Source: Ascidiella aspersa
Lineage: Eukaryota
Length of the DNA stretch: 64,000 nucleotides
Direction of reading: 5' to 3'
Assembly: GCA_963924565.1 (NCBI GenBank)
Contig: OZ004610.1
Coordinates: 6,324,001 to 6,388,000, forward strand
The notes below the pieces were generated by a model. It saw only the letters and a program-made list of their open reading frames with translations. It did not search any database and was not told the origin of the DNA. The position numbers were made by a program, and so were the translations under genes. Position 1 is the first letter of the stretch. The number at the start of each line of letters is the position of its first letter. Positions 1 through 64,000 of this stretch are shown here, in pieces.

Positions 1-1761
1 ATTCGACAGAAAACTAACCACGGCGCACCAAGCCGACAGGGGGTCGGTTTTACACATTTTACTTGGAACCCCGCAATCAATGTGCGTGCAATTAAAGAAG
101 GCGGGAATTCTCGACGGCGTATGCTGGCCAGCAGCAAGCCGCGTTAATGGGACAACGCAGTGCGTCGATGCCAGCACGAAAGGCCATTCTTTATGCTTGT
201 GAGTGTCAAAAACAAGCAGCCGGTCGTAGAGGGCTTATCGATTTTGTGTTATGTAAAACTATACCGATGGCGACACGACGACGATATATGGCTTGCAACG
301 GCATGCTTTTAAAGCGACAATGGCAAATTGATATTGAATTTTCGGCCTGGGGTTGGATCGGTGCAAACAGATATCAGTGCTGTACTTCGGGTCAGCAAAG
401 CCGGATATTTCTATTGCAAATACGGAAAGGCGCAAGGGTAAGCTTGATTAAGTTGGTCTATCGCTATGCAGTGGGAGACAGGTACATTGCGAGTTTGGAT
501 CTCTTTTTTGACGTCATGTTGCGGTTAATGTGCAAAATAGGACATTAATAAAAGGTTAGGCGATTTTTGTAATTAACAGAAACGTTTCAACTACTTTCAT
601 TTTTGTCAATGACCTATAAAAGTTGAGCTACCTTTAGCCTTGAATTGTGTGCCTTATGCTGTGTGCACAACTTAAAATTGCACTAAGATACAATTAATGA
701 CCTAAACGTGTAATTTAAAAAAAAATTAATCAAACTTTAACCAGAAAATCTTAGGTGGAAAAGCGTATGCGACTTTTACTCAAGAAACCTTGTAATTTCC
801 GTATTTTGGAATTTACTTTTCATAGTGTCAAAGTATGGTCAATTTTAAAGTCAAGCAGTATATCTCAAACAAGAGGCCTAAACAGTTTGAGGGAAAATTG
901 CTATTTTACCTTAATTTTGCAGGACTTTCCTGCGGAAAAAAGTCGATTTTAAGCGTAATACATAATTTTTAGTGCTTTAACACGTATTAGATTCAGCATG
1001 ACGACTAGTAGCTTATAATATTCCAAACTATGTTGTGTACCATATGCAGAGTAGAATATCTATGGAGTTAAATGTCTAATGGTTGTGCTTGAAAAGTTTA
1101 ACGTAATATTTTTAAAATTGAATTTAACTGGTAGATATAATATACCAAAATATTTTGTGTGTACCATAGGCAAAGAGAGTTAAATGCCTAATGCTTGAAA
1201 AGTTTCATGTAGCCTAATGTTTTTTAAAATAAATTCAACTGGTAGATGTTTTCTGTTTTTGCGGTTCGATTAACAGTTTAAGATGTATTCAAGGTGGAAA
1301 AGCGACCACAAAAATGCCACCGTAAAGAATTACAACCGTGAGCAAAATGATTGCCCACGAGTAGATTATTTTTTTACTACAGGACACAAGGGACACGACA
1401 CGATGTGGCATTATCGCAAAATAATAATAACGAAGTGTAAAACATCGTTATAAGACAAGACCGCGACAAAAGCTCTTTTACATTGGCGCTCGGGATTTAA
1501 GCAATTGATGTATCATAATAAGATTTGTTGTTTTGTAAAATCAAATCATTTCGTTTTATTTTTACAGCTTAATGTATACGGCTTTATGTATTACGGCTCC
1601 GAAGTTATTTTTCACATCTTTACAAAGTAAACATAGCATTAAATCTGCTTAAGGCAGCTCCACGGCCCACACAAAACTGCCCAACAGCAAACCAGTAATA
1701 CAATTGTTTTCCTATAGCTTTAACTGTTTTCTCAAAACATTAAAAACAAACAGCTAGTAGA

Positions 1762-1905
1762 ATGTCGTTCGGAACTTCTGCCCACGTCTACCGCTCCATG
1801 TACAACAAGAGACAGGACCGACAGAGGTATATGGCCATCCGAAAACGGACTTCTGAACCGGGTGGTTTGGTCCCTCAAGATACCGGCAATGGTGCGCAGA
1901 AAAAG
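1762..1905 (+). CDS. ANK1/2/3: Candidate alternative first coding exon A (MSFGTSAH...NGAQKK, 48 aa)
   Basis: ATG 1762, open frame, AAG|gtaaac phase-0 donor, ends in KK like ankyrin first exons. Upstream cag at 1751-1753. Confidence 0.6.
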
Positions 1906-2445
1906 GTAAACTAATGTCGTCGTTAAGCATTAAAGAGTGTTTGTTTCTCACTGTCGCTCAACTGGCGTAATTGATCAAATGAAAAGTGCAGAAGGTATTG
2001 ATAAGAATCTAACTTCAATACAATATAACACCATTTATTCAACTGAGCTGCCAGCAAACCAAACACTATAAGCAATTAAGGCCTGGAAGAGATTGCGCAA
2101 GAGGTTGATTTTTCTCACCTTCGGACCAGACTGTGACAATTAGATATTTCTAGTTTTCTAACTCAACGAATTATCACATAAATATTAGCCATTCACGTTC
2201 TTATAGGAATAAATTGCAATATAAATTATAAACTGATTTTGAATAATTCTAGTTTAAATTTGGGTTTTAAAGAATTCGGTAATTTAAAATATAATCTAAT
2301 TTGGGAAAACTAAAATGATCTAATTCTAATTTTAATCTAATTTTAAAAAGGCTCAAGTCCGAGTTTGCTTCCAAAATCTCACTTTTTTATTTAGGACTGT
2401 TAAAAAAAGTGATGGTAACTAAGATGATTTCCTGCATTCATACGA

Positions 2446-2640
2446 TTACCAGGTTGTTTATTTTCAATTTGTTTTAGCGCTATGCAACCTATAGTTACCT
2501 CTGGTTATCAATATGCCATACTTTAAAACATTCCTTTTAAAAATTTTACCAGGTTGTTTATTTACAATTTGCTTTGGGGCTTTCAAACTTATAGACACCT
2601 TTGGTTATCAATATGGTATATTTTAAAACGTTTCGTTTAA
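2446..2640. repeat. Two-copy tandem duplication, 100-bp period
   Basis: ttaccaggttgtttatt at 2446 and 2546. Confidence 0.85.
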
Positions 2641-2785
2641 GCATTGGACCACAAACAACGGCTAAAACACATAAATAATATTATTAAGGAATCGAAACTC
2701 ATATCATCTTAGTATAGGAGTACTGCCACATGGGGTCAGACTTTTGTTCGATTTATTAAACTTTTCGGACATTCCTACTTTGGAG

Positions 2786-2836
2786 CAGGGCTGCAGAGTC
2801 GGACTCGGTGTTATTTTAACCGACTCCGCAGCCCTG
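2786..2836. mobile_element. 51-bp minimal hAT-type MITE
   Basis: TIR CAGGGCTGC(A/G)GAGTCGG; perfect 8-bp TSD ctttggag. Confidence 0.8.
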
Positions 2837-3171
2837 CTTTGGAGGGTGGTCCGGTTTCGATTTTGATGTTGATTAATCAACAATGCAACGCTGGAGTTGC
2901 AGAGTTACCCCGGACGCGGACTCGTAGCTTGAGTTCCGAGTCCTACGTGCGCACTAGCAGTATAGCAATATCCAAACGGATAAGACCGCATGACAGCTGA
3001 TTATAATAAAGGTGAACTGGCATAATATGTTTCAACACGTTATATAGGTGGGCGAGATCTATGACACATCTTTGGGTGGATCGCTGTATATGTACCGTAC
3101 TTTAATTATGGGAATGGGTGGAATACTGGCCTATGCAGTCGGAGTCGGTTAATCTAACTAGACTTATAGGA

Positions 3172-3413
3172 CAGCGTTTCTCAACGGTTGCCCTCGGACC
3201 CCAGGGGTGCCCGCGGCCCCCCAGGGGATCAGTCTTAAGGAGGTATATCTTAGTTTACTAATAAGCCTGTTAATATATTTCTTTTTGATTTTCGTTATGT
3301 CTTTAGAGACCTCTCTTATGATGTCACTTAAAGTGTCTTTCCAAATCGTTAGCAAGAAGGCAACGGAAGGTTTTGTGATAATAGAAGGACTTATAAAAGG
3401 TTAAAAATCACTA
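3172..3413. mobile_element. Degenerate hAT/Charlie-like MITE
   Basis: cagcgtttctcaac ... ggttaaaaatcact termini resembling the CAGTGGTTCTCAACC family; no clean TSD. Confidence 0.5.
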
Positions 3414-3519
3414 CTACAGTACTATAGGACTCTGGAGTTGGAAACTGGAAACTAATGCTTTTTAACCAAACCCCGGCCTGATTCTAACAAAAAACGATCC
3501 TCTGATTTAGAATCGATCT

Positions 3520-3727
3520 ATGTCACTTCCGTACACGCCAAGCGACGCATTGGGCTTCGCTGGTAGTTTCAGTGGTGAGCGTCGACGACCCCACGACCGG
3601 CCACCAGTGTCGCAAAACAGAAGGAACAGCACTTTCGTTCAGCCGTTGTCGGCCGTCGCCAACCGACGTAACACGGAGGCGGCGCTGTGGCCAAAACACG
3701 AAACACCCGTCGAGCGGAGAATAAAAG
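3520..3727 (+). other. Candidate 5' exon B1 (UTR or coding)
   Basis: GC-rich island ending AAG|gtacgt (phase 1 if read from ATG 3520), in frame with exon 7246-7335. Confidence 0.45.
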
Positions 3728-3958
3728 GTACGTGAAAAACACAAAGTCTGAATGTCTAAGAACAAAATTGGGTGATCGTCAATTGTTTGGCGAGATAACT
3801 TTTGTTTATTTGCATCACGTAATGAAATCGAATGGTGGGGAGAAACTAAGGGCTAAACGTAAGCTGCCGGTGAAGCAAAAATTAAAAGATTCGAAACAAT
3901 AATGCGACAAAGTTTGCAAATAATCAGTTCAAACTATTTGCGATATTCAAATTAAGGT

Positions 3959-4138
3959 AATAAGAATATCAAAGCCCATACAGAAGTAGGTATCATTTTG
4001 AACGATTTCGAATATTCGAATATTTTCACCATCTTCAAATGAATAAAGACTTATTCGAAACGTCCAAAATGATACCTACTTCTGTATGGGCTTTGATATT
4101 CTTATTACGTCTTACTACAACCTCCAAGCATTATGCTC
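3959..4138 (+). mobile_element. Penelope-like fold-back element, family B copy 1
   Basis: Inverted arms of about 55 bp plus 30-nt tail; TSD caaattaaggt; CGAAACGT hammerhead-like core. Confidence 0.7.
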
Positions 4139-5183
4139 CAAATTAAGGTGAATTAGCTTTGGAATGGATGTCGAAAGTTACCGGTGCTATTTTACCTGAA
4201 AAAGTAAATTTTCAGAAAAAAGTTACGGGCTACATCCGCTCCTAATTTTTAGTGTACAACATTTACTATAAATCCAGCTGAGTATTTAGAGAAAAGTGAT
4301 CAATTAATTTGCAAACGTGTTTAAATTGTTTGGTGGCGATTTTTCTTCTAAAATTTTTTTCTTCTAAAATTTAAACTTTTAAATAAACAGTTTCCTATCA
4401 TTCATTAAGTACAGAGAGCGTAAATATTTCCCTATTTTTAATATGGACATAACATAAAAAAACCGCCCTTAATGAGTCTAAAATTTTCGACATTTTACTA
4501 AATACAAACTAAAATATATCGCGGATTTGGGAATTATTTGTTACACGTTTTCAAGTAGCTGTGTAAGCTAGACGGCGCCCTGACTCTTTCCAAAATGTCA
4601 TTTTAGACAAATGAATCTAGTTATTGAATTTTTTTAGCGAATTGATGATGTCTGTTTTCATTTTTTGGCTTGCAAACTTTTCATGTTTTTCTGTACTGCC
4701 TTGTAGCTGTGAGATCCAATAAAATGGCCTTTTTATTTTTTTAAAATTTTTAAACGTAAATTAAACATTTAAATTTGCGCAATTTTCCTTTATACCTGAC
4801 TTCTTATTTTTGGAACGAATTTGAAGATAACGGAAGCTTTCCTGAGCTTAAATGATTTACGACGTGCATTTACATTTCCCGACTAAAACACAAATCCTTT
4901 ATCCGCGATGCATTATAAACTCTAAGGAAACCTAGCCGTTCATTTAAAATATCTTACAGTATATATATTAATGTATATTTAAAAAGTTGCTGTTATTCAG
5001 AATCGACGATTTGGGCGAATGTTATAGTGTCAACTGCGATTATCTTAAACTTCTTATTTAAGACTTTGTTAGGATACGCCGATGAACAAGTTTATGTAGC
5101 AGAGGTGTCGATAGTCTGGGACCACGAAATTTTTTAGCTCCAAACCGCCTGCCACCAACATAATGCGACTCCCTACCTTTAGC

Positions 5184-5465
5184 CAGGTTTCTTAACCTGG
5201 GGTACTCGCCCCCCAAGGGGTACAATAAGTGTTCCAAGCGGGCGGGGGGATGCCGAATGAGACACAGAAAATGTATTACTGTAATTTATTTCTTTGCTCA
5301 GTTAGACGTAAAACCAACTCACAAGTTGATATTGTGTTGCAAGTATTATTAGTTACTTGTATGAAACTAAAACTACAATGGTTTTACTATTTAGCAATTC
5401 TAGAAGGGTGTGCGAGAATTGGTTGGTGATTTGCAAGGGGCAAAGAAAAGGGTTAAGAACCACTG
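5184..5465. mobile_element. hAT/Charlie-like MITE
   Basis: caggtttcttaacc ... ggttaagaaccactg TIRs. Confidence 0.6.
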
Positions 5466-7245
5466 ACTTAAGTGATTATATTAGCAAGCGGACCTTAATC
5501 GCCAAGATCGACAGTTGTTGCAAGAAAACTTTCCCGATGGAAGTTGCAGGAAAACATGCCAAATAACGTCGCCGGTTAGGATAAAAACGTGAGATGTATA
5601 CTTTTGCTCAAATCAAACCATGGAACAAAAATATTGTTTTACGGGTTTCAAAAATGTGGCATTCATCTGGGATTTCATGTTATATCATAGCCAAACTATT
5701 TTGCACTGCACATTATAATAAAACGGTCAAAATCGTACTTCTTAGGACTATAAGCAATAATCTTCAAAGTTCAAAATACCGAATGAACTCAAAGTTTAAA
5801 AACCCGAGTTGCCATCAACAGCTATTTTATTAATATATACGCGTCAGCGAAACAACGAACGACAAACAAAAACTTGCTGCCAAAGGTTTTGAATTCCATA
5901 ACGATATGCCCTTTGATCGGCCTATAGTGTCGTTTGAAGAAAAAGTTGACACCTGCGTGTCGAAATTGAACCGCCTGTTAATCGCCCAACAAACGGCAAT
6001 AAATAAAACAACGCTCAGCTGTTTACTATTTTCAAGTAAACCCTAAAACACCCCCTTGAACTGGGATAAGACGGCGCTCGCTCTGGGCTATGAATAATGC
6101 AGGCCTGCCGCACTGCGATATCGGGAAAATTGCCGCACACTGCATTCAGGCGACCAGAAATTATAGATTGACATTGGCCTCTAACGTGGCAGCGGTTAGG
6201 CAGCTTCTTCGTTTTCTTCACAAATCACGTTTAGTTGCCTTTCGAAAGGGCACGGGTGTGCCAGGCAACTTTTCGTGGCCGTGCAGAACGTTTTAGTTTG
6301 CAATCGTTATACGCCTAATTACAACGGTACTTAACTTAGCAGTTTAGTTGTGAAGAACATTGATTTGACCAGCTCAGCAGCAAGCGAAGCTACTTAGGGT
6401 ATTTCCCTATTCTGTCAAAGCAATTGGTTGAATTAAAGTGAGTCCTTACTTTTCTCAGTGAGGTTATATATGCAGTACAGCTTTTAAAAAGCTGATACGT
6501 CTAGCAGATGTGGATTATTAAATTGAAGAGTGTAATCATTGTAACGCACAAATAAGTATTTAAATAAAATGGCGTTTTTTGCAAAAAAACAACAACATAA
6601 ATTTGATTAAAAAATCGATTTTATAGAATATCTTAAATGTTGCTTTGCCAGTAAAAGGAAAAATAGTTAGTTTACTTGATGTGTTACGTTCGTCCAATAA
6701 AGTCTACAAAGTAGTTTTCGACAATAAATCTAACTGAAAAAATAAAAATTGTTTTCTCCAATTTGAGAGTTTATTTTTGGAAACTTTTTGACAATAGAAT
6801 GTGACCTTAAAACCGAATAGTCCCATCAAATAATTCAATAAATCAGGCGCAGCCGGAAAGCAAACTTTAAGTCGAATCGATTGACCCAGCATTGATTTTT
6901 CCGACAAACTTACGCAAGCGCTTTTGCTAATGCTTCCTTAACCAGATTTAAACGAAAAACTGACCAGGTTTAAGTGCGACTAACAACGCTTTAAGTAACA
7001 AAAAACTGAGTGGAAAAAACTTTTTAAAAACAGTTTGCTTTTGCCCCGTAACACACACTTTCCAACTATTTTGCTTATATCACCCTATTTTTTTTTTTAA
7101 GATATATATAAATAACAAAAGTTATGTTATACATATTAAACGATATGTATCATTGCGGATTGTTGTTGGAATAAACTACACAAACACTTGTGTAAAACAA
7201 AAGTCAACATCTATTGACTCCGTTTTACCGATTTATCTCTCAAAG

Positions 7246-7335
7246 GGCTGCACCAGTCGCGTCAATTTCGGAGAAGATTGTCATCGACATCTACCGGAAT
7301 GGTGACGTCACCGGCCGAAACGACAAATGATTCAA
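7246..7335 (+). CDS. ANK1/2/3: Candidate N-terminal exon B2 (...MVTSPAETTNDS)
   Basis: ctctcaaag acceptor, in-frame ATG 7299, A|gtgagt phase-1 donor matching exon 9862. Confidence 0.55.
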
Positions 7336-8295
7336 GTGAGTGAAGACGGCGTTTAATTTATAGCTGGCACTTAAAGTTGACAGCTTTTAAGCATGGTGCG
7401 TTGAACAGAAAATTACATTTATACTAAGACACGATAGATGACGGAGTTTTTTTCGCGGCTGCATACGTGTGATTTTCACAATTGCAGCGTAACAAAACAA
7501 AGGATATCATGCTACTTACAAAAATAACAATAATAAAATAGGGCAGTTTTTTTCAACCAGGTGTATCGTACACCCAGACCCTGGGGTGTGCTATAATAAT
7601 TTTTAAATGGTGTACCACTTTGATGGGGTGTATGCAGGGTGTACCAGATACCGCATTACAATAGAATAGGCCGATGACTAGCTATCTTATAGCAGTTGCG
7701 TTACTTTACCATCTGTAATTCACCATAGCGACGTAATATTCCTATTGTGGTGTAACATCGTGCGACAAGGTGACCTAAAGTAACCTGTTATTTTGGCGTG
7801 ACTTAGTGGCGTGGCGTGGCTTGTTATTCAACAACCACGACGTCAAAGGGAAAGTAGCTCTCGAAACAAGACCTTGCTTCGCACAACTTAGAAAAGAAAT
7901 TACAAGGCAATGCTCGCAATAAAAGACTGATGAAATTTTGTATTTGTAAAAATATAGGCTGTGCATTTCCTGTACCTTGTAACCTTGCTCATCCTTATCC
8001 GATTAGGATTACTACAGATTCGGTTTGTTGCGTGGACTGGGTTGTATACGTTTTGAGTAAACATTAAAAGTGTGTACCCTTTCCAAAAAGGTTGACAAGC
8101 ACTGACATAGGGACAATCGGAGAACACCTGATTTTTCTAACGGTTGTCCGATCCAATGCCAAATGTCGTCATTACAATGATCTAACAAGCACATTTGAAA
8201 AACCGAAACGAAAAGCCATTTTTTTCCATGAAATTAGGCCAACATTTGCTTACGTACGCGATGAAAGCTTATTCATTTTCCAATGTAAATTTTGA

Positions 8296-8412
8296 GTTCC
8301 CCTTCGTCGCATCAACCAATCGTTTGTGATTGGCACCAACACTAAGATCGACATCTCCGGTGTGAAAATCCCAGAGCGTGTAAACGACGCCTACTTCAGG
8401 AGGAAGAAGCTT
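8296..8412 (+). pseudogene. RPL6: Captured internal fragment of 60S ribosomal protein L6 (eL6) coding sequence
   Basis: Translates [39 protein letters not shown]; preceded by TGA; flanked by taaattt direct repeats. Confidence 0.85.
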
Positions 8413-8465
8413 TCTAAATTTAATATTTCCTGCCAATGACACCTCACCCAGACTACTAACGACTT

Positions 8466-8580
8466 TAGGTATGTCCAATAATATCGGTTCGGAGCCGATA
8501 CTGGATGCAAAGTGGTCGATACTAGTCCGATACTAGGGTGGTATCGGTGCCGATCCGATACCAAATTAATGCAGGAACTT
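8466..8580. mobile_element. MITE fragment (CCGATAC-rich family)
   Basis: Reverse-complement match to 42380-42490. Confidence 0.55.
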
Positions 8581-8888
8581 TGGTTTTATGATTTGCGACC
8601 CAAGACAGAATGTCACTGGAAATAACCAAACTTTTTAACGATAAAGCAAACTTTGGCCAAATAACCTGGAAAAGATTACTTTGAGTCTTTAAATTGTATA
8701 TATCTTTCTTGTTCGAGTATATTGATGACGTCATTTAACATCGGATCGGTTGCGATAGGTTTTTGTCAAGGGCAATACATTTAATTGAAGTATGGACTGG
8801 TAAGGATGTTAATACCGGCTAACGAGTAGTTATATAAGTAACTTGACCGAGCCGAAAATAATAAAATCCTTTTGTAAGCGGTACACTG

Positions 8889-8922
<34 letters not shown>
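8889..8922. repeat. (TA)n microsatellite
   Basis: Direct reading. Confidence 0.9.
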
Positions 8923-8923
<1 letters not shown>

Positions 8924-9861
8924 TATTTTGTTTAATAAGCATGATTGTTTCCTTGAATTCATTGCACTACAGTTATCGAAATATCTTGCATTAAACTGTG
9001 CGTACAATGTTCTCCAGATTGAGTACGACACTTTGTAAAGCCCAAAAACAAAATTAATTTTGAATGGACTGTCTTTACTGGCCAAACCGTTAATCAACAG
9101 TAAAATGGTTTTACTAAATTATGGACACCGGTCATAAAAACACGGATAAACCGTACTCAGCAGTCAATTAAACTAAAGGTCATTATATCATTAAAGCAAT
9201 CGGATCCGAAGCCTAATGGGATTTAATTGCAATCGCGCAATTTCCTTATGCCAGTGGTTCTCTATTGGTGCACTTGACGATTCTTAATCTGTTTAAAGTC
9301 GTTATTAAACCTGACTCTTAAACAGTAAATTGCTAACACAAATGTTGCCTTGAGAACCTTTTTAATCGCGGGTCAAAACCAACTTAGAATGGTGTCTGCG
9401 GGCCGTTAAATTTTAACTTTGTAGACTTTACGAATCGTATTACAACAACCGTAACGACTGTTAATCAGGGATAAAATATGACAGTTAGCCATTGAATATG
9501 GGTCTACAAGTTGCACTCGAAGCAGTAATACGATTTGCACAATGCGCAAAAAAAATTGTTTAACTCGATTGAAGTAGCAAACAAATATGAGGAATAGCTT
9601 CATGCCTATAGTAGGTATATAGGTCGCGGGCCGGATAATTTGCGTTGGCGGGCCGTAGGTTGCCCACCCTTCTAATAGGCCTAAGAAGTGCCATTAGACA
9701 AACAGTTTAAAACTGGAAAAACTTCACTTAGATAGTTGTTCAATATACGTTATTATGTTTTCTATCCGTAATCCAAAGTACAAACAAGTTATTTTCCTGT
9801 AGGTTGGCGTATAATTACAACCAGCACTCACATATATTCATCGCCATTTTTGTCTTTGCAG

Positions 9862-9986
9862 TTTCGGCGACCACCAGTGGACAGACAATTCGTGATCACG
9901 TGACCACGTCACGCTCCGGCGAATCGACTACGTCTTCGTCGAGCACCAGGCGATCAAAAAAGAGAAAAAAGAAGAGAGAGGAAAAG
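9862..9986 (+). CDS. ANK1/2/3: N-terminal exon B3 (SATTSGQ...RRSKKRKKKREEK)
   Basis: tttgtctttgcag acceptor phase 1, AAG|gtttgt phase-0 donor, basic tract typical of the ankyrin pre-repeat segment. Confidence 0.7.
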
Positions 9987-10426
9987 GTTTGTTACTTAAA
10001 AATAACTTTTTGAAAAATTGAAAAAAACTGTGATTTGTAGTCAAACATGGAGAACACGGAAATAGGGCGTCAAGGCCATGTCTACGCGACTTTTTAAGTC
10101 CTGTAAAAAAATAATATATCACTGTCCTTGTCACAAAAACCTGATGGCAATTTATCTTAAAATATTCAGCAGAAAACTTTGAACAAGAAAAGTTTTAGAA
10201 CGTTTGTAATTCTTTTTTTGAATGGCAGCGCAATAAAAGAAAGGCAAGTGTTCATATCTGCGTCCATGTGTCGGATATTTCAATCGAACAACAACTGCGA
10301 GCAAGTATCTTGACTTCTTTGTTAAATATACATCACCTCGATTTGACACTATAGTTCTAAGATAAAACACTGTTTTGTAAGTCTTTAAAGGATTCAAAAG
10401 CTTGAATGTCTTAATTCCCTTTAGAC

Positions 10427-10767
10427 CAGGGGTTCTTAAACTGGAGTCCATGGACCCCTTGGGGGTCCGCGAACTAGCTTTAGGGGGTCCGTGGAGGCCT
10501 ACTTGAAATATTAGTGTATATTTAAGAAGTCATCTTTTTTTAAACAAAACAGTTTAATTAAAATTAAAACGGTTTTGCACTGAATTCTATTTAGACTTTA
10601 TTTCACTTTCACATTTTCGGAGCGAAATTAGCAGATTTATGAAGTCTATTTGTGTTGTGACGTCACTTTATGACGTCATTTTGGAATTTTTTTGCCGACA
10701 GACAGTGGTCCACGCAAGGCAAAAAAAAATTTAGGGGTCCGCGGTAAAAAAAGGTTAAGAACCCCTG
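10427..10767. mobile_element. hAT/Charlie-like MITE
   Basis: TIR CAGGGGTTCTTAA; perfect 8-bp TSD ctttagac. Confidence 0.88.
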
Positions 10768-13700
10768 CTTTAGACCAAGATATTCCTGCAGATATTTGTA
10801 TTAAAATGATCCGCAAGGTGCCGCTAAGCAGCCGGTTCGTTTTATGGAACCTAACACGAGTGAAAGCCGGGTATTACAATAATTAAATCATTTAAAAATA
10901 AGGATAATAAGTATGTATATTTTAACTTGATTCTGCACAACTATAATTTTATTAACAGTAGATCTACCATATGTTGTCTCTTTCAAGAGCATTGGTGTTA
11001 TATTCCATAGAAAATAAATGGTCCTCGGAGGAGACTGAAATACGCCCTTATGTCCTTCGTTGGCACTTTGCGTTCTTGCTTATTTTGTTAACAGAAGCAT
11101 ATAATTTAAAAGTTTTGACTTTATGGTGACTACTGATGACTTTTCTATGACCAAAATTAATTCTAATCATTTATTATTGTTATCAGTGTTTCCTGTTGAA
11201 AAATTCAAGGGAAACAACGAATATTATGATCCAAACAAAGTCACTTAGGTTAAAAAAGATCTAAAACAAAAGTTACGCAAATTGCATCATCAGTTCTGCT
11301 TAAAATGTAGTGTTGTGACAGGCTTAGATCCCAATATAAACAATAAAAATAATTATATTATTATTATTTTAGCAACAAATATTAAGGTGCGAATCTGACA
11401 AGCAGATTTGCCTTGCATTTTTGTTGCTTTTGCTGTTATTTTGTATGTGTATGCGTATATTTGTCCAAAAAGTCGTCTGTTCAAAAGTAAAATTCTATTG
11501 TATTGTACTTATTCTTTTGGGTGATAAAAATACAGTGGGCTATATTCAACGATGACTTTGATATCAAGGAGCCAAGACCTGCCTTATGTTTTTTGTGTAA
11601 TAAGTACGTCAAAGGATTATATTTGACAAATGTGGTATATTGTTCGATGGATGTGGAAGACACCTTGATGTTGTGATGGTTTTTTTAGTAAATTGCGAGA
11701 TTTAAATTGAAATAATGTAATCACACTTGCAGCTATACATGCAATTAAGCATTAGTTTCGAAACTGAAGCGCAATATAAGGAAATCCATTGCGAGATTAA
11801 ATTTTATTGTATTTCAGAATTGATTTTATTGGACTATCGACACATAAAGAAAACCATACATACATTGCGACACCGCATACTATTCAAACTGGTCCGTATT
11901 GCACAAAATCGATATAAATTATCTGTCGAAAAAGTTCGACATAAAATGACAAGCTTCCACAGGTGTCAAATTAATTCATCAAACGAACCTGAAAAAGGAA
12001 ACTATACTAAACAACCAATATAATTTAAATCGAAACAACTGGAAACGCATGGACATGGTACAAATCGCAGTTAAACCCCTCCACGATTGTTCACAATAGA
12101 TGAAAAATCTCCTAACGCCGCAACCTGCTGTTTTGCTAGACGTCCTTTGCTTCATTTTATTTGCCTATTAGCGGGAAAGAGCAATCTCCCCGTAGCAGGG
12201 AAATGATCCGTTCAATGGCAAACCACAGACTGGATAATACAATTTTCACGGGCGCAGCAAACCTCTTCAGGAGGCTTGGAACTGGAAATCGAAATTAGAT
12301 TGTCCAATCAGCGTCGGGATGGCGGAAAAAAGACAGACGCTTTAACAGATGGGCAAGAATCCAGAAGAGATGTTCTTTTAGACAGCTTTGCCTCTGTGAC
12401 AAACGTGCGGGGCCGGTTTTACACATAGTTTTTGTATGTGTAGCTTTGCGGATATAATCATCCAGTGTTGTACGTTCGTGCGAGTTCAGTCGACGAAACC
12501 AACAATAGAATATTTAAATAACACACAAGGTAATACAAAGAGAAGAAGAGAACCAGTTAATCTAGTGTTTTTCGATTATTGCAAAGTGTACAGGTAGATC
12601 AAATCGCGGCTCTGAAATAAGCAATTGACCTTGTGATCATGTTTTATTTCATGTAGAAAAACTTACTTTACAATTTCATGAAACGCAGACATAGAATTGT
12701 TGTGATTAATAACCACTACAAAATATTTCTCTAGTTTTCTGTGGTCCAAATTCTGTTCGAAAAGTACTGATAGGCGCCAGTTTTAAATCTTATAATTGTT
12801 ATAATTTAATACGCACGGTGTTGAACTTGAAACTAGAGTAACCTACACCGAAAGCGATCGCAGTCTCACCGAATCTGTCGATGAAAGATGCAAGCAGGGC
12901 ATCTAGAAAATAAGCTGCAATCGTTGATAAAAAGCAGCTTCAGAAGGGCTAGACCAGGGATGTCCAAACTGCGGCCCGCCTGATGTTTACGTGCGGCCCA
13001 CCACTTATTCTCAATTTCAGTAGCCTTAATTTAAAACAATTGTTTCGACTATCATCAAAACGTGTAGAACTCGCAGTAGGCTATTTGATGTAGGCCTAAT
13101 CTTATGTTTTTTCTGAGACTATAATCGAGTCTAATGTCGCATTTCAACATCCGTCGAACACTTTGTGCACCCATCATCGCTAAGTAAGATGTGTGTTTTT
13201 CCGGACCCTCTTAAGGAAATATATCAGCCCAAACATGTAAAAACTCAAATTTTCGCGCTTCGCCATAAAAAAAAAGAAAAAAAAAAAAAGGTCGAGATTA
13301 CTTGCATATTTGCGAATGCGTTCATTCAGAAATAGTTGTTTATATAGGCCTTTTCTATATTAAAAAACAACAATCTTTTCTGAGTCGTTTACGTGTAATT
13401 CTGAATATCGAAATTAAAGAGATTGATTAAAAATGGCGTTTGTAATTTTGATTACTGTACTGTAGTGTACGAGGACTTCAGTCAATTTCGTTTCCTGAAA
13501 ACGGTGAAGCAATCATTTTTATTTGACCATATATACTTAAACAGAATGGATTTGTTATAACTTTTGGACTTCAACCTTTTAAATGTAATTGAGCTAAAAG
13601 AGTTTAAGGTGTCCGAGTTTCAAAATTTTTCCACAAAACATATTGCTAACCACAGAAACGAATGAAGATTATGTTCACAAACAACGGGGTGGTTTTCAGC

Positions 13701-16700
13701 AGTTTGAAATGCCCCGGTGGTAGGGCAAGGTTTTTTCCGCTTTCTTGCTGAAGCAAAATCGCTCTTCAGCCTTTTCGCGACCGGGCGCTTTTCGTCAAAC
13801 GGTATTGCGCCGCCGAAAACGCTAACTGCTCTCGCTTGAGCTGAGCCGGTGATAATTGAATTTATTGAACCGTTCCACGCACCAAAACTCGCCACCGAAA
13901 TCGCTGGAGCGGGGGTTGAGAATAGGCAGCTCAGCTTGGAAAACGAGTGACAGTATCATCGATTTTGCACTCGGCAAAGCACTTTTAAAATAAAACTCTC
14001 CTGTCAGGCATCGGTTCGTTCATGGAGAAAGCGATTTCGTGGGTGCTCTTGGAATAAAGTGTGGTCGTTCGGCTTTCCCTTTTTCCAAAAATAGTTTTGT
14101 TTTATTTCGTTTAATTGCTAATAGGATTGTGTTGCAATGAGGACGCCTTTTCACTTTCTTGGCTCGCTACTGTATATCTCTTGCCAGACGGACCTATTTT
14201 AAATATACTATGCCTGGTAGGAACAGCATATTTATGTATATCTCTTGTTTTAAAGAAATTGTTTTCGGCACGTTTTCGAGTCCTGTGTTACACCTCTGGC
14301 TGTTAAAGGCCCCACAGTGCAATTTTCCAGTTTCGAGAAACTTCCAATTCCGACTAGGAATTTTCAAAAACGCTGTACACGATTCTTAGTTTACGAACAC
14401 GTCTAAAATTTTCGGCCGATCGATAAAACGCTTTCAAGGGCAGAAGCAAGCCTAACGGAAAATAACGTAACCACGATTCACGTAAGCGCGGCGAATCGTT
14501 TTGATACGATTCACCTCGGTCTCTGTAATGCGACTGTTGTAAAGCACATTTCTGTCCCCGACTGAAAACTGACGGATCATGTTCAGTAATCCATTTTCCC
14601 GGCAGACCTAATGTGCCACGAAGGACGAGAGAATAAACTATTCCCGGCGAATTAGTATTTCGGGTATTAGCCTACATCGGTTGGAGTTAGCTGTCACTTG
14701 TTTTCCAATCAAGCTTTGAGTCAGGTCAGCCAATAAAATTGCCAGATTATCAGTTTGTTTTGAATGACCTGCTATAAAATGCAATGCTCTGTACTTCATG
14801 AATTATTCCTGTAAGCTTTTAGGAATAAAGCAGATTTATAGGAACAAAACAAAACGCTCAGAATGGGTTTAAATCAAGGGCATAAATCGACGCATACAAA
14901 AAAAGTAAGGGGAAAAACGTTATTCGGGGATAAAGTAAATAATGTATTCCCTCGAAACGAGAAAAACAGCGCTGTAAAGTGGTTCCTAGTAAGTGAGAAG
15001 AAGGTCACTAGGCTGCTATGAAAAACGGCTGTAAGAGTGTTTTTCATCTTTTTGTGAGTTTAGGCGGCAAAAAAGCATGCTCCAGGCTTGCAGGGACGAG
15101 TTGATTGATTTTCACCGTAACGTGATCCGAATGCTATCTCAAAAGAGGGCAGATTAAACGTCCCCGTTGAACATATCCGCGCATGGACAATGTTCACACT
15201 TCGTCTTGAGTTTGTTCGTATACCCAATATCGATTCGAACACAGTTCATTACGGTTGGGTAGCGTCTCGTCTCTCGTATATCCGTGTGAGCTTTCTAAGC
15301 TTTGTGCACTTTGCCTTCGCTTTCGGCTGTACAGCAGCACCGTCTGGTTTGCTTAACGTTTTAGCATTAGTCACTCGGCTGGTAACCACTTGTGGATAAA
15401 TGCCGGCCCGAAAAATACAATAAACTGCAACTTTAGAGTGGCAACAGACACTGCACATCAGTAGTATCGATTATGCAGTAGAGCGAAAAAACGCCAAGGT
15501 TTTAAAAAGTTCTAGAATCTAAATAGCTCAGCAAAAGCCAGATAAGACGCTGCTGCAAGGGGTGGATTTTAAAGTGATGTTTTTAGGTGGTATTAAATTA
15601 AATTAAAGGCAAACCGCAGACCCTCCGGATTTACTTTCAACGAGTTACTAGATTATTACATTCTAAGGTAACGAATTCAAGAACTGATCAATGCCTTACT
15701 TTTTAGGACAGGTGATCCCTAGTCTTTAGAAAATTAATTGGTTTACTCTAACAAAGGAATTTTAAGCAAAGCATTTTGTGTTGTTCAATCACCTTACGAA
15801 TAGGTGTAAAACGTATAATCCTGTCCCCCTGTTCTTTTACATCAATTCATATAAAGTTTGTAAAAAATATTGGTTGTTGAATTAAATCGTATTATAAGTC
15901 TACATAACTTTACAAAGCTTATTTCTTTCAAAAATGTACGCGTGCGGCCCACGCCTGTTTAACGTTTCCAGACGATAGGCTAACTGTTAAAATATGCTTC
16001 TAAATTTGACTGTTCAAAAACACATAAATCGTTTTTATTAGTTTACATTTGCATCGCAAGAGCTACGTGTCGCCTTGCGTGTGTTTATTATTCGAGAGGT
16101 CTTTTGAAGACACATGTTATACCATGTGTGAATGCGAAGCTATACAAAGAAAGTGGTAATTACAGTCTAGACCGCAAGAGGTAATTGCTATTTACAGGTG
16201 GTTCATAAAGGAATAGTGTATTTGTAGGTTGATTTTTAACTGTCGTCTATTGATTGTTAAGCCAGAGGGGTTAAGTAGCTTTGGGTAAAGTCTTAAAAAC
16301 TGTTATGTGCTATTGTTGAGTGTGCAACGATTCGTGAGCTATAAAACGCACAGGGGTATCAAAGTGATTGCTGTCAAAGTGTAGTTAACCTTTCAGAATT
16401 GTAGCTTGTAGATTGTTCTTAAGGCAGTAAGGCAGACAAATGTTTCTGGAAGCTCTTAAAAGTAATTATAACTTCCGTTTGGTGTGCACCCCATGCAAAT
16501 CTAAAAATATTACGCCCTTTAAAAATGTAATTGGTGAAAACATGGAAAAAATATTTCTTTTAGGTGTAGTTGTATTAGGTGATTTTTTGCATATATAAAG
16601 TTAAAGCTAGCAAAAACTATAGTATTGTTGGTGCCCCTAGATCTGCCCATGACTATAATCGCTTAAATTGTAGAAAAAATCCCGCCTTATTTACAAAGGT

Positions 16701-19107
16701 AGCAATCGAGAGAAAGAAATAACAAAACGTAGAGGCAATCGAATTAAAAAAGTACGCCGGCGCCTAAACGACAAACGATAAATTAAATAGTGCCAAAATG
16801 CGACTTGGGTGCGTCAGCTTTACGCAGAGGCCAGGCGAGGATCATTAACGCCCGAAATCAATTAGCGTTCCTCTTGCCGTTGATTGGAACTTACCACGTC
16901 GTCTGGAAAGCCAAGGAGTCGAGCTAATCAAGCGCGCTTGGCAGCCCTAAATTTACCAGTCCTTGGAAATTGGCCCGCTGGGACCCGGCGCCGACTCGGT
17001 GCAAAACTTTCCCCGCCCTGGTACTCCTGGCGCCGGGCGCAAGTTATTCGAAATCAATATTTGAAACGGCTCTGCTTCTGCTACTTCTTCTGACACTGTT
17101 TTGTCCCATTGACTTTGACCGCATGTAAGACACACCAAGTCTCGTTGCTGTTTGCAGGTCAGACACTAAAATATTTTAAAAGATTGTTATATATTTAGCC
17201 AGCAAGGGCATTCATTTAAAATTAAGATAACCTTGGCTGGCGAAATATGAATATCTTTTTAGATCTTTTAATAGGTTCTGACCTGAATTGCTAGCTTTGC
17301 TAGAGTATTCTGTTGTTTGCCGTGTGGTATCGTGTCTGGCGAAGGCGCGGAATGCATGTGAATAATGCAAGTTTGTTGAGTGAGTCTTGTACATTGGAAT
17401 GTTTTATTGGCTGTAATGCTGGCTATTTTGTTGTGTGTTAGAGACAGTTGCTAAGAGGCCAACATGAATAAGGTAAAAAACAACAGGTAGGTAGAGGTTT
17501 TAACGCGTTTGAGCCGCCATTATAGCACGTTCAGTTCTACTTTGTAACGATTCCGTGTCACACATAAATGCCAATGGGTCACATCACGTATAAAAATCGT
17601 GAAAAACGCATTGACAGCGCAATAACACCAAACCGTATAGTTTGCTCATTTACGTCAATGATGGCTGTTTAAATCATCCAGGTCATTGCTGTGTCAACCT
17701 TAGAATATGGGATTTATCTTTTAAAATAAAGTAAATCTCATATTCTAATGATTTCTGAACCATTCTAATGGTTTCTGGACCATTAGAATAGAGATTTCGT
17801 TGCTTTAAATTAATCGGTTTACTCGTGTTGTATTTTATTTCGGTAAAGGCTGGTTGTGCCTACTACATTATAGATATAGTAGAAAAAGTGAATTTAAACC
17901 TAGCTAAATGTGACTGTTGCGTTAATAGAATCGACGGGAAAATATTGTTTAGGCGCTGGTCTAGAATCCTATCACATTTTCGTCCCAGAGTTTATATTGC
18001 TGACTTTCTATATTTTCGTTGCGAGCGTTTTGGTTCGGGTGGGTCAAGCATTGTTATAATTATTCTCCCATTTTTATTTTTTGCTTGCAATTTCATTTTT
18101 AAAAACTCGTTTTGTCGCTGTAAAAAAGTGGCAAGATAGACAAGCGCCAGTTTGTGTTTCAGTTGACCCTGAGCAGCGTAAAACAAAGCGAAAACTGCAA
18201 ATGCGGAATCATTTCACGAGAAAAGTAACAGACGTGTGGCAGCCAGGGTCAGACTGGGTCAGAACCAAAGTACTTCATTTCATTCCAGGCTATGACGCCT
18301 GAATAAACATTGATTTGAGAAAACACACATGTGAAATTTGCTGACAACCTTGCTTTCAGTCGTACGTAAGGCAAGAAGAAATTATTCTTAAAATCTACGA
18401 CTTTATAAGAGCGGTATTCTAAGTACATTTAATATTCATCATCCTTCTTGACATCGCTCCAAGTTTATGAATTGTAATTTTTTAGTCTAAATTAAGATTG
18501 AACAGTTATTTGGTTGTAAAATTTGTCATTGCAGTTTTTGTTGTGTTCTGTTTTATGACTGGCTGTTTGATAGGTCATAGAGTATTTTGAACACTTACAT
18601 GACTTTATATGTAACTTCTTTTTTGCTGTCATCTGGACTGAATATTTTTGATACACCTAGTTAAATCGCTCAAAACCCGCATTGTTTGGATATTTAAAAC
18701 AAACCGGTTCACAATGTGCTATGTAGATTATTGTTCTATTGGCAGCGCTACCGATTTGCACAGTTTCCAAATAAAATATGATATTCATTTTGCCTACCCA
18801 ATTTTTAGGGACCGCAAATTACAGGGCAAATGCAGTTTGCATAAAAAAACAGAGAAGGTAATCAACTCTAATGACACAATAATAACAATTAACAAATCTG
18901 TAATATTGCAATATATTTTCCGTTTTAATGCCTCTTGGCTTACAATAACACATAATTCAACGCCGGTACCCGCATTATGTAAACGTGATTTCAATAAAAT
19001 AAACATTTACGGGACATGTCCATTTTCTTTGGTCTTTCTGAATTTAATTGACTAATATAATTATCTAACTCAAATAAGTTTCTTTTTTGCAAAACAATGC
19101 AATCCCT

Positions 19108-19235
19108 AATAAGAATATCCAAGCCCATACAGAAGTAGGTATCTCTTGAGTTATTCGAAACGTTCAAGAGGATAACTACTTCTGTATGGGCTTTGATATT
19201 CTTATTACGTCTTACTACCTCCAACCATCATACTC
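19108..19235 (+). mobile_element. Penelope-like fold-back element, family B copy 2
   Basis: Same arms and tail; TSD caatgcaatccct. Confidence 0.7.
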
Positions 19236-21278
19236 CAATGCAATCCCTGTCTTATTGTTTCATGGATCATCATGTCGGGTTTTATGATTTTCATTAAAAA
19301 AACAACTACGAAACTTGAGTCACGCACGTTTGGATAGACAGCTAACCCAAATGACGTGGGGTTATAATGACAGAAAGTGCTGACCAAACGATTTCAACTG
19401 AAATCAGTTCAAAAAACACGACTGTTGTCAAGTTCATAGGAAATACGACGGCTCTGCAGACATTTCGATCTAGCTTAAGTAGAATTCTGCAGGGACTTCT
19501 GTGGTTTAAAGGCACCTCACAATGTATTCAAATGGCATATGGTACGTCATACGGCAATGTCACCCTTAGGCACCGCTGCCAACTGCTATGTTGGTAATGC
19601 ACGAGATATCAGCATGTTGGATGTGGCCTTCGAATAATTCAAGCTTTCGAAACCTAATGACTTTAGTCATGTTTAGTTACAATGTTAAGGCGAATGTTTC
19701 GTGGTAATTTTATCTATTTTAAACATTAGAGCTGCACATACTGCCTCGAATTACTTGACAACAAAAATGATTTATTTCGGTATGCAAAAATCCTACAGTA
19801 AGCTTATTCTTTTAAAAATGGTTTTGTTGAAATACTAGTTTTTAACTGTAGATGTCAAATTAATTTATTCACAAGTCCTTTACAACTAAATCAAGAATTG
19901 ATGATTTTTCCCTCGATATGCATAGTGACCTTGAATGGTGGTTTGGTGGGGTTGCCCAAAATGTCGTTACAACCGAAAAATCGATACAATCGAATTTATA
20001 TCAAATCGTGCATTTCTAATCCAAGGCCAAGCATTGTTCAATGTCTGATTGCAAATTTTCGCATCAATATGTCGAGATCTAGTCTATAAGGTCGTCTAAT
20101 GTAACTTGACGAGAAACCAGGGATCAACGTGGATTTAAGCATTTCTAAGCAATTTCGATCTAAATTTATGATATTTGAATTTGAGTTTGAAGATTTTTGA
20201 ACAGCTTAGTGTTTCCAGCACAAACTAAATTAACTTTATCTGCTTTAAGTTTTAACCAGTACATTTTAGCCTGGGTGATTTCGTGAAATAACTTTTTATT
20301 TTGTAATAAATTTGACGTCATTAATATGTGATAGGTATCGCTCTCAACAACGATAAATTGCATTTAAGAAAACTTCTGCTGTTTAAAAAGTATGCATAAA
20401 GCCTGGCCCATAGTTTTATGGGTCGCTAGTCCTGTATGTTGGGTTGTACTAATAATGTAAATCATAAGTAGTTCATTAAGAGAGATGTCAAACTTTAAAT
20501 GCTCCAACATTGTCTGCTGTAAAATGCAAAACAAATCATCGGAAAACATTCCGAAACTTAATAAAGCTGATCTGCTTTTTGCGTTTATTGCAATACTTGT
20601 TTGTTTTTTCATTAGTTCCAATAATTAAACTCACGCAGTTTTCTGTAGAATGAAACTTATTCTTTTGAATTCTCGTCATTCTAGCGTGCAGGTATAAAAT
20701 TGAATGTCATTGTAGTTAAGGTATTGCTTAAGTTAATCAAGTAGTCAGTAAAACCATTGACAGATTAAAAAATCTAATTATTAATCGCACTTCAAAGGAT
20801 TTAAGTGCTCACAAGACAAAATCATAACAATCGATTTACACACACTTATAAAAAATAATCTGCAACACATGTCGGCACTGGAAAATTAATTACGCTATAA
20901 AGAACTGTATATGACTTCAGTCAGCTATCGTAGAAATGCGATAAAGTAAGAACGAATTGTTTTCGAAATTTCCTTTTGTCAGTCAAGTGATAGGTTATGT
21001 ATAACGAACATGGAATTTGACAACACCAGACAGAATTCTTATTAATTACCGTTCAGTTGTATAAAAAGATATAAAGAGCTTTTAGTTGTTTGTAGTTAAA
21101 GTATTTAAATAATTCTTGAATGTTGAAAATCGCTTGTAGTCTCGTTGTTTGACTTCTCAGAACCGTTACTTATATTTTCTTTATTCATTCAGAAGTTTCG
21201 TTTATAGCAAACCCCTCAAAAGGGTTCAGCGTTGACAGTTTTGAACGCAACTGTATTTGATTTGCCGCAATATACACT

Positions 21279-21623
21279 ATGGCCAAGGGTGCCGGCTACC
21301 TTCTGAACAGCGTCAACCAAAAGAAGATTCGCGAAAAGTCGAACAAGAATCGTGCCAGCGTCGACACCTCGTGTCCGCAACGACCCGAAATCACAAGCCG
21401 CGCGACGTCGCTGTCGAGCACATCAACACCACGAAATCGCGGATGCCGGCATTGCAGAAGAAATCACGGCGACCGGGATCTCGGACTCGAATGCCTGCAA
21501 AACATGTGCGTAAAGTGCATCGGGTGCGACAAGATACTGCGCATGCGCAGCTCGGGAGAAAACGGAACGACTCGGATCACTGTAAGGTCTTGCTGCGCCG
21601 ATTACAGGGGCCGGTTGGCGAAG
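21279..21623 (+). CDS. Candidate alternative first exon C, Cys-rich (115 aa)
   Basis: GC-rich 130-aa ORF with two phase-0 donors (ACT|gtaagg after 21581, AAG|gtaaaa after 21623). Confidence 0.55.
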
Positions 21624-22524
21624 GTAAAACTAACTAGCTCGAAGATCATCGTTGCTTTCAAGATATTTTAACGAATAGATTGAATCATTTCGTTGCGAGC
21701 CAAATCGTACATTTGGCGTTTAAAAGCTTGACGTTGCACAAAAAAAGCCTTTTTGATTTAAAGTTAATAAATGTCTAAACATTAATTTCAGATGAAATAT
21801 TTGTGTTTGATAACAAAAAGCTACAATTAGTAGCCTTAGACCAAAGGCCCAAAAAAAACAAAAGTCATAAATCAAGATTCTAAGTATTTTTTTAAATATT
21901 AGGTTTTACACCCAATTGATCTCTATACTGTGCTCTGAGTGGAGTAAAGTTTTTTTTCTCTACGCATAACATGGCGACAATTTGCTTTTAGGCATCTTTA
22001 ATTTTGTAAAAGTTTTTGTACAGTGTTTGCTTTATCGTGAGAAACAATGCTTTATAAAACAAATAACATACGCATTATTCAAAGCATTGGCACAAAACAC
22101 CTCCAACAAACTTTAAATGTCTGAATTTAAATCTTACAAGAAAGTCAACTTTTATACACAACACGCATTTCATCTTATTTTGTATGGCTGGACAGCCCTT
22201 ATATGCTGGTTTCCAATGTTGCGTCCGTATATTACTGAACACATGGTGAACAAAAAGTCTCTCAACACTGCTTTATCATTTACGAGAATACGACGAGATT
22301 GCAATCACATTTTACTGAATCACAAAAGCCCTTCTAGCTCGCCCTTCGTGGAGAATTGTATTTTTAGCCAGCAAAGTGTACCGAGCGCGCCGAAGCGTAA
22401 CATTTGGAAAAGGCGGGATAAATTGTATAGCCCGCGTTGTACCTGGTTTAGCTGTTGACTGACTTGGGCTCACCTAACATAGCATTTACGCTCTTCAAAG
22501 CGTTGCGATTTCTTCAGTCTAGTA

Positions 22525-22985
22525 CAGTGTTCTCTACCTTTTTAGCTTGCGGACCGGTAAAGTTTAAAAACAAATTTTGCGGACCGGCGGACCTTCATGA
22601 ATCAAATCCACCCAAAATGTATCTACGACAAAAGTGTGCAACTTAAAAGCAAAGAAGGAAAACTTCAATTTAATGAGCCTCTTGCTGCTGTTTGTTTTAT
22701 TCATACGTGTTATACGTGATTCTAGCGAAGTTTTTGACATACAACTGGTCCCAAAGTTTAAGAATTAAATAAGGTGTAGCCTACTTTTAGACAAGTAAGC
22801 ACAAAACTTGCAGCATTTTGGCGTACGATAAAGTTCTAAGTAAACCATTAACTCTGTGTTACATCACAATGTTACAAATTACGGAGCGGGCGAAGTGAAT
22901 TTAATGGGCAAGTCTTCAACATCTTGCATTGTGCAATTGAGATATAAAATAGTAATATATTGAAAACGACGATTGAGAACCACTG
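22525..22985. mobile_element. hAT/Charlie-like MITE, same family as 57203-57661 (opposite orientation)
   Basis: TIRs; 8-bp TSD gtctagta; subterminal similarity to the reverse complement of 57590-57661. Confidence 0.85.
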
Positions 22986-25589
22986 GTCTAGTAGACACAG
23001 CCACTTTGTGGCGTTTCGGTCTTCAGGTTGAACCGACGTCGCCCCGCTTTTCCCGCTTTTGCGTCACGCCCAATGAGTTATGTTTTGTTCCCAGGCACTC
23101 GACAGTGTTAAGTCGCATACCTGGGCAACTGGTTGGCGGCGTTTGGTTTCGCGGAATATGTTAAATAGTTCCCTGGGTGATCGCTGATTACTACAAAGAC
23201 AGTCAAGTGGCGAGCAATTATCTGCTGTTAACCAGCTGGAACGGTGTGTTTGTTGTTAGAACTATAGCGTAGTACGGTAGACAGCTATTCCCTGGACGAA
23301 AGTATTTGGAATCATTGTGTGGTTATCTGTTGACAAAGATAATTATTCAACTGAAACATCTGGTAATTTCGAGTTAATTCAGTGTTAAATTTAATAACAA
23401 GACACGTTAAATATTAAGCTGTTACTGTTTGTGTTTCTCCAGCTGTGTTAATAACTGATTAAATATTGCTGGATTTATTTTGCGCCTTAAGTTAACGAGC
23501 TACTAACTAACATTTTAGGGCTTTCGCGCAGTCAATTAATATAATATTTTTTAATTGGTATGGCCACGAAGATATAAGTTACCATCGTCTGCGTTTCGTT
23601 AATACTTTTGGCTAATGGATTTCCGCCACCAAATTATCGACTAATCCCCACGTGGCGTTTGTATATATTGGTAAAAAAGCAATATCGACTTGCCAGCCTG
23701 ATTTTCGTCTTGATTTACGGCTTCTAGTGTACAGCGCCTCGTCGCGGTTTTTATTGGGAATTTGCGTCCTTGGGAAACGGCATTAGCGGTTGTAATTTGG
23801 CAGACAGCGTGCCTGCAATCAGTTACCCCCCGGCAACAGCTTGACTGGGCGCGCGTCGCAAAGCAAACACACTGTTCTTGCTTATCGTTCGACTCCCTCG
23901 TACAGTTTCCTACTTAAGAGTGCAAAAACAGCTTGAAAAGTGTAGCCCCGGGATATTTGAATTCAGCAATTAGCAAACGGTCTTGGGTATGACCATAGGT
24001 CGCTTACCAGTGACCGGATGTTACAGTATACTGTTTTACCGCAGCTGTTGTATGTGCTTGGTGATTTTCGGTAGCTAGCTTTTTTTTAACAGTAATTATT
24101 TCATTATTAATTAGTGGCATAACAAAATACTCTGGGACTAGCATCTTACTTTGTATGTTAGCGGTAATTTATTAGGATTGTAAGCGATTGACCTTATTTA
24201 TGTACAGACAACGCCTAGCAACATCAAGAAGATGTACACTTGTACAGTGCTAGAACAGGCACTTTTTCAACAACATAAACCAGTCGGTGTAAGATTTATT
24301 AAACCGTGAGACATTAACACTAAGGTAATCTACAGAACGTGAGTCATTTGACGTAATACAGATCCAGACAAGCTAAAGCGATTATTTTGAGAGAAATTTA
24401 ACGTCGTGCTGAACAGAAAAAAGCTCAGGCTGATTTTGTCAAGTGGGAGATTCGGTTCTAAGTGCTATCGAAAGCTCACTCAAGCAAAACGTCTACAATA
24501 GTACACGCAATTGCCAGTCAGAAATGCCAGTAATGGCTTCAGTCTATCTACTATTGGCGAGCTACAAATTTTAACAGTTTTCTTCACAACCATTTTATTA
24601 ATTTAGGTAGTTATCCTGTAGCTTGTAATAAAGCAGTGCGGAGCCTTTACAGGTAAAGGCATTTTATAATATATCAATTGAAGTGATTTGACAGGCTTAC
24701 CCAACAGTTTTAGTCTTTACATGTTTAAAAATTGTATAGGCGTGTATGCCGTTTTAGGGTTTATTGCGTTGCAAACGCTAATAAGATCAACTGTAGTTTA
24801 GTGTTGTTTTTGCCAAACTGTTTTTCAAGAAATGCTATAATCAGTTAAGTTAAATACTTTGAACAAAATGTACAATTCAAATGGACAACATTGCTTTACT
24901 GGAGGCTTACTACTTTTTAACTATCGTTTGCTTATTACAAATGTTCATTTAATTGTTTTAATATTTTATTGAAGCTGTTTTAATTGCATTGTAATCAATC
25001 TTGTTTTGTTTGCTTGCTCTTAACAATCGACGAGTAACAATGCAGAGAGCTCAGTTTCAAACACGTGAGAGTCGTGAGACCCATATTTCAGTTGAAAGCA
25101 TTCTCTAATTATTTTTGAGTCACAGAAGAGTTCTTGGAAGCACAACAGTCGCTAGTACAGTATATCTTACAAGAAGTTGCTCATGCCGGTAACCAGCATG
25201 CCTGTTAATAGTTAACTTCGTGTAGCGGTATTAAGTTTAAACAAGCTATTGGCGCAAGTGCTTCGCCGTTTGTCGTTGTAACATTACGTTTCATAGTGCT
25301 AGTGAGTTATACAGCCACTTCTAGACAAGGGTTGTCACTTTTAGGAAATTTAATATGAAATTTGATAAAATTAAACGCGATTTCGTTTACAAAATAACAT
25401 GTACTGTACTTGTCAAGCATGGAATATAACTATTTTATGAAACAAAATATCGTTGGTTTTGAGAGAACAGCCAGCAGCTAGTTTTTTTGCAAGATTTCAG
25501 TGTGTATCTGCATTACAAAGTTTTCATAAGATAAACCATACGAACGTTGGAAATTTGCAGCGCCACTCACTTTAGGCGTGACACATGTA

Positions 25590-25712
25590 ATGGTATTGGA
25601 AAAGGAGCTAATGGCTGAAGAAATGGAACTACCGCCGTCGGATATTAAAAGGGCGCCCAAATACGCCAGCACAGTCCGGAAAGTTAATGATCCCACTGCC
25701 AGTATGCGAGAG
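25590..25712 (+). CDS. ANK1/2/3: Candidate alternative first exon D (MVLEKELMAEEMELPP...ASMRE)
   Basis: ATG 25590/25611, open frame, GAG|gtaagg phase-0 donor, ttgcag acceptor ending 25560. Confidence 0.6.
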
Positions 25713-28201
25713 GTAAGGCTGTGATCTCAGAAACATGTTATTTGCAATAACCCTTTCTTCGCTGAAATTGCACCGTGCGAAAATGTAAGTTTCGCTGATT
25801 GCTGAAAGATGTACATTTTCTGTCGTTTCGTTGTATAGATATGCTTGACTGTGTGCAGCGCCACTTTAAATACGTTTTGCAGGTTTAAAATGTATGGTGG
25901 AATCAGTTTATGCTCGAATTGTTTCTGTCTTGGTTTTAAATATGACTTTCCAGCGAACGTTTTCGTATATTTTTTTCTAGCTTAATACTGGTATCATTGT
26001 ATACCTAAAAAGCTTGAAGCTGTTTGCCCGTCCAAGTGAAGTCGATATTTACAGAACGCCGGTCATGTGAAAAGTGTTTACATAAAAGTGCCGCTAAACC
26101 AACAACTAAAGGGTATATAAGTGAAGTCGTTTTGGGGCCTTTTTCTCGCATATTTACACCTAGAAACCCATTCGAAGTTTTACCTTAAAAATAGTTGCGT
26201 TGAAGGTTTTAACTTTGGTAATCATCGATTCTATACAGGTAATACTTCTATTTGGGAATTTTCATTTATTTGAACTCACAATCTGAATTTAAGTAACATT
26301 GTTCAACACTTGTTGTATTATTTCGTAAATTCTAGTTGAAATTTGTGTCTATAAATTAGCAAATCACCGGCCATACCAAAATTAGAACTGATTTTTCGGT
26401 TGTAAGATCTGTACGTGATTTTATTCACCGGATTACGAAATCAATCTATGTTTTTCACTAATGTTATTGTTTTATTTGGAAGAATTATTTGATGTTTTGT
26501 TAATTTAGAACGTTCCCGTGTTTTGTTATTTTGTTCCAACAACCTTTCCAATATTAAAAGAAACAAAAAATAACTCGGCAATCACCATGGCATCTTAGTA
26601 AGTTGGTTTGCCGTTATTTTGTTGTTATACCAATTTTCTAACTGAAGACAACATGCAGCAAGGCCATGTTATAAAAATTGTTTCGCGACGGGGCTGACGT
26701 ATGAGGCCATTCGATAGCGACCCCCCCTCACCCATCCGCAAAAACTTACACAACCAAAACAGTTTTCATGGCATTTGGCATTGGCGCTGTCTCATCGATG
26801 TCGCTTCCATCGTCTTATTTTCTTTTCCCTGTGTTTAGTTTGTCGTACGCGACGCTCATAATTTATGCATTAATCTTCCCCTCACTCACCTTTTCCAATT
26901 CTCTCCACAACTCCTCCCCTGTTCTCTCCATACTCTTTTGTTCTCTTCTCTTTTTCTTATTTCTCTCTCTTGTTCTCTTTCTTTACGCTTTTTCCAATAA
27001 AAACGGCGTCGAGCGAAAGAGAGAAAAACGACACGGAAAATAGAAGACAGACGCAGCGAAACAGAGCGAGAAATCGATCTTCTCGTTGCAAGTGGCATCT
27101 GCAACAGCCCCCCCCCAAATTGCTAGCTGTGGAGTGCGGGCGTTCCAGCACACGCGTCGCTGTGCTGAAATGCGCCGGGCACCGCCCCTGGCTTGGCAGT
27201 CAGTGTACCTGTCCGCCGCATGCAGTCCGCCCACCCGCTGCTTAAAGGCTTGCTGGGTAATTTGTTGGGAAACAAAGTTGAGAGCAGAGCCTTAGTCCGA
27301 GAAGAAATGAATATGAAAGTGCATTTAGTGTTTTTCTACAGCTGTTTTTAAAGAGAAAAGGTGAAATAGTTTCGTTTGTTGACATTTATAAGATTTACTA
27401 CCTTTAAAGCTGTTAGTTACTTACATCCGTTAAAAGTTTAGATTTCGTTTGAAATAACAATTTTTAGTTTTTTGGCTTTTTTCTTTAGGATTTGATGTGT
27501 CAGCATAATACAAGATCTAAAAAATAATGGAGATTTTATTGGAAGTCACGTTTTTATAAGATTATAACGTCATATTAATGATGTAGTTTGAAAACACGGC
27601 TGCTTAACAGAAAATTAAGTAACTCGCAAGTAACGGTGGTTTCAATAGAAATATCTTGCCCTGAGCTATATAGTTGCAAGGCGTAGAAGGTTAATGGCCT
27701 ATTACCGGATTGCGCTAATGATATACTACCACTCCTATGACATCTGTATCACTTGAGCTTTTGCAGTTAAGAGGATTATAGACGCGTCGGGTCGTCGCCG
27801 GCCTTTCTGTCAGGAATTTTTCTTAGGTTATCTAAGGAAATTAGGTAATTAAAGACAGTACAACATATTAGTGTTTGAAAACAGATACAATAGCTGAACA
27901 AGAGGCACAGTTCGATCATATAATAACTCTTAAGTTGTGTTCGTTGGACCAGTTGGGTATTTTCTTCTAGTAAATTTAGTAATTCAATTAGTTGTGAAGC
28001 AGTTTAATATTGAAATTTACAAAACAGCTGCAATATATCAGAAAGAGAGGCAGACCATGAATCGTGTGTTTAATGGTCACTTTATGTTCTTCGCAACAGA
28101 CAACAAGTTGGGTATTTTTTTGTCGCCAGCTTCTTAGTCACTTTGCTTGCTAGTCGCATATGGGCGCCGTCTAAATTATTTATCGCCAAAAACGATCAGC
28201 C

Positions 28202-28249
28202 ATGGTAATTGCTGGAGAATCGACGACTTCCAGCACGTCTACGTCAAGC
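28202..28249 (+). CDS. ANK1/2/3: Candidate alternative first exon E (MVIAGESTTSSTSTSS)
   Basis: Strong Kozak context gccATGG, consensus AGC|gtaagt phase-0 donor. Confidence 0.6.
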
Positions 28250-30831
28250 GTAAGTTCAAAAACGTCCAACAGGTTTTTGTTTTGTTGTTGTTCGAAGCTT
28301 TGTTCTCTCGTTCACGCCTATTGGCACCTATCAACAGCGAACAAGGTTCAAGCTGTTTACGCAAAAAATTACCTGCTTTGAGTTCCAATTTGAATTAAAA
28401 ACCAATGTCCGGGAATGTGTAGGGACTCGCGTTTAAAAAAGCCACTCTCTATTCTTCAATCGTAATGCTTGCTTTTGTATTTGTTAAGTTAATGTTTTTA
28501 CAGTGTATATGTGAACCTGACGGGAAATAAATTAGGAGTACATAAATAGAGAAAATGATAGTCATGTGTATATTACTTTCGCTATTTACATAGCCCTGAT
28601 GATTTAGGATTTGTTTAGCTTGCTTTTACGATTTTTAATAGGTTATTCGACAAAAGACATGGTAATATATCTTTTTGATGGCATCGTGTTTGTCAACTAT
28701 ACCTTTCTCCATACAGTTTGATTTTTGATTTCCAATTTCACGTGAAACCTTTTAAGAAACAAACGTTGGCGTATGGCGAAAACGTGCGTTTACCAAATAT
28801 CTGTTCTAGCACGTTAAATCGAGATTACAAAGAGTAAAGACGATAGGATTTTCACGCTTGGTATAGCATTGCAGCAGGTCGAATCCAATTTGTCCGGCAT
28901 ATTTGGAGTTTGCGACAGCTTGCGTATACGCAACAGCGACCATATAGGTCACGCATGACGATCAATTGCCCGGGCCAGCAACGGTCAACGGTCAATGGGA
29001 ATGGTCGTCAAATAATTAGATTCCCGACCTCCAGACGGACCGAAGGGGCTACGACCTCGTCCCTATATGGTGGCATATGTGCTGAATTCATTCTTTGCAA
29101 AAACAGACTGGTTTTATTACTTGTGTAACACGCGTACGCATTGGACGAAAATTATGTTATGAACTACAGCGTACTTTAGTGGTAAATACCTGTGAAATTT
29201 GGGAACGTTCAATTTCAACTACCTCCACTATAAACCCCAGTGTGACACTTTTATCAACAAGGTTTACAAATGTGCTAAAATAAAGTTACCTGTACGACAG
29301 AAGGCTTTGTAATTAAAATGTTGTTTATATCGTTCTAATAAGTACAAACGTGGTAAACTTTTATCATATTTACTATAATTTATCTTTCTCTATCTGCTAG
29401 AAACGCATAGTGTTTTACTTAAAACAAATCGTTTGAATATATTGTTGGTGCACTATTTTCTTGGCCTAGCGTTAAATTTCAGAGATACGCGAACGAAGCT
29501 ATAAAAAATACATTTTTTCTTTTAATTTTGTTTATCACATGAGTCAGTCAGACGCGAGGTAGAATTTTGCTCACTGTAGTGGAACACACAATGGAGTTCC
29601 GCGCGTTTTGAGCTAATACAGCGTCCTTTGTTCTTTTGTACTCGTGCTTGTTTCACAAAGTGGGATGCTGATGGGAACTTCTATCTGAGTTTTCTCCCTT
29701 CTTGTTTGAAGGCTTCGGTCTGTTATTAGGTTTGGGTACTGGTGGCAATTCTCTATATTCTAACCTTAATCTTTTTTCGTACCGCTCCATGTTCTACCCT
29801 CAGTTCATTCAATAAAGAATATTTGAAATACAGTGAAAAAATAACATATTTTCAACTCCTATTCAAAATTCGTGTTAATTCGATTTCACTAGCATATCAA
29901 AACTGTCATTTAAAAAAGCGCAAAAAAACAAAGCAGTACGAATTCGCTCCAAGGCAAGTTATGTTGGACATAATCCTTTTATTGCTTTTTAGTAAATGGT
30001 CATAAAGCAGAAGTTATTCCTTCTGCTGCTCTTATTGTAAGTCCTAGTTGTGGTTATTTAACCCCTAATCTGGACCTGGAAAAGTGTCGCCTTGTCACTG
30101 GCAATTTACCCTGAATTTAACACATGCGACATTGTGTTGTTAACATGTCCGTAGCAAAACAGCATACGTAGGAATCCTTACATTTTTACCGAACCTGTCG
30201 CTATGGAATACATGTGGAACTAATTAAGGCCCTGATATTAACATAACCCTAATGTTACTCAAGACTGTTAAGCTTAAAATGATAGTTTTTCTATCTATTG
30301 GCGTCAGTCTGAATTCAGTGTACGTTCCAATCCTTAAATTAGAACATAAGTAATTATTGGGGAGATTATTTTTTACTTTGTTTTAAAATTATCGTTCTGT
30401 TTAAGTTTTCTCAAAAAAAATAGTTTTTGTTATATTCAACGACTTTTTAACTGCATTATATCTTCACTTGAGCAATACAATTGTATACGTGAGTTTGCAG
30501 ACGACGCCAAGACACTAATACAATACTTTAAACAAATTTTTTTTGTTGAAATCAATGTATTTCTTGTAGGGCGAAATTTTGTCGGAAAAATATATTTTTA
30601 GATCAAAATTTCAATTTTTTAGGTCAAAATTTCTCATTTTTTAGGTAAAAAATAATCGCCTTAGTAATAAGGTTTTTTTTTCAAAAACCCAGCCATACTT
30701 AGTTTTCAAATTGACGAGTTTTACTCTGTTTGTTTTTGACATGTTTTAACGTTTTTAGTGTAGATGTGTAGCCTTTCGATTCACCCGTTCAAAAACTCTT
30801 GTCAAAAACTTAATCCTTCTTTCTTTTTCAG

Positions 30832-30933
30832 GGGGGAGGCGGAAGTCTTCTGCGCGCCGCCAGGTCGGGAAACGTTGAAAAGCTCACAACCCTTTTGGAC
30901 CAGGACAACATCGATATCTCCACCTCGAACAGC
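30832..30933 (+). CDS. ANK1/2/3: Ankyrin exon, ANK repeat 1 (common exon 2)
   Basis: GGGGSLLRAARSGNVEKLTTLLDQDNIDISTSNS; 102 nt, phase 0/0. Confidence 0.95.
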
Positions 30934-31905
30934 GTGAGCAACCTTGGACAACTAGAATTATTTCAGCGCATTTTAAAATTAGATTATAAGTAAAACTTGA
31001 GCTTTCAAAAATCGCATTTTCGTTGTAATTAACCGAATTTGCGAAAACTGGAAAGTTAAACTAAAATTACTTTATTTAATTTAACATTTATTTAAAATCG
31101 CTATTCTTTCCGTTAAAAACATAAACGCTCCAAATTTTCCATTTTTGCGGGATAAAGAAATCACATGTATGGCTTAAAATGTTCCGACTGTGAAAACTAG
31201 GTATCATTTTTTTTAAGCACCAGCAAATCAGAAACTAAATAAGAATTCATGCTATTTGTACTTTAAATTTCCAATTCGTCGGACATCAAGTTGTCTTCGA
31301 CTGACCGTAAATGCCAGTCGGCCTTTGTTTTTTTTAACTGGTTAAACCTCCGCCTACTCCCAGGCAAAGCGCGGTCGTAAAACATTTTGAAGCGAAATCC
31401 CCAGCCAAGCTTGACAGTGGTTTTAACTCTGGCTTCGGGCACTTTGGAAGTCACGTTCGGGTTATTGCTGTTTGCTCTATATGCGACTTGAGTCGACGTT
31501 AGCGCAGTCGCATCGACGTTTTTATTGTCCCAGCCTAGTCTAGCCGTTGTGCAGATTTACGCACCACTGACGAACGTTTTACAATGCGTGAAAATTTACC
31601 AACGAATTTACTTGTGTTTAAGAAAAAACATATCTGTATTCTGTTATTGGGCGAACACCTTGTCTAAGACAAATCACAAATAATCTCTAAAGGATTTTCT
31701 TTTATTTCATGGCTTGGATGCCAAAAAGCACACATGTTTGATCTAAAACCCTCCATTAACTTCATAAGTAAAAGAGGTTTCAAGAGTAGTGCTAAAATAC
31801 TTGTTAGTTTCCAGTTCCTTTATTCTAATACACAAGCTAAATTTCATATTTTGTAGAAGATCAAAATGCATTTCAGTCCATAACAGATTTTTTATCCATT
31901 TTCAG

Positions 31906-32004
31906 AGCGGCCTTACTGCTTTGCATCTGGCTGCGAAGGAAGGCCACTGCGGAATCATCAATGAACTGCTACAACGGGGAGCACCCATCAATCAAACCAC
32001 AAAA
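31906..32004 (+). CDS. ANK1/2/3: Ankyrin exon, repeat 2
   Basis: [14 protein letters not shown]...NQTTK; 99 nt AG/GT. Confidence 0.96.
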
Positions 32005-32120
32005 GTGCGATACTGTTTTCTGAATAGAAAGGCCAATTTATTCTCCCCACCCAAACGAACGTGTTATATGCGTCATGTAATTGTCGACCCCTTTGTTGTG
32101 TGTGGAATATAATTTTAGAA

Positions 32121-32360
32121 CAGGAATTCTTAAACGTTTTTTAATGCGAACCACCAATTTTGTTTGGAGGAGTGGCATGGACCAGGTCGACATCGAATGT
32201 TTAAAGCTGACATTATTAAGTGATGTCTCAAAATGAATTTAGTTAAGAAATCTGCTGTATTTTTGGTATAAACTTTTCATTTTTTCGTGTTTAACTATGA
32301 TTTCAACGAATAGTCTACGTGCCCTCTAGGGGTCCACAGACGCTAGTTTAAGAGCCCCTC
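32121..32360. mobile_element. Degenerate MITE related to 10427-10767 (reverse orientation)
   Basis: caggaattcttaaac ... ggggtccacagacgctagtttaagagcccctc. Confidence 0.55.
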
Positions 32361-32574
32361 CTAATAGGTATTGAGTTTGTTTAGATTTACACACACACAT
32401 GGAAATAGTAACAAGATGTTTTTTTTTAAGTCTGTGCTGCTTTCGTAAATTTTTAATATTAATCTAATTTTAATGTAACCCGCAAAAAAAGTATACTGGC
32501 CTTTGTTGAACTTTTAGGATTGCAATGCTGTGTCCTTTCTTGTTTATAATTCCCAATTTAACCTTTTTTAATAG

Positions 32575-32673
32575 AGAGGAAACACAGCTTTGCACATCGC
32601 GTCGCTCGCAGGAAAACTTGCTGTTGTTGAACTTTTGCTGGCCAAGGGAGCGGACTGCAACAGCCAGGCCCAG
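32575..32673 (+). CDS. ANK1/2/3: Ankyrin exon, repeat 3
   Basis: RGNTALHIASLAGK...NSQAQ; 99 nt. Confidence 0.96.
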
Positions 32674-33946
32674 GTAAATGGACAAACACACGCTCTCCGA
32701 GTTCAGTGATGTGTCATAACGACAATACTGTTTATTTCTTTCATAGTGCGTTCTGTAAATCTATTCAACTGAAACTAATGCGAGCTGTTAGGAGCAAGGT
32801 GATAGGGCTAGCTTCGACTAGAAGCGCACAACTGATGAATTGTTTACATTAAAAAAAATGCGTAACGCATTGCCCAAGCCGGAAAACGGGTTTTACGAAC
32901 AGACTGAAATCAGAAACGATGGCTTACCACCGGAAATGTAAAGCACATGCCTTACCAACTTAAAATATATGACAATATATGTACGGCTCTACACGGCCCA
33001 CAACTACATGATAAAACTGAAACAATAATTAATAGCTCTTGGTCTACTGAAAACGACTCATAGGTCCACATTTGAGCCGTGGCCCACAGTTTGTCAACCA
33101 CTGCTATAACCCATGAGACGAATGGCAGAGGTTAGTCTCAAACTATAAAACTGGTGTTTATACGACCCTGTTATATACAATTGATTAAAATTGAAATTAA
33201 ACTTCTGGCGCCGTAATAAAAAGCAATATACAGCAACCTCGAGGGATGGCACTGAGGACTGGCTTGGCAGTTGGACTTTAGCAGCTTATCTATAGCTAAT
33301 TTCAGTAAGTTAAAAATCGATCGCTTCGGCTCGATTCCAAGGCCCCCCGGATGATCAGGACTTTAGTAGGTTGGTTCTATTTTTGACGTTTTACCTGGCG
33401 GGTTAAGCTGAGAATTCCTTGTCCTTGTCTAAAGTCGACTATCGCGGGCATTGGAGCGACCAAAGTTATACATGTACCCCTTTTTCGGTGAAAATAAATC
33501 AGCTATCCAACGGACCAGCTATGCTGTGCTTTCATCTTTTATAAAGCCATCGATATGTCTTAAAGGCGAATGCTGATGTTTGAAACTATAATTTGAACTT
33601 TTGTATCTATGTACGAAAAAATGATTATATCTGTGTGTATCTAAGCTTTAATTGGAAATAATTAAAACCAGAGCAGGTCTGAGCGAAGATCTAAATGCAG
33701 AATTGAAAGGAGGATGGGGCGTTTGTAAAATAAACCCCAGTATAATACTATTTTGCGACTTTGTCGTATCACATAGAAAACGATATGCAAATTGGTTGTT
33801 GAAAAATCAAACAGATAGTAGCTAGATTTTAACTTAACTCGATTTGCCTATTGGATGGAGTACGTTAAAGTGTATGGTACTACTGTAGCATAGCATGTCC
33901 GGAAAGTTTATTTAAGCACCCTGAAGTATGATTTCTTTTATTCCAG

Positions 33947-34045
33947 AATGCATTCACACCATTGTACATGGCCGCGCAGGAAGGCCATGAGAACATTGTG
34001 GAGTATTTGCTGGAGCATGGAGCCAACCAAAGCATTTCGACCGAG
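33947..34045 (+). CDS. ANK1/2/3: Ankyrin exon, repeat 4
   Basis: [14 protein letters not shown]...SISTE; 99 nt. Confidence 0.96.
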
Positions 34046-36324
34046 GTAAGATTGCAATCATACCTTATCTGCACAATTTCCAGTTTGCTCGTGGGAAACG
34101 TCACAACACTTTACTGAAAATCGCTGTCGTTATATAATCGAGCATTTTTCGTTATGCGTTTCTCAGTCGAACAACGGATATATATATCTGAGAAACAATA
34201 CAACCGACTATGCAAAAATTTCACACTCAACATTTTTAAAAGGGCAAGTTTTTCATTTGTTTAATTTATTAACTGCTTGACAGGTGTTTATAAGACGTAC
34301 TTTAATTTATGTTTCAAGTCTTACCTTTATCTGACGAGCATGGTTGTACAAAACACTCATAATTTGTATTTAGGAAATATCATTTGTATTTTAAATACGC
34401 TATATAATTAACCTGCTTTAGAAAACTGTCAAATTTGATGGAAAACCAAATGCAGAACGCATATCTTCTACCCTGGATTTTTTTTGCAAAATACAGCATA
34501 GTTATATTCTTGTCTTGAATGGGCACGTCAATAAAAAAAGGAATATGAAATAAGACAATTTTGTCTATTTTGTAAAGGTTGTTTGTTGCCTCTGGGTTTA
34601 CTGCAATTCCTGTAGGTCAAAAAAGATAACATGCCTATTCCAGATAGGCCGAAGCAATTTTATATAGCAAAGCCTATTATGCGCTTGATGGCTCTTTTAC
34701 CGTTGGCGCTCAATAATTCAGTTTGTTCAATTATTTATGCTTTCTCTTTTCCGTTGACAAATGATAAATGCGACTCGTAGTTTATTATGCGCGTGTATGC
34801 ATTGCGCAACAGCAAAACATAGCTGGAAAGTTGAAATAGGTTCGTGTTGGATTGCGTCTATAAGTCTTGTAACGAACGCCGGGCCAACTCTTGACATTTC
34901 ACTTTTCGTTAACGAGAAATTAATTCCCTGATGATATGAACTTAGGGTGGTAATAGTGTTAACCTTTAGTCGAATCTGTAATACGCTTTTATGCAATATT
35001 TTTTTTAACTGCAGGGCATGTTCTTTACATTAAGGCATTTTCTCAACAAACACTTTATTCGTTGCAAATAGCACCGCAGTTGTTTTGCTTGTATTGCAGG
35101 TTTATTAATTATGGCACTCAATAAACAAAAAAAAATTGCCAAATTTTTGGGACACCAATTTATACGCATGAGATGTATAACGGTCGGTCAAGGACAACAA
35201 TGTTGCCGATAGAATTCCGATGTGAAAGCAAAAAATATTTAGCTGACAGTAATGGGCAACAAAGTTCCGCCAACACGTTATGGTCCACTGTACAGTCACG
35301 AATTCCAAATTAAGTGTTTTGGCAAATCAAATGGAGAGGATTGAAACTCGTGTCCACTTGAGGTTGAAGTGCGTCCAAAACATTGGACGGGAAAACCAAT
35401 TCGTTGTTGAGCTTTTAATTGGCCTTTCGTTATGTTTGGGTTTTTGAGGTTCGTTTAAGCCATACAGATATCGGCAATAAACCAAAATATTGATTATTTT
35501 TTAAAAACTATACTTGAAATATAATTAGTGTTGGTTTGAATTGCTTTTTTATTATGCGTTTAGAATAAATAAACTGTAATTCCTTGACCACACCTGCAAA
35601 TGTTTAAACTATTTTTTTCATATTATTATGGCGTTCATGAGTTTTCTAAGCACCTTTACAGTAAATCTCAAATGAGGTCTGTTAAGTCATGTACGATAAT
35701 ATAAGGGCTCGTTTTGTATTTTTCCAAATTTTGTTTTAAAAAAGCTAATGTGCTGTCGGCTGTTAATTCACTACTTTCTGAGAAGTATACTTTAAAGGCA
35801 GAAAACGTTGGGTTTGATCGCCAACCATGCCCAAAATACCCTTAGCAATTTAGTTTAGGCTCGGGTATCGATCCGACGATGTCCAGTAATGTCGGACATC
35901 TTTAAATTATATAGTCCCCCATAAAATGCCCTGGGCGTCAAATTATTAAGCTTGGCCTGAAAAGTTGCCCCTATAAACGGGAGACTGTGATCGATTTGTT
36001 TCACGATTCAGTGGGCGTGGTTTTCAGCCTCGAAGCGCAGCCCTGTTTATGCCACTTATAAAGAGGCCTGGTATCTTTGGGAAAAAGCCTTCGGAAACAT
36101 GCACACACATTTGTGTGTTAACTACAACTGTGATCTGGCCCTTCTGAAGCTGCTTTTTACCAACGATTACTGCATACGTATAACTAGTACACCGCGATGG
36201 CTTTTCGGTGTACTATATTTGTACTACACATCTAATTTTTTACCGAGATTTAAATGACCTTGAAAGTGGCGATATACCACAGTAAAACCCAAATGCGAAA
36301 CAAAAACTCGACTTCTCTTTAAAG

Positions 36325-36510
36325 GACGGCTTCACGCCTCTCGCGGTCGCCCTTCAAGAGAACAAGGACAAGGTCGTTCAGCTGCTTCTTGACAATGACG
36401 TCAAGGGCCGGGTGAAGCTGCCAGCGTTACACATCGCTGCGCGCAAGGATGACGTCAAGGCCGCCGCCCTGCTGCTGCAGAACGACAACACCGCCGACAC
36501 TACGTCACGG
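36325..36510 (+). CDS. ANK1/2/3: Ankyrin exon, repeats 5-6
   Basis: [11 protein letters not shown]...[23 protein letters not shown]...; 186 nt. Confidence 0.96.
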
Positions 36511-37121
36511 GTAAAGTCCCCTTTGCGTGTAATGGTGGCAAACCTGTAGAAACCGCGATTTTGTTTTTCCGTTTCTGGGATTTTGTTTTTCAATTGGATA
36601 ACATTTTTGTTTTTGGGCCAGCCTTTTTAAGTTCTGCCCCTTATCATAACACTTGTGACCATAGGCGCCGAACTTTTAAAATTTCAGTGCGTTTTTTAAA
36701 GATCAGTACAAAATGCTAACACCAACTAAGCGTAACGACACTTTGGAAACCCATTTAGACCATCCGTATTATCATTAAAGCAATGCGTTGTGTAAGGCAC
36801 CTTGTAAAATTGATTTTAAGAAGAAAAAACATTTGCTGTGTTTGTTTGAATCTGTGCTATCTTTATTAATTCGAAAACATCTAAAATGCCGCATGCTTTT
36901 TTCAATGGAATAAGCATTTTGGCCTAAACCGTTATGTCTTTAGATCTAGTTTTACAATTTTTGTTTTATTTAACACATTTGCGTCTTTGCTGTTTCAGTC
37001 ATTCGTGTATACTAGGCTTGGAATGTTCAACACACAACGTGTCGTTTGGCTAACCTACGATTTTTTGTTTTGTTTTTTATTTGCTGCTTGGTGCATGGCG
37101 TGTCCTTGGTAATCTCGACAG

Positions 37122-37145
37122 ATGATGGTCAACCGAACTACGGAG
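37122..37145 (+). CDS. ANK1/2/3: 24-nt microexon MMVNRTTE
   Basis: cag|ATGATGGTCAACCGAACTACGGAG|gtaaag, phase 0/0; same peptide and position as the vertebrate ANK2 microexon as recalled. Confidence 0.92.
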
Positions 37146-37244
37146 GTAAAGTTACATTCACACCGTTTAGTTTTTGTTTCTATTTTTCACGTGTATTTCA
37201 ATCATGGTCAGCTGTATGTTGTAGTCACGCTAATACCTGCACGT

Positions 37245-37713
37245 CAGGGATGGCGAACCACTGACCCACGGGTCAAAAAGTGACTCATTACAGATATTCA
37301 GTGGCCCACTTGGCTTTTTAAAAATAACAAATATAAACATTTTTTTTATAATAATAACGTTTACCCTAAATATTTATAATAAAACATTCATTGATAAAAT
37401 CATGAAAACCATGTTGAAATACAATCCTTATACTTATTTCATGGGATTTCTGCCAAACTCGTTTGACTCAATAAAAATATTCCTAGTAAATTGGTTAACT
37501 TTCAGTTAAAAAAACAAACATTTTTTTAAAATGAAATTGAATCGTATCAATAAATTTAGGGATTTCCAGTCGAGGATAAACTTGTAGAGAATGCGCAGTA
37601 GCGAGTTTGGCGGTAATTTAACCGAATTTAACGTAATGTATAATCCGCCTTTTTCATGAATCAAGGTCTCGTTCTTGACACACGCAATAAATAAAAAAGG
37701 TTCGCTATCCCTG
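37245..37713. mobile_element. hAT-type MITE 100 nt downstream of the microexon
   Basis: TIRs cagggatggcgaacc / ggttcgctatccctg. Confidence 0.7.
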
Positions 37714-37947
37714 ACCTATATGTGTATATTTCAAAGCACTTATATTGAAGTCATCCGGTTATGAAGAACGTTTTTATATATGCGCGTTGTAAAACGATTT
37801 TTATTGCAACAAGATTTTTTTCAAAAGTCATTGGTTTGAATAATACTAAATTTGAATTGCTTTCTTGCACATAAGAATTCCAAATGTTTTACATTATAAA
37901 ATATTATTTTTTTTTATTTTTTAAACCAACTGTTTGATACATTCCAG

Positions 37948-38046
37948 AGCGGCTTCACTGCTTTGCACATCGCTGCCCACTACGGAAACGTGAATGTGGC
38001 AACTCTTCTGCTCAACAGAGGGGCGTCGGTGGATTTCAAGGCCAGG
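37948..38046 (+). CDS. ANK1/2/3: Ankyrin exon, repeat 7
   Basis: [33 protein letters not shown]. Confidence 0.97.
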
Positions 38047-38474
38047 GTAAGCTAAATAGACCAGTGAAGTTTGTAACAACCAACAGTTGGAAAGATGCGC
38101 TATATGTAGTTTCTCAAACAACATTTAAGTGCATTTTTGTTTAATCAAATACATGCCTTTGTAATTACTTCTCAATTATTTGAAAAGAGAATTTAGTCTG
38201 CGTTTCTGATTGTCTACGTCACAATGCTTTATGCCTTAAGATCACTTTATGCACTTGTCGACCTAATGTACCTAATGTACATTTTAGTTTAATTAAGTTT
38301 TTGTGGCGCAAAAACGAAAGTACATAGGCAGGGATCTGTGTGACAAGATTCTTCCATGTTTTTTTTAACAAATATATCTATCAAAACGAATTTATAAAAC
38401 TTTGTATATTCTATGTTAAATATCGTGTCGCCAAAAACGAAATAAACGTAAAAACTCAAAAACTGTTTTCTCAG

Positions 38475-38675
38475 AACGGAATCACACCAATGCACGTGGC
38501 TGCCAAAAGGGGGAATACCCGCTTTTGCGCGCTTCTACTGGACCGGAACGGGCGTCCGGACGCCTGTACCAGGGACGGTCTTATCCCCATCCACTGCGCG
38601 GCCAGGTCCGGACACCTTCCAATCGTCAAGCTCTTCTTGGATTGCGAGAACACGCCCAAGTTTGCCAGGACCAAG
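38475..38675 (+). CDS. ANK1/2/3: Ankyrin exon, repeats 8-9
   Basis: NGITPMHVAAKRGN...HCAARSGH...ARTK; 201 nt. Confidence 0.96.
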
Positions 38676-38754
38676 GTAAAGTTAGCGTCTATAACATTTC
38701 GGTTAAGGGTTGAGAGGTACTAGGTATTAGGTACTTTCACGCTCATAACCAAAT

Positions 38755-38957
38755 TGCCTAAGTCATTTTTTCCAGATTTTTAAAGTTTTTGCTTCAGTCA
38801 CTCCTTGTTACCATCCCCATCCATAGAAAAAGTACTTGGGTCATTTTCCATGCGCTTGTGCAATAAAATGACTTACGCATTTTTTCTATGGATGGGGATG
38901 GTAACAAGGAGTGGCTTAGACAAAAACTCTGAAAATCTGGAAAAAATGACTTAGGCA
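38755..38957. mobile_element. Near-perfect palindromic MITE of about 200 bp
   Basis: tgcctaagtcattttttccagatttt ... aaaatctggaaaaaatgacttaggca; internal arms also complementary. Confidence 0.75.
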
Positions 38958-38979
38958 CTTTTATTTGCGTGACAGTATA

Positions 38980-39155
38980 CTGTAAAACGAGTAACATTGT
39001 GTTAAAATCAACGTCTTTAAGTTCGGTTTTTGGTTACAGAGGTAGCAGATAATACGTTCTGTAAAACGAGTAACATTTTGTTAAAATCAGCGTATTTATA
39101 AGGTTCGGTTTAGAATTGAACGGTAGTAGATATTAAGTTCTGTAAAAGGGTAACA
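38980..39155. repeat. Tandem repeat of about 80 bp, about 2.2 copies
   Basis: ctgtaaaacgagtaacatt repeated. Confidence 0.75.
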
Positions 39156-40334
39156 ACTAACATTGCGCACAGGCATTCAAAATGTTTATACCGGGTTGCT
39201 TGTGTATAGATGTCCAACTGTTGTACAAGTTCTAACTTTATAAACAAACATAAAAAATAAAAAATAACAGGTCGGCCTAAAAACCTATCACATTTTGTGC
39301 TGTAATAAGCCCATTTCTTAAAAAAACTTCAAATCGTTTGTTCAACGTTAATAATAGACCAGGTCTGTCTGCGTTTATACGTTTACAACGCATACTTACA
39401 AACTAGATTTGTTGGGAATATGCTCTTTGATATTTTGTTGCTTGACAGAATTCCAAATTTTCCTAGATAGTTAAACTGATATTTCGTCTTTGCTGAATCA
39501 ATTTATTTTCTAATATTAAGTTATATTTTTGTTGATTCTTAGGTGTAACCAGTTTATAATGATTAGGTATTTTAAATTATATTTACTGCCCTCATTGTGT
39601 ATCAAGTCACTTCTAGATAAAATAGAAACTGTTTTCCGCGTCAGAATTGTGAATTAACAAAATCGGCGTTTCTCAAAAAGTACTTTGGACCACATTAACG
39701 CGATCTTGCATTCTATTATTTGCACATTACACATATTACTCAGGTGTCCTGTTATACAACACTGTCATATATTATAAAAGGGGAACAATGGCTTTATATA
39801 TGACAAAGGTGTTGGCGCCTTAAACGTGTTAGCTTAAAGCATTTTGCCTGGTCCACGACTGTGCCAATATTGATATGTTAAAATCGCGTTTTAATCGGCG
39901 GCTAATAAAAGGAATAGTATTTTTTTCTATTACTTTTAACCTTACCATCTGCAGATGAATAAGACGATTATGTTTCTGAGCTTTTGTATATTACGAGTAC
40001 AAATTTCGTTTTAAGCATTATATCACTTAAATATCCAATAAGAATAGTATTTCTTTCTATTACTTTTGTGTGACCATCACAGATATATACGATTAGATTT
40101 CACAGATTTTGCATAGTGTAATGGCAAATATCGTTCATAATTTTCCATCATTTTTTTCAAAAAAATAATATCTGTCGTATCAGCGAAAGTGCCAAGTCAT
40201 ATCAAGCTTTTACAACTGTTTGATTCCATTATTTAAAAAACAAACTAAGATCCCTCAAACTTGTGTTGCTTTTCAATGTTAAAAAATTCATAACTTGCAA
40301 ACCCAAACATCGATTTAAAGTATTTTTTTTTTAG

Positions 40335-40433
40335 AATGGACTCACCGCTCTCCACATGGCGGCGCAAGGCGGGCATGACAACGTCATCGCGATTTTGCTC
40401 GAGAAAGAATACTCGGCCGATGACGTCACGTCG
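40335..40433 (+). CDS. ANK1/2/3: Ankyrin exon, repeat 10
   Basis: NGLTALHMAAQGGH...DDVTS; 99 nt. Confidence 0.96.
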
Positions 40434-41012
40434 GTAGGTGTCTGTCGGAAAACTAAAAAGCCAAGCTTCGAAAAAACATTTGACTTCTGTTTTTGTTTTT
40501 TAAAATAAAGGGCTTGACCAGTGAAAGCACAACCTTATATTGTAACGGCAATCTTATTCGTCAAAAAATGCCAGTGCTTAACTGTAGTTGCAATGGTTTA
40601 TGTATGCTTACTAATGTGTTGTCAATATTATGTAATTGCTAGTCACGAATAACTAACTAATCAATTCGATTCGCAATTTATACAATTCTTTATAACTTTA
40701 GTACAGTAAACGACAATATAGCTTTAATGCGATTGCTCAACTATAGTTGCGATCAATTCATGCATACTAATATATTGTCAATATTGTGTAATTGTTTTAT
40801 CACGAATAGATAACTTAATTCGTAAAGCTTTATAATTTTGGAAGAGTAAACGACAATATCGCTTTGCTTGCCTAAAAGTATATTAAAGTACCTTTTCCAC
40901 TGGAAGAACGGCCACTATATGCTTGATGTGAAATCGAACCAGTCAATCAAGTTCGGCAAATCGACCTGTTTAATAGTATAGTGCCCTTTGATTTATTGAT
41001 CTGTTGTTTCAG

Positions 41013-41111
41013 GATTACTTGAGCGCACTGCACATTGCGTCGCACTGCGGTCACGTAGAAGTTGCCAAACTTATGCTTGAGAATAAAGCAAACGTCGACT
41101 GCAAGGCTTTG
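41013..41111 (+). CDS. ANK1/2/3: Ankyrin exon, repeat 11
   Basis: DYLSALHIASHCGH...CKAL; 99 nt. Confidence 0.96.
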
Positions 41112-41657
41112 GTGAGTTGATCGGCTTGTGTAAATCGTTGTGTGCTTTTAAACAACATCAAAATAATATGTTTTTAATTTTTTTTTTAATCATTGTTTTC
41201 AAATGGTTTCCAAACCTTACGAAACTGTTTAGTTTTGAGCTCCAATTTTGCGGAATGACCTTATAATTGGTTTTGAGACTAAATGCGCATTTAAAGCGAT
41301 GACATTTTTGTAAAGAACCAAACGTCAATATATGTCTGATGATTATTTTTTGCTTTGTGCTATCGAAACCACTAGATATTCCGTTTACTAGGCGTAGCAA
41401 AGGGTTCAATGAGCCGTTTGTTTTTCTACCGGTGGCTCCATATGCCAACTGTTAGCTTACTCCAAATATCAGCAAAATCCAAAGTAAATAGCCGAATAGG
41501 CAATAGCAATATCTAAATATCATTTCCCCGCTGATAAAGGCAGGCATAGCTGCTGATCAGTATGTTAGACATAACCCGCTTGCTATAGTATGTGTTACAT
41601 TATTGCAATCAGTACGTTACGTTGTACTTTACCCATTGTTGTGTTTTTTTCACACAG

Positions 41658-41756
41658 AACGGATTCACACCGCTTCATGTGGCATGCAAGAAGAACAGAA
41701 TGGCGGTGGTTCAACTCTTGGTGGCGCACCATGCTGATATTGAGGCCGTCACCGAG
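41658..41756 (+). CDS. ANK1/2/3: Ankyrin exon, repeat 12
   Basis: [14 protein letters not shown]...AVTE; 99 nt. Confidence 0.96.
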
Positions 41757-42113
41757 GTAATATAATAATTCTTGCTTCACGTTTTTAGGCAACTGGTGTC
41801 CATGGATAGAACGCTTTACTATCCAAACGAGAAGTACTTTCGTCGTTTTGCAGGGGTTAGTGGACTGCTTTTTCCTTTATTATCGCGAACACCACTAGCA
41901 ACTAAAATATCAAAACTAAACTTTCGCACAAGTCACTTTTCCCATTCAAATACTTTCTACACGTTGACCTGATTAAGTATGGTTGTACCACTGTTTGCGA
42001 ACATTGCAAGGCAACTTGTCCTACAGCAGTGCCAGCTGATTCAAAGATTTAGAATTAGACAAATACGGCTATTAATAAAGAATCCAATCATAATATCGAC
42101 TTAGTGTCGTAAA

Positions 42114-42489
42114 TATGGATGTCCGATTCGTATTTTATTCCACTAGCTGATGTTTACGACTAAAACTGTCGCGATCCGGACCCATACCAAATTACGCCCA
42201 CACTCGCCTTAAACAAGTAAAATAGATGAAACATTCAGCGGCAATTTGTTTTCAGGTTATTAGGCCAAAACCAAGTTCAGTTACCTCCAGTTGTTAACCT
42301 ACAAGTGTGTGATAATATTACCTTTTATTGTAGAAATACCTGCGTTTGATCGCAAACCACGCCTGAAATTCATATAATATTAATTTGGTTTCGGATCGGC
42401 ACCGATACCACCCTATAGTATCGGACGAATACCAATACCACCTCTTGTTATGTGGTATCCACTCCAATGCGATATTACCTAAATCCCTA
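42114..42489. mobile_element. MITE, CCGATAC-rich family
   Basis: tatggatgtccgat ... atcccta termini; shared internal sequence with 8466-8580. Confidence 0.55.
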
Positions 42490-43189
42490 GTCCATAAACC
42501 GAAACCCGAAATACAGTCTTCGACCTAAAATATCATCGGCAAACGGCCCCTTGACGCGCCCTGAGCATTGACCGATTCCCTTCCGCTGGCAGTTCATGTT
42601 TTATTGACAAGTCCGTCGTCCCGCTCACGTGCTCGCAATCAATAATTTAAGGCCCGCATTAGGGACGATCGAATCCCGAAAGAGCAATATATACTCTGTT
42701 ATGCTCGAAATGTTGCGCAACGGAGCAGCTGTGTATTGGCATTGGACGGCGGAACTTTACTTTCATTAATCTCTATCCTGAAGCGTTATGTCTCGGAACG
42801 TAAATCTTGATATGTATGATATTATCACTAACGGATTGCAATAGTCTTTTGAAAAGTTTCGTGTAATTTACTACTTGCTTTTAGAGGATTATATTCACTT
42901 TGTTTTTATGTGAAAAAAAAAATTCGTAAACTAAGGCATAATCCTAATATCTCTAAAAGCAGGCTAACATAACAACTTGTCTAATTCATTTCTACGCATT
43001 GGGCCACTGCTAAAATTTATAAGTCTATATTTTCAGCTGTTATGGCATATAGACACCTTCATAAACCGTTTACGCCTTTTCTGAGACGTTTAAAATCAAT
43101 GATTTTTTTCGGGTACTAGAAGTGAATGCCCGTCCACATTATATTTTACCTTCGAGCATTTATGTAAACGTTGTTTTTCATCTGTTTAG

Positions 43190-43288
43190 TCTGGACTCAC
43201 GCCTCTGCATATCGCCTGCTTCATGGGAAATGTCGAGATAGTTCATTTCCTGATCAAGAAAAACGCCAAGCTTGATACTGTCAATGTG
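43190..43288 (+). CDS. ANK1/2/3: Ankyrin exon, repeat 13
   Basis: SGLTPLHIACFMGN...TVNV; 99 nt. Confidence 0.96.
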
Positions 43289-44238
43289 GTAAGCTGCCGT
43301 TTTTCCGCGTGCAATTCTGTGATATATGAAATTTAAATTTTTTTTTTATTTTTTTTTTCAATTTAAAGTCGTCGTACGATCGTCGTGCAATATCCAAATC
43401 TTAATGTCTGACCATGCAGCAGTCTGTTAATAACACTGGTAGGCCGGCTGGTGGGCTATTACAGGGTTGCCACAAAGTCTTGAATGTATTCGATTTGATT
43501 TACATATTGAAAATTTTATTTTAGAAACCCTATGTTTCTTAAAGTCCGTTGAATAGAGTCTTTCACTTTATTTTATGTGCAGCTTAAGTCATACGTGTCT
43601 TGGGAGTGCCGCTAAAAAACAATTGAACAATTGTGTTGACCACCGCATTTATACTGTTTTGCTTTCGAATCATATTCAAAAATTGTCAAACGATGCAATT
43701 TCAGGTCTTGAAAGACCTTTTTTTTTGTGAATGTTTTTTCAATTGTTTTTTTTTCACTACTCCCCTACCAACTTAAATATCGAACCAAAGATCGGAGGAG
43801 TTCAATGCGAAAGTCCTAAACGTTTTTCAGATATAAAATATTTATTTTTCTCAAACTGCAAATGGATGCACTGGCAGCTCTACCAGTCAAAAGACGAAAA
43901 TGTATTCTAGTTTTATGTTTAATATTGATTTTAACTTTGATGAATCATATTCACCTGTCAACTGTTTTTTTCTCACTGTATTACGCTTTCCTCGTTTTGA
44001 ACCTTATAGAAACTATTCAGAATAATAGTCAAAACTATTACACCATTGAAAAGTAGTAATTTTACTTTACCTAAGCGCCATTTGAATCAAGCTCCATTCC
44101 CAAAACGTTAAAGGTAGTTAGGTGCAATGTGCACGGATATGTAACGTATAGCTTGATAATGAATTGTCAAAGCCAAACAAGTGTTAAAAAACGAGCGGCA
44201 CATTTAACCCCGAGTAACCTCTTCTTTCGACCAATCAG

Positions 44239-44337
44239 CGCGGCGAGACGGCTCTGCACATGGCGACGCGTTCCGACAAGATCGAGATCGTCGAGTATCT
44301 TCTGAAGAAAGGCGCACGACCGGACACAAGAAAACAG
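44239..44337 (+). CDS. ANK1/2/3: Ankyrin exon, repeat 14
   Basis: RGETALHMATRSDK...TRKQ; 99 nt. Confidence 0.95.
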
Positions 44338-44462
44338 GTGCAGAAAAGCTCGTAGCTGTCCCCCCCCCCCGTCTCCCCCAATGCGCGCACGCACGAATGT
44401 TTTGTTACAATAACTGAGGAAAACCGCCGCCTTTGCCAATGACGTAACACGTTACGTGTTTG

Positions 44463-44502
44463 TGTTGTTGTTGTTTGATTGTTGTTGTTGTTGTTGTTGT
44501 TG
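44463..44502. repeat. (GTT)n microsatellite, interrupted
   Basis: Direct reading. Confidence 0.85.
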
Positions 44503-46208
44503 CTGTCCGTCCATTTTTTTATAGTCGTAACAGAAAAGAGTTTTTGCATATTCGCATGGTGGTGCCACGTTTTATAATTTTTTATGAAATTTTTGCTACA
44601 TAATCTGCTAGGCTACCTAATTACAAACCGGGTACTTTGAATGAAAAAAATATTTTCGCATATATTGAATATATGTTGAAGTTGTCCAGCCCAATTGCAA
44701 TATCCACTCAAATGCGAGTGTTGGGGCGAAGTTTGAGTTAAAATTTTGGGCAGTGATTGTTTTCTTCAGGAAGTTATAGTTTTGAAGGTAAAGTGAGTAA
44801 CGCTTTCTTTCTACATCATTAACTATAAGCTAGGTAGAGGTAGGCCCTAGCTCAACAAACTTGAATAACGTATCTTCAATCAATGAGGTCAAGTAAATTA
44901 TAGGGGGTTCGAAACTTTACCCTTACTTTTTTGCGCTTTAAAATCGTTTGTTACTAATCAGGTAAAGCTGACTTTACAGCCCACGAACACGCACTTTTGC
45001 TTGTCCCGCGTTGCCCGCAGTGTTAAATGCATCTTCTAGTCTTTCGCGCTTGCCCATTCGAATCGCAGCTAAAAAGCACTGTAATTAGTTCACCGCGCTG
45101 CCTCGCAATCGAGATCCAGTAGTTTACTTAAGGCTGGAATTGGTTTAGAAGACAGTAATATAGCTACCTTAATTTTTAGTCACGCGTGTTGGACATGCCT
45201 TTTTTGGCCGCACCCATAATGACTCCACCTTTTTCCTGACTGAAACGCCACCTTGGTGTACTCCTGTTGAAAATGTGTCCTTTAATTGATCAAAGTTGAA
45301 TAAACGCCCTTTTTCCTGACAAGTGTGCCGTTTGGTGTTGATGTTACGATTATTATCGTCTCGCCTTTTGTTTTGCTTGCTGTGTTGTGAATTGCGGAAC
45401 GTTCCCGCGCCGGTACAAGTTTAATGATAAAAACACATGCCTGAAGCCATTCCATCTTTCGAAGTATCCATTTCGCTGCAATACCAATAATTTGGTCTAA
45501 GAAACCCTAAAAAACGGAACGTTCCCTAATATGACGCGCAAGCAAGCTAAACCAAAGGCGAGTTTAGAAAACTAAAAACAACTTGAATTTAAGGCAAACC
45601 GGCGCGCAAACGTTCCTCAGTTATTGTACATTATGTCGTGCTTGCTTTGTTGTATTCGTTTTTATGTAAAATCCGCCATGCTTGTCTTCCCCCCGTAACG
45701 TACCTATATACATTTATTGTATGTCATTGTTGCAATGTACATGCTCTTGCTCTGGTATATTGTGTAATAGTTGGTTTTATTCAGGTATAAGTCAGCACTT
45801 ATAGTTAAAAAGAAGTGAAACTTAGACTATACCTAATGTGAGACCAACGACAAAACATAATGTAGTTTTTTGTCTAAAAGTCCTAAGCATTTTATTTCTA
45901 AATTTGAAAAAAAAAAATTATTTCTAAAACTCTTATTGTCTGGGGTGGAATTTATTTTACCCTACTAGTATGAAATAAAATATACTATAAAATCCTGGCA
46001 ATAAAACACCCCAAATGTATAGCCTGAAAAATGGTTAAAGTAGTCTAAAAAACTTCACTACGACTATTTAGTTCGGTCGAAGTAATGCAAAAGGTTTTAG
46101 CCTGTGAATAATGCATTAGCACTATGACTGGTTATTAAAAGTGTTGTTCTCGTTAATGCCTACAAGGATTGGGAAGGAATATACGTTGAGGTGAGTATGA
46201 TAGTAAAT

Positions 46209-46519
46209 CAGTGTTGAAATGACTTAACTTGAGTTGTTCGGCTTACATGGCTTGACTTGACTCAAGTTATTTGAACAAATGACTTAACTTTGGCTTACGT
46301 CATATACGCAATTGACATGACTCATGTTGAAGTGCTTTATTGGTAATATGGGTTATTTATGTCGAATATGGTAATATTTATCATGTCTACATTTAATTAT
46401 AAGGTTAATTAGGTGACTGGGATTTAATGCTTGTTGAAAATGACCGTAGACCTACATGTATTTTGAAAACTACTTGACGAGGACTTCAGTCATCTTTTAA
46501 TGATTTGTTCATAACACTG
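46209..46519. mobile_element. MITE with GACTT subterminal repeats
   Basis: cagtgtt / aacactg termini; repeated gacttga motifs. Confidence 0.45.
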
Positions 46520-47301
46520 TTGTCTGTCTTACACCTAACTTCCTTACTACGACCTGATTTTATCTGGTATCATCCACTGTTGTTTTGGATTTTTTATAAT
46601 ATAGGCTACGTGCATTTCATGAAACTGTTTTCTGTTATTCTGCTAGACTTGAATTCACCCCTGACAAATATATGAACTTCTTGCTATCCAAGTATAAATA
46701 TTAACGAAAAGCGTTACTCGCATTTTGTTACTAATAAATGCGATGGGTTATTTCTATTGGCAATTACTCGAAAACCTTGATTACAAACAAGACGCAATTT
46801 TCAAATGCAACTCTTTTGGCGTATAGACAAAAATCTGGAAACCATCCGGAAAGTAGCCTAACAACTAGTCAACAAAATATATATATAATTTATAAACAGC
46901 CATTAACGATCAAAACGATAACTAGTCAAATTTTATTTAAGGATTTTTTGTGCCGTTAGTCAAAGCAACCCCAATTTTATTTGCAGTCTTCCTACTGAGT
47001 CAGTTATATGAACTGTTGCTATACCAGGCATCGTAGTAATAATATCAAAATTAACAGGAGAATTGTTTTTGATTATCATGAGTCTGTTATCTTAAAATAA
47101 TGCAATTTGCCTCTAAAACGGTGCCGTATGTAACAAGAAGGTAATGATTCAATTTGCACTGAAGGATATTTAATCAACGCCGAAAATCTTCAAGGAGACT
47201 GTCAGCTCAATACCGCCACTAGTGGTTGTACTGTTTATTTTCTGTCTGGCGAAAAGGTCGTTGCAAAGCAATGCACGTTATTATCGCTTTTACCCTTTCA
47301 G

Positions 47302-47370
47302 GAATCGCAGACTTGCCTGCACTTGGCCGCGAGACTCGATAAATTGGATATTGTCAAGCTTCTGATACAG
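47302..47370 (+). CDS. ANK1/2/3: Ankyrin exon, repeat 15 (first part)
   Basis: ESQTCLHLAARLDKLDIVKLLIQ; 69 nt. Confidence 0.93.
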
Positions 47371-47988
47371 GTTCGTTAGATTTAATAGTTTTTTTATTAA
47401 AAGTCTATTTTTACCTTGAGCTGACAGCGATAGTTAAGGAACTCCCTGCCAATTGCCGGGGAAATCTACCATACATGTAAAATTCTGTTGAAACAGCGTA
47501 ATTAAAAGCTTTACTGAATGATTGCAGCATTTGTTTCTTAAAAACATTCTCTCTCTTAAAAACATTCTCAATTAGATTTCGTTTTCTTAGTCCCACCACT
47601 TCAGTAAGGGATTAGTTGCCTTCATCATACAAGTCTAATCGAGTCTTCTTGACATGAGTAGTAAATACATCTGCTGTTAATAACATTTTTTTTTATATAA
47701 AAAAAGTTTCTCTCAAGATTGAAATTTTCTATTAATTTTTTTTTAAAAAAGGCAAGAAATAAAGTTGCTGGCATTGAAGAACTTCGTTGAAATTTTTATG
47801 ACACTATTATCGTCAACGGACTAGTTCCAATACTTTACCTGTTTACCTGTCATAGAAGGCGATAGGAATAACATGATCGGATAACAGCCGCCGCCGGGTT
47901 ACAATGTAGGCTATAACTGGCACTCTAGTTGTTGCCGTTATAAAGTAGATTTTATTTTACTGATATCGACATTTTACCCCGTTTGCAG

Positions 47989-48117
47989 CACGGAGCTGTT
48001 GTGGACGAAATCATGGAGGACGGTCACACTCCGCTGCACGTGTCGGCCAGAGAAGGTCACGTGGACGTATGCGAGTTCTTATTGGACAAGGGAGCCTCGG
48101 TTTCTATGGCGACCAAG
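47989..48117 (+). CDS. ANK1/2/3: Ankyrin exon, end of repeat 15 plus repeat 16
   Basis: HGAVVDEIMEDGHTPLHVSAREGH...MATK; 129 nt. Confidence 0.94.
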
Positions 48118-48540
48118 GTTTAAATTGTTGCTCATTTAACAAATCAAAATTATACGTTCGATTAAAATGGCAGTAAAATCCGACAAGAAATGAAGCTCCA
48201 AATTCTGACGCCTACCACTTTTTTACAAAAAAGATATAACTCCCGTGAAATGAAAAACAATTCTTCAAGCAGAAGTTTAACAGTGAAGATTTGACGAAAG
48301 AAATTATTTATTTCAATGATTTTATTATTTCAATGATTTCCGGATAATGTACTTTGTGGTATAATCTTTAATATTATAGATTCACTGTCACTAATGTATG
48401 TTTTTGTTAATGTTTACGATTATTGAGACCAAAATAGTAACCGGCTGGTAAAAGCCAAACCGCCAAAAATACAACTAATTTAAGTATAACAAACAGTTCT
48501 GTTTTGGAGCAAAGCGCTAACGCCTCCTTGTAATTTGCAG

Positions 48541-48639
48541 AAGGGCTTCACTGCGCTGCATCTAGCTGCAAAGTATGGTCAAATCGAGGTGGCCAATTTA
48601 CTGCTCAAACGTGGATCGTCACCCGACGCCGGAGGAGAA
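48541..48639 (+). CDS. ANK1/2/3: Ankyrin exon, repeat 17
   Basis: [14 protein letters not shown]...AGGE; 99 nt. Confidence 0.96.
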
Positions 48640-49131
48640 GTAAGACTAACATTAAGCTCCTCTTACGGTTTAAAAACGATTTGTTTTCTCTAGAGTGGCC
48701 ACTCATTTTAAATTAAGAAATGTATATCATCTAATTAGACGTAGAATGAATCAAAAGTTTAGTCGGAAATTTATTATAGATTCCATCCAAAAAAAATATT
48801 GAAAAATATATAGATTAAAAATATAGAAAAAATAAATATCTTACAAAATAAATACAGAAAAAAAAATATAAAAAATATACGGAAAATATAAATTACATCA
48901 AAGGTTATTCGAAAATTAGTATAGGTTTGTGGTGTTGAAAAAACAGATAAAAAACCCACACAGAAATAGGTATAAATGTTTTAACGTTTCAAATATTTAT
49001 TTATTTATTTTCATCATAACTAATCTATACCAACTTCTAAACAGCCTTCGATGTTCATTTTACGTTGAATCACAACCTTCAGCCAATTTGCTTGATCATT
49101 ATGCTATAACGCTTCTCTTTGCTTTCTGTAG

Positions 49132-49230
49132 AACGGCTTGACTCCTCTCCACGTGGCGGCGCACTACGACAACCAGCAGGTGGCGCACCTTCTTCTCAAG
49201 AACGGGGCTTCCCCGCACGTTTCGGGAAAG
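49132..49230 (+). CDS. ANK1/2/3: Ankyrin exon, repeat 18
   Basis: [18 protein letters not shown]...VSGK; 99 nt. Confidence 0.96.
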
Positions 49231-49644
49231 GTTAATGTTTGTATAGTAAAGATATTAAGAAATTTTATAGTATAAGGTAAACTAAATTTAATTCTATCAT
49301 TAAAAATTTAGTATTATTGTCTACAACTTTTTAAGTCGTACATTGAGATTTGTGTTTTTTCTTGTTTTGTCAAACCAAATAAAATTTACAGAACTCTGCT
49401 GACTAGACAAAGCAGATTAGCTAAGCACATAACTCTGCTTACAAGCAGATTAGCTAGCGCAGGCGAACATTTCGTAACAAAATGGGAAATAATGTACAAA
49501 AAATGTATTAGAAATTAACAAAAAACGTGAAAACATCCACGAAAATATCAAAAAATATCCTACAAAAAATGCATTAGAAACTAACAAAACAAAACTTTAA
49601 ATATCCACCAAAATATGCCATTAAATGCGTGTCCCATTTCGCAG

Positions 49645-49842
49645 AACGGCTACACACCTTTGCACATCGCCGCCAAGAAGAACCAGGTCGAGATCGCCAT
49701 CACGCTTCTCGAGTACGGGGCGGCCCCCAACGCGACCACGCGCATGGACTTCACACCTCTCCACTTGGCGGCGCAAGTGGGCCACACAGACATGTGCAGC
49801 TTGCTGGTGGCCAAGGACGCCAACGTCAACGCTGCCGCCAAG
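49645..49842 (+). CDS. ANK1/2/3: Ankyrin exon, repeats 19-20
   Basis: [14 protein letters not shown]...NAAAK; 198 nt. Confidence 0.96.
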
Positions 49843-50230
49843 GTGCGTTTTGAACGTTAATAAGCTTAAAACGGTTGTATGTTGGCCTATGCGCGGCGTT
49901 TCGTGGGTTGGGAGTTCGAATCTCATCGCTGGCTACTTTTTGGGCTTGTCTTTATTTTATAATTTCCCTAACTGATTTTCAAAGGCTTTTTGGTAACGCT
50001 GGCAACACGGACATGTGCAGCTTGCTGGTGGCCAAGGACGCCAACGTCAACGCTGCCGCCACCGTGCGATTTGAACGTTAATAAGCTTAAGAACGACTGT
50101 TATATGGTGGACTATGCGCAGCGTTTCGAGGGTCGTGAGTTCGAATCTCACCGCTGGCTATGTTTTTTGTTGGCCTTCCTTGTCTTTATGGTTCTCCTTG
50201 ATAGGCTGACTGATTTTAAAAGGCGTTTTG
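49780..50230 (+). repeat. Tandem duplication (period about 221 bp) of an exon 3' end plus intron start
   Basis: acatgtgcagcttgctggtggccaaggacgccaacgtcaacgctgccgcc occurs at about 49790 and 50011; both copies carry GAGTTCGAATCTC (B-box-like). Confidence 0.9.
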
Positions 50231-50653
50231 ATATTAATCACTGTAAAAGGCGCGTGTCTCAATACATTCAAGCAGGAATAGGCGACTTTGTATGTATAAT
50301 TTTACCCATAGTTTAAACCTTAATAAGCTAAAATCGAGCCAATTGTGTTGGATTACTTAGTTTCCATCTTTGGGGTATTATTCGTGAATTGTTTTAAAAT
50401 GGTCAGTTGTATAATTAATAATTATCCTTGTAGCTGCTTCCGTGACTTAAACGCCGCGAATGTGACTTTAAACCTTCGGAAAGCATCAAATCAGTCAAAA
50501 AAACTTTTCCAAATATAAAAGACAGAAAACTACTCCTCATAAATGTTACTGTTGAGCAGTAGAAATATCGTAGGACAACCGAACCTTACCTCCGAGGCCT
50601 CAAATAAACTAAATATAGGACAGCACAAGGCTAAATATATATTTTTTGAACAG

Positions 50654-50756
50654 CACGGATTGAGTCCCATGCATTTGGCTGCCCAGGAGGACAGGGTATC
50701 TGTGGCTAAAGTGCTCTACGACAACGAATCATTGGTAGACCCGCTGACAAAATCAG
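50654..50756 (+). CDS. ANK1/2/3: Ankyrin exon, repeat 21 (phase-1 end)
   Basis: HGLSPMHLAAQEDR...PLTKS-G; 103 nt, CAG|gtaagt. Confidence 0.94.
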
Positions 50757-51192
50757 GTAAGTTGCATAACGCAAGTGTTACGTAATACGTGCTTCGGTTA
50801 CATTATGGTTTGTTTACGGTAAATCGCAAATACTAGTGGGTTGCCATGTTCAAAAGCTGTATAAAACATATACATGTTTTTTACATGCACATTTTCTATT
50901 ATGTCTATACCGATCGCGTGATAACCTTCCAAGTTGCATCATATGGCATTTATAGATAACATACTGCCAGGTCAAAACTCCTTAATAGTAATAAAACAAA
51001 TTGTATAGGAAAAGTCAAACCTAAACGAAAGCTTTCAAACAGATTTTCAAAAGGCAGTTTTGCCGTCGAATAAAAGTGTACTGCATAATCATCGAAATGT
51101 CGATTATAAATTGTGTGTTATCATCCAACGTCGCATCGCCAAAACTGTATCGTCTTGCATCCTCAATAAACCCCGCTGTAACAACGTTGCAG

Positions 51193-51287
51193 GATGCACT
51201 CCGTTACACGTTGCTGCCCATCATGGTAACATCAAGATCGCCAATTATCTGCTCTCGCTCGGAGCCAAGGTCAACGCCAAAACCAAG
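51193..51287 (+). CDS. ANK1/2/3: Ankyrin exon, repeat 22
   Basis: (G)[12 protein letters not shown]...NAKTK; 95 nt, phase 1/0. Confidence 0.94.
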
Positions 51288-51793
51288 GTAAGATTGACTT
51301 TTATAAAACCATTGCGGTCTAACAATTTGCCGTTTAGCAATTTGCCGAAAATTTATCATTTTCTTAGCCTAAAAGGCAATTCGTTTAGCTGACCCATTGT
51401 TTTCAATTTTGTTAAAGTACCACTTTCCGTCCTATCCAAATAATCTAGCCATTCAAGTTGATTGTAACAAAACCGGATTGCTGTTCAAATTCCATCTAAA
51501 TATCCCATAATTTGCCCAACTTTGACTTTTGTTTCTGGCCCCAGAAACGCCACTCGTTTAGCGGGGAACCGTTTTTGATTTTGTTAAAGGAGAATCATTC
51601 TACGATTCCCGTACTATCCAGAAAAATTCAAGCTGTTCGTTGATTGTAACAAAACAAGCCCCCTGTTTAAATTCCTATGTTTTATTTTCGCCCTGCTATT
51701 TGTTGTGTTACTTGTGCGTGTTTTAACTTCAAAATTACCTGGCTAATATGCCATCCTTAATTGCTGACTTTTAAACGCGTACCTCCCATCCAG

Positions 51794-51892
51794 AACGGCT
51801 ACACACCACTCCACCAGGCGTCGCAACAGGGTCACACTCACGTGGTCGACCTGCTCATCAAGTTCGGTGCTTCCCCTAACGAGCTAACCACG
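51794..51892 (+). CDS. ANK1/2/3: Ankyrin exon, repeat 23
   Basis: [16 protein letters not shown]...ELTT; 99 nt. Confidence 0.96.
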
Positions 51893-51988
51893 GTACGTTT
51901 TGGCTTTGCCTCGTCGGTCCGCGATTTATTGCCTATGTTTGATCATAGATATATTATATATGTACCAAAATCATCTAGAATAAATATA

Positions 51989-52180
51989 GGGTAATCAGGT
52001 GGCACTATATAAAGATATTGTATTGTAATCTCGACAAGCTTTCGCACAACCGTGCTTCTTAAGGTGACTTAGACCTGGTAAAGAACGGTTGTGCGAAAGC
52101 TTGTCGAGAATATAATACAATTTGTTTTTATATGGTGCCACCTAATTACCCAATTTAGAATTAGACAAATACAGCCATTT
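51989..52180 (+). mobile_element. Penelope-like (Neptune-type) inverted pLTR relic with degenerate hammerhead
   Basis: Inverted arms 51989-52151; CGAAAGCTTG...GGTGCCAC...AGACAAATACAGCC; related tail at about 42030-42072. Confidence 0.65.
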
Positions 52181-52500
52181 ACAAAGATATATTATAAAGT
52201 TAACGAGAAACATGATGTTGTATTTGTTATTGAAGTACCTTTGGCGAACAGTTTAAAATATCCTTCGGCGGAACAACTCGTTAATGGTGCGATAATTGTA
52301 TGTTACCAACACAAAAAAATAGCTTACGCTATAGGAAAATAAAATGTTGAGGTGGAGTGGAATACTAAATATTTTATCACATGATGGGTTTCGTGTTACA
52401 TAAATAGCTGTTGGGTCATAAAGGGTCTAAGCCCCTCATCCCGGCAGTCTGCAAGCGTTAAGTTTGGATTTGCCGTAATTATTTCCCATTTGTTGCGCAG

Positions 52501-52593
52501 AGCGGGAACACTGCCTTGTCTCTGGCAAAACGCCTCGGATATATTTCGGTTGTGGACACTCTCAAGACAATTACCACCGAGACCACTACAACG
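52501..52593 (+). CDS. ANK1/2/3: Ankyrin exon, repeat 24
   Basis: SGNTALSLAKRLGYISVVDTLKTITTETTTT; 93 nt. Confidence 0.96.
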
Positions 52594-53867
52594 GTAAGAC
52601 TTCTTAATATTTTGGATTTGTCATGGGATGAAAAGTTAACACGTTATTTGCAGTGTGATAGACGTAATTCAAACGTACAAATGTGAAACACAAATCAATT
52701 TTTTGCTTCAAATGAGGTAAAATAATGTATTTTAAAAGAACGTAAAATGCATATTATTTTCTGATAAATAAATAAAAATATTTTTTGTAAATCTTTTTTT
52801 AAAAACATACGTATACACAAAGAAATTACAACAGATATAATTTTTATTTTTGTAATTTAGTACTTCGTAACTCGCGTTTTGGACACATATTCCAACTTAC
52901 AGAAGTTAGGTAAAACCAGTATATTACTCGGTCTACAAAAATAAACACTCGACAACGATTCACTCTCGCGCGTATATCGTTTCCACAAACAGCACCTGTT
53001 TCGCTCCCAACGATAAACGCTGGCATAAACACGGCGAACCTGACCCGTTGTTTAAGTGTCAGTCACAGTTTCGCGTTTGCGGTCGTGTAAAAACATTCGT
53101 CGTTGCATGTTGACATACATTGATGCAAATCTTCTAGTCAATAATTTACGCCTGCGCAGTGTATCGCACGATTAGAGTAGGAGCCGCTTTGAGATATTGG
53201 ACAGCGTCGGAGTAAGTTAGTTGGTAGGTGTTTTAAGAACTGTCGAACATTTGGCCTAATCGCCCAGTTTCGGTGACAGTACAACTTAGCGCATTATGTA
53301 ATGTACTTAGGATTTGTTCTTTTCGTCAGGTTTTGAAGACTTACGATGCATCTTATAGGCGAAGCTATACTTAAAAACAAAACTAGCTAAACGCTATTTT
53401 TCTACTACACATTCTACTACACTTGAAAGTCCCTAGTAGTCTGTTATGGAGTATAGAATTTATTTAAGGGCTTAATTGTTATGGAGATTCTTTTTTATGC
53501 CGCTTAGTGTCAAATTATGTTTTTACTCCCTTTTTCTATTGTCATTCATTTTTAATTAAATCGTACAGATTGAGTTCCAAGCAGTTCCTATCGCTTTAAT
53601 TTGAAGTGTGCCGCGATTAAAAGATCACAAGTGGCGAAAAAGTTGTTTTAATCGAACTGCTTTCAGAACTGTATTGTTTCATCAAACACAGGCACCTTGC
53701 CATGGCTTTAAATGACCGACACTTCAAACCCAGCCCATGCGGCAAATTTGCTGCCTTTGAAGCAATTTTCGCATATTTCTTGGTCATTTGGCGGCATTGA
53801 TAACGCGGCCCGGTCATAAAACGGCTTCCCGGCCTTATTCCGTTTCTATTTGCCCTTATACTTTCAG

Positions 53868-53946
53868 GTGACCGAGGAAAAGCGAAAGATGAACATTCCG
53901 GAAACAGTCAACGAAGGATTTATGTCGGACGCGTCGGATGACGAAG
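53868..53946 (+). CDS. ANK1/2/3: Ankyrin linker exon
   Basis: VTEEKRKMNIPETVNEGFMSDASDDE-G; phase 0/1. Confidence 0.93.
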
Positions 53947-55373
53947 GTAGGCATACAAGTCTTGAAAACCCAATCGCGTGGGTTCCTGTTTACATTCTCG
54001 TTTTACGACCGCTTGAATTGATATTTGCGCCGAACAATAAGCTGTTTGTTTGCAGAGGTAACGTTTTACCGTTATGTCTAAAATTATTTTTCTCGGTGAC
54101 ATTTCCGTTATTCTGTTCGCTGTTAGGGCAAGATAGCTTGGCGTTAACAGCGCATGGAATGTTAGCGGTTTTGTAACAAGAAATGGCCGTGTAAACGTTT
54201 CGGGTGATGATTGAGGCGTAAAACTTTTTATTTGTCAAGTCGTGTCATACTTTACTTGTGGCTGCGCTTGGTGTTATAGTTTAATTTAAAGCCTCTGGCT
54301 CTGAAGGTTGTGGATATACATATAAGTATATGGAAAAACTTCAATACAGAATGACAGCTATTTAGTGCAAATTCAAGGTACAGTACTTTCATCGCCTATC
54401 TTTAAAAGGTACCGGTTTTAGGTTTACTTCACAAAGTTCTATTTTTTCACAAGACTTGCTCGCTTCTTAAGTTGTAGGGAGCACATATACTGCAAATTAG
54501 CTTGCCACGGATCACTGAGTTTTCTGCAATCTACGTACAAGGATGAAAGTTACCCGTTAGTAACCAGCATTTAGTTGCGTTGAAACCCATCTTCAATCAG
54601 TTTCCGCTATAAATCCACTGGTATTTGATTTACAATGTGTGGCGCATAGGATCAATTTACTGTTATGTGTACGACTTAATGGGTGCAATGTGCTACAGTC
54701 CCAGCAGACCGATTATCCTCTGCCAGTTAGCCTCCGGTTAACAGCCTCAGGCTCTGTTAGTCCAAGCCAGTTGCGGTTTAACCTGGGTACTGTTCCGTAG
54801 CGCAATCGACTGCGGTTGCTCAGCAAAGAGGCTACTGCTCTTTCGCTGGTTTGAACACCTTGTTGTTCATCGGAAACGATACTGTTGTGGTTTCGTTTGC
54901 CAAGGCAGTCGAAATGGTTGGTAGATAGAAAGCGAGGCTATGCGAGATGCAGACTTTAGGACTGAACTGAAATATTTTCTTGACTGAGAAATGCAATTGT
55001 TGAGTATCGTAAGGTCTATTGCATATTTGAGTTTTCAGAAAATTGAAATATGCTCATAACTATTAAAAGCTAACTGCTAGTGAGATCGCACCCGACATAC
55101 CTGATTTTTATTTTGCTAATCTTTACTGGCCCCTGAAAAAATGTCGCTAAATCTGAAACGGAACGCAGTTGCGAATGTGCTTATGGAAATGCTATGTAAA
55201 CATACCCGAATAAGGTTTAGCTGGACGTTTACATTTGGCCTACTGCGTTGTCCCGGAGAACAACTATACAGCTTTAGGGAGGGCTTTGTTCGCGTAAACT
55301 TGTGTCAAAGTAGAACGCCTTTAATCTACGTCATTGTTGTAGTCGTTGCTTTGTGGCAGGCCTCTTTTTGTAG

Positions 55374-55439
55374 CATGGTGTATTGATGTATTGCATACAT
55401 TTGATGCCAGTGTTTCACAAGATGCAGCATACAACTCAG
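55374..55439 (+). CDS. Candidate 66-nt alternative linker exon
   Basis: ctctttttgtag acceptor, CAG|gtattt donor, phase 1/1, open frame (AWCIDVLHTFDASVSQDAAYNS). Confidence 0.4.
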
Positions 55440-55803
55440 GTATTTAAGAAAGTTACGTCGCACTCATATGTTGCTTGCCGTTCTAAATTTTGTTTTTTGG
55501 GGTTTAAAACTAATTCATGTGTATCAGTTATAATACACATGTGTCACGCGGTAACAAAAAAAAACGATACCAGGTTTCAAACAATACAATTTTTTGTGGT
55601 TGATTAGCTGTTTATTTTAAAACCTAAAAGCAAAACCTTTATTAAGAAAGGTGCATAGAGTTTCTATAACATTTACTTCCTCTTAACCAAAATCTGCAAT
55701 ATTTTTTTTTGTATGATTGTGTTGCTTACGGGCATTATAATCCCCTAACACGCGCATCGCTTAATCTTTTCTGTGCTCCTAATGTTAATTTTTCCTTGTG
55801 CAG

Positions 55804-55909
55804 TTGACGGGAGTATGGTAGGGGGAGGGTTTCTGAGCAACAACGAGCTAAAGGAACTTGGTGACGACAGCATTGTACCGACTGAGGCCTCCATGTTTGC
55901 CGTCAGCAA
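55804..55909 (+). CDS. ANK1/2/3: Ankyrin linker exon (LKELGDDS motif)
   Basis: VDGSMVGGGFLSNNELKELGDDSIVPTEASMFAVS; phase 1/2. Confidence 0.92.
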
Positions 55910-56468
55910 GTAAGTGCCAGCAAATTAGTCCTTGAATGCTTTTTCTAGTTTTCTGATTTATACTAGCACAAGACCACGTCTTGTAGTTGCACTTCGGGGC
56001 AACATAAAAGCGTTATTATTAAAGAAGTTGCATTTTATGTCACGATAATTATGGGTTTTGTTCTAAAAAACGTTTATTTCTCCTACACCCAACAAACTGA
56101 TCGATTTTCAATTTTAACCTGGCGGTATCATTACAGCATAGAAAGAACATGTTATACAGATTAAACTAAAGTAATAAATGGAACAAAATTTTGCTAAAGT
56201 TTGCAGATCTTTATTTGTTACCTAACTGTTCTTTCCAAGTTTAAAAGTTTAATATCTTTTTGAAATGTAAAACAAATATCTTGAGGTAAACTGGTATAGC
56301 TTTCGGGTTGTGCATGAAACAAGAACTTTAAATTACAAGTAAAATTACAAGCAGCTCTAAGCCGAAGTAAAATCTTCATTCTCCAAAAAAACATACCAAC
56401 ACGCCTATCAGTATAAAAATATCCAAAATCTCATTGCAAACGTTAACCAATCCTTCTTATAACGTCAG

Positions 56469-56585
56469 GGACACGAAGTACTCCACTTTGGAAGGCAGCT
56501 TGGCCGGCACGCGAATGTCCTGGTCGTCGTCCGCCACAACCGAAAGTGACAACGTCAAGTCCCCAAGGAGCCCGAGATGCAATGG
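56469..56585 (+). CDS. ANK1/2/3: Ankyrin linker exon preceding ZU5
   Basis: DTKYSTLEGS...ESDNVKSPRSPRCN-G; phase 2/2. Confidence 0.88.
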
Positions 56586-57015
56586 GTATGACGTCATTCG
56601 CTTTGTTGGTGTCTGTCGCGGTTTGGCCAACTTTTCGAACAGTCAGCCCGTCCGTCTAGATATCACAGTGCTGTGTTGAATTATTTCGCATTTTAGACTC
56701 AGTTTTAGACAAATCAGCGTAAATAGTGTTTATAGTCTTTGTTATACGATCAATATTGTTCAAATAAACTTTTTTTTTTAATCGAGAAACAAAAATATAT
56801 TCTTAGCTCTTACACCATGTTACATGTCTACTTTGAAAAAAAGGCTTAGATATCAGTGGCCCCAAAATGAGTTTTTTTTTCTATTCCAGGCTACCTTACC
56901 AAGTCAAAAAAGTAAAGTAACAATACTTTTTTCTATTTTTTTAATTGTTACCATTTAAGTATTTTTTAGAAACCTAAATGGTCGGATTTCTTAATCGACC
57001 TTATAACCTTTAACC

Positions 57016-57697
57016 TAGTGTTTCGCAGACATTTTTGGCTTGCGGCACCCTACAGAATTAAAAATAGTTTGCGGCACCCTTGCTCGTATTTTTGCTGAGC
57101 GGTTCACCCTTATTCACCCATTTTTGTTCGTTCACCCATGCAAAAATTTTATTCACCCTGGGCTGAACCATTCACGTATTAAGAAACACTGATGCCCTAG
57201 AGCAGTGGTTCTCAACCGACGGTCCGCGTCAACTTTTCTGTCGGTCCGCCAAATATATTACAATTTTATATCTCATTACAAAATGCAAGATGTTAAAAGC
57301 TTGTTCACCAAATTAAGAACTTCGCCTGTTCCGTAATTTGCAGCATTGTAACGTAACATAAAGTTAATTGTCTACTTTGGACTTGCCGTACGTTACAATG
57401 CGCAGTGTTGTGCCCAACTGTTTATAAGTAGGCTACACGTCGTTGAATTCTTCTACATTAAGATAGTTGCATGTGAAAAACTTTCGTATACCACGTATGA
57501 AATTGCTAATTTAATTGAAGTTTCCAGTCTTTGCTTTAAAGTTGCATACTTTTGTCGTAATTACATTTTGGGTTGATTTTGATTTTTAAAGGCCCACCGG
57601 TCCGCAAAATTTGTTTTGAAATTTCACCGGTCCGTAAGCTAAAAAAGGTTGAGAACCACTGCCCTAGAGTGCCGGGCACCCCGGTTAAGAACCACTG
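57016..57697. mobile_element. Outer hAT MITE containing a nested MITE
   Basis: 8-bp TSD ctttaacc (57008-57015, 57698-57705); 3' TIR ggttaagaaccactg. Confidence 0.8.
57203..57661. mobile_element. Inner nested hAT/Charlie-like MITE
   Basis: Perfect TIR CAGTGGTTCTCAACC; 8-bp TSD ccctagag. Confidence 0.9.
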
Positions 57698-57726
57698 CTT
57701 TAACCCTTCAACCCCCTTGATTTCAG

Positions 57727-57966
57727 TTTCCTGGTGTCTTTCATGGTGGACGCCAGGGGTGGAACCATGAGGGGCTCCCGACAGCACAACCTGCGCATCG
57801 TTGTGCCCCCCAAGTCGTGCCGCGCCCCCACCCGGGTCACGTGCCGCTTCGCGCGACGACGTCACGCAACTGCTCTGACGTCACCGAGCAACCCAACCCT
57901 GTACGATATGGAGGGCAAAGCAGCTCGCATTCTGGAGATGGGACCGCGAGGCGCTGGCTTCTTGGA
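57727..57966 (+). CDS. ANK1/2/3: ZU5-A exon with spectrin-binding DAR motif
   Basis: FLVSFMVDARGGTMRGSRQHNLRIVVPP...ILEMGPRGAGFL; phase 2/2. Confidence 0.96.
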
Positions 57967-58551
57967 GTGAGTTGTGTACTTGTGTTTTTCGTTGTTTGAT
58001 GTTCTTGTATTTATTAAGTTCCACCTAAAACTGTGAGTCTTTGTAGTTTGAAAATCATATTTTTTAAAGCCTTGTAAGAACATCAATCTTTTTAATGATT
58101 GTAGAAAATACAGATTTCGCTAAAAGCATCATAGGGGTATGAGCCATAAAACCGCTGACCGGAATAATTAATTTTTTTTATTCTCGGTTTGAAAAATCTT
58201 GATAGCGTTGGCGAAATGTATTTCTAAAATCATTCAGTTGTTATTTCGTATAAAGCATTATATTTGTTTTGCATAAAGCATAAATTGACCATTTGTTTCC
58301 AAACATAAAAAGAAACGTGTACGTTGTTTATTTCAGTAAAATCCGTTGCTACTTTCATTAAATTTAAAACAGGTTTCAAAGCAAACTAATTTTGCTTAGA
58401 ACCTTTCAGTGTTAATTTCTGGACCTTTAAGGTTGTATTTGAATGTTTAAAAACCTAAACCTCTTGGCGTAATTATTACTGAAATCTTTTCGTCGCCTAT
58501 TCAATTTAGCAATTGTCTCACACATAGCTTTAACTCTGTAACCCCCCATAG

Positions 58552-58650
58552 CCTACTGCATAGCCCCAGGAAGCTGCCCCCTCTCACCGAGGGTGAGGGT
58601 ATCGCGGCGAGGGTGATTCAGATCGGACCCAAGTCGACCCGGTTTTTAGG
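58552..58650 (+). CDS. ANK1/2/3: 99-nt cassette exon duplicating a ZU5-A segment
   Basis: LLHSPRKLPPLTEGEGIAARVIQIGPKSTRFLG; tag/gtaatt, phase 2/2. Confidence 0.88.
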
Positions 58651-59628
58651 GTAATTCCCCTTTCCTTTGGGAAGGTTGTGTGACGTGTCTTGTCCCCCGT
58701 TGCGTGGCGTGATGTCATTGGTTGTTTATCGGTGGTGGTAATCTGCGTTCCGTTTGTTTTCATAAATTCAGGAAAATTCAAATTTTTTTCGAAAATTGTT
58801 GACGGTGGGTCGGTTTGAATCCACTAGTATTTTGTAATTTTCAAATAAATTTGGCGACATGTGCATCTTTTGTTTTAACTAATTTGTAAGTTTTACTAGT
58901 TTACCAATAAACTAACGGCCTACTATTATTTTTTACCACTAACCTAGGAAAAATTAGATTTCTTTTTCACGGGAAATTAAAAAATAATTTTGTTTTTTGT
59001 TTTCTGCTATATGCATAATGGTCTATGTGTGTGATGTATTTGTCCCTTGTCATATAATTCCTGTTGATTTGATGCTCGCCAATTTGACGCGAAAGGTGCA
59101 TCGTGTATCAAACCGTTTAAATTGAAGATGACCTTTTTGTCAAATTCGTGGTTTTACACGTAATTGTTCATCATTAATTTCAAATAATTTGCGTGATATC
59201 AAACCCTACAGTAAACTCATGCAAAAAAAAGTTTGAGTCACCATTCTTCTTAGCATAACTATATCTATTGACTGATTGGCCAAACACCAGATTTTTCACG
59301 ACTGAATACTGTAATGTCTGAATGGACCCATCCAATTTTACATGTGCGTTTGATCATCAATTACGCAACATGCAATGTACCCACAATAAACAAAACAGAA
59401 AAAAAAATTATCCTTATGTGTTTACCAATAACGCCCCAAGCCTTTGTTATTTTTTAACTGATTACTGCATTGTATGACTAAACACAAATCTATTTTACAA
59501 GTGCTCCTAATGAAATATCCAATGACACATGATTCAATAAACCCATACTATATATAATCATAAATGGATCAGTCTACATTTTTCGCTTAGTGTTATAAAA
59601 AAACATAATGCTTAACCCCTAACCGCAG

Positions 59629-59777
59629 GCCGGTAGCAATCGAGGTGCCTCACTTTGCCAACGTGAAGGACAACCACCGTAACATCGTGGTGATGCGAAG
59701 CAACGACGGAAATACTTGGAAGGAACACAAGGCGCCTTGCACCGACGAGCAGTTTCGCAAACAGCACGCAAACGAAG
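59629..59777 (+). CDS. ANK1/2/3: ZU5-A exon
   Basis: PVAIEVPHFA...VVMRSNDGNTWKEH...; phase 2/1. Confidence 0.95.
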
Positions 59778-59786
59778 GTATAACCT

Positions 59787-59950
59787 TAAAAATTGAGTTG
59801 GCTCCATAGCAATATATCAATAGATAGAAGTCACTCTTCAGGGGTAAGCGAAGTTATAAACCGACGTTCAGGGATGCGGTCAGGTGGTATCTGCTGCCGG
59901 AACGTCGGTTTATAACTTCGTTTACGCAAGAAAAGCGATTTCTGACTATT
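59787..59950 (-). mobile_element. Fold-back (probably Penelope-like) insertion at a splice donor
   Basis: Hairpin 59817-59952, 30-nt tail on the left, direct repeat gaaggtataacct on both sides. Confidence 0.6.
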
Positions 59951-60452
59951 GAAGGTATAACCTGTTTTCTTTTGATTGACCATGCTTGGCGCTTTTGTTT
60001 ATGTTGATGTTTTCGAACGAAATATGCGTGCACGACATGTGATGCGTTAAATACCAAAAATGGAAAAATGCGTTAAACGCATAAAAATAGGTTAACCGCA
60101 GTACAGAGATACACAGTATCTACCAATTAATTATATATTTTTTAACGACTTACCCCTATCTTTTAAACTTGCTTAAAAGCAGGTTTTCGAACGATTATAG
60201 TTGTATAAACTTTTTGTACGCAAAAAAAATCTAGACAATTCCAACGATCAAAAAAATACGATTTAAAAACAATGTAAATAATCCACGTTAAATACGTCGC
60301 TTGATAGAAAACTAACCAGAAAATTACTAAGATGTTAATTTAACCTTCTTACAATGAAGTCAAACCTAATAAACATCGCCTCCCAATATTTAGGTTTAGT
60401 TCACATAAGCATTTAACTCAGTTCCCTGAAATATATTATGTCTTATCCCCAG

Positions 60453-60664
60453 ACCTAGAGCCGGCTTCGAAGCTCGCAGAGCGTCGCGTGTACAGGATCG
60501 TTACCGGGGATTTCCCGCGCTACTTCGCGCTCGTCTCACGGCCACTGGAGTGCGCCAGAGTGATCGGTTCCGAAGGCGGCGAGCTGACGTCAGAGGTGGT
60601 CAAGGAGGCCCGAGCCAAGTTCCCGGAAGGATCGCTCACCAAGAAGATCAGCGTAGCGATGAAC
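60453..60664 (+). CDS. ANK1/2/3: ZU5-A/ZU5-B exon
   Basis: ...YRIVTGDFPRYFALVSR...FPEGSLTKKISVAMN; phase 1/0. Confidence 0.95.
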
Positions 60665-60901
60665 GTAAGAACTTTTTTGACGCAGAGTTTCCGGACTCGC
60701 GGGTTCGATTCCCCGTCAACGCTTACGTTTGAGCTGGTGTTGAGATTAATTTAGACAAGTTCAGCAATTCTAATTTCCTAAATAAGTGCACAGCCGCAAA
60801 ATGTATAATTAATGGCCACAGGTTGTGCGCCCCTGGCTTAGTTATTGAAGTATCAGAAACATTTTTAAGAGACGTTCGACTGACGTACTTCATTTTCGCA
60901 G

Positions 60902-61031
60902 GTCCTACCGATTTCGAGCGACATTTGCCGGCGTGCTGTTGGAGGAAAAGCCAAGGCCAGTCCTATCCTTACTATTGAGCCACGGAGAAGGAAGTTCCAC
61001 AAGCCTATTATGATCACTGTTCCTCTTCCAG
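60902..61031 (+). CDS. ANK1/2/3: ZU5-B exon
   Basis: VLPIS...SPILTIEPRRRKFHKPIMITVPLP; phase 0/1. Confidence 0.95.
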
Positions 61032-61420
61032 GTAAATAAATGCAAGAAGGACCTTTACGATTCCTCTTGGATTTTTTTACCCGTGCCTCATTAGTTACCC
61101 GATATACGATATTTTAGTAATTTTGAACATTTTGCACCTGGTTTTCGCCCGTAGGTCACTGATTCGTTGCTTATATTTGTTTGCCCCCCCCTAAATAATT
61201 TAATTGCTCCAGGAATCGGTGCCATTTGCAGGCAAAACATAACCTGTTTTAAACAAACTTTAATCGTACTTCCTGTATTTTATTACATGTTAATTTTTCT
61301 TGATGACCGATTAATGAACCTAAAATATATGTAGGACATATTTCGCGTCTCTTGGCTATATTTTACTGTTTTACAAAAAATTCCTAAATTATTCAATTTT
61401 ATCTGTTTTCCTCTGTACAG

Positions 61421-61492
61421 AGGGAACGCAAAAGAAGGATTATCTCAGTTCGATGGAAGACTCGACATTGAGGCTGCTAGTCAGTATTTCAG
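61421..61492 (+). CDS. ANK1/2/3: ZU5-B exon
   Basis: EGTQKKDYLSSMEDSTLRLLVSIS; phase 1/1. Confidence 0.92.
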
Positions 61493-61840
61493 GTAAGCTT
61501 TACAGACCACTTAAAAGTTAAGATTTACTGCATTTTTAAACCTGTAATTTAAATTTCTTTAGCAAATTTCAATTTCCGGCTGCCAAGAACAACCTTTAGC
61601 ACTATATAACGTCGACAAATGGCGTCATAATCGTTAACAGAGCCACGAGGTTTATAATTGCACAATACTTGTTACGTGTTAAGTCAGAGGTAGAGTTTTT
61701 TATCCCATCCTTCCAGGAGTTAATGTTACTTAACTTCTAAAAAGTGTAAGTAAACCTATTTCCAATGGTGAATCTATTACAGGAATTGAATTGAATCTAA
61801 TCTCAGTAAACAAACTTATGTAATTTGTCGTAACTCGCAG

Positions 61841-61937
61841 GCGAGGATAACCCAGCTCAATGGGAGGACATCACAGGATCGACTCCGCTCAACTTCCTTG
61901 ACAACTTCGTTACCTTCACATCCAACGTGTCAGCAAG
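61841..61937 (+). CDS. ANK1/2/3: ZU5-B exon
   Basis: [33 protein letters not shown]; phase 1/2. Confidence 0.96.
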
Positions 61938-62394
61938 GTACGTCAAAGGGTCGTCCTATATACTCAGGAAAGTCTACCACACACGGTCAAGACCTAGTGT
62001 AGTTTTTTGCTGTTTAGAGGTTGATATATTCGAATCTATAGCAGGGGCACCATTACGAGAGTGACATTGAAACTCGTAAATTGCTTTTATAGAAGCATAT
62101 TATTTAAAAAAATTGATAAATTAAAGTGGGAAAGCTGTATTTTTTTTTCTAAAGAACCTGTGTGATATATTTTATAATATTAAATAACTGTTTCTAATAT
62201 TTTTCTACGATTTTAATTTTGTGCATTATAATGCCAAACCATTGGTAATTTTGCCGAAGTGTTATGGTCGTAATCACGACACAACGTGGCAATATTACCA
62301 CACTACTAATTCGCTCCCACATTAAACGCATTACGATCGTAAAAAAATCATCGATCGCTTCCCACAACACATAACCGCGACCATTTTATCCCAG

Positions 62395-62559
62395 ATTCTG
62401 GCTGATCGACTGTCGCCAGACTTCTGAGTCGTCGGCCCTGGCGCACCAGATCTACGCCGAGGCGACCCGGGTGCCTTACATGGCTCGCTTCCTCGTCTAT
62501 GGCAAGTCGCACGACCCGCTTGAAGGCAGGATGCGCGTATTCTGCGTCACTGAGGATCG
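62395..62559 (+). CDS. ANK1/2/3: ZU5-B/UPA exon
   Basis: FWLIDCRQ...[12 protein letters not shown]...MRVFCVTED; phase 2/2. Confidence 0.95.
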
Positions 62560-62657
62560 GTAAGGGGCGCTGAGTTTGTGAATAGAAAAACTAAAAAAGA
62601 ACGTTTCATTAATATTACGGGTCCGCGAATAAAAGTCCCATCAAACTTTGTCGAATC

Positions 62658-62824
62658 AAAATGAAAATGCCAAAGCCCATACAGAAGTAAGTATCATTTT
62701 AAACGTTTCGTATATCTCTTTACTCATTGTAAAGAGTTATTCGAAACGTTCAAAGTACAACCTGCTTTTGTATTGGCTTTTATATTCTTATTACGCCTTA
62801 CTACAACCCCCAACCATTATGCTC
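62658..62824 (+). mobile_element. Penelope-like fold-back element, family B copy 3
   Basis: Same arms and tail, more diverged; 16-bp TSD with 2 mismatches. Confidence 0.65.
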
Positions 62825-63368
62825 CAAAGTTTATCGAATCGGGTTGGCTGTACAGGTATCGTACAACTCCCAAATTTTTAAAGGTAGTCAGATTTATTAA
62901 TTCTTGTAATATAATGGATATCCCCTTTAAACTTAAAATAAACTCAAAGCGGGGACATTGCTAAACATTGATAAAAACTTATCTCATGTTTAGCGATTAG
63001 GCAAAAAGTCTGAAATTGCATCAGAGTTTATTATCAAAACAGCGCCATTTTTAAAAGCTAAAATATTCTGAAACTCCTAATATTTTTTTTTGTTTCCTAG
63101 CCTCATCTCACAACAATAAACGTTCCTTCACAATAACTGCGCAGATCTAAATAGGCTATAAAGTTTCAGTTTATAATCAGTAATTGTAGCAAAAGCAGTA
63201 TAATATTAATTATTAATAAAATTTACTACACACTTGACTCAATTAACCACTAGCAATACGAAAGACCACACACTTTTGTTTTGACGATTTTGATCCCTTA
63301 GCGTAAAAAAAAGATCCCTTTAAACTTTTATGACGTCACCTAAATTTTTTGAATGACGTCACGCGCAG

Positions 63369-63558
63369 GCAGGAGCGCACGCTCGAAAAACAGGAGCGTT
63401 ACGTGGAGATCGCACGGAGCAAGGACGTGCAAGTGCTTGAGGGAGCTACTGTGTGTGTGGAATGCTCGGGAAACCTATCGGCGCCCATTAAGTCCGGACA
63501 GTTCCACAAGTTCCGGTTCAGCGCCTTCGACGACAACCGCTTGCAGGTCCTAACCAAG
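63369..63558 (+). CDS. ANK1/2/3: UPA exon
   Basis: QERTLEKQERYVEIARSKDVQVLEG...FSAFDDNRLQVLTK; phase 2/0. Confidence 0.95.
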
Positions 63559-64000
63559 GTGAGTTTATTTGGAAAAAAAAGGTAGAATTAATTTAGGTTG
63601 AGTTGAACGAAAGGTTGAATTGCTGCGCTAGAGATATGGAAGGTTCTGGAATCTCCGCAAAGGTTTGATCTGGTATAAAAGCTGAGAGGATCTAAAGTGA
63701 TCGGGCACAACGCGGCTTATTCAGCTAGCTAATTTCGAAAAATTTAACGGTTTAAATGAGTATTGTTGTAATAACAAGGTACATTTCAAAATAAAACATT
63801 GTTTTTCAATTAAGTTTCTATGGAAATCGGTATTAAATGGGTAAAAAAGTAAAAAAAGGTTAAAAAGTTGACGAGGTCGAACAGGTTTGATTTCTTTTTT
63901 AAGTTTTGTGTTGTTGTTGCTGTAATTTTGTAGTCCGTATTACTTTTTCAAGCGTTTGTTTAATAGCCGGGAAGGTGTATTAACTGTCGCGTGTTCCAAA

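What the first reader, a model, noticed from the sequence alone, without database searches (positions are those of the whole stretch)
1762..30933. Array of at least five alternative N-terminal exons feeding one ankyrin exon 2
Seen: five separate ATG-initiated open frames (1762-1905; 7299-7335 plus 9862-9986, possibly extended from 3520; 21279-21623; 25590-25712; 28202-28249). All end at a phase-0 GT donor, the phase required by the ANK repeat 1 exon at 30832. Known: vertebrate ANK1/2/3 use multiple promoters and first exons. Inference: a single-copy invertebrate-chordate ankyrin diversifies its N-terminus by promoter choice across about 30 kb, with basic, acidic, Ser/Thr-rich and Cys-rich leaders.
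Basis: partly seen in the sequence, partly recalled or inferred. Interest (0 to 1): 0.7.

Follow-up and report, generated by a model that had tools for sequence, protein, structure and literature searches.

The report
Sea-squirt ankyrin with switchable N-termini
A sea squirt's single ankyrin gene carries several candidate starting exons, one of them shown joined to the shared second exon and two more likely real, much like the known arrangement in mammals; the main one also closes into an RNA ring, likely because it begins with a splice-acceptor site.

Summary
The coordinates, frames and phase-0 donors are correct. Long ATG-to-strong-donor frames exceed chance: 4 found, against 0.3 in shuffles. 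The gene is an apparently single-copy ascidian ankyrin. Support differs by leader. 25590-25712 is shown: a spliced contig joins 25712>30832, and the leader is conserved in Clavelina and Ciona. 21279-21623 is likely: 4 of 4 coding SNPs are synonymous. 28202-28249 resembles Botryllus and Clavelina N-termini. 1762 and 7299/9862 have sequence-signal support only. Clavelina RefSeq already lists three N-termini, and mouse Ank3 has five first exons, so the architecture is a known kind.

One correction: the main leader is not a plain first exon. It starts at a used splice acceptor (25561). The same contig joins the exon-5 donor (34045) back to it, giving a 551-nt circle (581 = 551 + 30). The genome holds 573 spliced-leader (SL) donor matches, so 25561 is likely an SL trans-splice acceptor that also permits back-splicing. 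Promoters and tissue use were not tested, and the circle rests on one contig.

The parts
1762..1905 (+). Candidate leader A, 48 aa, basic; unverified (about 0.55)
   Evidence: Donor score 9.1; codon usage above 99% of 168 background frames and best in this frame; second-strongest acceptor-like site of the upstream 30.7 kb at 1568, with two upstream ATGs after it; no RNA test, no homologue found
3520..3727 (+). Candidate upstream exon feeding 9862 (phase-1 donor); unverified
   Evidence: Donor 10.6; joins 9862-9986 in frame; codon score high but not frame-specific
7299..7335 (+). Candidate short upstream exon feeding 9862 (phase-1 donor); weakest part
   Evidence: In-frame join; donor 6.9; codon score unremarkable, 22% of background as high
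9862..9986 (+). Candidate internal exon of leader B, Ser/Thr-rich then basic (about 0.6)
   Evidence: Acceptor 9.8, top 0.6% of AG sites; shares a 7-residue motif with leader E, 5 of 7 codons differing synonymously, reached by 2 of 20,000 shuffles; no RNA test
21193..21623 (+). Leader C exon: acceptor-like start at 21193, ATG 21279, 115 aa with 9 Cys; likely coding (about 0.85)
   Evidence: 4 of 4 coding SNPs synonymous in the ATG frame, P about 0.003-0.006; strongest codon-usage segment on the + strand upstream of exon 2; strongest acceptor-like site of about 1,630 AGs; RNA contig covers 21197-21569; junction to 30832 not listed
25561..25712 (+). Leader D exon (ATG 25590, 41 aa); conserved main N-terminus; begins at a used splice acceptor
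   Evidence: Joint 25712>30832 GT..AG in contig 3 of run X3; Clavelina leader scores 61 here against 13 for the next best of 506 donor-ending frames; Ciona leader 15 of 22 identical, counted by eye; acceptor joined to the exon-5 donor
28202..28249 (+). Leader E, 16 aa, Ser/Thr-rich; likely (about 0.7)
   Evidence: Resembles by eye the Botryllus transcript N-terminus and Clavelina isoform X9, but the Clavelina match scores only 10, not above background; 0 of 20 differences of a 458-nt contig fall in it, P = 0.11; junction not listed
30832..30933 (+). Common exon 2, ANK repeat 1
   Evidence: 82% identical to Clavelina ankyrin residues 37-70; spliced on both sides in X3
31906..32004 (+). Exon 3 (in the circle)
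   Evidence: Joints 30933>31906 and 32004>32575
32575..32673 (+). Exon 4 (in the circle)
   Evidence: Joint and loose end
33947..34045 (+). Exon 5; its donor is joined back to 25561
   Evidence: The loose 5' end of contig 3 equals the end of this exon, unique in the genome; the loose 3' end equals its start; circle 551 nt + 30 = contig length 581

Best explanation
This is the 5' region of an ascidian's apparently single ankyrin gene, in which the 25590 leader is spliced to the common ANK-repeat-1 exon and at least two further leaders (21279, 28202) likely are too, likely each from its own promoter. The main leader exon starts at a splice acceptor (25561) that is used. It is likely an unpaired acceptor that normally receives the 16-nt spliced leader after transcription starts a little upstream. 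Because that acceptor has no upstream cis partner, the exon-5 donor can likely attack it instead, giving the 551-nt back-spliced RNA seen in one contig. Shown: gene identity, junction 25712>30832, junction 34045>25561, SL donor arrays in the genome. Inferred: the other leaders' junctions, separate promoters, SL addition, circularity in vivo, and any function of the leaders. My odds: three or more real leaders 0.9; all five 0.4; separate promoters 0.75; SL addition at 25561 0.6.
For: Spliced contig of run X3: 25712>30832>31906>32575, all GT..AG. Clavelina orthologue: 8 of 8 cluster members join the same exon-2 start, with 3 distinct N-termini (6, 1 and 1 isoforms). Leader D is conserved in Clavelina and Ciona. 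Leader C has 4 of 4 synonymous SNPs. Leader E resembles the Botryllus N-terminus and shares a motif with exon 9862. The two strongest acceptor-like sites of the upstream 30.7 kb lie 86 and 194 nt before leader ATGs C and A. The SL-plus-GT pattern has 573 matches against 1 for the control, many at 584-bp spacing. Satou 2006 (PMC1488885, passages) states that SL trans-splicing uses unpaired acceptors. About half of Ciona genes are trans-spliced (PMC4691747, passages). No inverted repeat links the circle's flanking introns, so intron pairing is not an evident driver. The neighbouring gene, meckelin, points away and starts about 5.4 kb before the window, leaving the 30 kb to ankyrin.
Against: Only 1 of the 5 proposed junctions is shown, from one contig of one run whose library is not on record. 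Leaders A and B have no RNA or homology support. Acceptor 25561 scores weakly on the cis-acceptor matrix (2.9; 17% of AG sites score as high). Donor-like sites exist within 2.5 kb upstream of 25561 (24652) and 21193 (19541, 20945), so short non-coding first exons could explain the acceptors without SL. The Clavelina acidic leader has no counterpart here, so leader sets turn over. The codon-usage score does not single out the proven leader D (12.5% of background as high), so it is a weak discriminator for A and B. No SL was seen on any ankyrin RNA.
Confidence: 0.6

Rival explanations
1. Leaders are cis-spliced second exons: one or a few upstream promoters with short non-coding first exons feed mutually exclusive start-codon exons, with no SL involvement. 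The circle is then an ordinary internal-exon circRNA.
For: Leader exons C and D (and possibly A) have acceptors. Donor-like sites lie upstream at 24652, 20945, 19541 and 437-554. Back-splicing to a second exon is the common circRNA pattern (recalled).
Against: Contig 3 shows no upstream linear exon, and the contig over leader C starts 4 nt inside the acceptor with no loose end listed, though 8 loose-end rows were hidden. SL arrays are present. Contigs cannot show 5' ends.
Confidence: 0.2
2. Only two or three leaders are real (D, C, perhaps E). The 1762, 3520, 7299 and 9862 frames are GC-rich regulatory or non-coding segments that end at good donors by chance or belong to a separate short transcript.
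For: No homologue or RNA for A or B. The unclaimed frame 147-437 also passes the length-and-donor test yet has background codon usage, so that test yields false positives. 18 GC-rich islands lie in the 31 kb.
Against: Motif shared by 9862 and 28202 with synonymous codon changes; top-ranked acceptors at 1568 and 9862; frame-specific codon bias at 1762; two phase-1 donors match the phase of exon 9862.
Confidence: 0.15
3. The 34045>25561 junction is not a circle but a tandem exon duplication in the sequenced individual, intragenic trans-splicing between two ankyrin pre-mRNAs, or a reverse-transcription artefact.
For: One contig, one run; an assembly graph cannot tell a ring from a linear repeat of exons.
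Against: Both ends are exact canonical splice sites, unlike template switching. The exon-5 end occurs once in the assembly. DNA contigs inside and outside the unit have similar depth (X1 52-56; X2 77-100; weak evidence). Even if linear, the junction shows that 25561 is a live acceptor.
Confidence: 0.05

Closest known systems
Mouse Ank3 alternative first exons 1a-1e (PMC4449188, passages)
   Same: Five alternative first exons upstream of a common exon 2 in an ankyrin gene; each changes the N-terminus ahead of ANK repeat 1.
   Different: Spread over about 409 kb against 30 kb here; tissue use is measured there and untested here. No leader here resembles a vertebrate leader beyond composition (basic ends; by eye). 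The main leader exon here begins at a used acceptor.
Clavelina lepadiformis LOC143448417 RefSeq isoforms X4-X11
   Same: Orthologue (68% in ZU5; 82% in exon 2); three N-termini join at the same residue; its major leader is homologous to 25590-25712.
   Different: It has an acidic 20-aa leader not found here. No counterpart of the Cys-rich, 1762 or 9862 leaders among the 8 isoforms seen; isoforms X1-X3 were not retrieved.
Ciona intestinalis and Botryllus schlosseri ankyrins (Jegla 2016, PMC5135030; passages and rows of supplementary file 2)
   Same: Single tunicate ankyrin gene; in Ciona a giant exon lies before the death domain; the Ciona N-terminus matches leader D and the Botryllus N-terminus resembles leader E.
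   Different: The paper lists one N-terminus per species; 'first exon' and 'promoter' do not occur in its main text.
SL trans-spliced genes of Ciona (PMC1488885, PMC4691747; passages)
   Same: Identical 16-nt SL donor in tandem arrays in this genome; acceptor just upstream of a start codon.
   Different: SL addition to ankyrin is not shown here. Use of such an acceptor for back-splicing was not seen in the listings of three searches.
Exonic circular RNAs made by back-splicing
   Same: Downstream donor joined to upstream acceptor at canonical sites; contig length equals ring plus 30.
   Different: The acceptor belongs to the start-codon leader exon, so the ring holds the ATG and would encode 178 aa; no flanking inverted repeat was found.

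Membership tests
Canonical ankyrin (ANK-ZU5-ZU5-UPA-DD) | N-terminal ANK repeat array followed by ZU5 | tested here: met
   Pfam Ank and ZU5 hits; colinear tblastn of Clavelina ankyrin residues 36-1442 along the locus
Canonical ankyrin (ANK-ZU5-ZU5-UPA-DD) | UPA and death domain downstream | tested here: inconclusive
   Colinear matches to Clavelina residues 1396-1633 continue beyond the window; these exons were not scanned against Pfam, so the domain names rest on the orthologue's precomputed Pfam list
Canonical ankyrin (ANK-ZU5-ZU5-UPA-DD) | Single copy, as in other tunicates | tested here: met
   Two exon queries each gave 1 match, the window itself; the tool gives lower bounds
Vertebrate-type alternative first-exon array (ANK1/2/3) | Several different N-terminal coding exons splice to the same repeat-1 exon | tested here: inconclusive
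   1 of 5 junctions shown in this species; three N-termini annotated in the Clavelina orthologue; indirect support for leaders C and E
Vertebrate-type alternative first-exon array (ANK1/2/3) | Each leader exon has its own transcription start | not testable with these tools
   Contigs cannot show starts; no CAGE or 5'-RACE data
Vertebrate-type alternative first-exon array (ANK1/2/3) | Leader exon is a true first exon, with no 3' splice site at its 5' end | tested here: not met
   For leader D the 5' boundary 25561 is used as an acceptor; not tested for the others
Vertebrate-type alternative first-exon array (ANK1/2/3) | Tissue-specific leader use | not testable with these tools
   One informative run; tissue not on record
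SL trans-spliced transcript | Organism has SL RNA genes | tested here: met
   573 matches against 1 control, tandem 584-bp spacing among the first 100 listed
SL trans-spliced transcript | Functional acceptor upstream of the start codon | tested here: met
   25561 used; 21193 predicted only
SL trans-spliced transcript | Acceptor is unpaired (no upstream cis donor in the transcript) | tested here: inconclusive
   Donor-like sites exist upstream; the transcript start is unknown
SL trans-spliced transcript | SL sequence on the mRNA 5' end | not testable with these tools
   A 16-nt leader is shorter than the 31-letter words of the contigs; the raw-read run showed no depth on the ankyrin exons
Exonic circRNA | Downstream donor joined to upstream acceptor at canonical sites | tested here: met
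   34045>25561
Exonic circRNA | Covalently closed (RNase R resistant, not a linear exon repeat) | not testable with these tools
   Length arithmetic fits a ring but would also fit a linear repeat

The most novel reading that the evidence does not exclude
In trans-splicing chordates, the unpaired SL acceptor at the front of a 'first' exon doubles as a back-splice acceptor, so SL addition and circularisation compete for one site and produce start-codon-bearing circular RNAs from leader exons, a route closed to ordinary vertebrate first exons. Here each ankyrin leader would be an acceptor-fronted module, and N-terminus choice could partly be made by alternative trans-splicing along one long pre-mRNA.
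Probability: 0.3. Interest if true: 0.62.

Novelty: new variant of a known kind. Interest (0 to 1): 0.4.

Why it matters
The leader array itself repeats what is known for vertebrate ankyrins and is partly annotated in Clavelina. It does show that N-terminal choice exists in the single pre-duplication chordate ankyrin, in a compact 30-kb locus that is easy to test, with one leader conserved across three ascidians and others apparently turning over. The added point is mechanistic: if SL acceptors serve as back-splice acceptors, trans-splicing animals would have a built-in source of ATG-containing circular RNAs, which can be tested genome-wide in existing Ciona data.

Tried and rejected
No RNA holder was listed on record by the run search; this is no evidence on expression. 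Raw-read run X4 (about 6% read) had depth almost only on repeats and none in the bins holding leader D, exon 3 and exon 4: uninformative. X3 listed no joint from 21581, 21623 or 28249, and one contig runs unspliced through 28249; contigs drop rare forms, so this is not absence. X3 had little or no cover in non-repeat bins between 13468 and 21196; not used as evidence. The first lay was swamped by repeats (15 of 105 joints shown). Leader C: no homologue among 318 candidates; Atlas hits all under 0.9 and bacterial, rejected; single-sequence fold pLDDT 47.9, not searched further. Pfam gave no meaningful family for 6 leader frames. Searches for more tunicate ankyrins returned only Clavelina among named hits. 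The Clavelina acidic leader was not found from 30 kb upstream of the window to exon 2. Frames 147-437 and 18714-18857 were rejected as leaders on background codon usage. No inverted or direct repeat links the circle's flanking introns. Earlier findings near this place: none. Literature: circRNA + back-splicing + ankyrin + ANK2 gave 0 papers; one search listed unrelated ANKRD/ANKIB circRNAs (15 of 47 listed); others (20 of 354 listed) showed no title or abstract start on back-splicing to SL acceptors; the library lacks most subscription papers. PMC9386378 held none of the terms; PMC3074122, PMC6836712 and PMC2760879 (passages) did not print the SL letters.

Full report
Observation. With a donor matrix from 19 of the gene's own exons, frames of 120 nt or more ending in a strong phase-0 donor number 4 in 1-30831, against 0 on the reverse strand and 0.3 in 40 local shuffles, none reaching 4. 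Thresholds were set post hoc. Short candidates are only marginally enriched (15 against 8.2 +/- 3.3).

Gene. The exons encode ANK repeats and ZU5. The best hit is Clavelina lepadiformis ankyrin, 68% against 56% for the best vertebrate hit, and it aligns colinearly along the locus, so the organism is very likely an ascidian. Two exon queries each found only this locus. The upstream neighbour is meckelin on the other strand (4 of 4 exons hit PF09773); its likely first coding exon lies about 5.4 kb before the window (no Pfam hit for that exon). The 30 kb thus belong to ankyrin's 5' region.

Relatives. All 8 Clavelina isoforms in the cluster share the exon-2 start and carry 3 different N-termini. 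The commonest matches 25590-25712: end-anchored score 61 against 13 for the next best of 506 donor-ending frames. The Ciona N-terminus in Jegla 2016 (PMC5135030, supplementary file 2, row seen) is 15 of 22 identical to it by eye. The Botryllus transcript in the same file begins with a short Ser/Thr-rich leader resembling 28202-28249 (by eye). Clavelina X9 is similar in length and composition but scores no better than background. The Clavelina acidic leader has no counterpart here. Vertebrate ankyrins in the fetched set show several leader classes per paralogue, and mouse Ank3 has five first exons with tissue-specific use (PMC4449188, passages).

RNA. Four runs were listed. X1 and X2 behave as DNA; X4 (raw RNA reads, 6% read) showed no depth on leader D or exons 3-4. 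X3 has no library record but holds spliced contigs, so it derives from RNA. Its contig 3 (581 nt) joins 25712>30832, 30933>31906 and 32004>32575 at GT..AG: leader D is shown. Another contig covers 21197-21569 with 5 differences, 4 inside the 21279 frame. All 4 are synonymous in that frame (1 of 4 and 0 of 4 in the other frames; P about 0.003-0.006), so leader C is likely under coding constraint. No joint from C or E was listed, which contigs cannot turn into absence. For B, a 7-residue motif is shared with leader E, with 5 of 7 codons differing synonymously (2 of 20,000 shuffles), and its acceptor ranks in the top 0.6%. For A, codon bias is frame-specific. The same codon score does not single out the proven leader D, so it is weak evidence.

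The unexpected part. Contig 3 has 28 loose letters before leader D. They are the end of exon 5 (33947-34045), found once in the genome. The contig therefore joins donor 34045 back to an acceptor at 25561, 29 nt before the ATG. The five exons sum to 551 nt, and 551 + 30 equals the contig length, as expected for a cycle in a 31-letter assembly graph; the ring would encode 178 aa from the leader ATG. No inverted repeat links the flanking introns. DNA contig depths do not double over the unit (weak). A linear exon repeat cannot be excluded from one contig. Either way, leader D's exon has a live 3' splice site and is not a plain first exon.

Mechanism. Ascidians trans-splice a 16-nt leader to about half of their genes (PMC4691747, passages), at acceptors with no upstream donor (PMC1488885, passages and Table 1). 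That leader plus GT has 573 matches in this genome against 1 for the control, in 584-bp tandem arrays. The two strongest acceptor-like sites among about 1,630 AGs upstream of exon 2 lie just before leaders C (21193) and A (1568), and the contig over C begins 4 nt inside 21193. I infer several promoters, each followed by a short discarded 5' segment and an acceptor-fronted leader exon that receives the SL and splices to exon 2, with the free acceptor sometimes captured in cis by the exon-5 donor. Against this: 25561 scores poorly as a cis acceptor (2.9), donor-like sites upstream could mark non-coding first exons, and no SL was seen on ankyrin RNA.

Verdict. The finding is real in outline and of a known kind. 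'At least five' is unproven (one shown, two likely, two open) and promoters are untested. The acceptor-fronted leader with a back-spliced product makes it a variant. Three searches (listings only, 20 of 354 seen) showed no paper on back-splicing to SL acceptors; the library is incomplete and bioRxiv supplements were closed, so priority is not established. Interest 0.4.

Noticed in passing
G000:C4, window-equivalent 66679-86016 (just downstream of the window; L004-L006): A 6,446-codon open frame (about 19.3 kb) lies between the matches to Clavelina residues 1396-1442 and 1487-1548, the position of the giant ankyrin exon; longer than the 13.3-kb Ciona exon of PMC5135030 and with an internal repetitive stretch.
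   Followed up: partly
window 8294-8418: A 125-nt piece of a ribosomal protein L6e gene (PF01159, E 2e-13), 99% identical to G000:C2:10428399-10428523, sits in the ankyrin 5' region without evident splice sites: likely a recent captured or retroposed fragment.
   Followed up: partly
L001-L003, minus strand, about 5.4 to 26 kb upstream of the window: Meckelin (TMEM67) gene lies head-to-head with ankyrin.
   Followed up: partly
G000:C3:5218799-5450447 and elsewhere: Tandem arrays of SL donor sequences at 584-bp spacing, broken every few units by gaps of about 8 kb; the leader is identical to the Ciona SL.
   Followed up: no
window 49972-50060: A partial second copy of the end of ANK exon 49645-49842 lies just downstream of it (61.5% in the tblastn frame).
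   Followed up: no
protein P0003 (Sardina pilchardus ankyrin-2 model): Its N-terminus places repeat-3 sequence before repeat 1, the only such case among the fetched proteins; possibly a back-spliced or duplicated exon absorbed into a gene model.
   Followed up: no
window 27001-27325: The most GC-rich island of the region (0.66), 0.9 kb upstream of leader E and followed by a donor-like site at 27360: a candidate promoter or non-coding first exon.
   Followed up: no
window 96404-96484 and 104919-104999 equivalents (L007-L008): Two equally scoring matches to Clavelina residues 1882-1908, suggesting a duplicated 3' exon.
   Followed up: no

What the first reader, a model, noticed from the sequence alone, without database searches (positions are those of the whole stretch)
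37050..37151. Deeply conserved 24-nt ANK2-type microexon with neural microexon regulatory architecture
Seen: an in-frame 24-nt exon MMVNRTTE between repeats 6 and 7, which the ORF track misses. Upstream order is branch point ctaac (37050), U-rich tract (37061-37080), UGC UGC (37082-37087), UGCAUG (37092-37097), then AG. Known: vertebrate ANK2 has MMVNRTTE here (from memory); UGC motifs near the 3' splice site mark SRRM3/4 (eMIC)-dependent microexons and UGCAUG is the Rbfox site. Inference: this microexon and its control predate vertebrates and are more conserved than the flanking repeats.
Basis: partly seen in the sequence, partly recalled or inferred. Interest (0 to 1): 0.75.

Follow-up and report, generated by a model that had tools for sequence, protein, structure and literature searches.

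The report
Conserved 24-base ankyrin microexon in sea squirt
A tiny 24-base exon in a sea squirt's single ankyrin gene encodes the same eight amino acids as an optional exon of vertebrate ANK2 and ANK3, so the exon predates vertebrates, but whether it is nerve-specific here could not be tested.

Summary
Window 37122-37145 (+) is an AG...GT-flanked, phase-0, 24-nt exon encoding MMVNRTTE. It lies between the 186-nt exon for ankyrin repeats 5-6 and the 99-nt exon for repeat 7.

The genome is an ascidian with one ankyrin gene. The same eight residues occupy the same junction in Clavelina lepadiformis RefSeq models (8 of 8 isoforms seen) and in many vertebrate ANK2/ANK3 models. Vertebrate models occur both with and without the insert. 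ANK1 lacks it. Molluscs carry a related insert (GGLVNDTTK) at this junction.

So "predates vertebrates" is supported. "More conserved than the flanks" is not significant (8/8 against 74/95).

The upstream intron runs CUAAC, U-tract, three UGC, then AG, inside a 104-nt AG-free zone. This fits the published code for SRRM3/4 (eMIC)-dependent exons and is rare among random AG sites, but each single feature also occurs at constitutive exons of this gene. An upstream UGCAUG would, by the recalled position rule, predict Rbfox repression.

No RNA run exists for this organism, so inclusion, alternative use and neural bias remain untested. The scan has noted other microexons in this genome, but not this one.

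Verdict: a real ortholog of an annotated exon, of moderate interest.

The parts
36325..36510 (+). Upstream constitutive exon: 186 nt, ankyrin repeats 5-6 (DGFTPLAV...[10 protein letters not shown]), phase 0, donor GT at 36511.
   Evidence: Pfam Ank E=2.7e-09. Aligns to AnkB chain 4rlv_A residues 199-259. Same 186-nt size as mouse Ank3 exon 6, 'ANK repeat 5, 6' (PMC4449188 Table 2).
37050..37054 (+). CTAAC, candidate branch point, 72 nt upstream of the exon start.
   Evidence: One search places CTAAY at -72, inside the AG-free zone. CUAAY is the branch-point motif named for eMIC exons in PMC8797185 section 10. Its use as a branch point is inferred.
37061..37080 (+). Distal U-rich tract (17 T in 20 nt). 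It is U/G-rich, not the UCUC type.
   Evidence: 9 of 3178 AG sites in the window have a tract this T-rich within 100 nt, and the repeat-7 exon has one too.
37082..37087 (+). UGCUGC, two UGC motifs between the U-tract and the acceptor. A third UGC lies inside the UGCAUG.
   Evidence: 3 TGC in -50..-3 against 0.70 expected. 95 of 3178 AG sites reach 3. Among 13 other ankyrin exons only one reaches 3.
37092..37097 (+). UGCAUG (Rbfox-type hexamer), starting 30 nt upstream of the exon.
   Evidence: One of 5 on the + strand of the 64-kb window. 0 of 13 other ankyrin exons have one within 150 nt upstream. None in the 300 nt downstream.
37120..37121 (+). Acceptor AG, with a pyrimidine-poor proximal context (12 of 20 pyrimidines) and a 104-nt AG-free zone upstream.
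37122..37145 (+). The 24-nt microexon, ATGATGGTCAACCGAACTACGGAG = MMVNRTTE, phase 0-0.
   Evidence: Identical peptide at the same junction in Clavelina lepadiformis and in vertebrate ANK2/ANK3 models. No difference from the window inside it in a second individual's contigs.
37146..37151 (+). Donor GTAAAG (GAG|GUAAAG).
   Evidence: read directly. No scoring tool was available.
37948..38046 (+). Downstream constitutive exon: 99 nt, ankyrin repeat 7 ([33 protein letters not shown]).
   Evidence: Pfam Ank E=3.7e-10. Aligns to 4rlv_A residues 269-301.

Best explanation
The 24-nt stretch is a genuine coding microexon of the single ankyrin gene of an ascidian (sea squirt). It is orthologous to the 24-nt cassette exon that vertebrate ANK2 and ANK3 carry between the exon for repeats 5-6 and the exon for repeat 7.

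When included, it adds eight residues (MMVNRTTE) to the finger loop joining repeats 6 and 7. That loop lies where target-binding site 1 (repeats 2-6) meets site 2 on the inner groove of the membrane-binding domain. Inclusion would therefore most likely tune which membrane partners bind, or the geometry between the two sites (inferred).

Its 3' splice site is built like a regulated microexon: a CUAAC branch point 72 nt upstream, a distal U-tract, three UGC motifs, then a pyrimidine-poor stretch before the AG, all inside a 104-nt AG-free zone, followed by a good donor. My reading is that the exon is recognised poorly by default and needs an activator that binds the UGC region. In bilaterians the known activator of this type is the eMIC domain of Srrm234/SRRM3/4. 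The UGCAUG at -30 offers Rbfox a repressive handle.

Shown: the exon's form, position, frame and orthology, and the motif layout.
Inferred: that it is spliced in this species (about 0.9), that it is alternative rather than constitutive (about 0.6), and that inclusion is neural and eMIC-dependent (about 0.35).
For: Form and frame.

Single ankyrin gene: 1 match in the 308.6-Mb genome. Ciona also has a lone ankyrin gene (passages of PMC5135030).

Orthology:
- 17 of 66 inspected ankyrin representatives carry MMVNRTTE exactly at this junction. They include Clavelina lepadiformis XP_076804273.1 and Spea bombifrons ankyrin-2.
- 8 of 8 Clavelina isoforms in that cluster carry it.
- Named ANK3 models of skate, zebrafish and killifish carry it, and frog ANK3 models carry LVVNRTTE or VMVNRTTE.
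- AnkB chains 4rlv_A, 5y4d_A and 4rly_A have an 8-residue gap between the two exon-equivalents, while ANK1 chain 7tw3_G has none.
- The 186-nt plus 99-nt exon structure matches mouse Ank3.

Cassette behaviour in vertebrates: Spea ANK2 models 9 with and 2 without, of 11. Among 119 mostly mammal and bird ANK2 models, 38 with, 70 without and 11 lacking the junction. The mouse heart Ank3 exon table lists no exon between exons 6 and 7.

Related insert in molluscs, (S/T/D)GGLVNDTTK in Babylonia, Octopus, Saccostrea and Mytilus, absent from 6 of 6 Arion transcripts.

Architecture: compared with the published code (PMC8797185 section 10; passages of bioRxiv 10.1101/2024.09.17.613571).

Loop position and binding sites: passages of PMC4358367.

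A second individual differs from the window at only 2 places in 37036-37274, neither in the exon nor in a motif.
Against: - There is no RNA evidence for this species. Both runs that hold the locus are genomic contigs that cover the introns and show no splice joints.
- 0 of 110 short protein fragments related to the upstream exon cross the junction.
- All 8 Clavelina models seen include the exon, which fits constitutive use in ascidians as well as it fits alternative use.
- Each architectural feature also occurs at constitutive exons of the same gene: AG-free zones of 70, 125 and 133 nt, a 17/20 T-tract before repeat 7, and 3 TGC before repeat 18.
- The U-tract lacks the UCUC element of the published bipartite enhancer.
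- Pfam SRRM_C (the eMIC region) gave only sub-threshold hits in the genome (best 18.9 bits against a cut-off of 27), and Fox-1_C gave none. Both searches are weak across introns.
- Low polymorphism around the exon is matched by equally low values beside the neighbouring constitutive exon.
Confidence: 0.75

Rival explanations
1. The exon is real and ancient but constitutive in ascidians. Alternative use arose, or was kept, only in vertebrates and molluscs, and the upstream motifs are ordinary splice-site furniture.
For: 8 of 8 Clavelina isoform models seen include it. Long AG-free zones, distal T-tracts and UGC counts like these also occur at constitutive exons of this gene. There is no skipped form in any ascidian sequence I could reach.
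Against: The combination of features is unique among 14 exons of the gene and among 3178 AG sites, though with post-hoc thresholds. The proximal pyrimidine content ties for lowest in the gene at 0.6. In both other lineages with data the insert is optional. Only isoforms X4-X11 of Clavelina were seen; X1-X3 were not.
Confidence: 0.3
2. The exon is alternative but is controlled mainly by repression, by Rbfox at the upstream UGCAUG and/or MBNL at the UGCU motifs. It would then be skipped where those factors are high (for example muscle) rather than switched on by an eMIC activator in neurons.
For: UGCAUG lies 30 nt upstream, between the U-tract and the AG, and none lies downstream. By the position rule for Rbfox, which I recall rather than tested, upstream binding favours skipping. 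UGCUGCUU contains two YGCY (UGCU) sites. A muscleblind gene with its own regulated microexon was reported in this genome by an earlier follow-up (s1-788661, not checked by me). The mouse heart Ank3 table has no such exon.
Against: No expression data. Fox-1_C was not found in a six-frame search (inconclusive). One hexamer is thin evidence. This reading does not exclude eMIC activation.
Confidence: 0.2
3. It is a chance open frame in an intron, or a dead relic, that is never spliced in.
For: No RNA evidence for this species.
Against: 8/8 identity to the peptide at the same junction in other chordates. Intact AG and GT and a preserved frame. The exon is included in RefSeq models of a related ascidian whose repeat exons are 87% identical (169/195) to the window's. 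No difference from the window inside it in a second individual.
Confidence: 0.02

Closest known systems
The 24-nt cassette exon of vertebrate ANK2 (ankyrin-B) and ANK3 (ankyrin-G) between ANK repeats 6 and 7.
   Same: Same position between a 186-nt exon and a 99-nt exon, same length and phase, and an identical peptide MMVNRTTE. The 8 residues are present in AnkB crystal constructs.
   Different: Here it lies in the single pre-duplication ankyrin gene of an ascidian. In vertebrate models it is clearly optional; here that is unknown. I found no paper that describes this exon. It may be listed in supplementary tables that I could not open.
SRRM3/4 (eMIC)-dependent neuronal microexons, for example the 12-nt ANK2 microexon near S901 (PMC12148930).
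   Same: Length within 3-27 nt. UGC motifs lie between a distal branch point and pyrimidine tract and the AG. Long AG-free zone and a CUAAY branch point, matching the code in PMC8797185 section 10 and bioRxiv 10.1101/2024.09.17.613571.
   Different: That ANK2 microexon is a different exon, in the linker after the repeats. For the exon here, neural bias and SRRM dependence are untested, the U-tract is not the UCUC type, and an eMIC-coding gene was not demonstrated in this genome.
Ank3 microexon E35a (PMC12713133).
   Same: A conserved ankyrin microexon shared by ANK2 and ANK3 but absent from ANK1, which is the same paralogue pattern.
   Different: E35a lies between the UPA and death domains and is described as conserved within vertebrates. 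The exon here lies in the membrane-binding repeats and reaches tunicates.
Molluscan ankyrin insert (S/T/D)GGLVNDTTK at the repeat 6-7 junction.
   Same: Same junction, similar length (10 aa against 8) and a shared core VN-x-TT. It is optional among mollusc models: 14 of 15 Saccostrea isoforms carry it, one has DFHSVG instead, and 0 of 6 Arion transcripts have any insert.
   Different: Only 4 of 8 aligned residues are identical. I could not see mollusc genomic DNA, so a separate microexon is inferred from isoform differences, and common descent is not proven.

Membership tests
Canonical ankyrin gene (ANK1/2/3, Ank, unc-44 type) | N-terminal array of ANK repeats collinear with known ankyrins | tested here: met
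   tblastn of Clavelina ankyrin P0005 gives collinear hits for residues 36-1390 across window 30829-63561. Exons score as Pfam Ank. The best PDB hits are ankyrin-B and ankyrin-R.
Canonical ankyrin gene (ANK1/2/3, Ank, unc-44 type) | ZU5-ZU5-UPA supermodule and death domain after the repeats | tested here: inconclusive
   Window exons match P0005 residues 940-1390. P0005 carries Pfam ZU5, UPA_2 and Death. I did not scan the window's own exons for these domains, and the death domain lies beyond the window.
ANK2/ANK3 repeat 6-7 cassette exon (orthology) | Lies in the intron between the 186-nt repeat 5-6 exon and the 99-nt repeat 7 exon | tested here: met
   Mouse Ank3 exon table. PDB chain coordinates.
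ANK2/ANK3 repeat 6-7 cassette exon (orthology) | 24 nt, phase 0-0, peptide xxVNRTTE | tested here: met
   8/8 identical to Spea ANK2 and to skate and fish ANK3 models.
ANK2/ANK3 repeat 6-7 cassette exon (orthology) | Optional inclusion (both isoforms exist) | not testable with these tools
   Vertebrate models show both forms. For this species no RNA run is indexed, and the Clavelina models seen all include it.
SRRM3/4 (eMIC)-dependent neural microexon | Exon of 3-27 nt with UGC between the branch point or pyrimidine tract and the AG | tested here: met
   24 nt, with UGC starting at -40, -37 and -30. Criterion taken.
SRRM3/4 (eMIC)-dependent neural microexon | Distal strong branch point and pyrimidine tract, long AG-free zone, weak proximal 3' splice site | tested here: met
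   CUAAC at -72, U-tract at about -61 to -42, a 104-nt AG-free zone, and 0.6 proximal pyrimidines. This is not exclusive: 3 constitutive exons of the gene have AG-free zones of 70 nt or more.
SRRM3/4 (eMIC)-dependent neural microexon | Neural-enriched inclusion | not testable with these tools
   No RNA runs.
SRRM3/4 (eMIC)-dependent neural microexon | Dependence on an eMIC-bearing Srrm protein encoded in the genome | tested here: inconclusive
   Pfam SRRM_C gave no hit at E<=0.01. The best sub-threshold hit is a 55-aa ORF ending in a stop, at G000:C4:343362-343526, 18.9 bits against a cut-off of 27, and SRRM_C is its only Pfam match, E=0.0023. My filter found no RS-rich ORF in the 10 kb upstream.
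Rbfox-regulated exon | (U)GCAUG within a few hundred nt of the exon | tested here: met
   One, starting at -30. None in 300 nt downstream. Chance of one within 100 nt upstream of a random AG is 28 of 3178.
Rbfox-regulated exon | An Rbfox gene in the genome and a response to it | tested here: inconclusive
   Pfam Fox-1_C gave 0 candidates. The domain is short and likely split by introns. The RRM_1 positive control worked, with 106 matches. The response itself is not testable.

The most novel reading that the evidence does not exclude
The repeat 6-7 finger-loop insert is one ancestral bilaterian alternative microexon. It would be homologous between chordates (xxVNRTTE) and molluscs (GGLVNDTTK) and already under eMIC-type, UGC-dependent neural control in the chordate ancestor. 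That would make it one of the very few neural microexons conserved across phyla, against the published picture that fly and mammal eMIC programmes share only four exons in equivalent positions (PMC8797185).
Probability: 0.25. Interest if true: 0.6.

Novelty: new member of a known kind. Interest (0 to 1): 0.35.

Why it matters
Neural microexon programmes are strongly conserved within vertebrates but are reported to share almost no individual exons with flies (PMC8797185, passages). Here a microexon is letter-for-letter identical between a tunicate and vertebrates, in the single pre-duplication ankyrin gene, with a related insert in molluscs. That gives a concrete, easily assayed case for asking three questions: when an individual microexon and its control region arose, whether ANK1 lost it after the vertebrate duplications, and what an 8-residue extension of the finger loop between binding sites 1 and 2 does to ankyrin's choice of membrane partners. 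As it stands, the result is an orthology finding from gene structure and protein models, not a demonstration of regulation.

Tried and rejected
RNA evidence:
- The look-up of sequencing runs listed only two runs. Read laying showed both to be genomic contigs covering the introns, with no splice joints. Neither tool can be called again.
- A search for short protein fragments with the upstream exon returned 120 listed hits. I inspected the 110 with new ids (P0429-P0538); the other 10 had already been seen. None crosses into the microexon or into repeat 7, and they read into the intron, so they are genomic.

Cross-species intron comparison:
The orthologous intron of Clavelina could therefore not be fetched.
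- I considered scanning metagenome contigs with a degenerate pattern for the exon. I left it out because matches could be vertebrate or human contamination.

Wider taxon sampling:
- Two region searches with the Clavelina protein were swamped by vertebrate isoforms. No second named tunicate appeared.
- They still served for isoform counts. The one search count (112 of 119 with the exact peptide) is biased, because the search words included the microexon.

Trans-factors:
- SRRM_C and Fox-1_C searches were inconclusive.
- My scan for RS-rich ORFs upstream of the SRRM_C-like ORF found none.

Structure:
- AlphaFold2 on the 192-aa fragment P0095 without an alignment gave mean pLDDT 58. I draw nothing from it.

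Polymorphism as a sign of constraint:
- The second individual differs at 2 places in 239 nt around the exon, against about 3.4% further into the intron.
- The flanks of the neighbouring constitutive exon are equally clean, and only contigs at least 95% alike are laid. I rejected this as evidence of special constraint.

Rfam found nothing at the site.

Literature:
- The peptide occurs in 0 papers.
- Searches combining microexon with ANK2, SRRM4, eMIC, ankyrin-G, Ciona or tunicate led only to other ankyrin microexons.
- Supplements were closed and I did not open any. Exon tables in supplements of the microexon atlases may list this exon.
Full report
THE OBSERVATION

The + strand reads ...ctcgacAG|ATGATGGTCAACCGAACTACGGAG|GTaaag. 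The exon is 37122-37145 and translates to MMVNRTTE, with the acceptor AG at 37120-37121 and the donor GT at 37146-37147.

The exon before it is 36325-36510: 186 nt, DGFTPLAV...[10 protein letters not shown], with donor GT at 36511. The exon after it is 37948-38046: 99 nt, [14 protein letters not shown]...FKAR. All three are in phase 0, so both inclusion and skipping keep the frame.

- ctaac at 37050-37054
- a U-rich tract at 37061-37080
- TGCTGC at 37082-37087
- TGCATG at 37092-37097

The window contains no N.

THE GENE AND THE ORGANISM

The flanking exons score as ankyrin repeats (Pfam Ank, E=2.7e-09 and 3.7e-10). Their best solved relatives are ankyrin-B and ankyrin-R.

A search of 1.84 billion representative proteins with the 62-aa upstream exon gave canonical ankyrins. 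The closest is P0005, Clavelina lepadiformis XP_076804273.1, an ascidian protein.

P0005 aligns collinearly to window 30829-63561 over its residues 36-1390. Over four repeat exons the window is 169/195 identical to Clavelina and 140/195 identical to frog ANK2. The window therefore comes from another ascidian, not from Clavelina itself. No tool named the organism. Earlier notes of this scan also call this genome ascidian.

The genome, 308.6 Mb in 75 contigs, gave one match to the upstream exon. This agrees with the lone ankyrin gene reported for Ciona (passages of PMC5135030).

ORTHOLOGY OF THE EXON

I inspected the repeat 6-7 junction in 66 of the 68 best representatives. I left out P0060 and P0067, whose best match was not the full repeat 5-6 stretch. 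The result:
- 17 carry MMVNRTTE exactly there.
- 4 carry (S/T/D)GGLVNDTTK.
- 41 go straight from repeat 6 to repeat 7.
- 4 are odd: one has VNETTK, one has a probable read-through insert, and two are aberrant models.

Names:
- The MMVNRTTE set that I looked up includes Clavelina, Spea bombifrons ankyrin-2 and a fish ankyrin-3-like protein.
- The GGLVNDTTK set is molluscan: Babylonia, Octopus, Saccostrea and Mytilus.
- Representatives without an insert include four echinoderms, a beetle, a moth, a priapulid and two flukes. Each of these is one isoform only, so absence from the gene is not shown.

Named ANK3 models of skate, zebrafish and killifish carry MMVNRTTE. Two frog genera carry LVVNRTTE or VMVNRTTE. 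An unnamed 192-aa fragment from an ENA assembly (P0095) carries LIVNRTTE. The invariant core is VNRTTE.

Independent of gene models, three AnkB crystal constructs have exactly 8 residues between the stretches that align to the two flanking exons, and ANK1 has none:

| Chain | Molecule | Upstream exon aligns to | Downstream exon aligns to |
|---|---|---|---|
| 4rlv_A | AnkB | 199-259 | 269-301 |
| 5y4d_A | AnkB | 200-260 | 270-302 |
| 4rly_A | AnkB | 164-224 | 234-266 |
| 7tw3_G | ANK1 | 143-203 | 205-235 |

In each chain the upstream alignment stops one residue short of the exon's end (query residues 1-61 of 62). Counting that residue leaves the 8-residue gap in AnkB and none in ANK1.

The exon structure is shared too. 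Table 2 of PMC4449188 (seen as a passage) lists mouse Ank3 exon 6 as 186 bp, 'ANK Repeat 5, 6', followed by exon 7 beginning ag/AGTGG.

IS IT OPTIONAL?

In vertebrate models, yes:
- 9 of 11 Spea ANK2 isoforms have it and 2 lack it.
- Among the 119 hits other than the query (mostly mammal and bird ANK2), 38 have it, 70 lack it and 11 have no such junction.
- The mouse heart Ank3 exon table lists nothing between exons 6 and 7.

In molluscs the insert also varies. 14 of the 15 listed Saccostrea isoforms have it and one has DFHSVG instead. 0 of 6 Arion transcripts have any insert.

In ascidians I saw only inclusion: 8 of 8 Clavelina isoforms (X4-X11).

For the window's own species there is no RNA. 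Both runs that hold the locus are genomic contigs, and none of the 110 related short fragments I inspected crosses the junction.

THE CONTROL REGION

Published descriptions:
- Passages of bioRxiv 10.1101/2024.09.17.613571 describe the branch point and pyrimidine tract as lying farther from the AG. This makes room for a bipartite UCUCUC...UGC enhancer, with a UGC between branch point and AG in 74-79% of SRRM3/4-dependent microexons.

What the window shows: CUAAC at -72, a 17/20 T-tract centred near -50, UGC at -40, -37 and -30, a pyrimidine-poor last 20 nt (0.6), and a 104-nt AG-free zone. The order matches the published code. The UCUC element is missing.

Control 1, against 13 other ankyrin exons in the window:
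- The microexon is the only one with TGCATG within 150 nt upstream.
- It ties for most TGC (3, shared with repeat 18).
- It ties for the strongest T-tract (shared with repeat 7).
- It is third for AG-free zone (104 nt against 133 and 125).

Control 2, against all 3178 AG sites on the + strand:

| Feature | AG sites with it |
|---|---|
| AG-free zone of 100 nt or more | 24 |
| 3 or more TGC | 95 |
| T-tract of 17/20 or more | 9 |
| TGCATG within 100 nt upstream | 28 |
| Combined set | 1 (this site) |

The thresholds for the combined set were chosen after seeing the site. The layout is therefore unusual and fits a regulated microexon, but it is not diagnostic.

The UGCAUG lies upstream. By the position rule for Rbfox, which I recall and did not test, that predicts repression. 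No UGCAUG lies in the 300 nt downstream.

The trans-factors:
- A six-frame search for the eMIC region (Pfam SRRM_C) gave only sub-threshold hits. The best is a 55-aa ORF ending in a stop on the same chromosome-scale contig, about 6 Mb away: 18.9 bits against a cut-off of 27, and SRRM_C is its only Pfam match.
- Fox-1_C gave nothing.
- The RRM_1 control worked.
- Both negatives are weak, because short domains split by introns are easily missed.

WHAT THE EIGHT RESIDUES WOULD DO

In the AnkB repeat structure, finger loops join consecutive repeats. Together with the inner helices they line the target-binding groove. Site 1 comprises five repeats after the capping repeat 1, and sites 2 and 3 comprise four repeats each (passages of PMC4358367). 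The insert therefore lengthens the finger loop at the boundary of sites 1 and 2. An effect on partner choice or groove geometry is my inference.

A single-sequence AlphaFold2 model of P0095 was too poor to use (mean pLDDT 58).

CONSERVATION RELATIVE TO THE FLANKS

Against Spea ANK2 the upstream exon is 44/62 identical, the microexon 8/8 and the downstream exon 30/33. With flanks at 74/95, eight matches in a row have probability of about 0.14 by my arithmetic. 'More conserved than the flanking repeats' is not established.

WHAT IS KNOWN

The ankyrin microexons in the papers I could read are different exons:
- a 12-nt ANK2 exon near S901, regulated by MBNL and SRRM (passages of PMC12148930);
- Ank3 E35a, between the UPA and death domains (passages of PMC12713133).

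The peptide occurs in no held paper. The exon is nevertheless annotated in many public gene models, including an ascidian's. This is a new member of a known kind.

Its interest lies in depth of conservation. [quoted passage not shown]

The scan has 28 notes mentioning microexons in this genome. One is a muscleblind microexon that a follow-up judged 'a good example rather than a discovery'. None concerns this exon.

LIMITS

- Supplements were closed and not opened.
- The spliced model was never joined. All searches were exon by exon.

Noticed in passing
window 37244-37320: A dispersed repeat starts about 100 nt downstream of the microexon. A 106-nt query gave 40 scored matches (of 190 candidates) across the genome, 39 of them other copies at 83-88% identity. 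Read depth there is more than 3000 against about 60-150 around it.
   Followed up: partly
window 36101-36201 and 38727-38930: Two more very high-copy stretches in the flanking introns, with depth above 10,000 in both runs. The second overlaps a sub-threshold Rfam match to a miRNA-precursor family (MIR6425, 46.7 bits against a gathering score of 142, 38794-38918), so it is probably a hairpin-forming transposon rather than a miRNA.
   Followed up: no
G000:C4:343362-343526 (L003:1486-1650, + strand): A 55-aa ORF ending in a stop codon whose only Pfam match is SRRM_C, the C-terminal region of SRRM3/4 (E=0.0023, 18.9 bits, below the cut-off of 27). It is a candidate for the terminal eMIC exon of the ascidian Srrm gene. 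My filter found no RS-rich ORF in the 10 kb upstream.
   Followed up: partly
proteins P0171 versus P0158-P0170 (Saccostrea cucullata ankyrin-2-like isoforms): One oyster isoform has DFHSVG at the repeat 6-7 junction where 14 others have TGGLVNDTTK. This suggests two mutually exclusive small exons at this site in bivalves.
   Followed up: no
proteins P0038, P0045, P0066, P0044: Some vertebrate-type ankyrin models extend the insert to MMVNRTTENGK or MMVNRTTEQ. Of these only P0038 was named, a fish ankyrin-3-like protein. This would need an alternative donor or a second tiny exon after the 24-nt one.
   Followed up: no
window 37409-37452 and 38104-38281: The second individual (run X2) lacks 44 nt in the intron after the microexon and has 176 other letters in place of 178 nt in the next intron. 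Overall it differs at about 3.4% of positions over 37246-38680, which is high heterozygosity.
   Followed up: no
window 58552-58650 and 21279-21671: Other first-reader notes on this same window: a 99-nt ZU5-region cassette exon said to be shared with ANK2/ANK3, and a Cys-rich possible N-terminal module. The tblastn hit of P0005 residues 1020-1051 at 58556-58651 shows that the first is a coding exon matched in the Clavelina protein.
   Followed up: partly
protein P0095 (unnamed, ENA assembly, 192 aa): A fragment spanning repeats 4-9 in one open frame, with LIVNRTTE at the junction. It was called on a 5.5-kb contig by a gene caller that presumably does not splice. It is therefore either transcript-derived or from a genome that has lost these introns. 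The organism is unknown, and it is 119/195 identical to the window's exons.
   Followed up: partly
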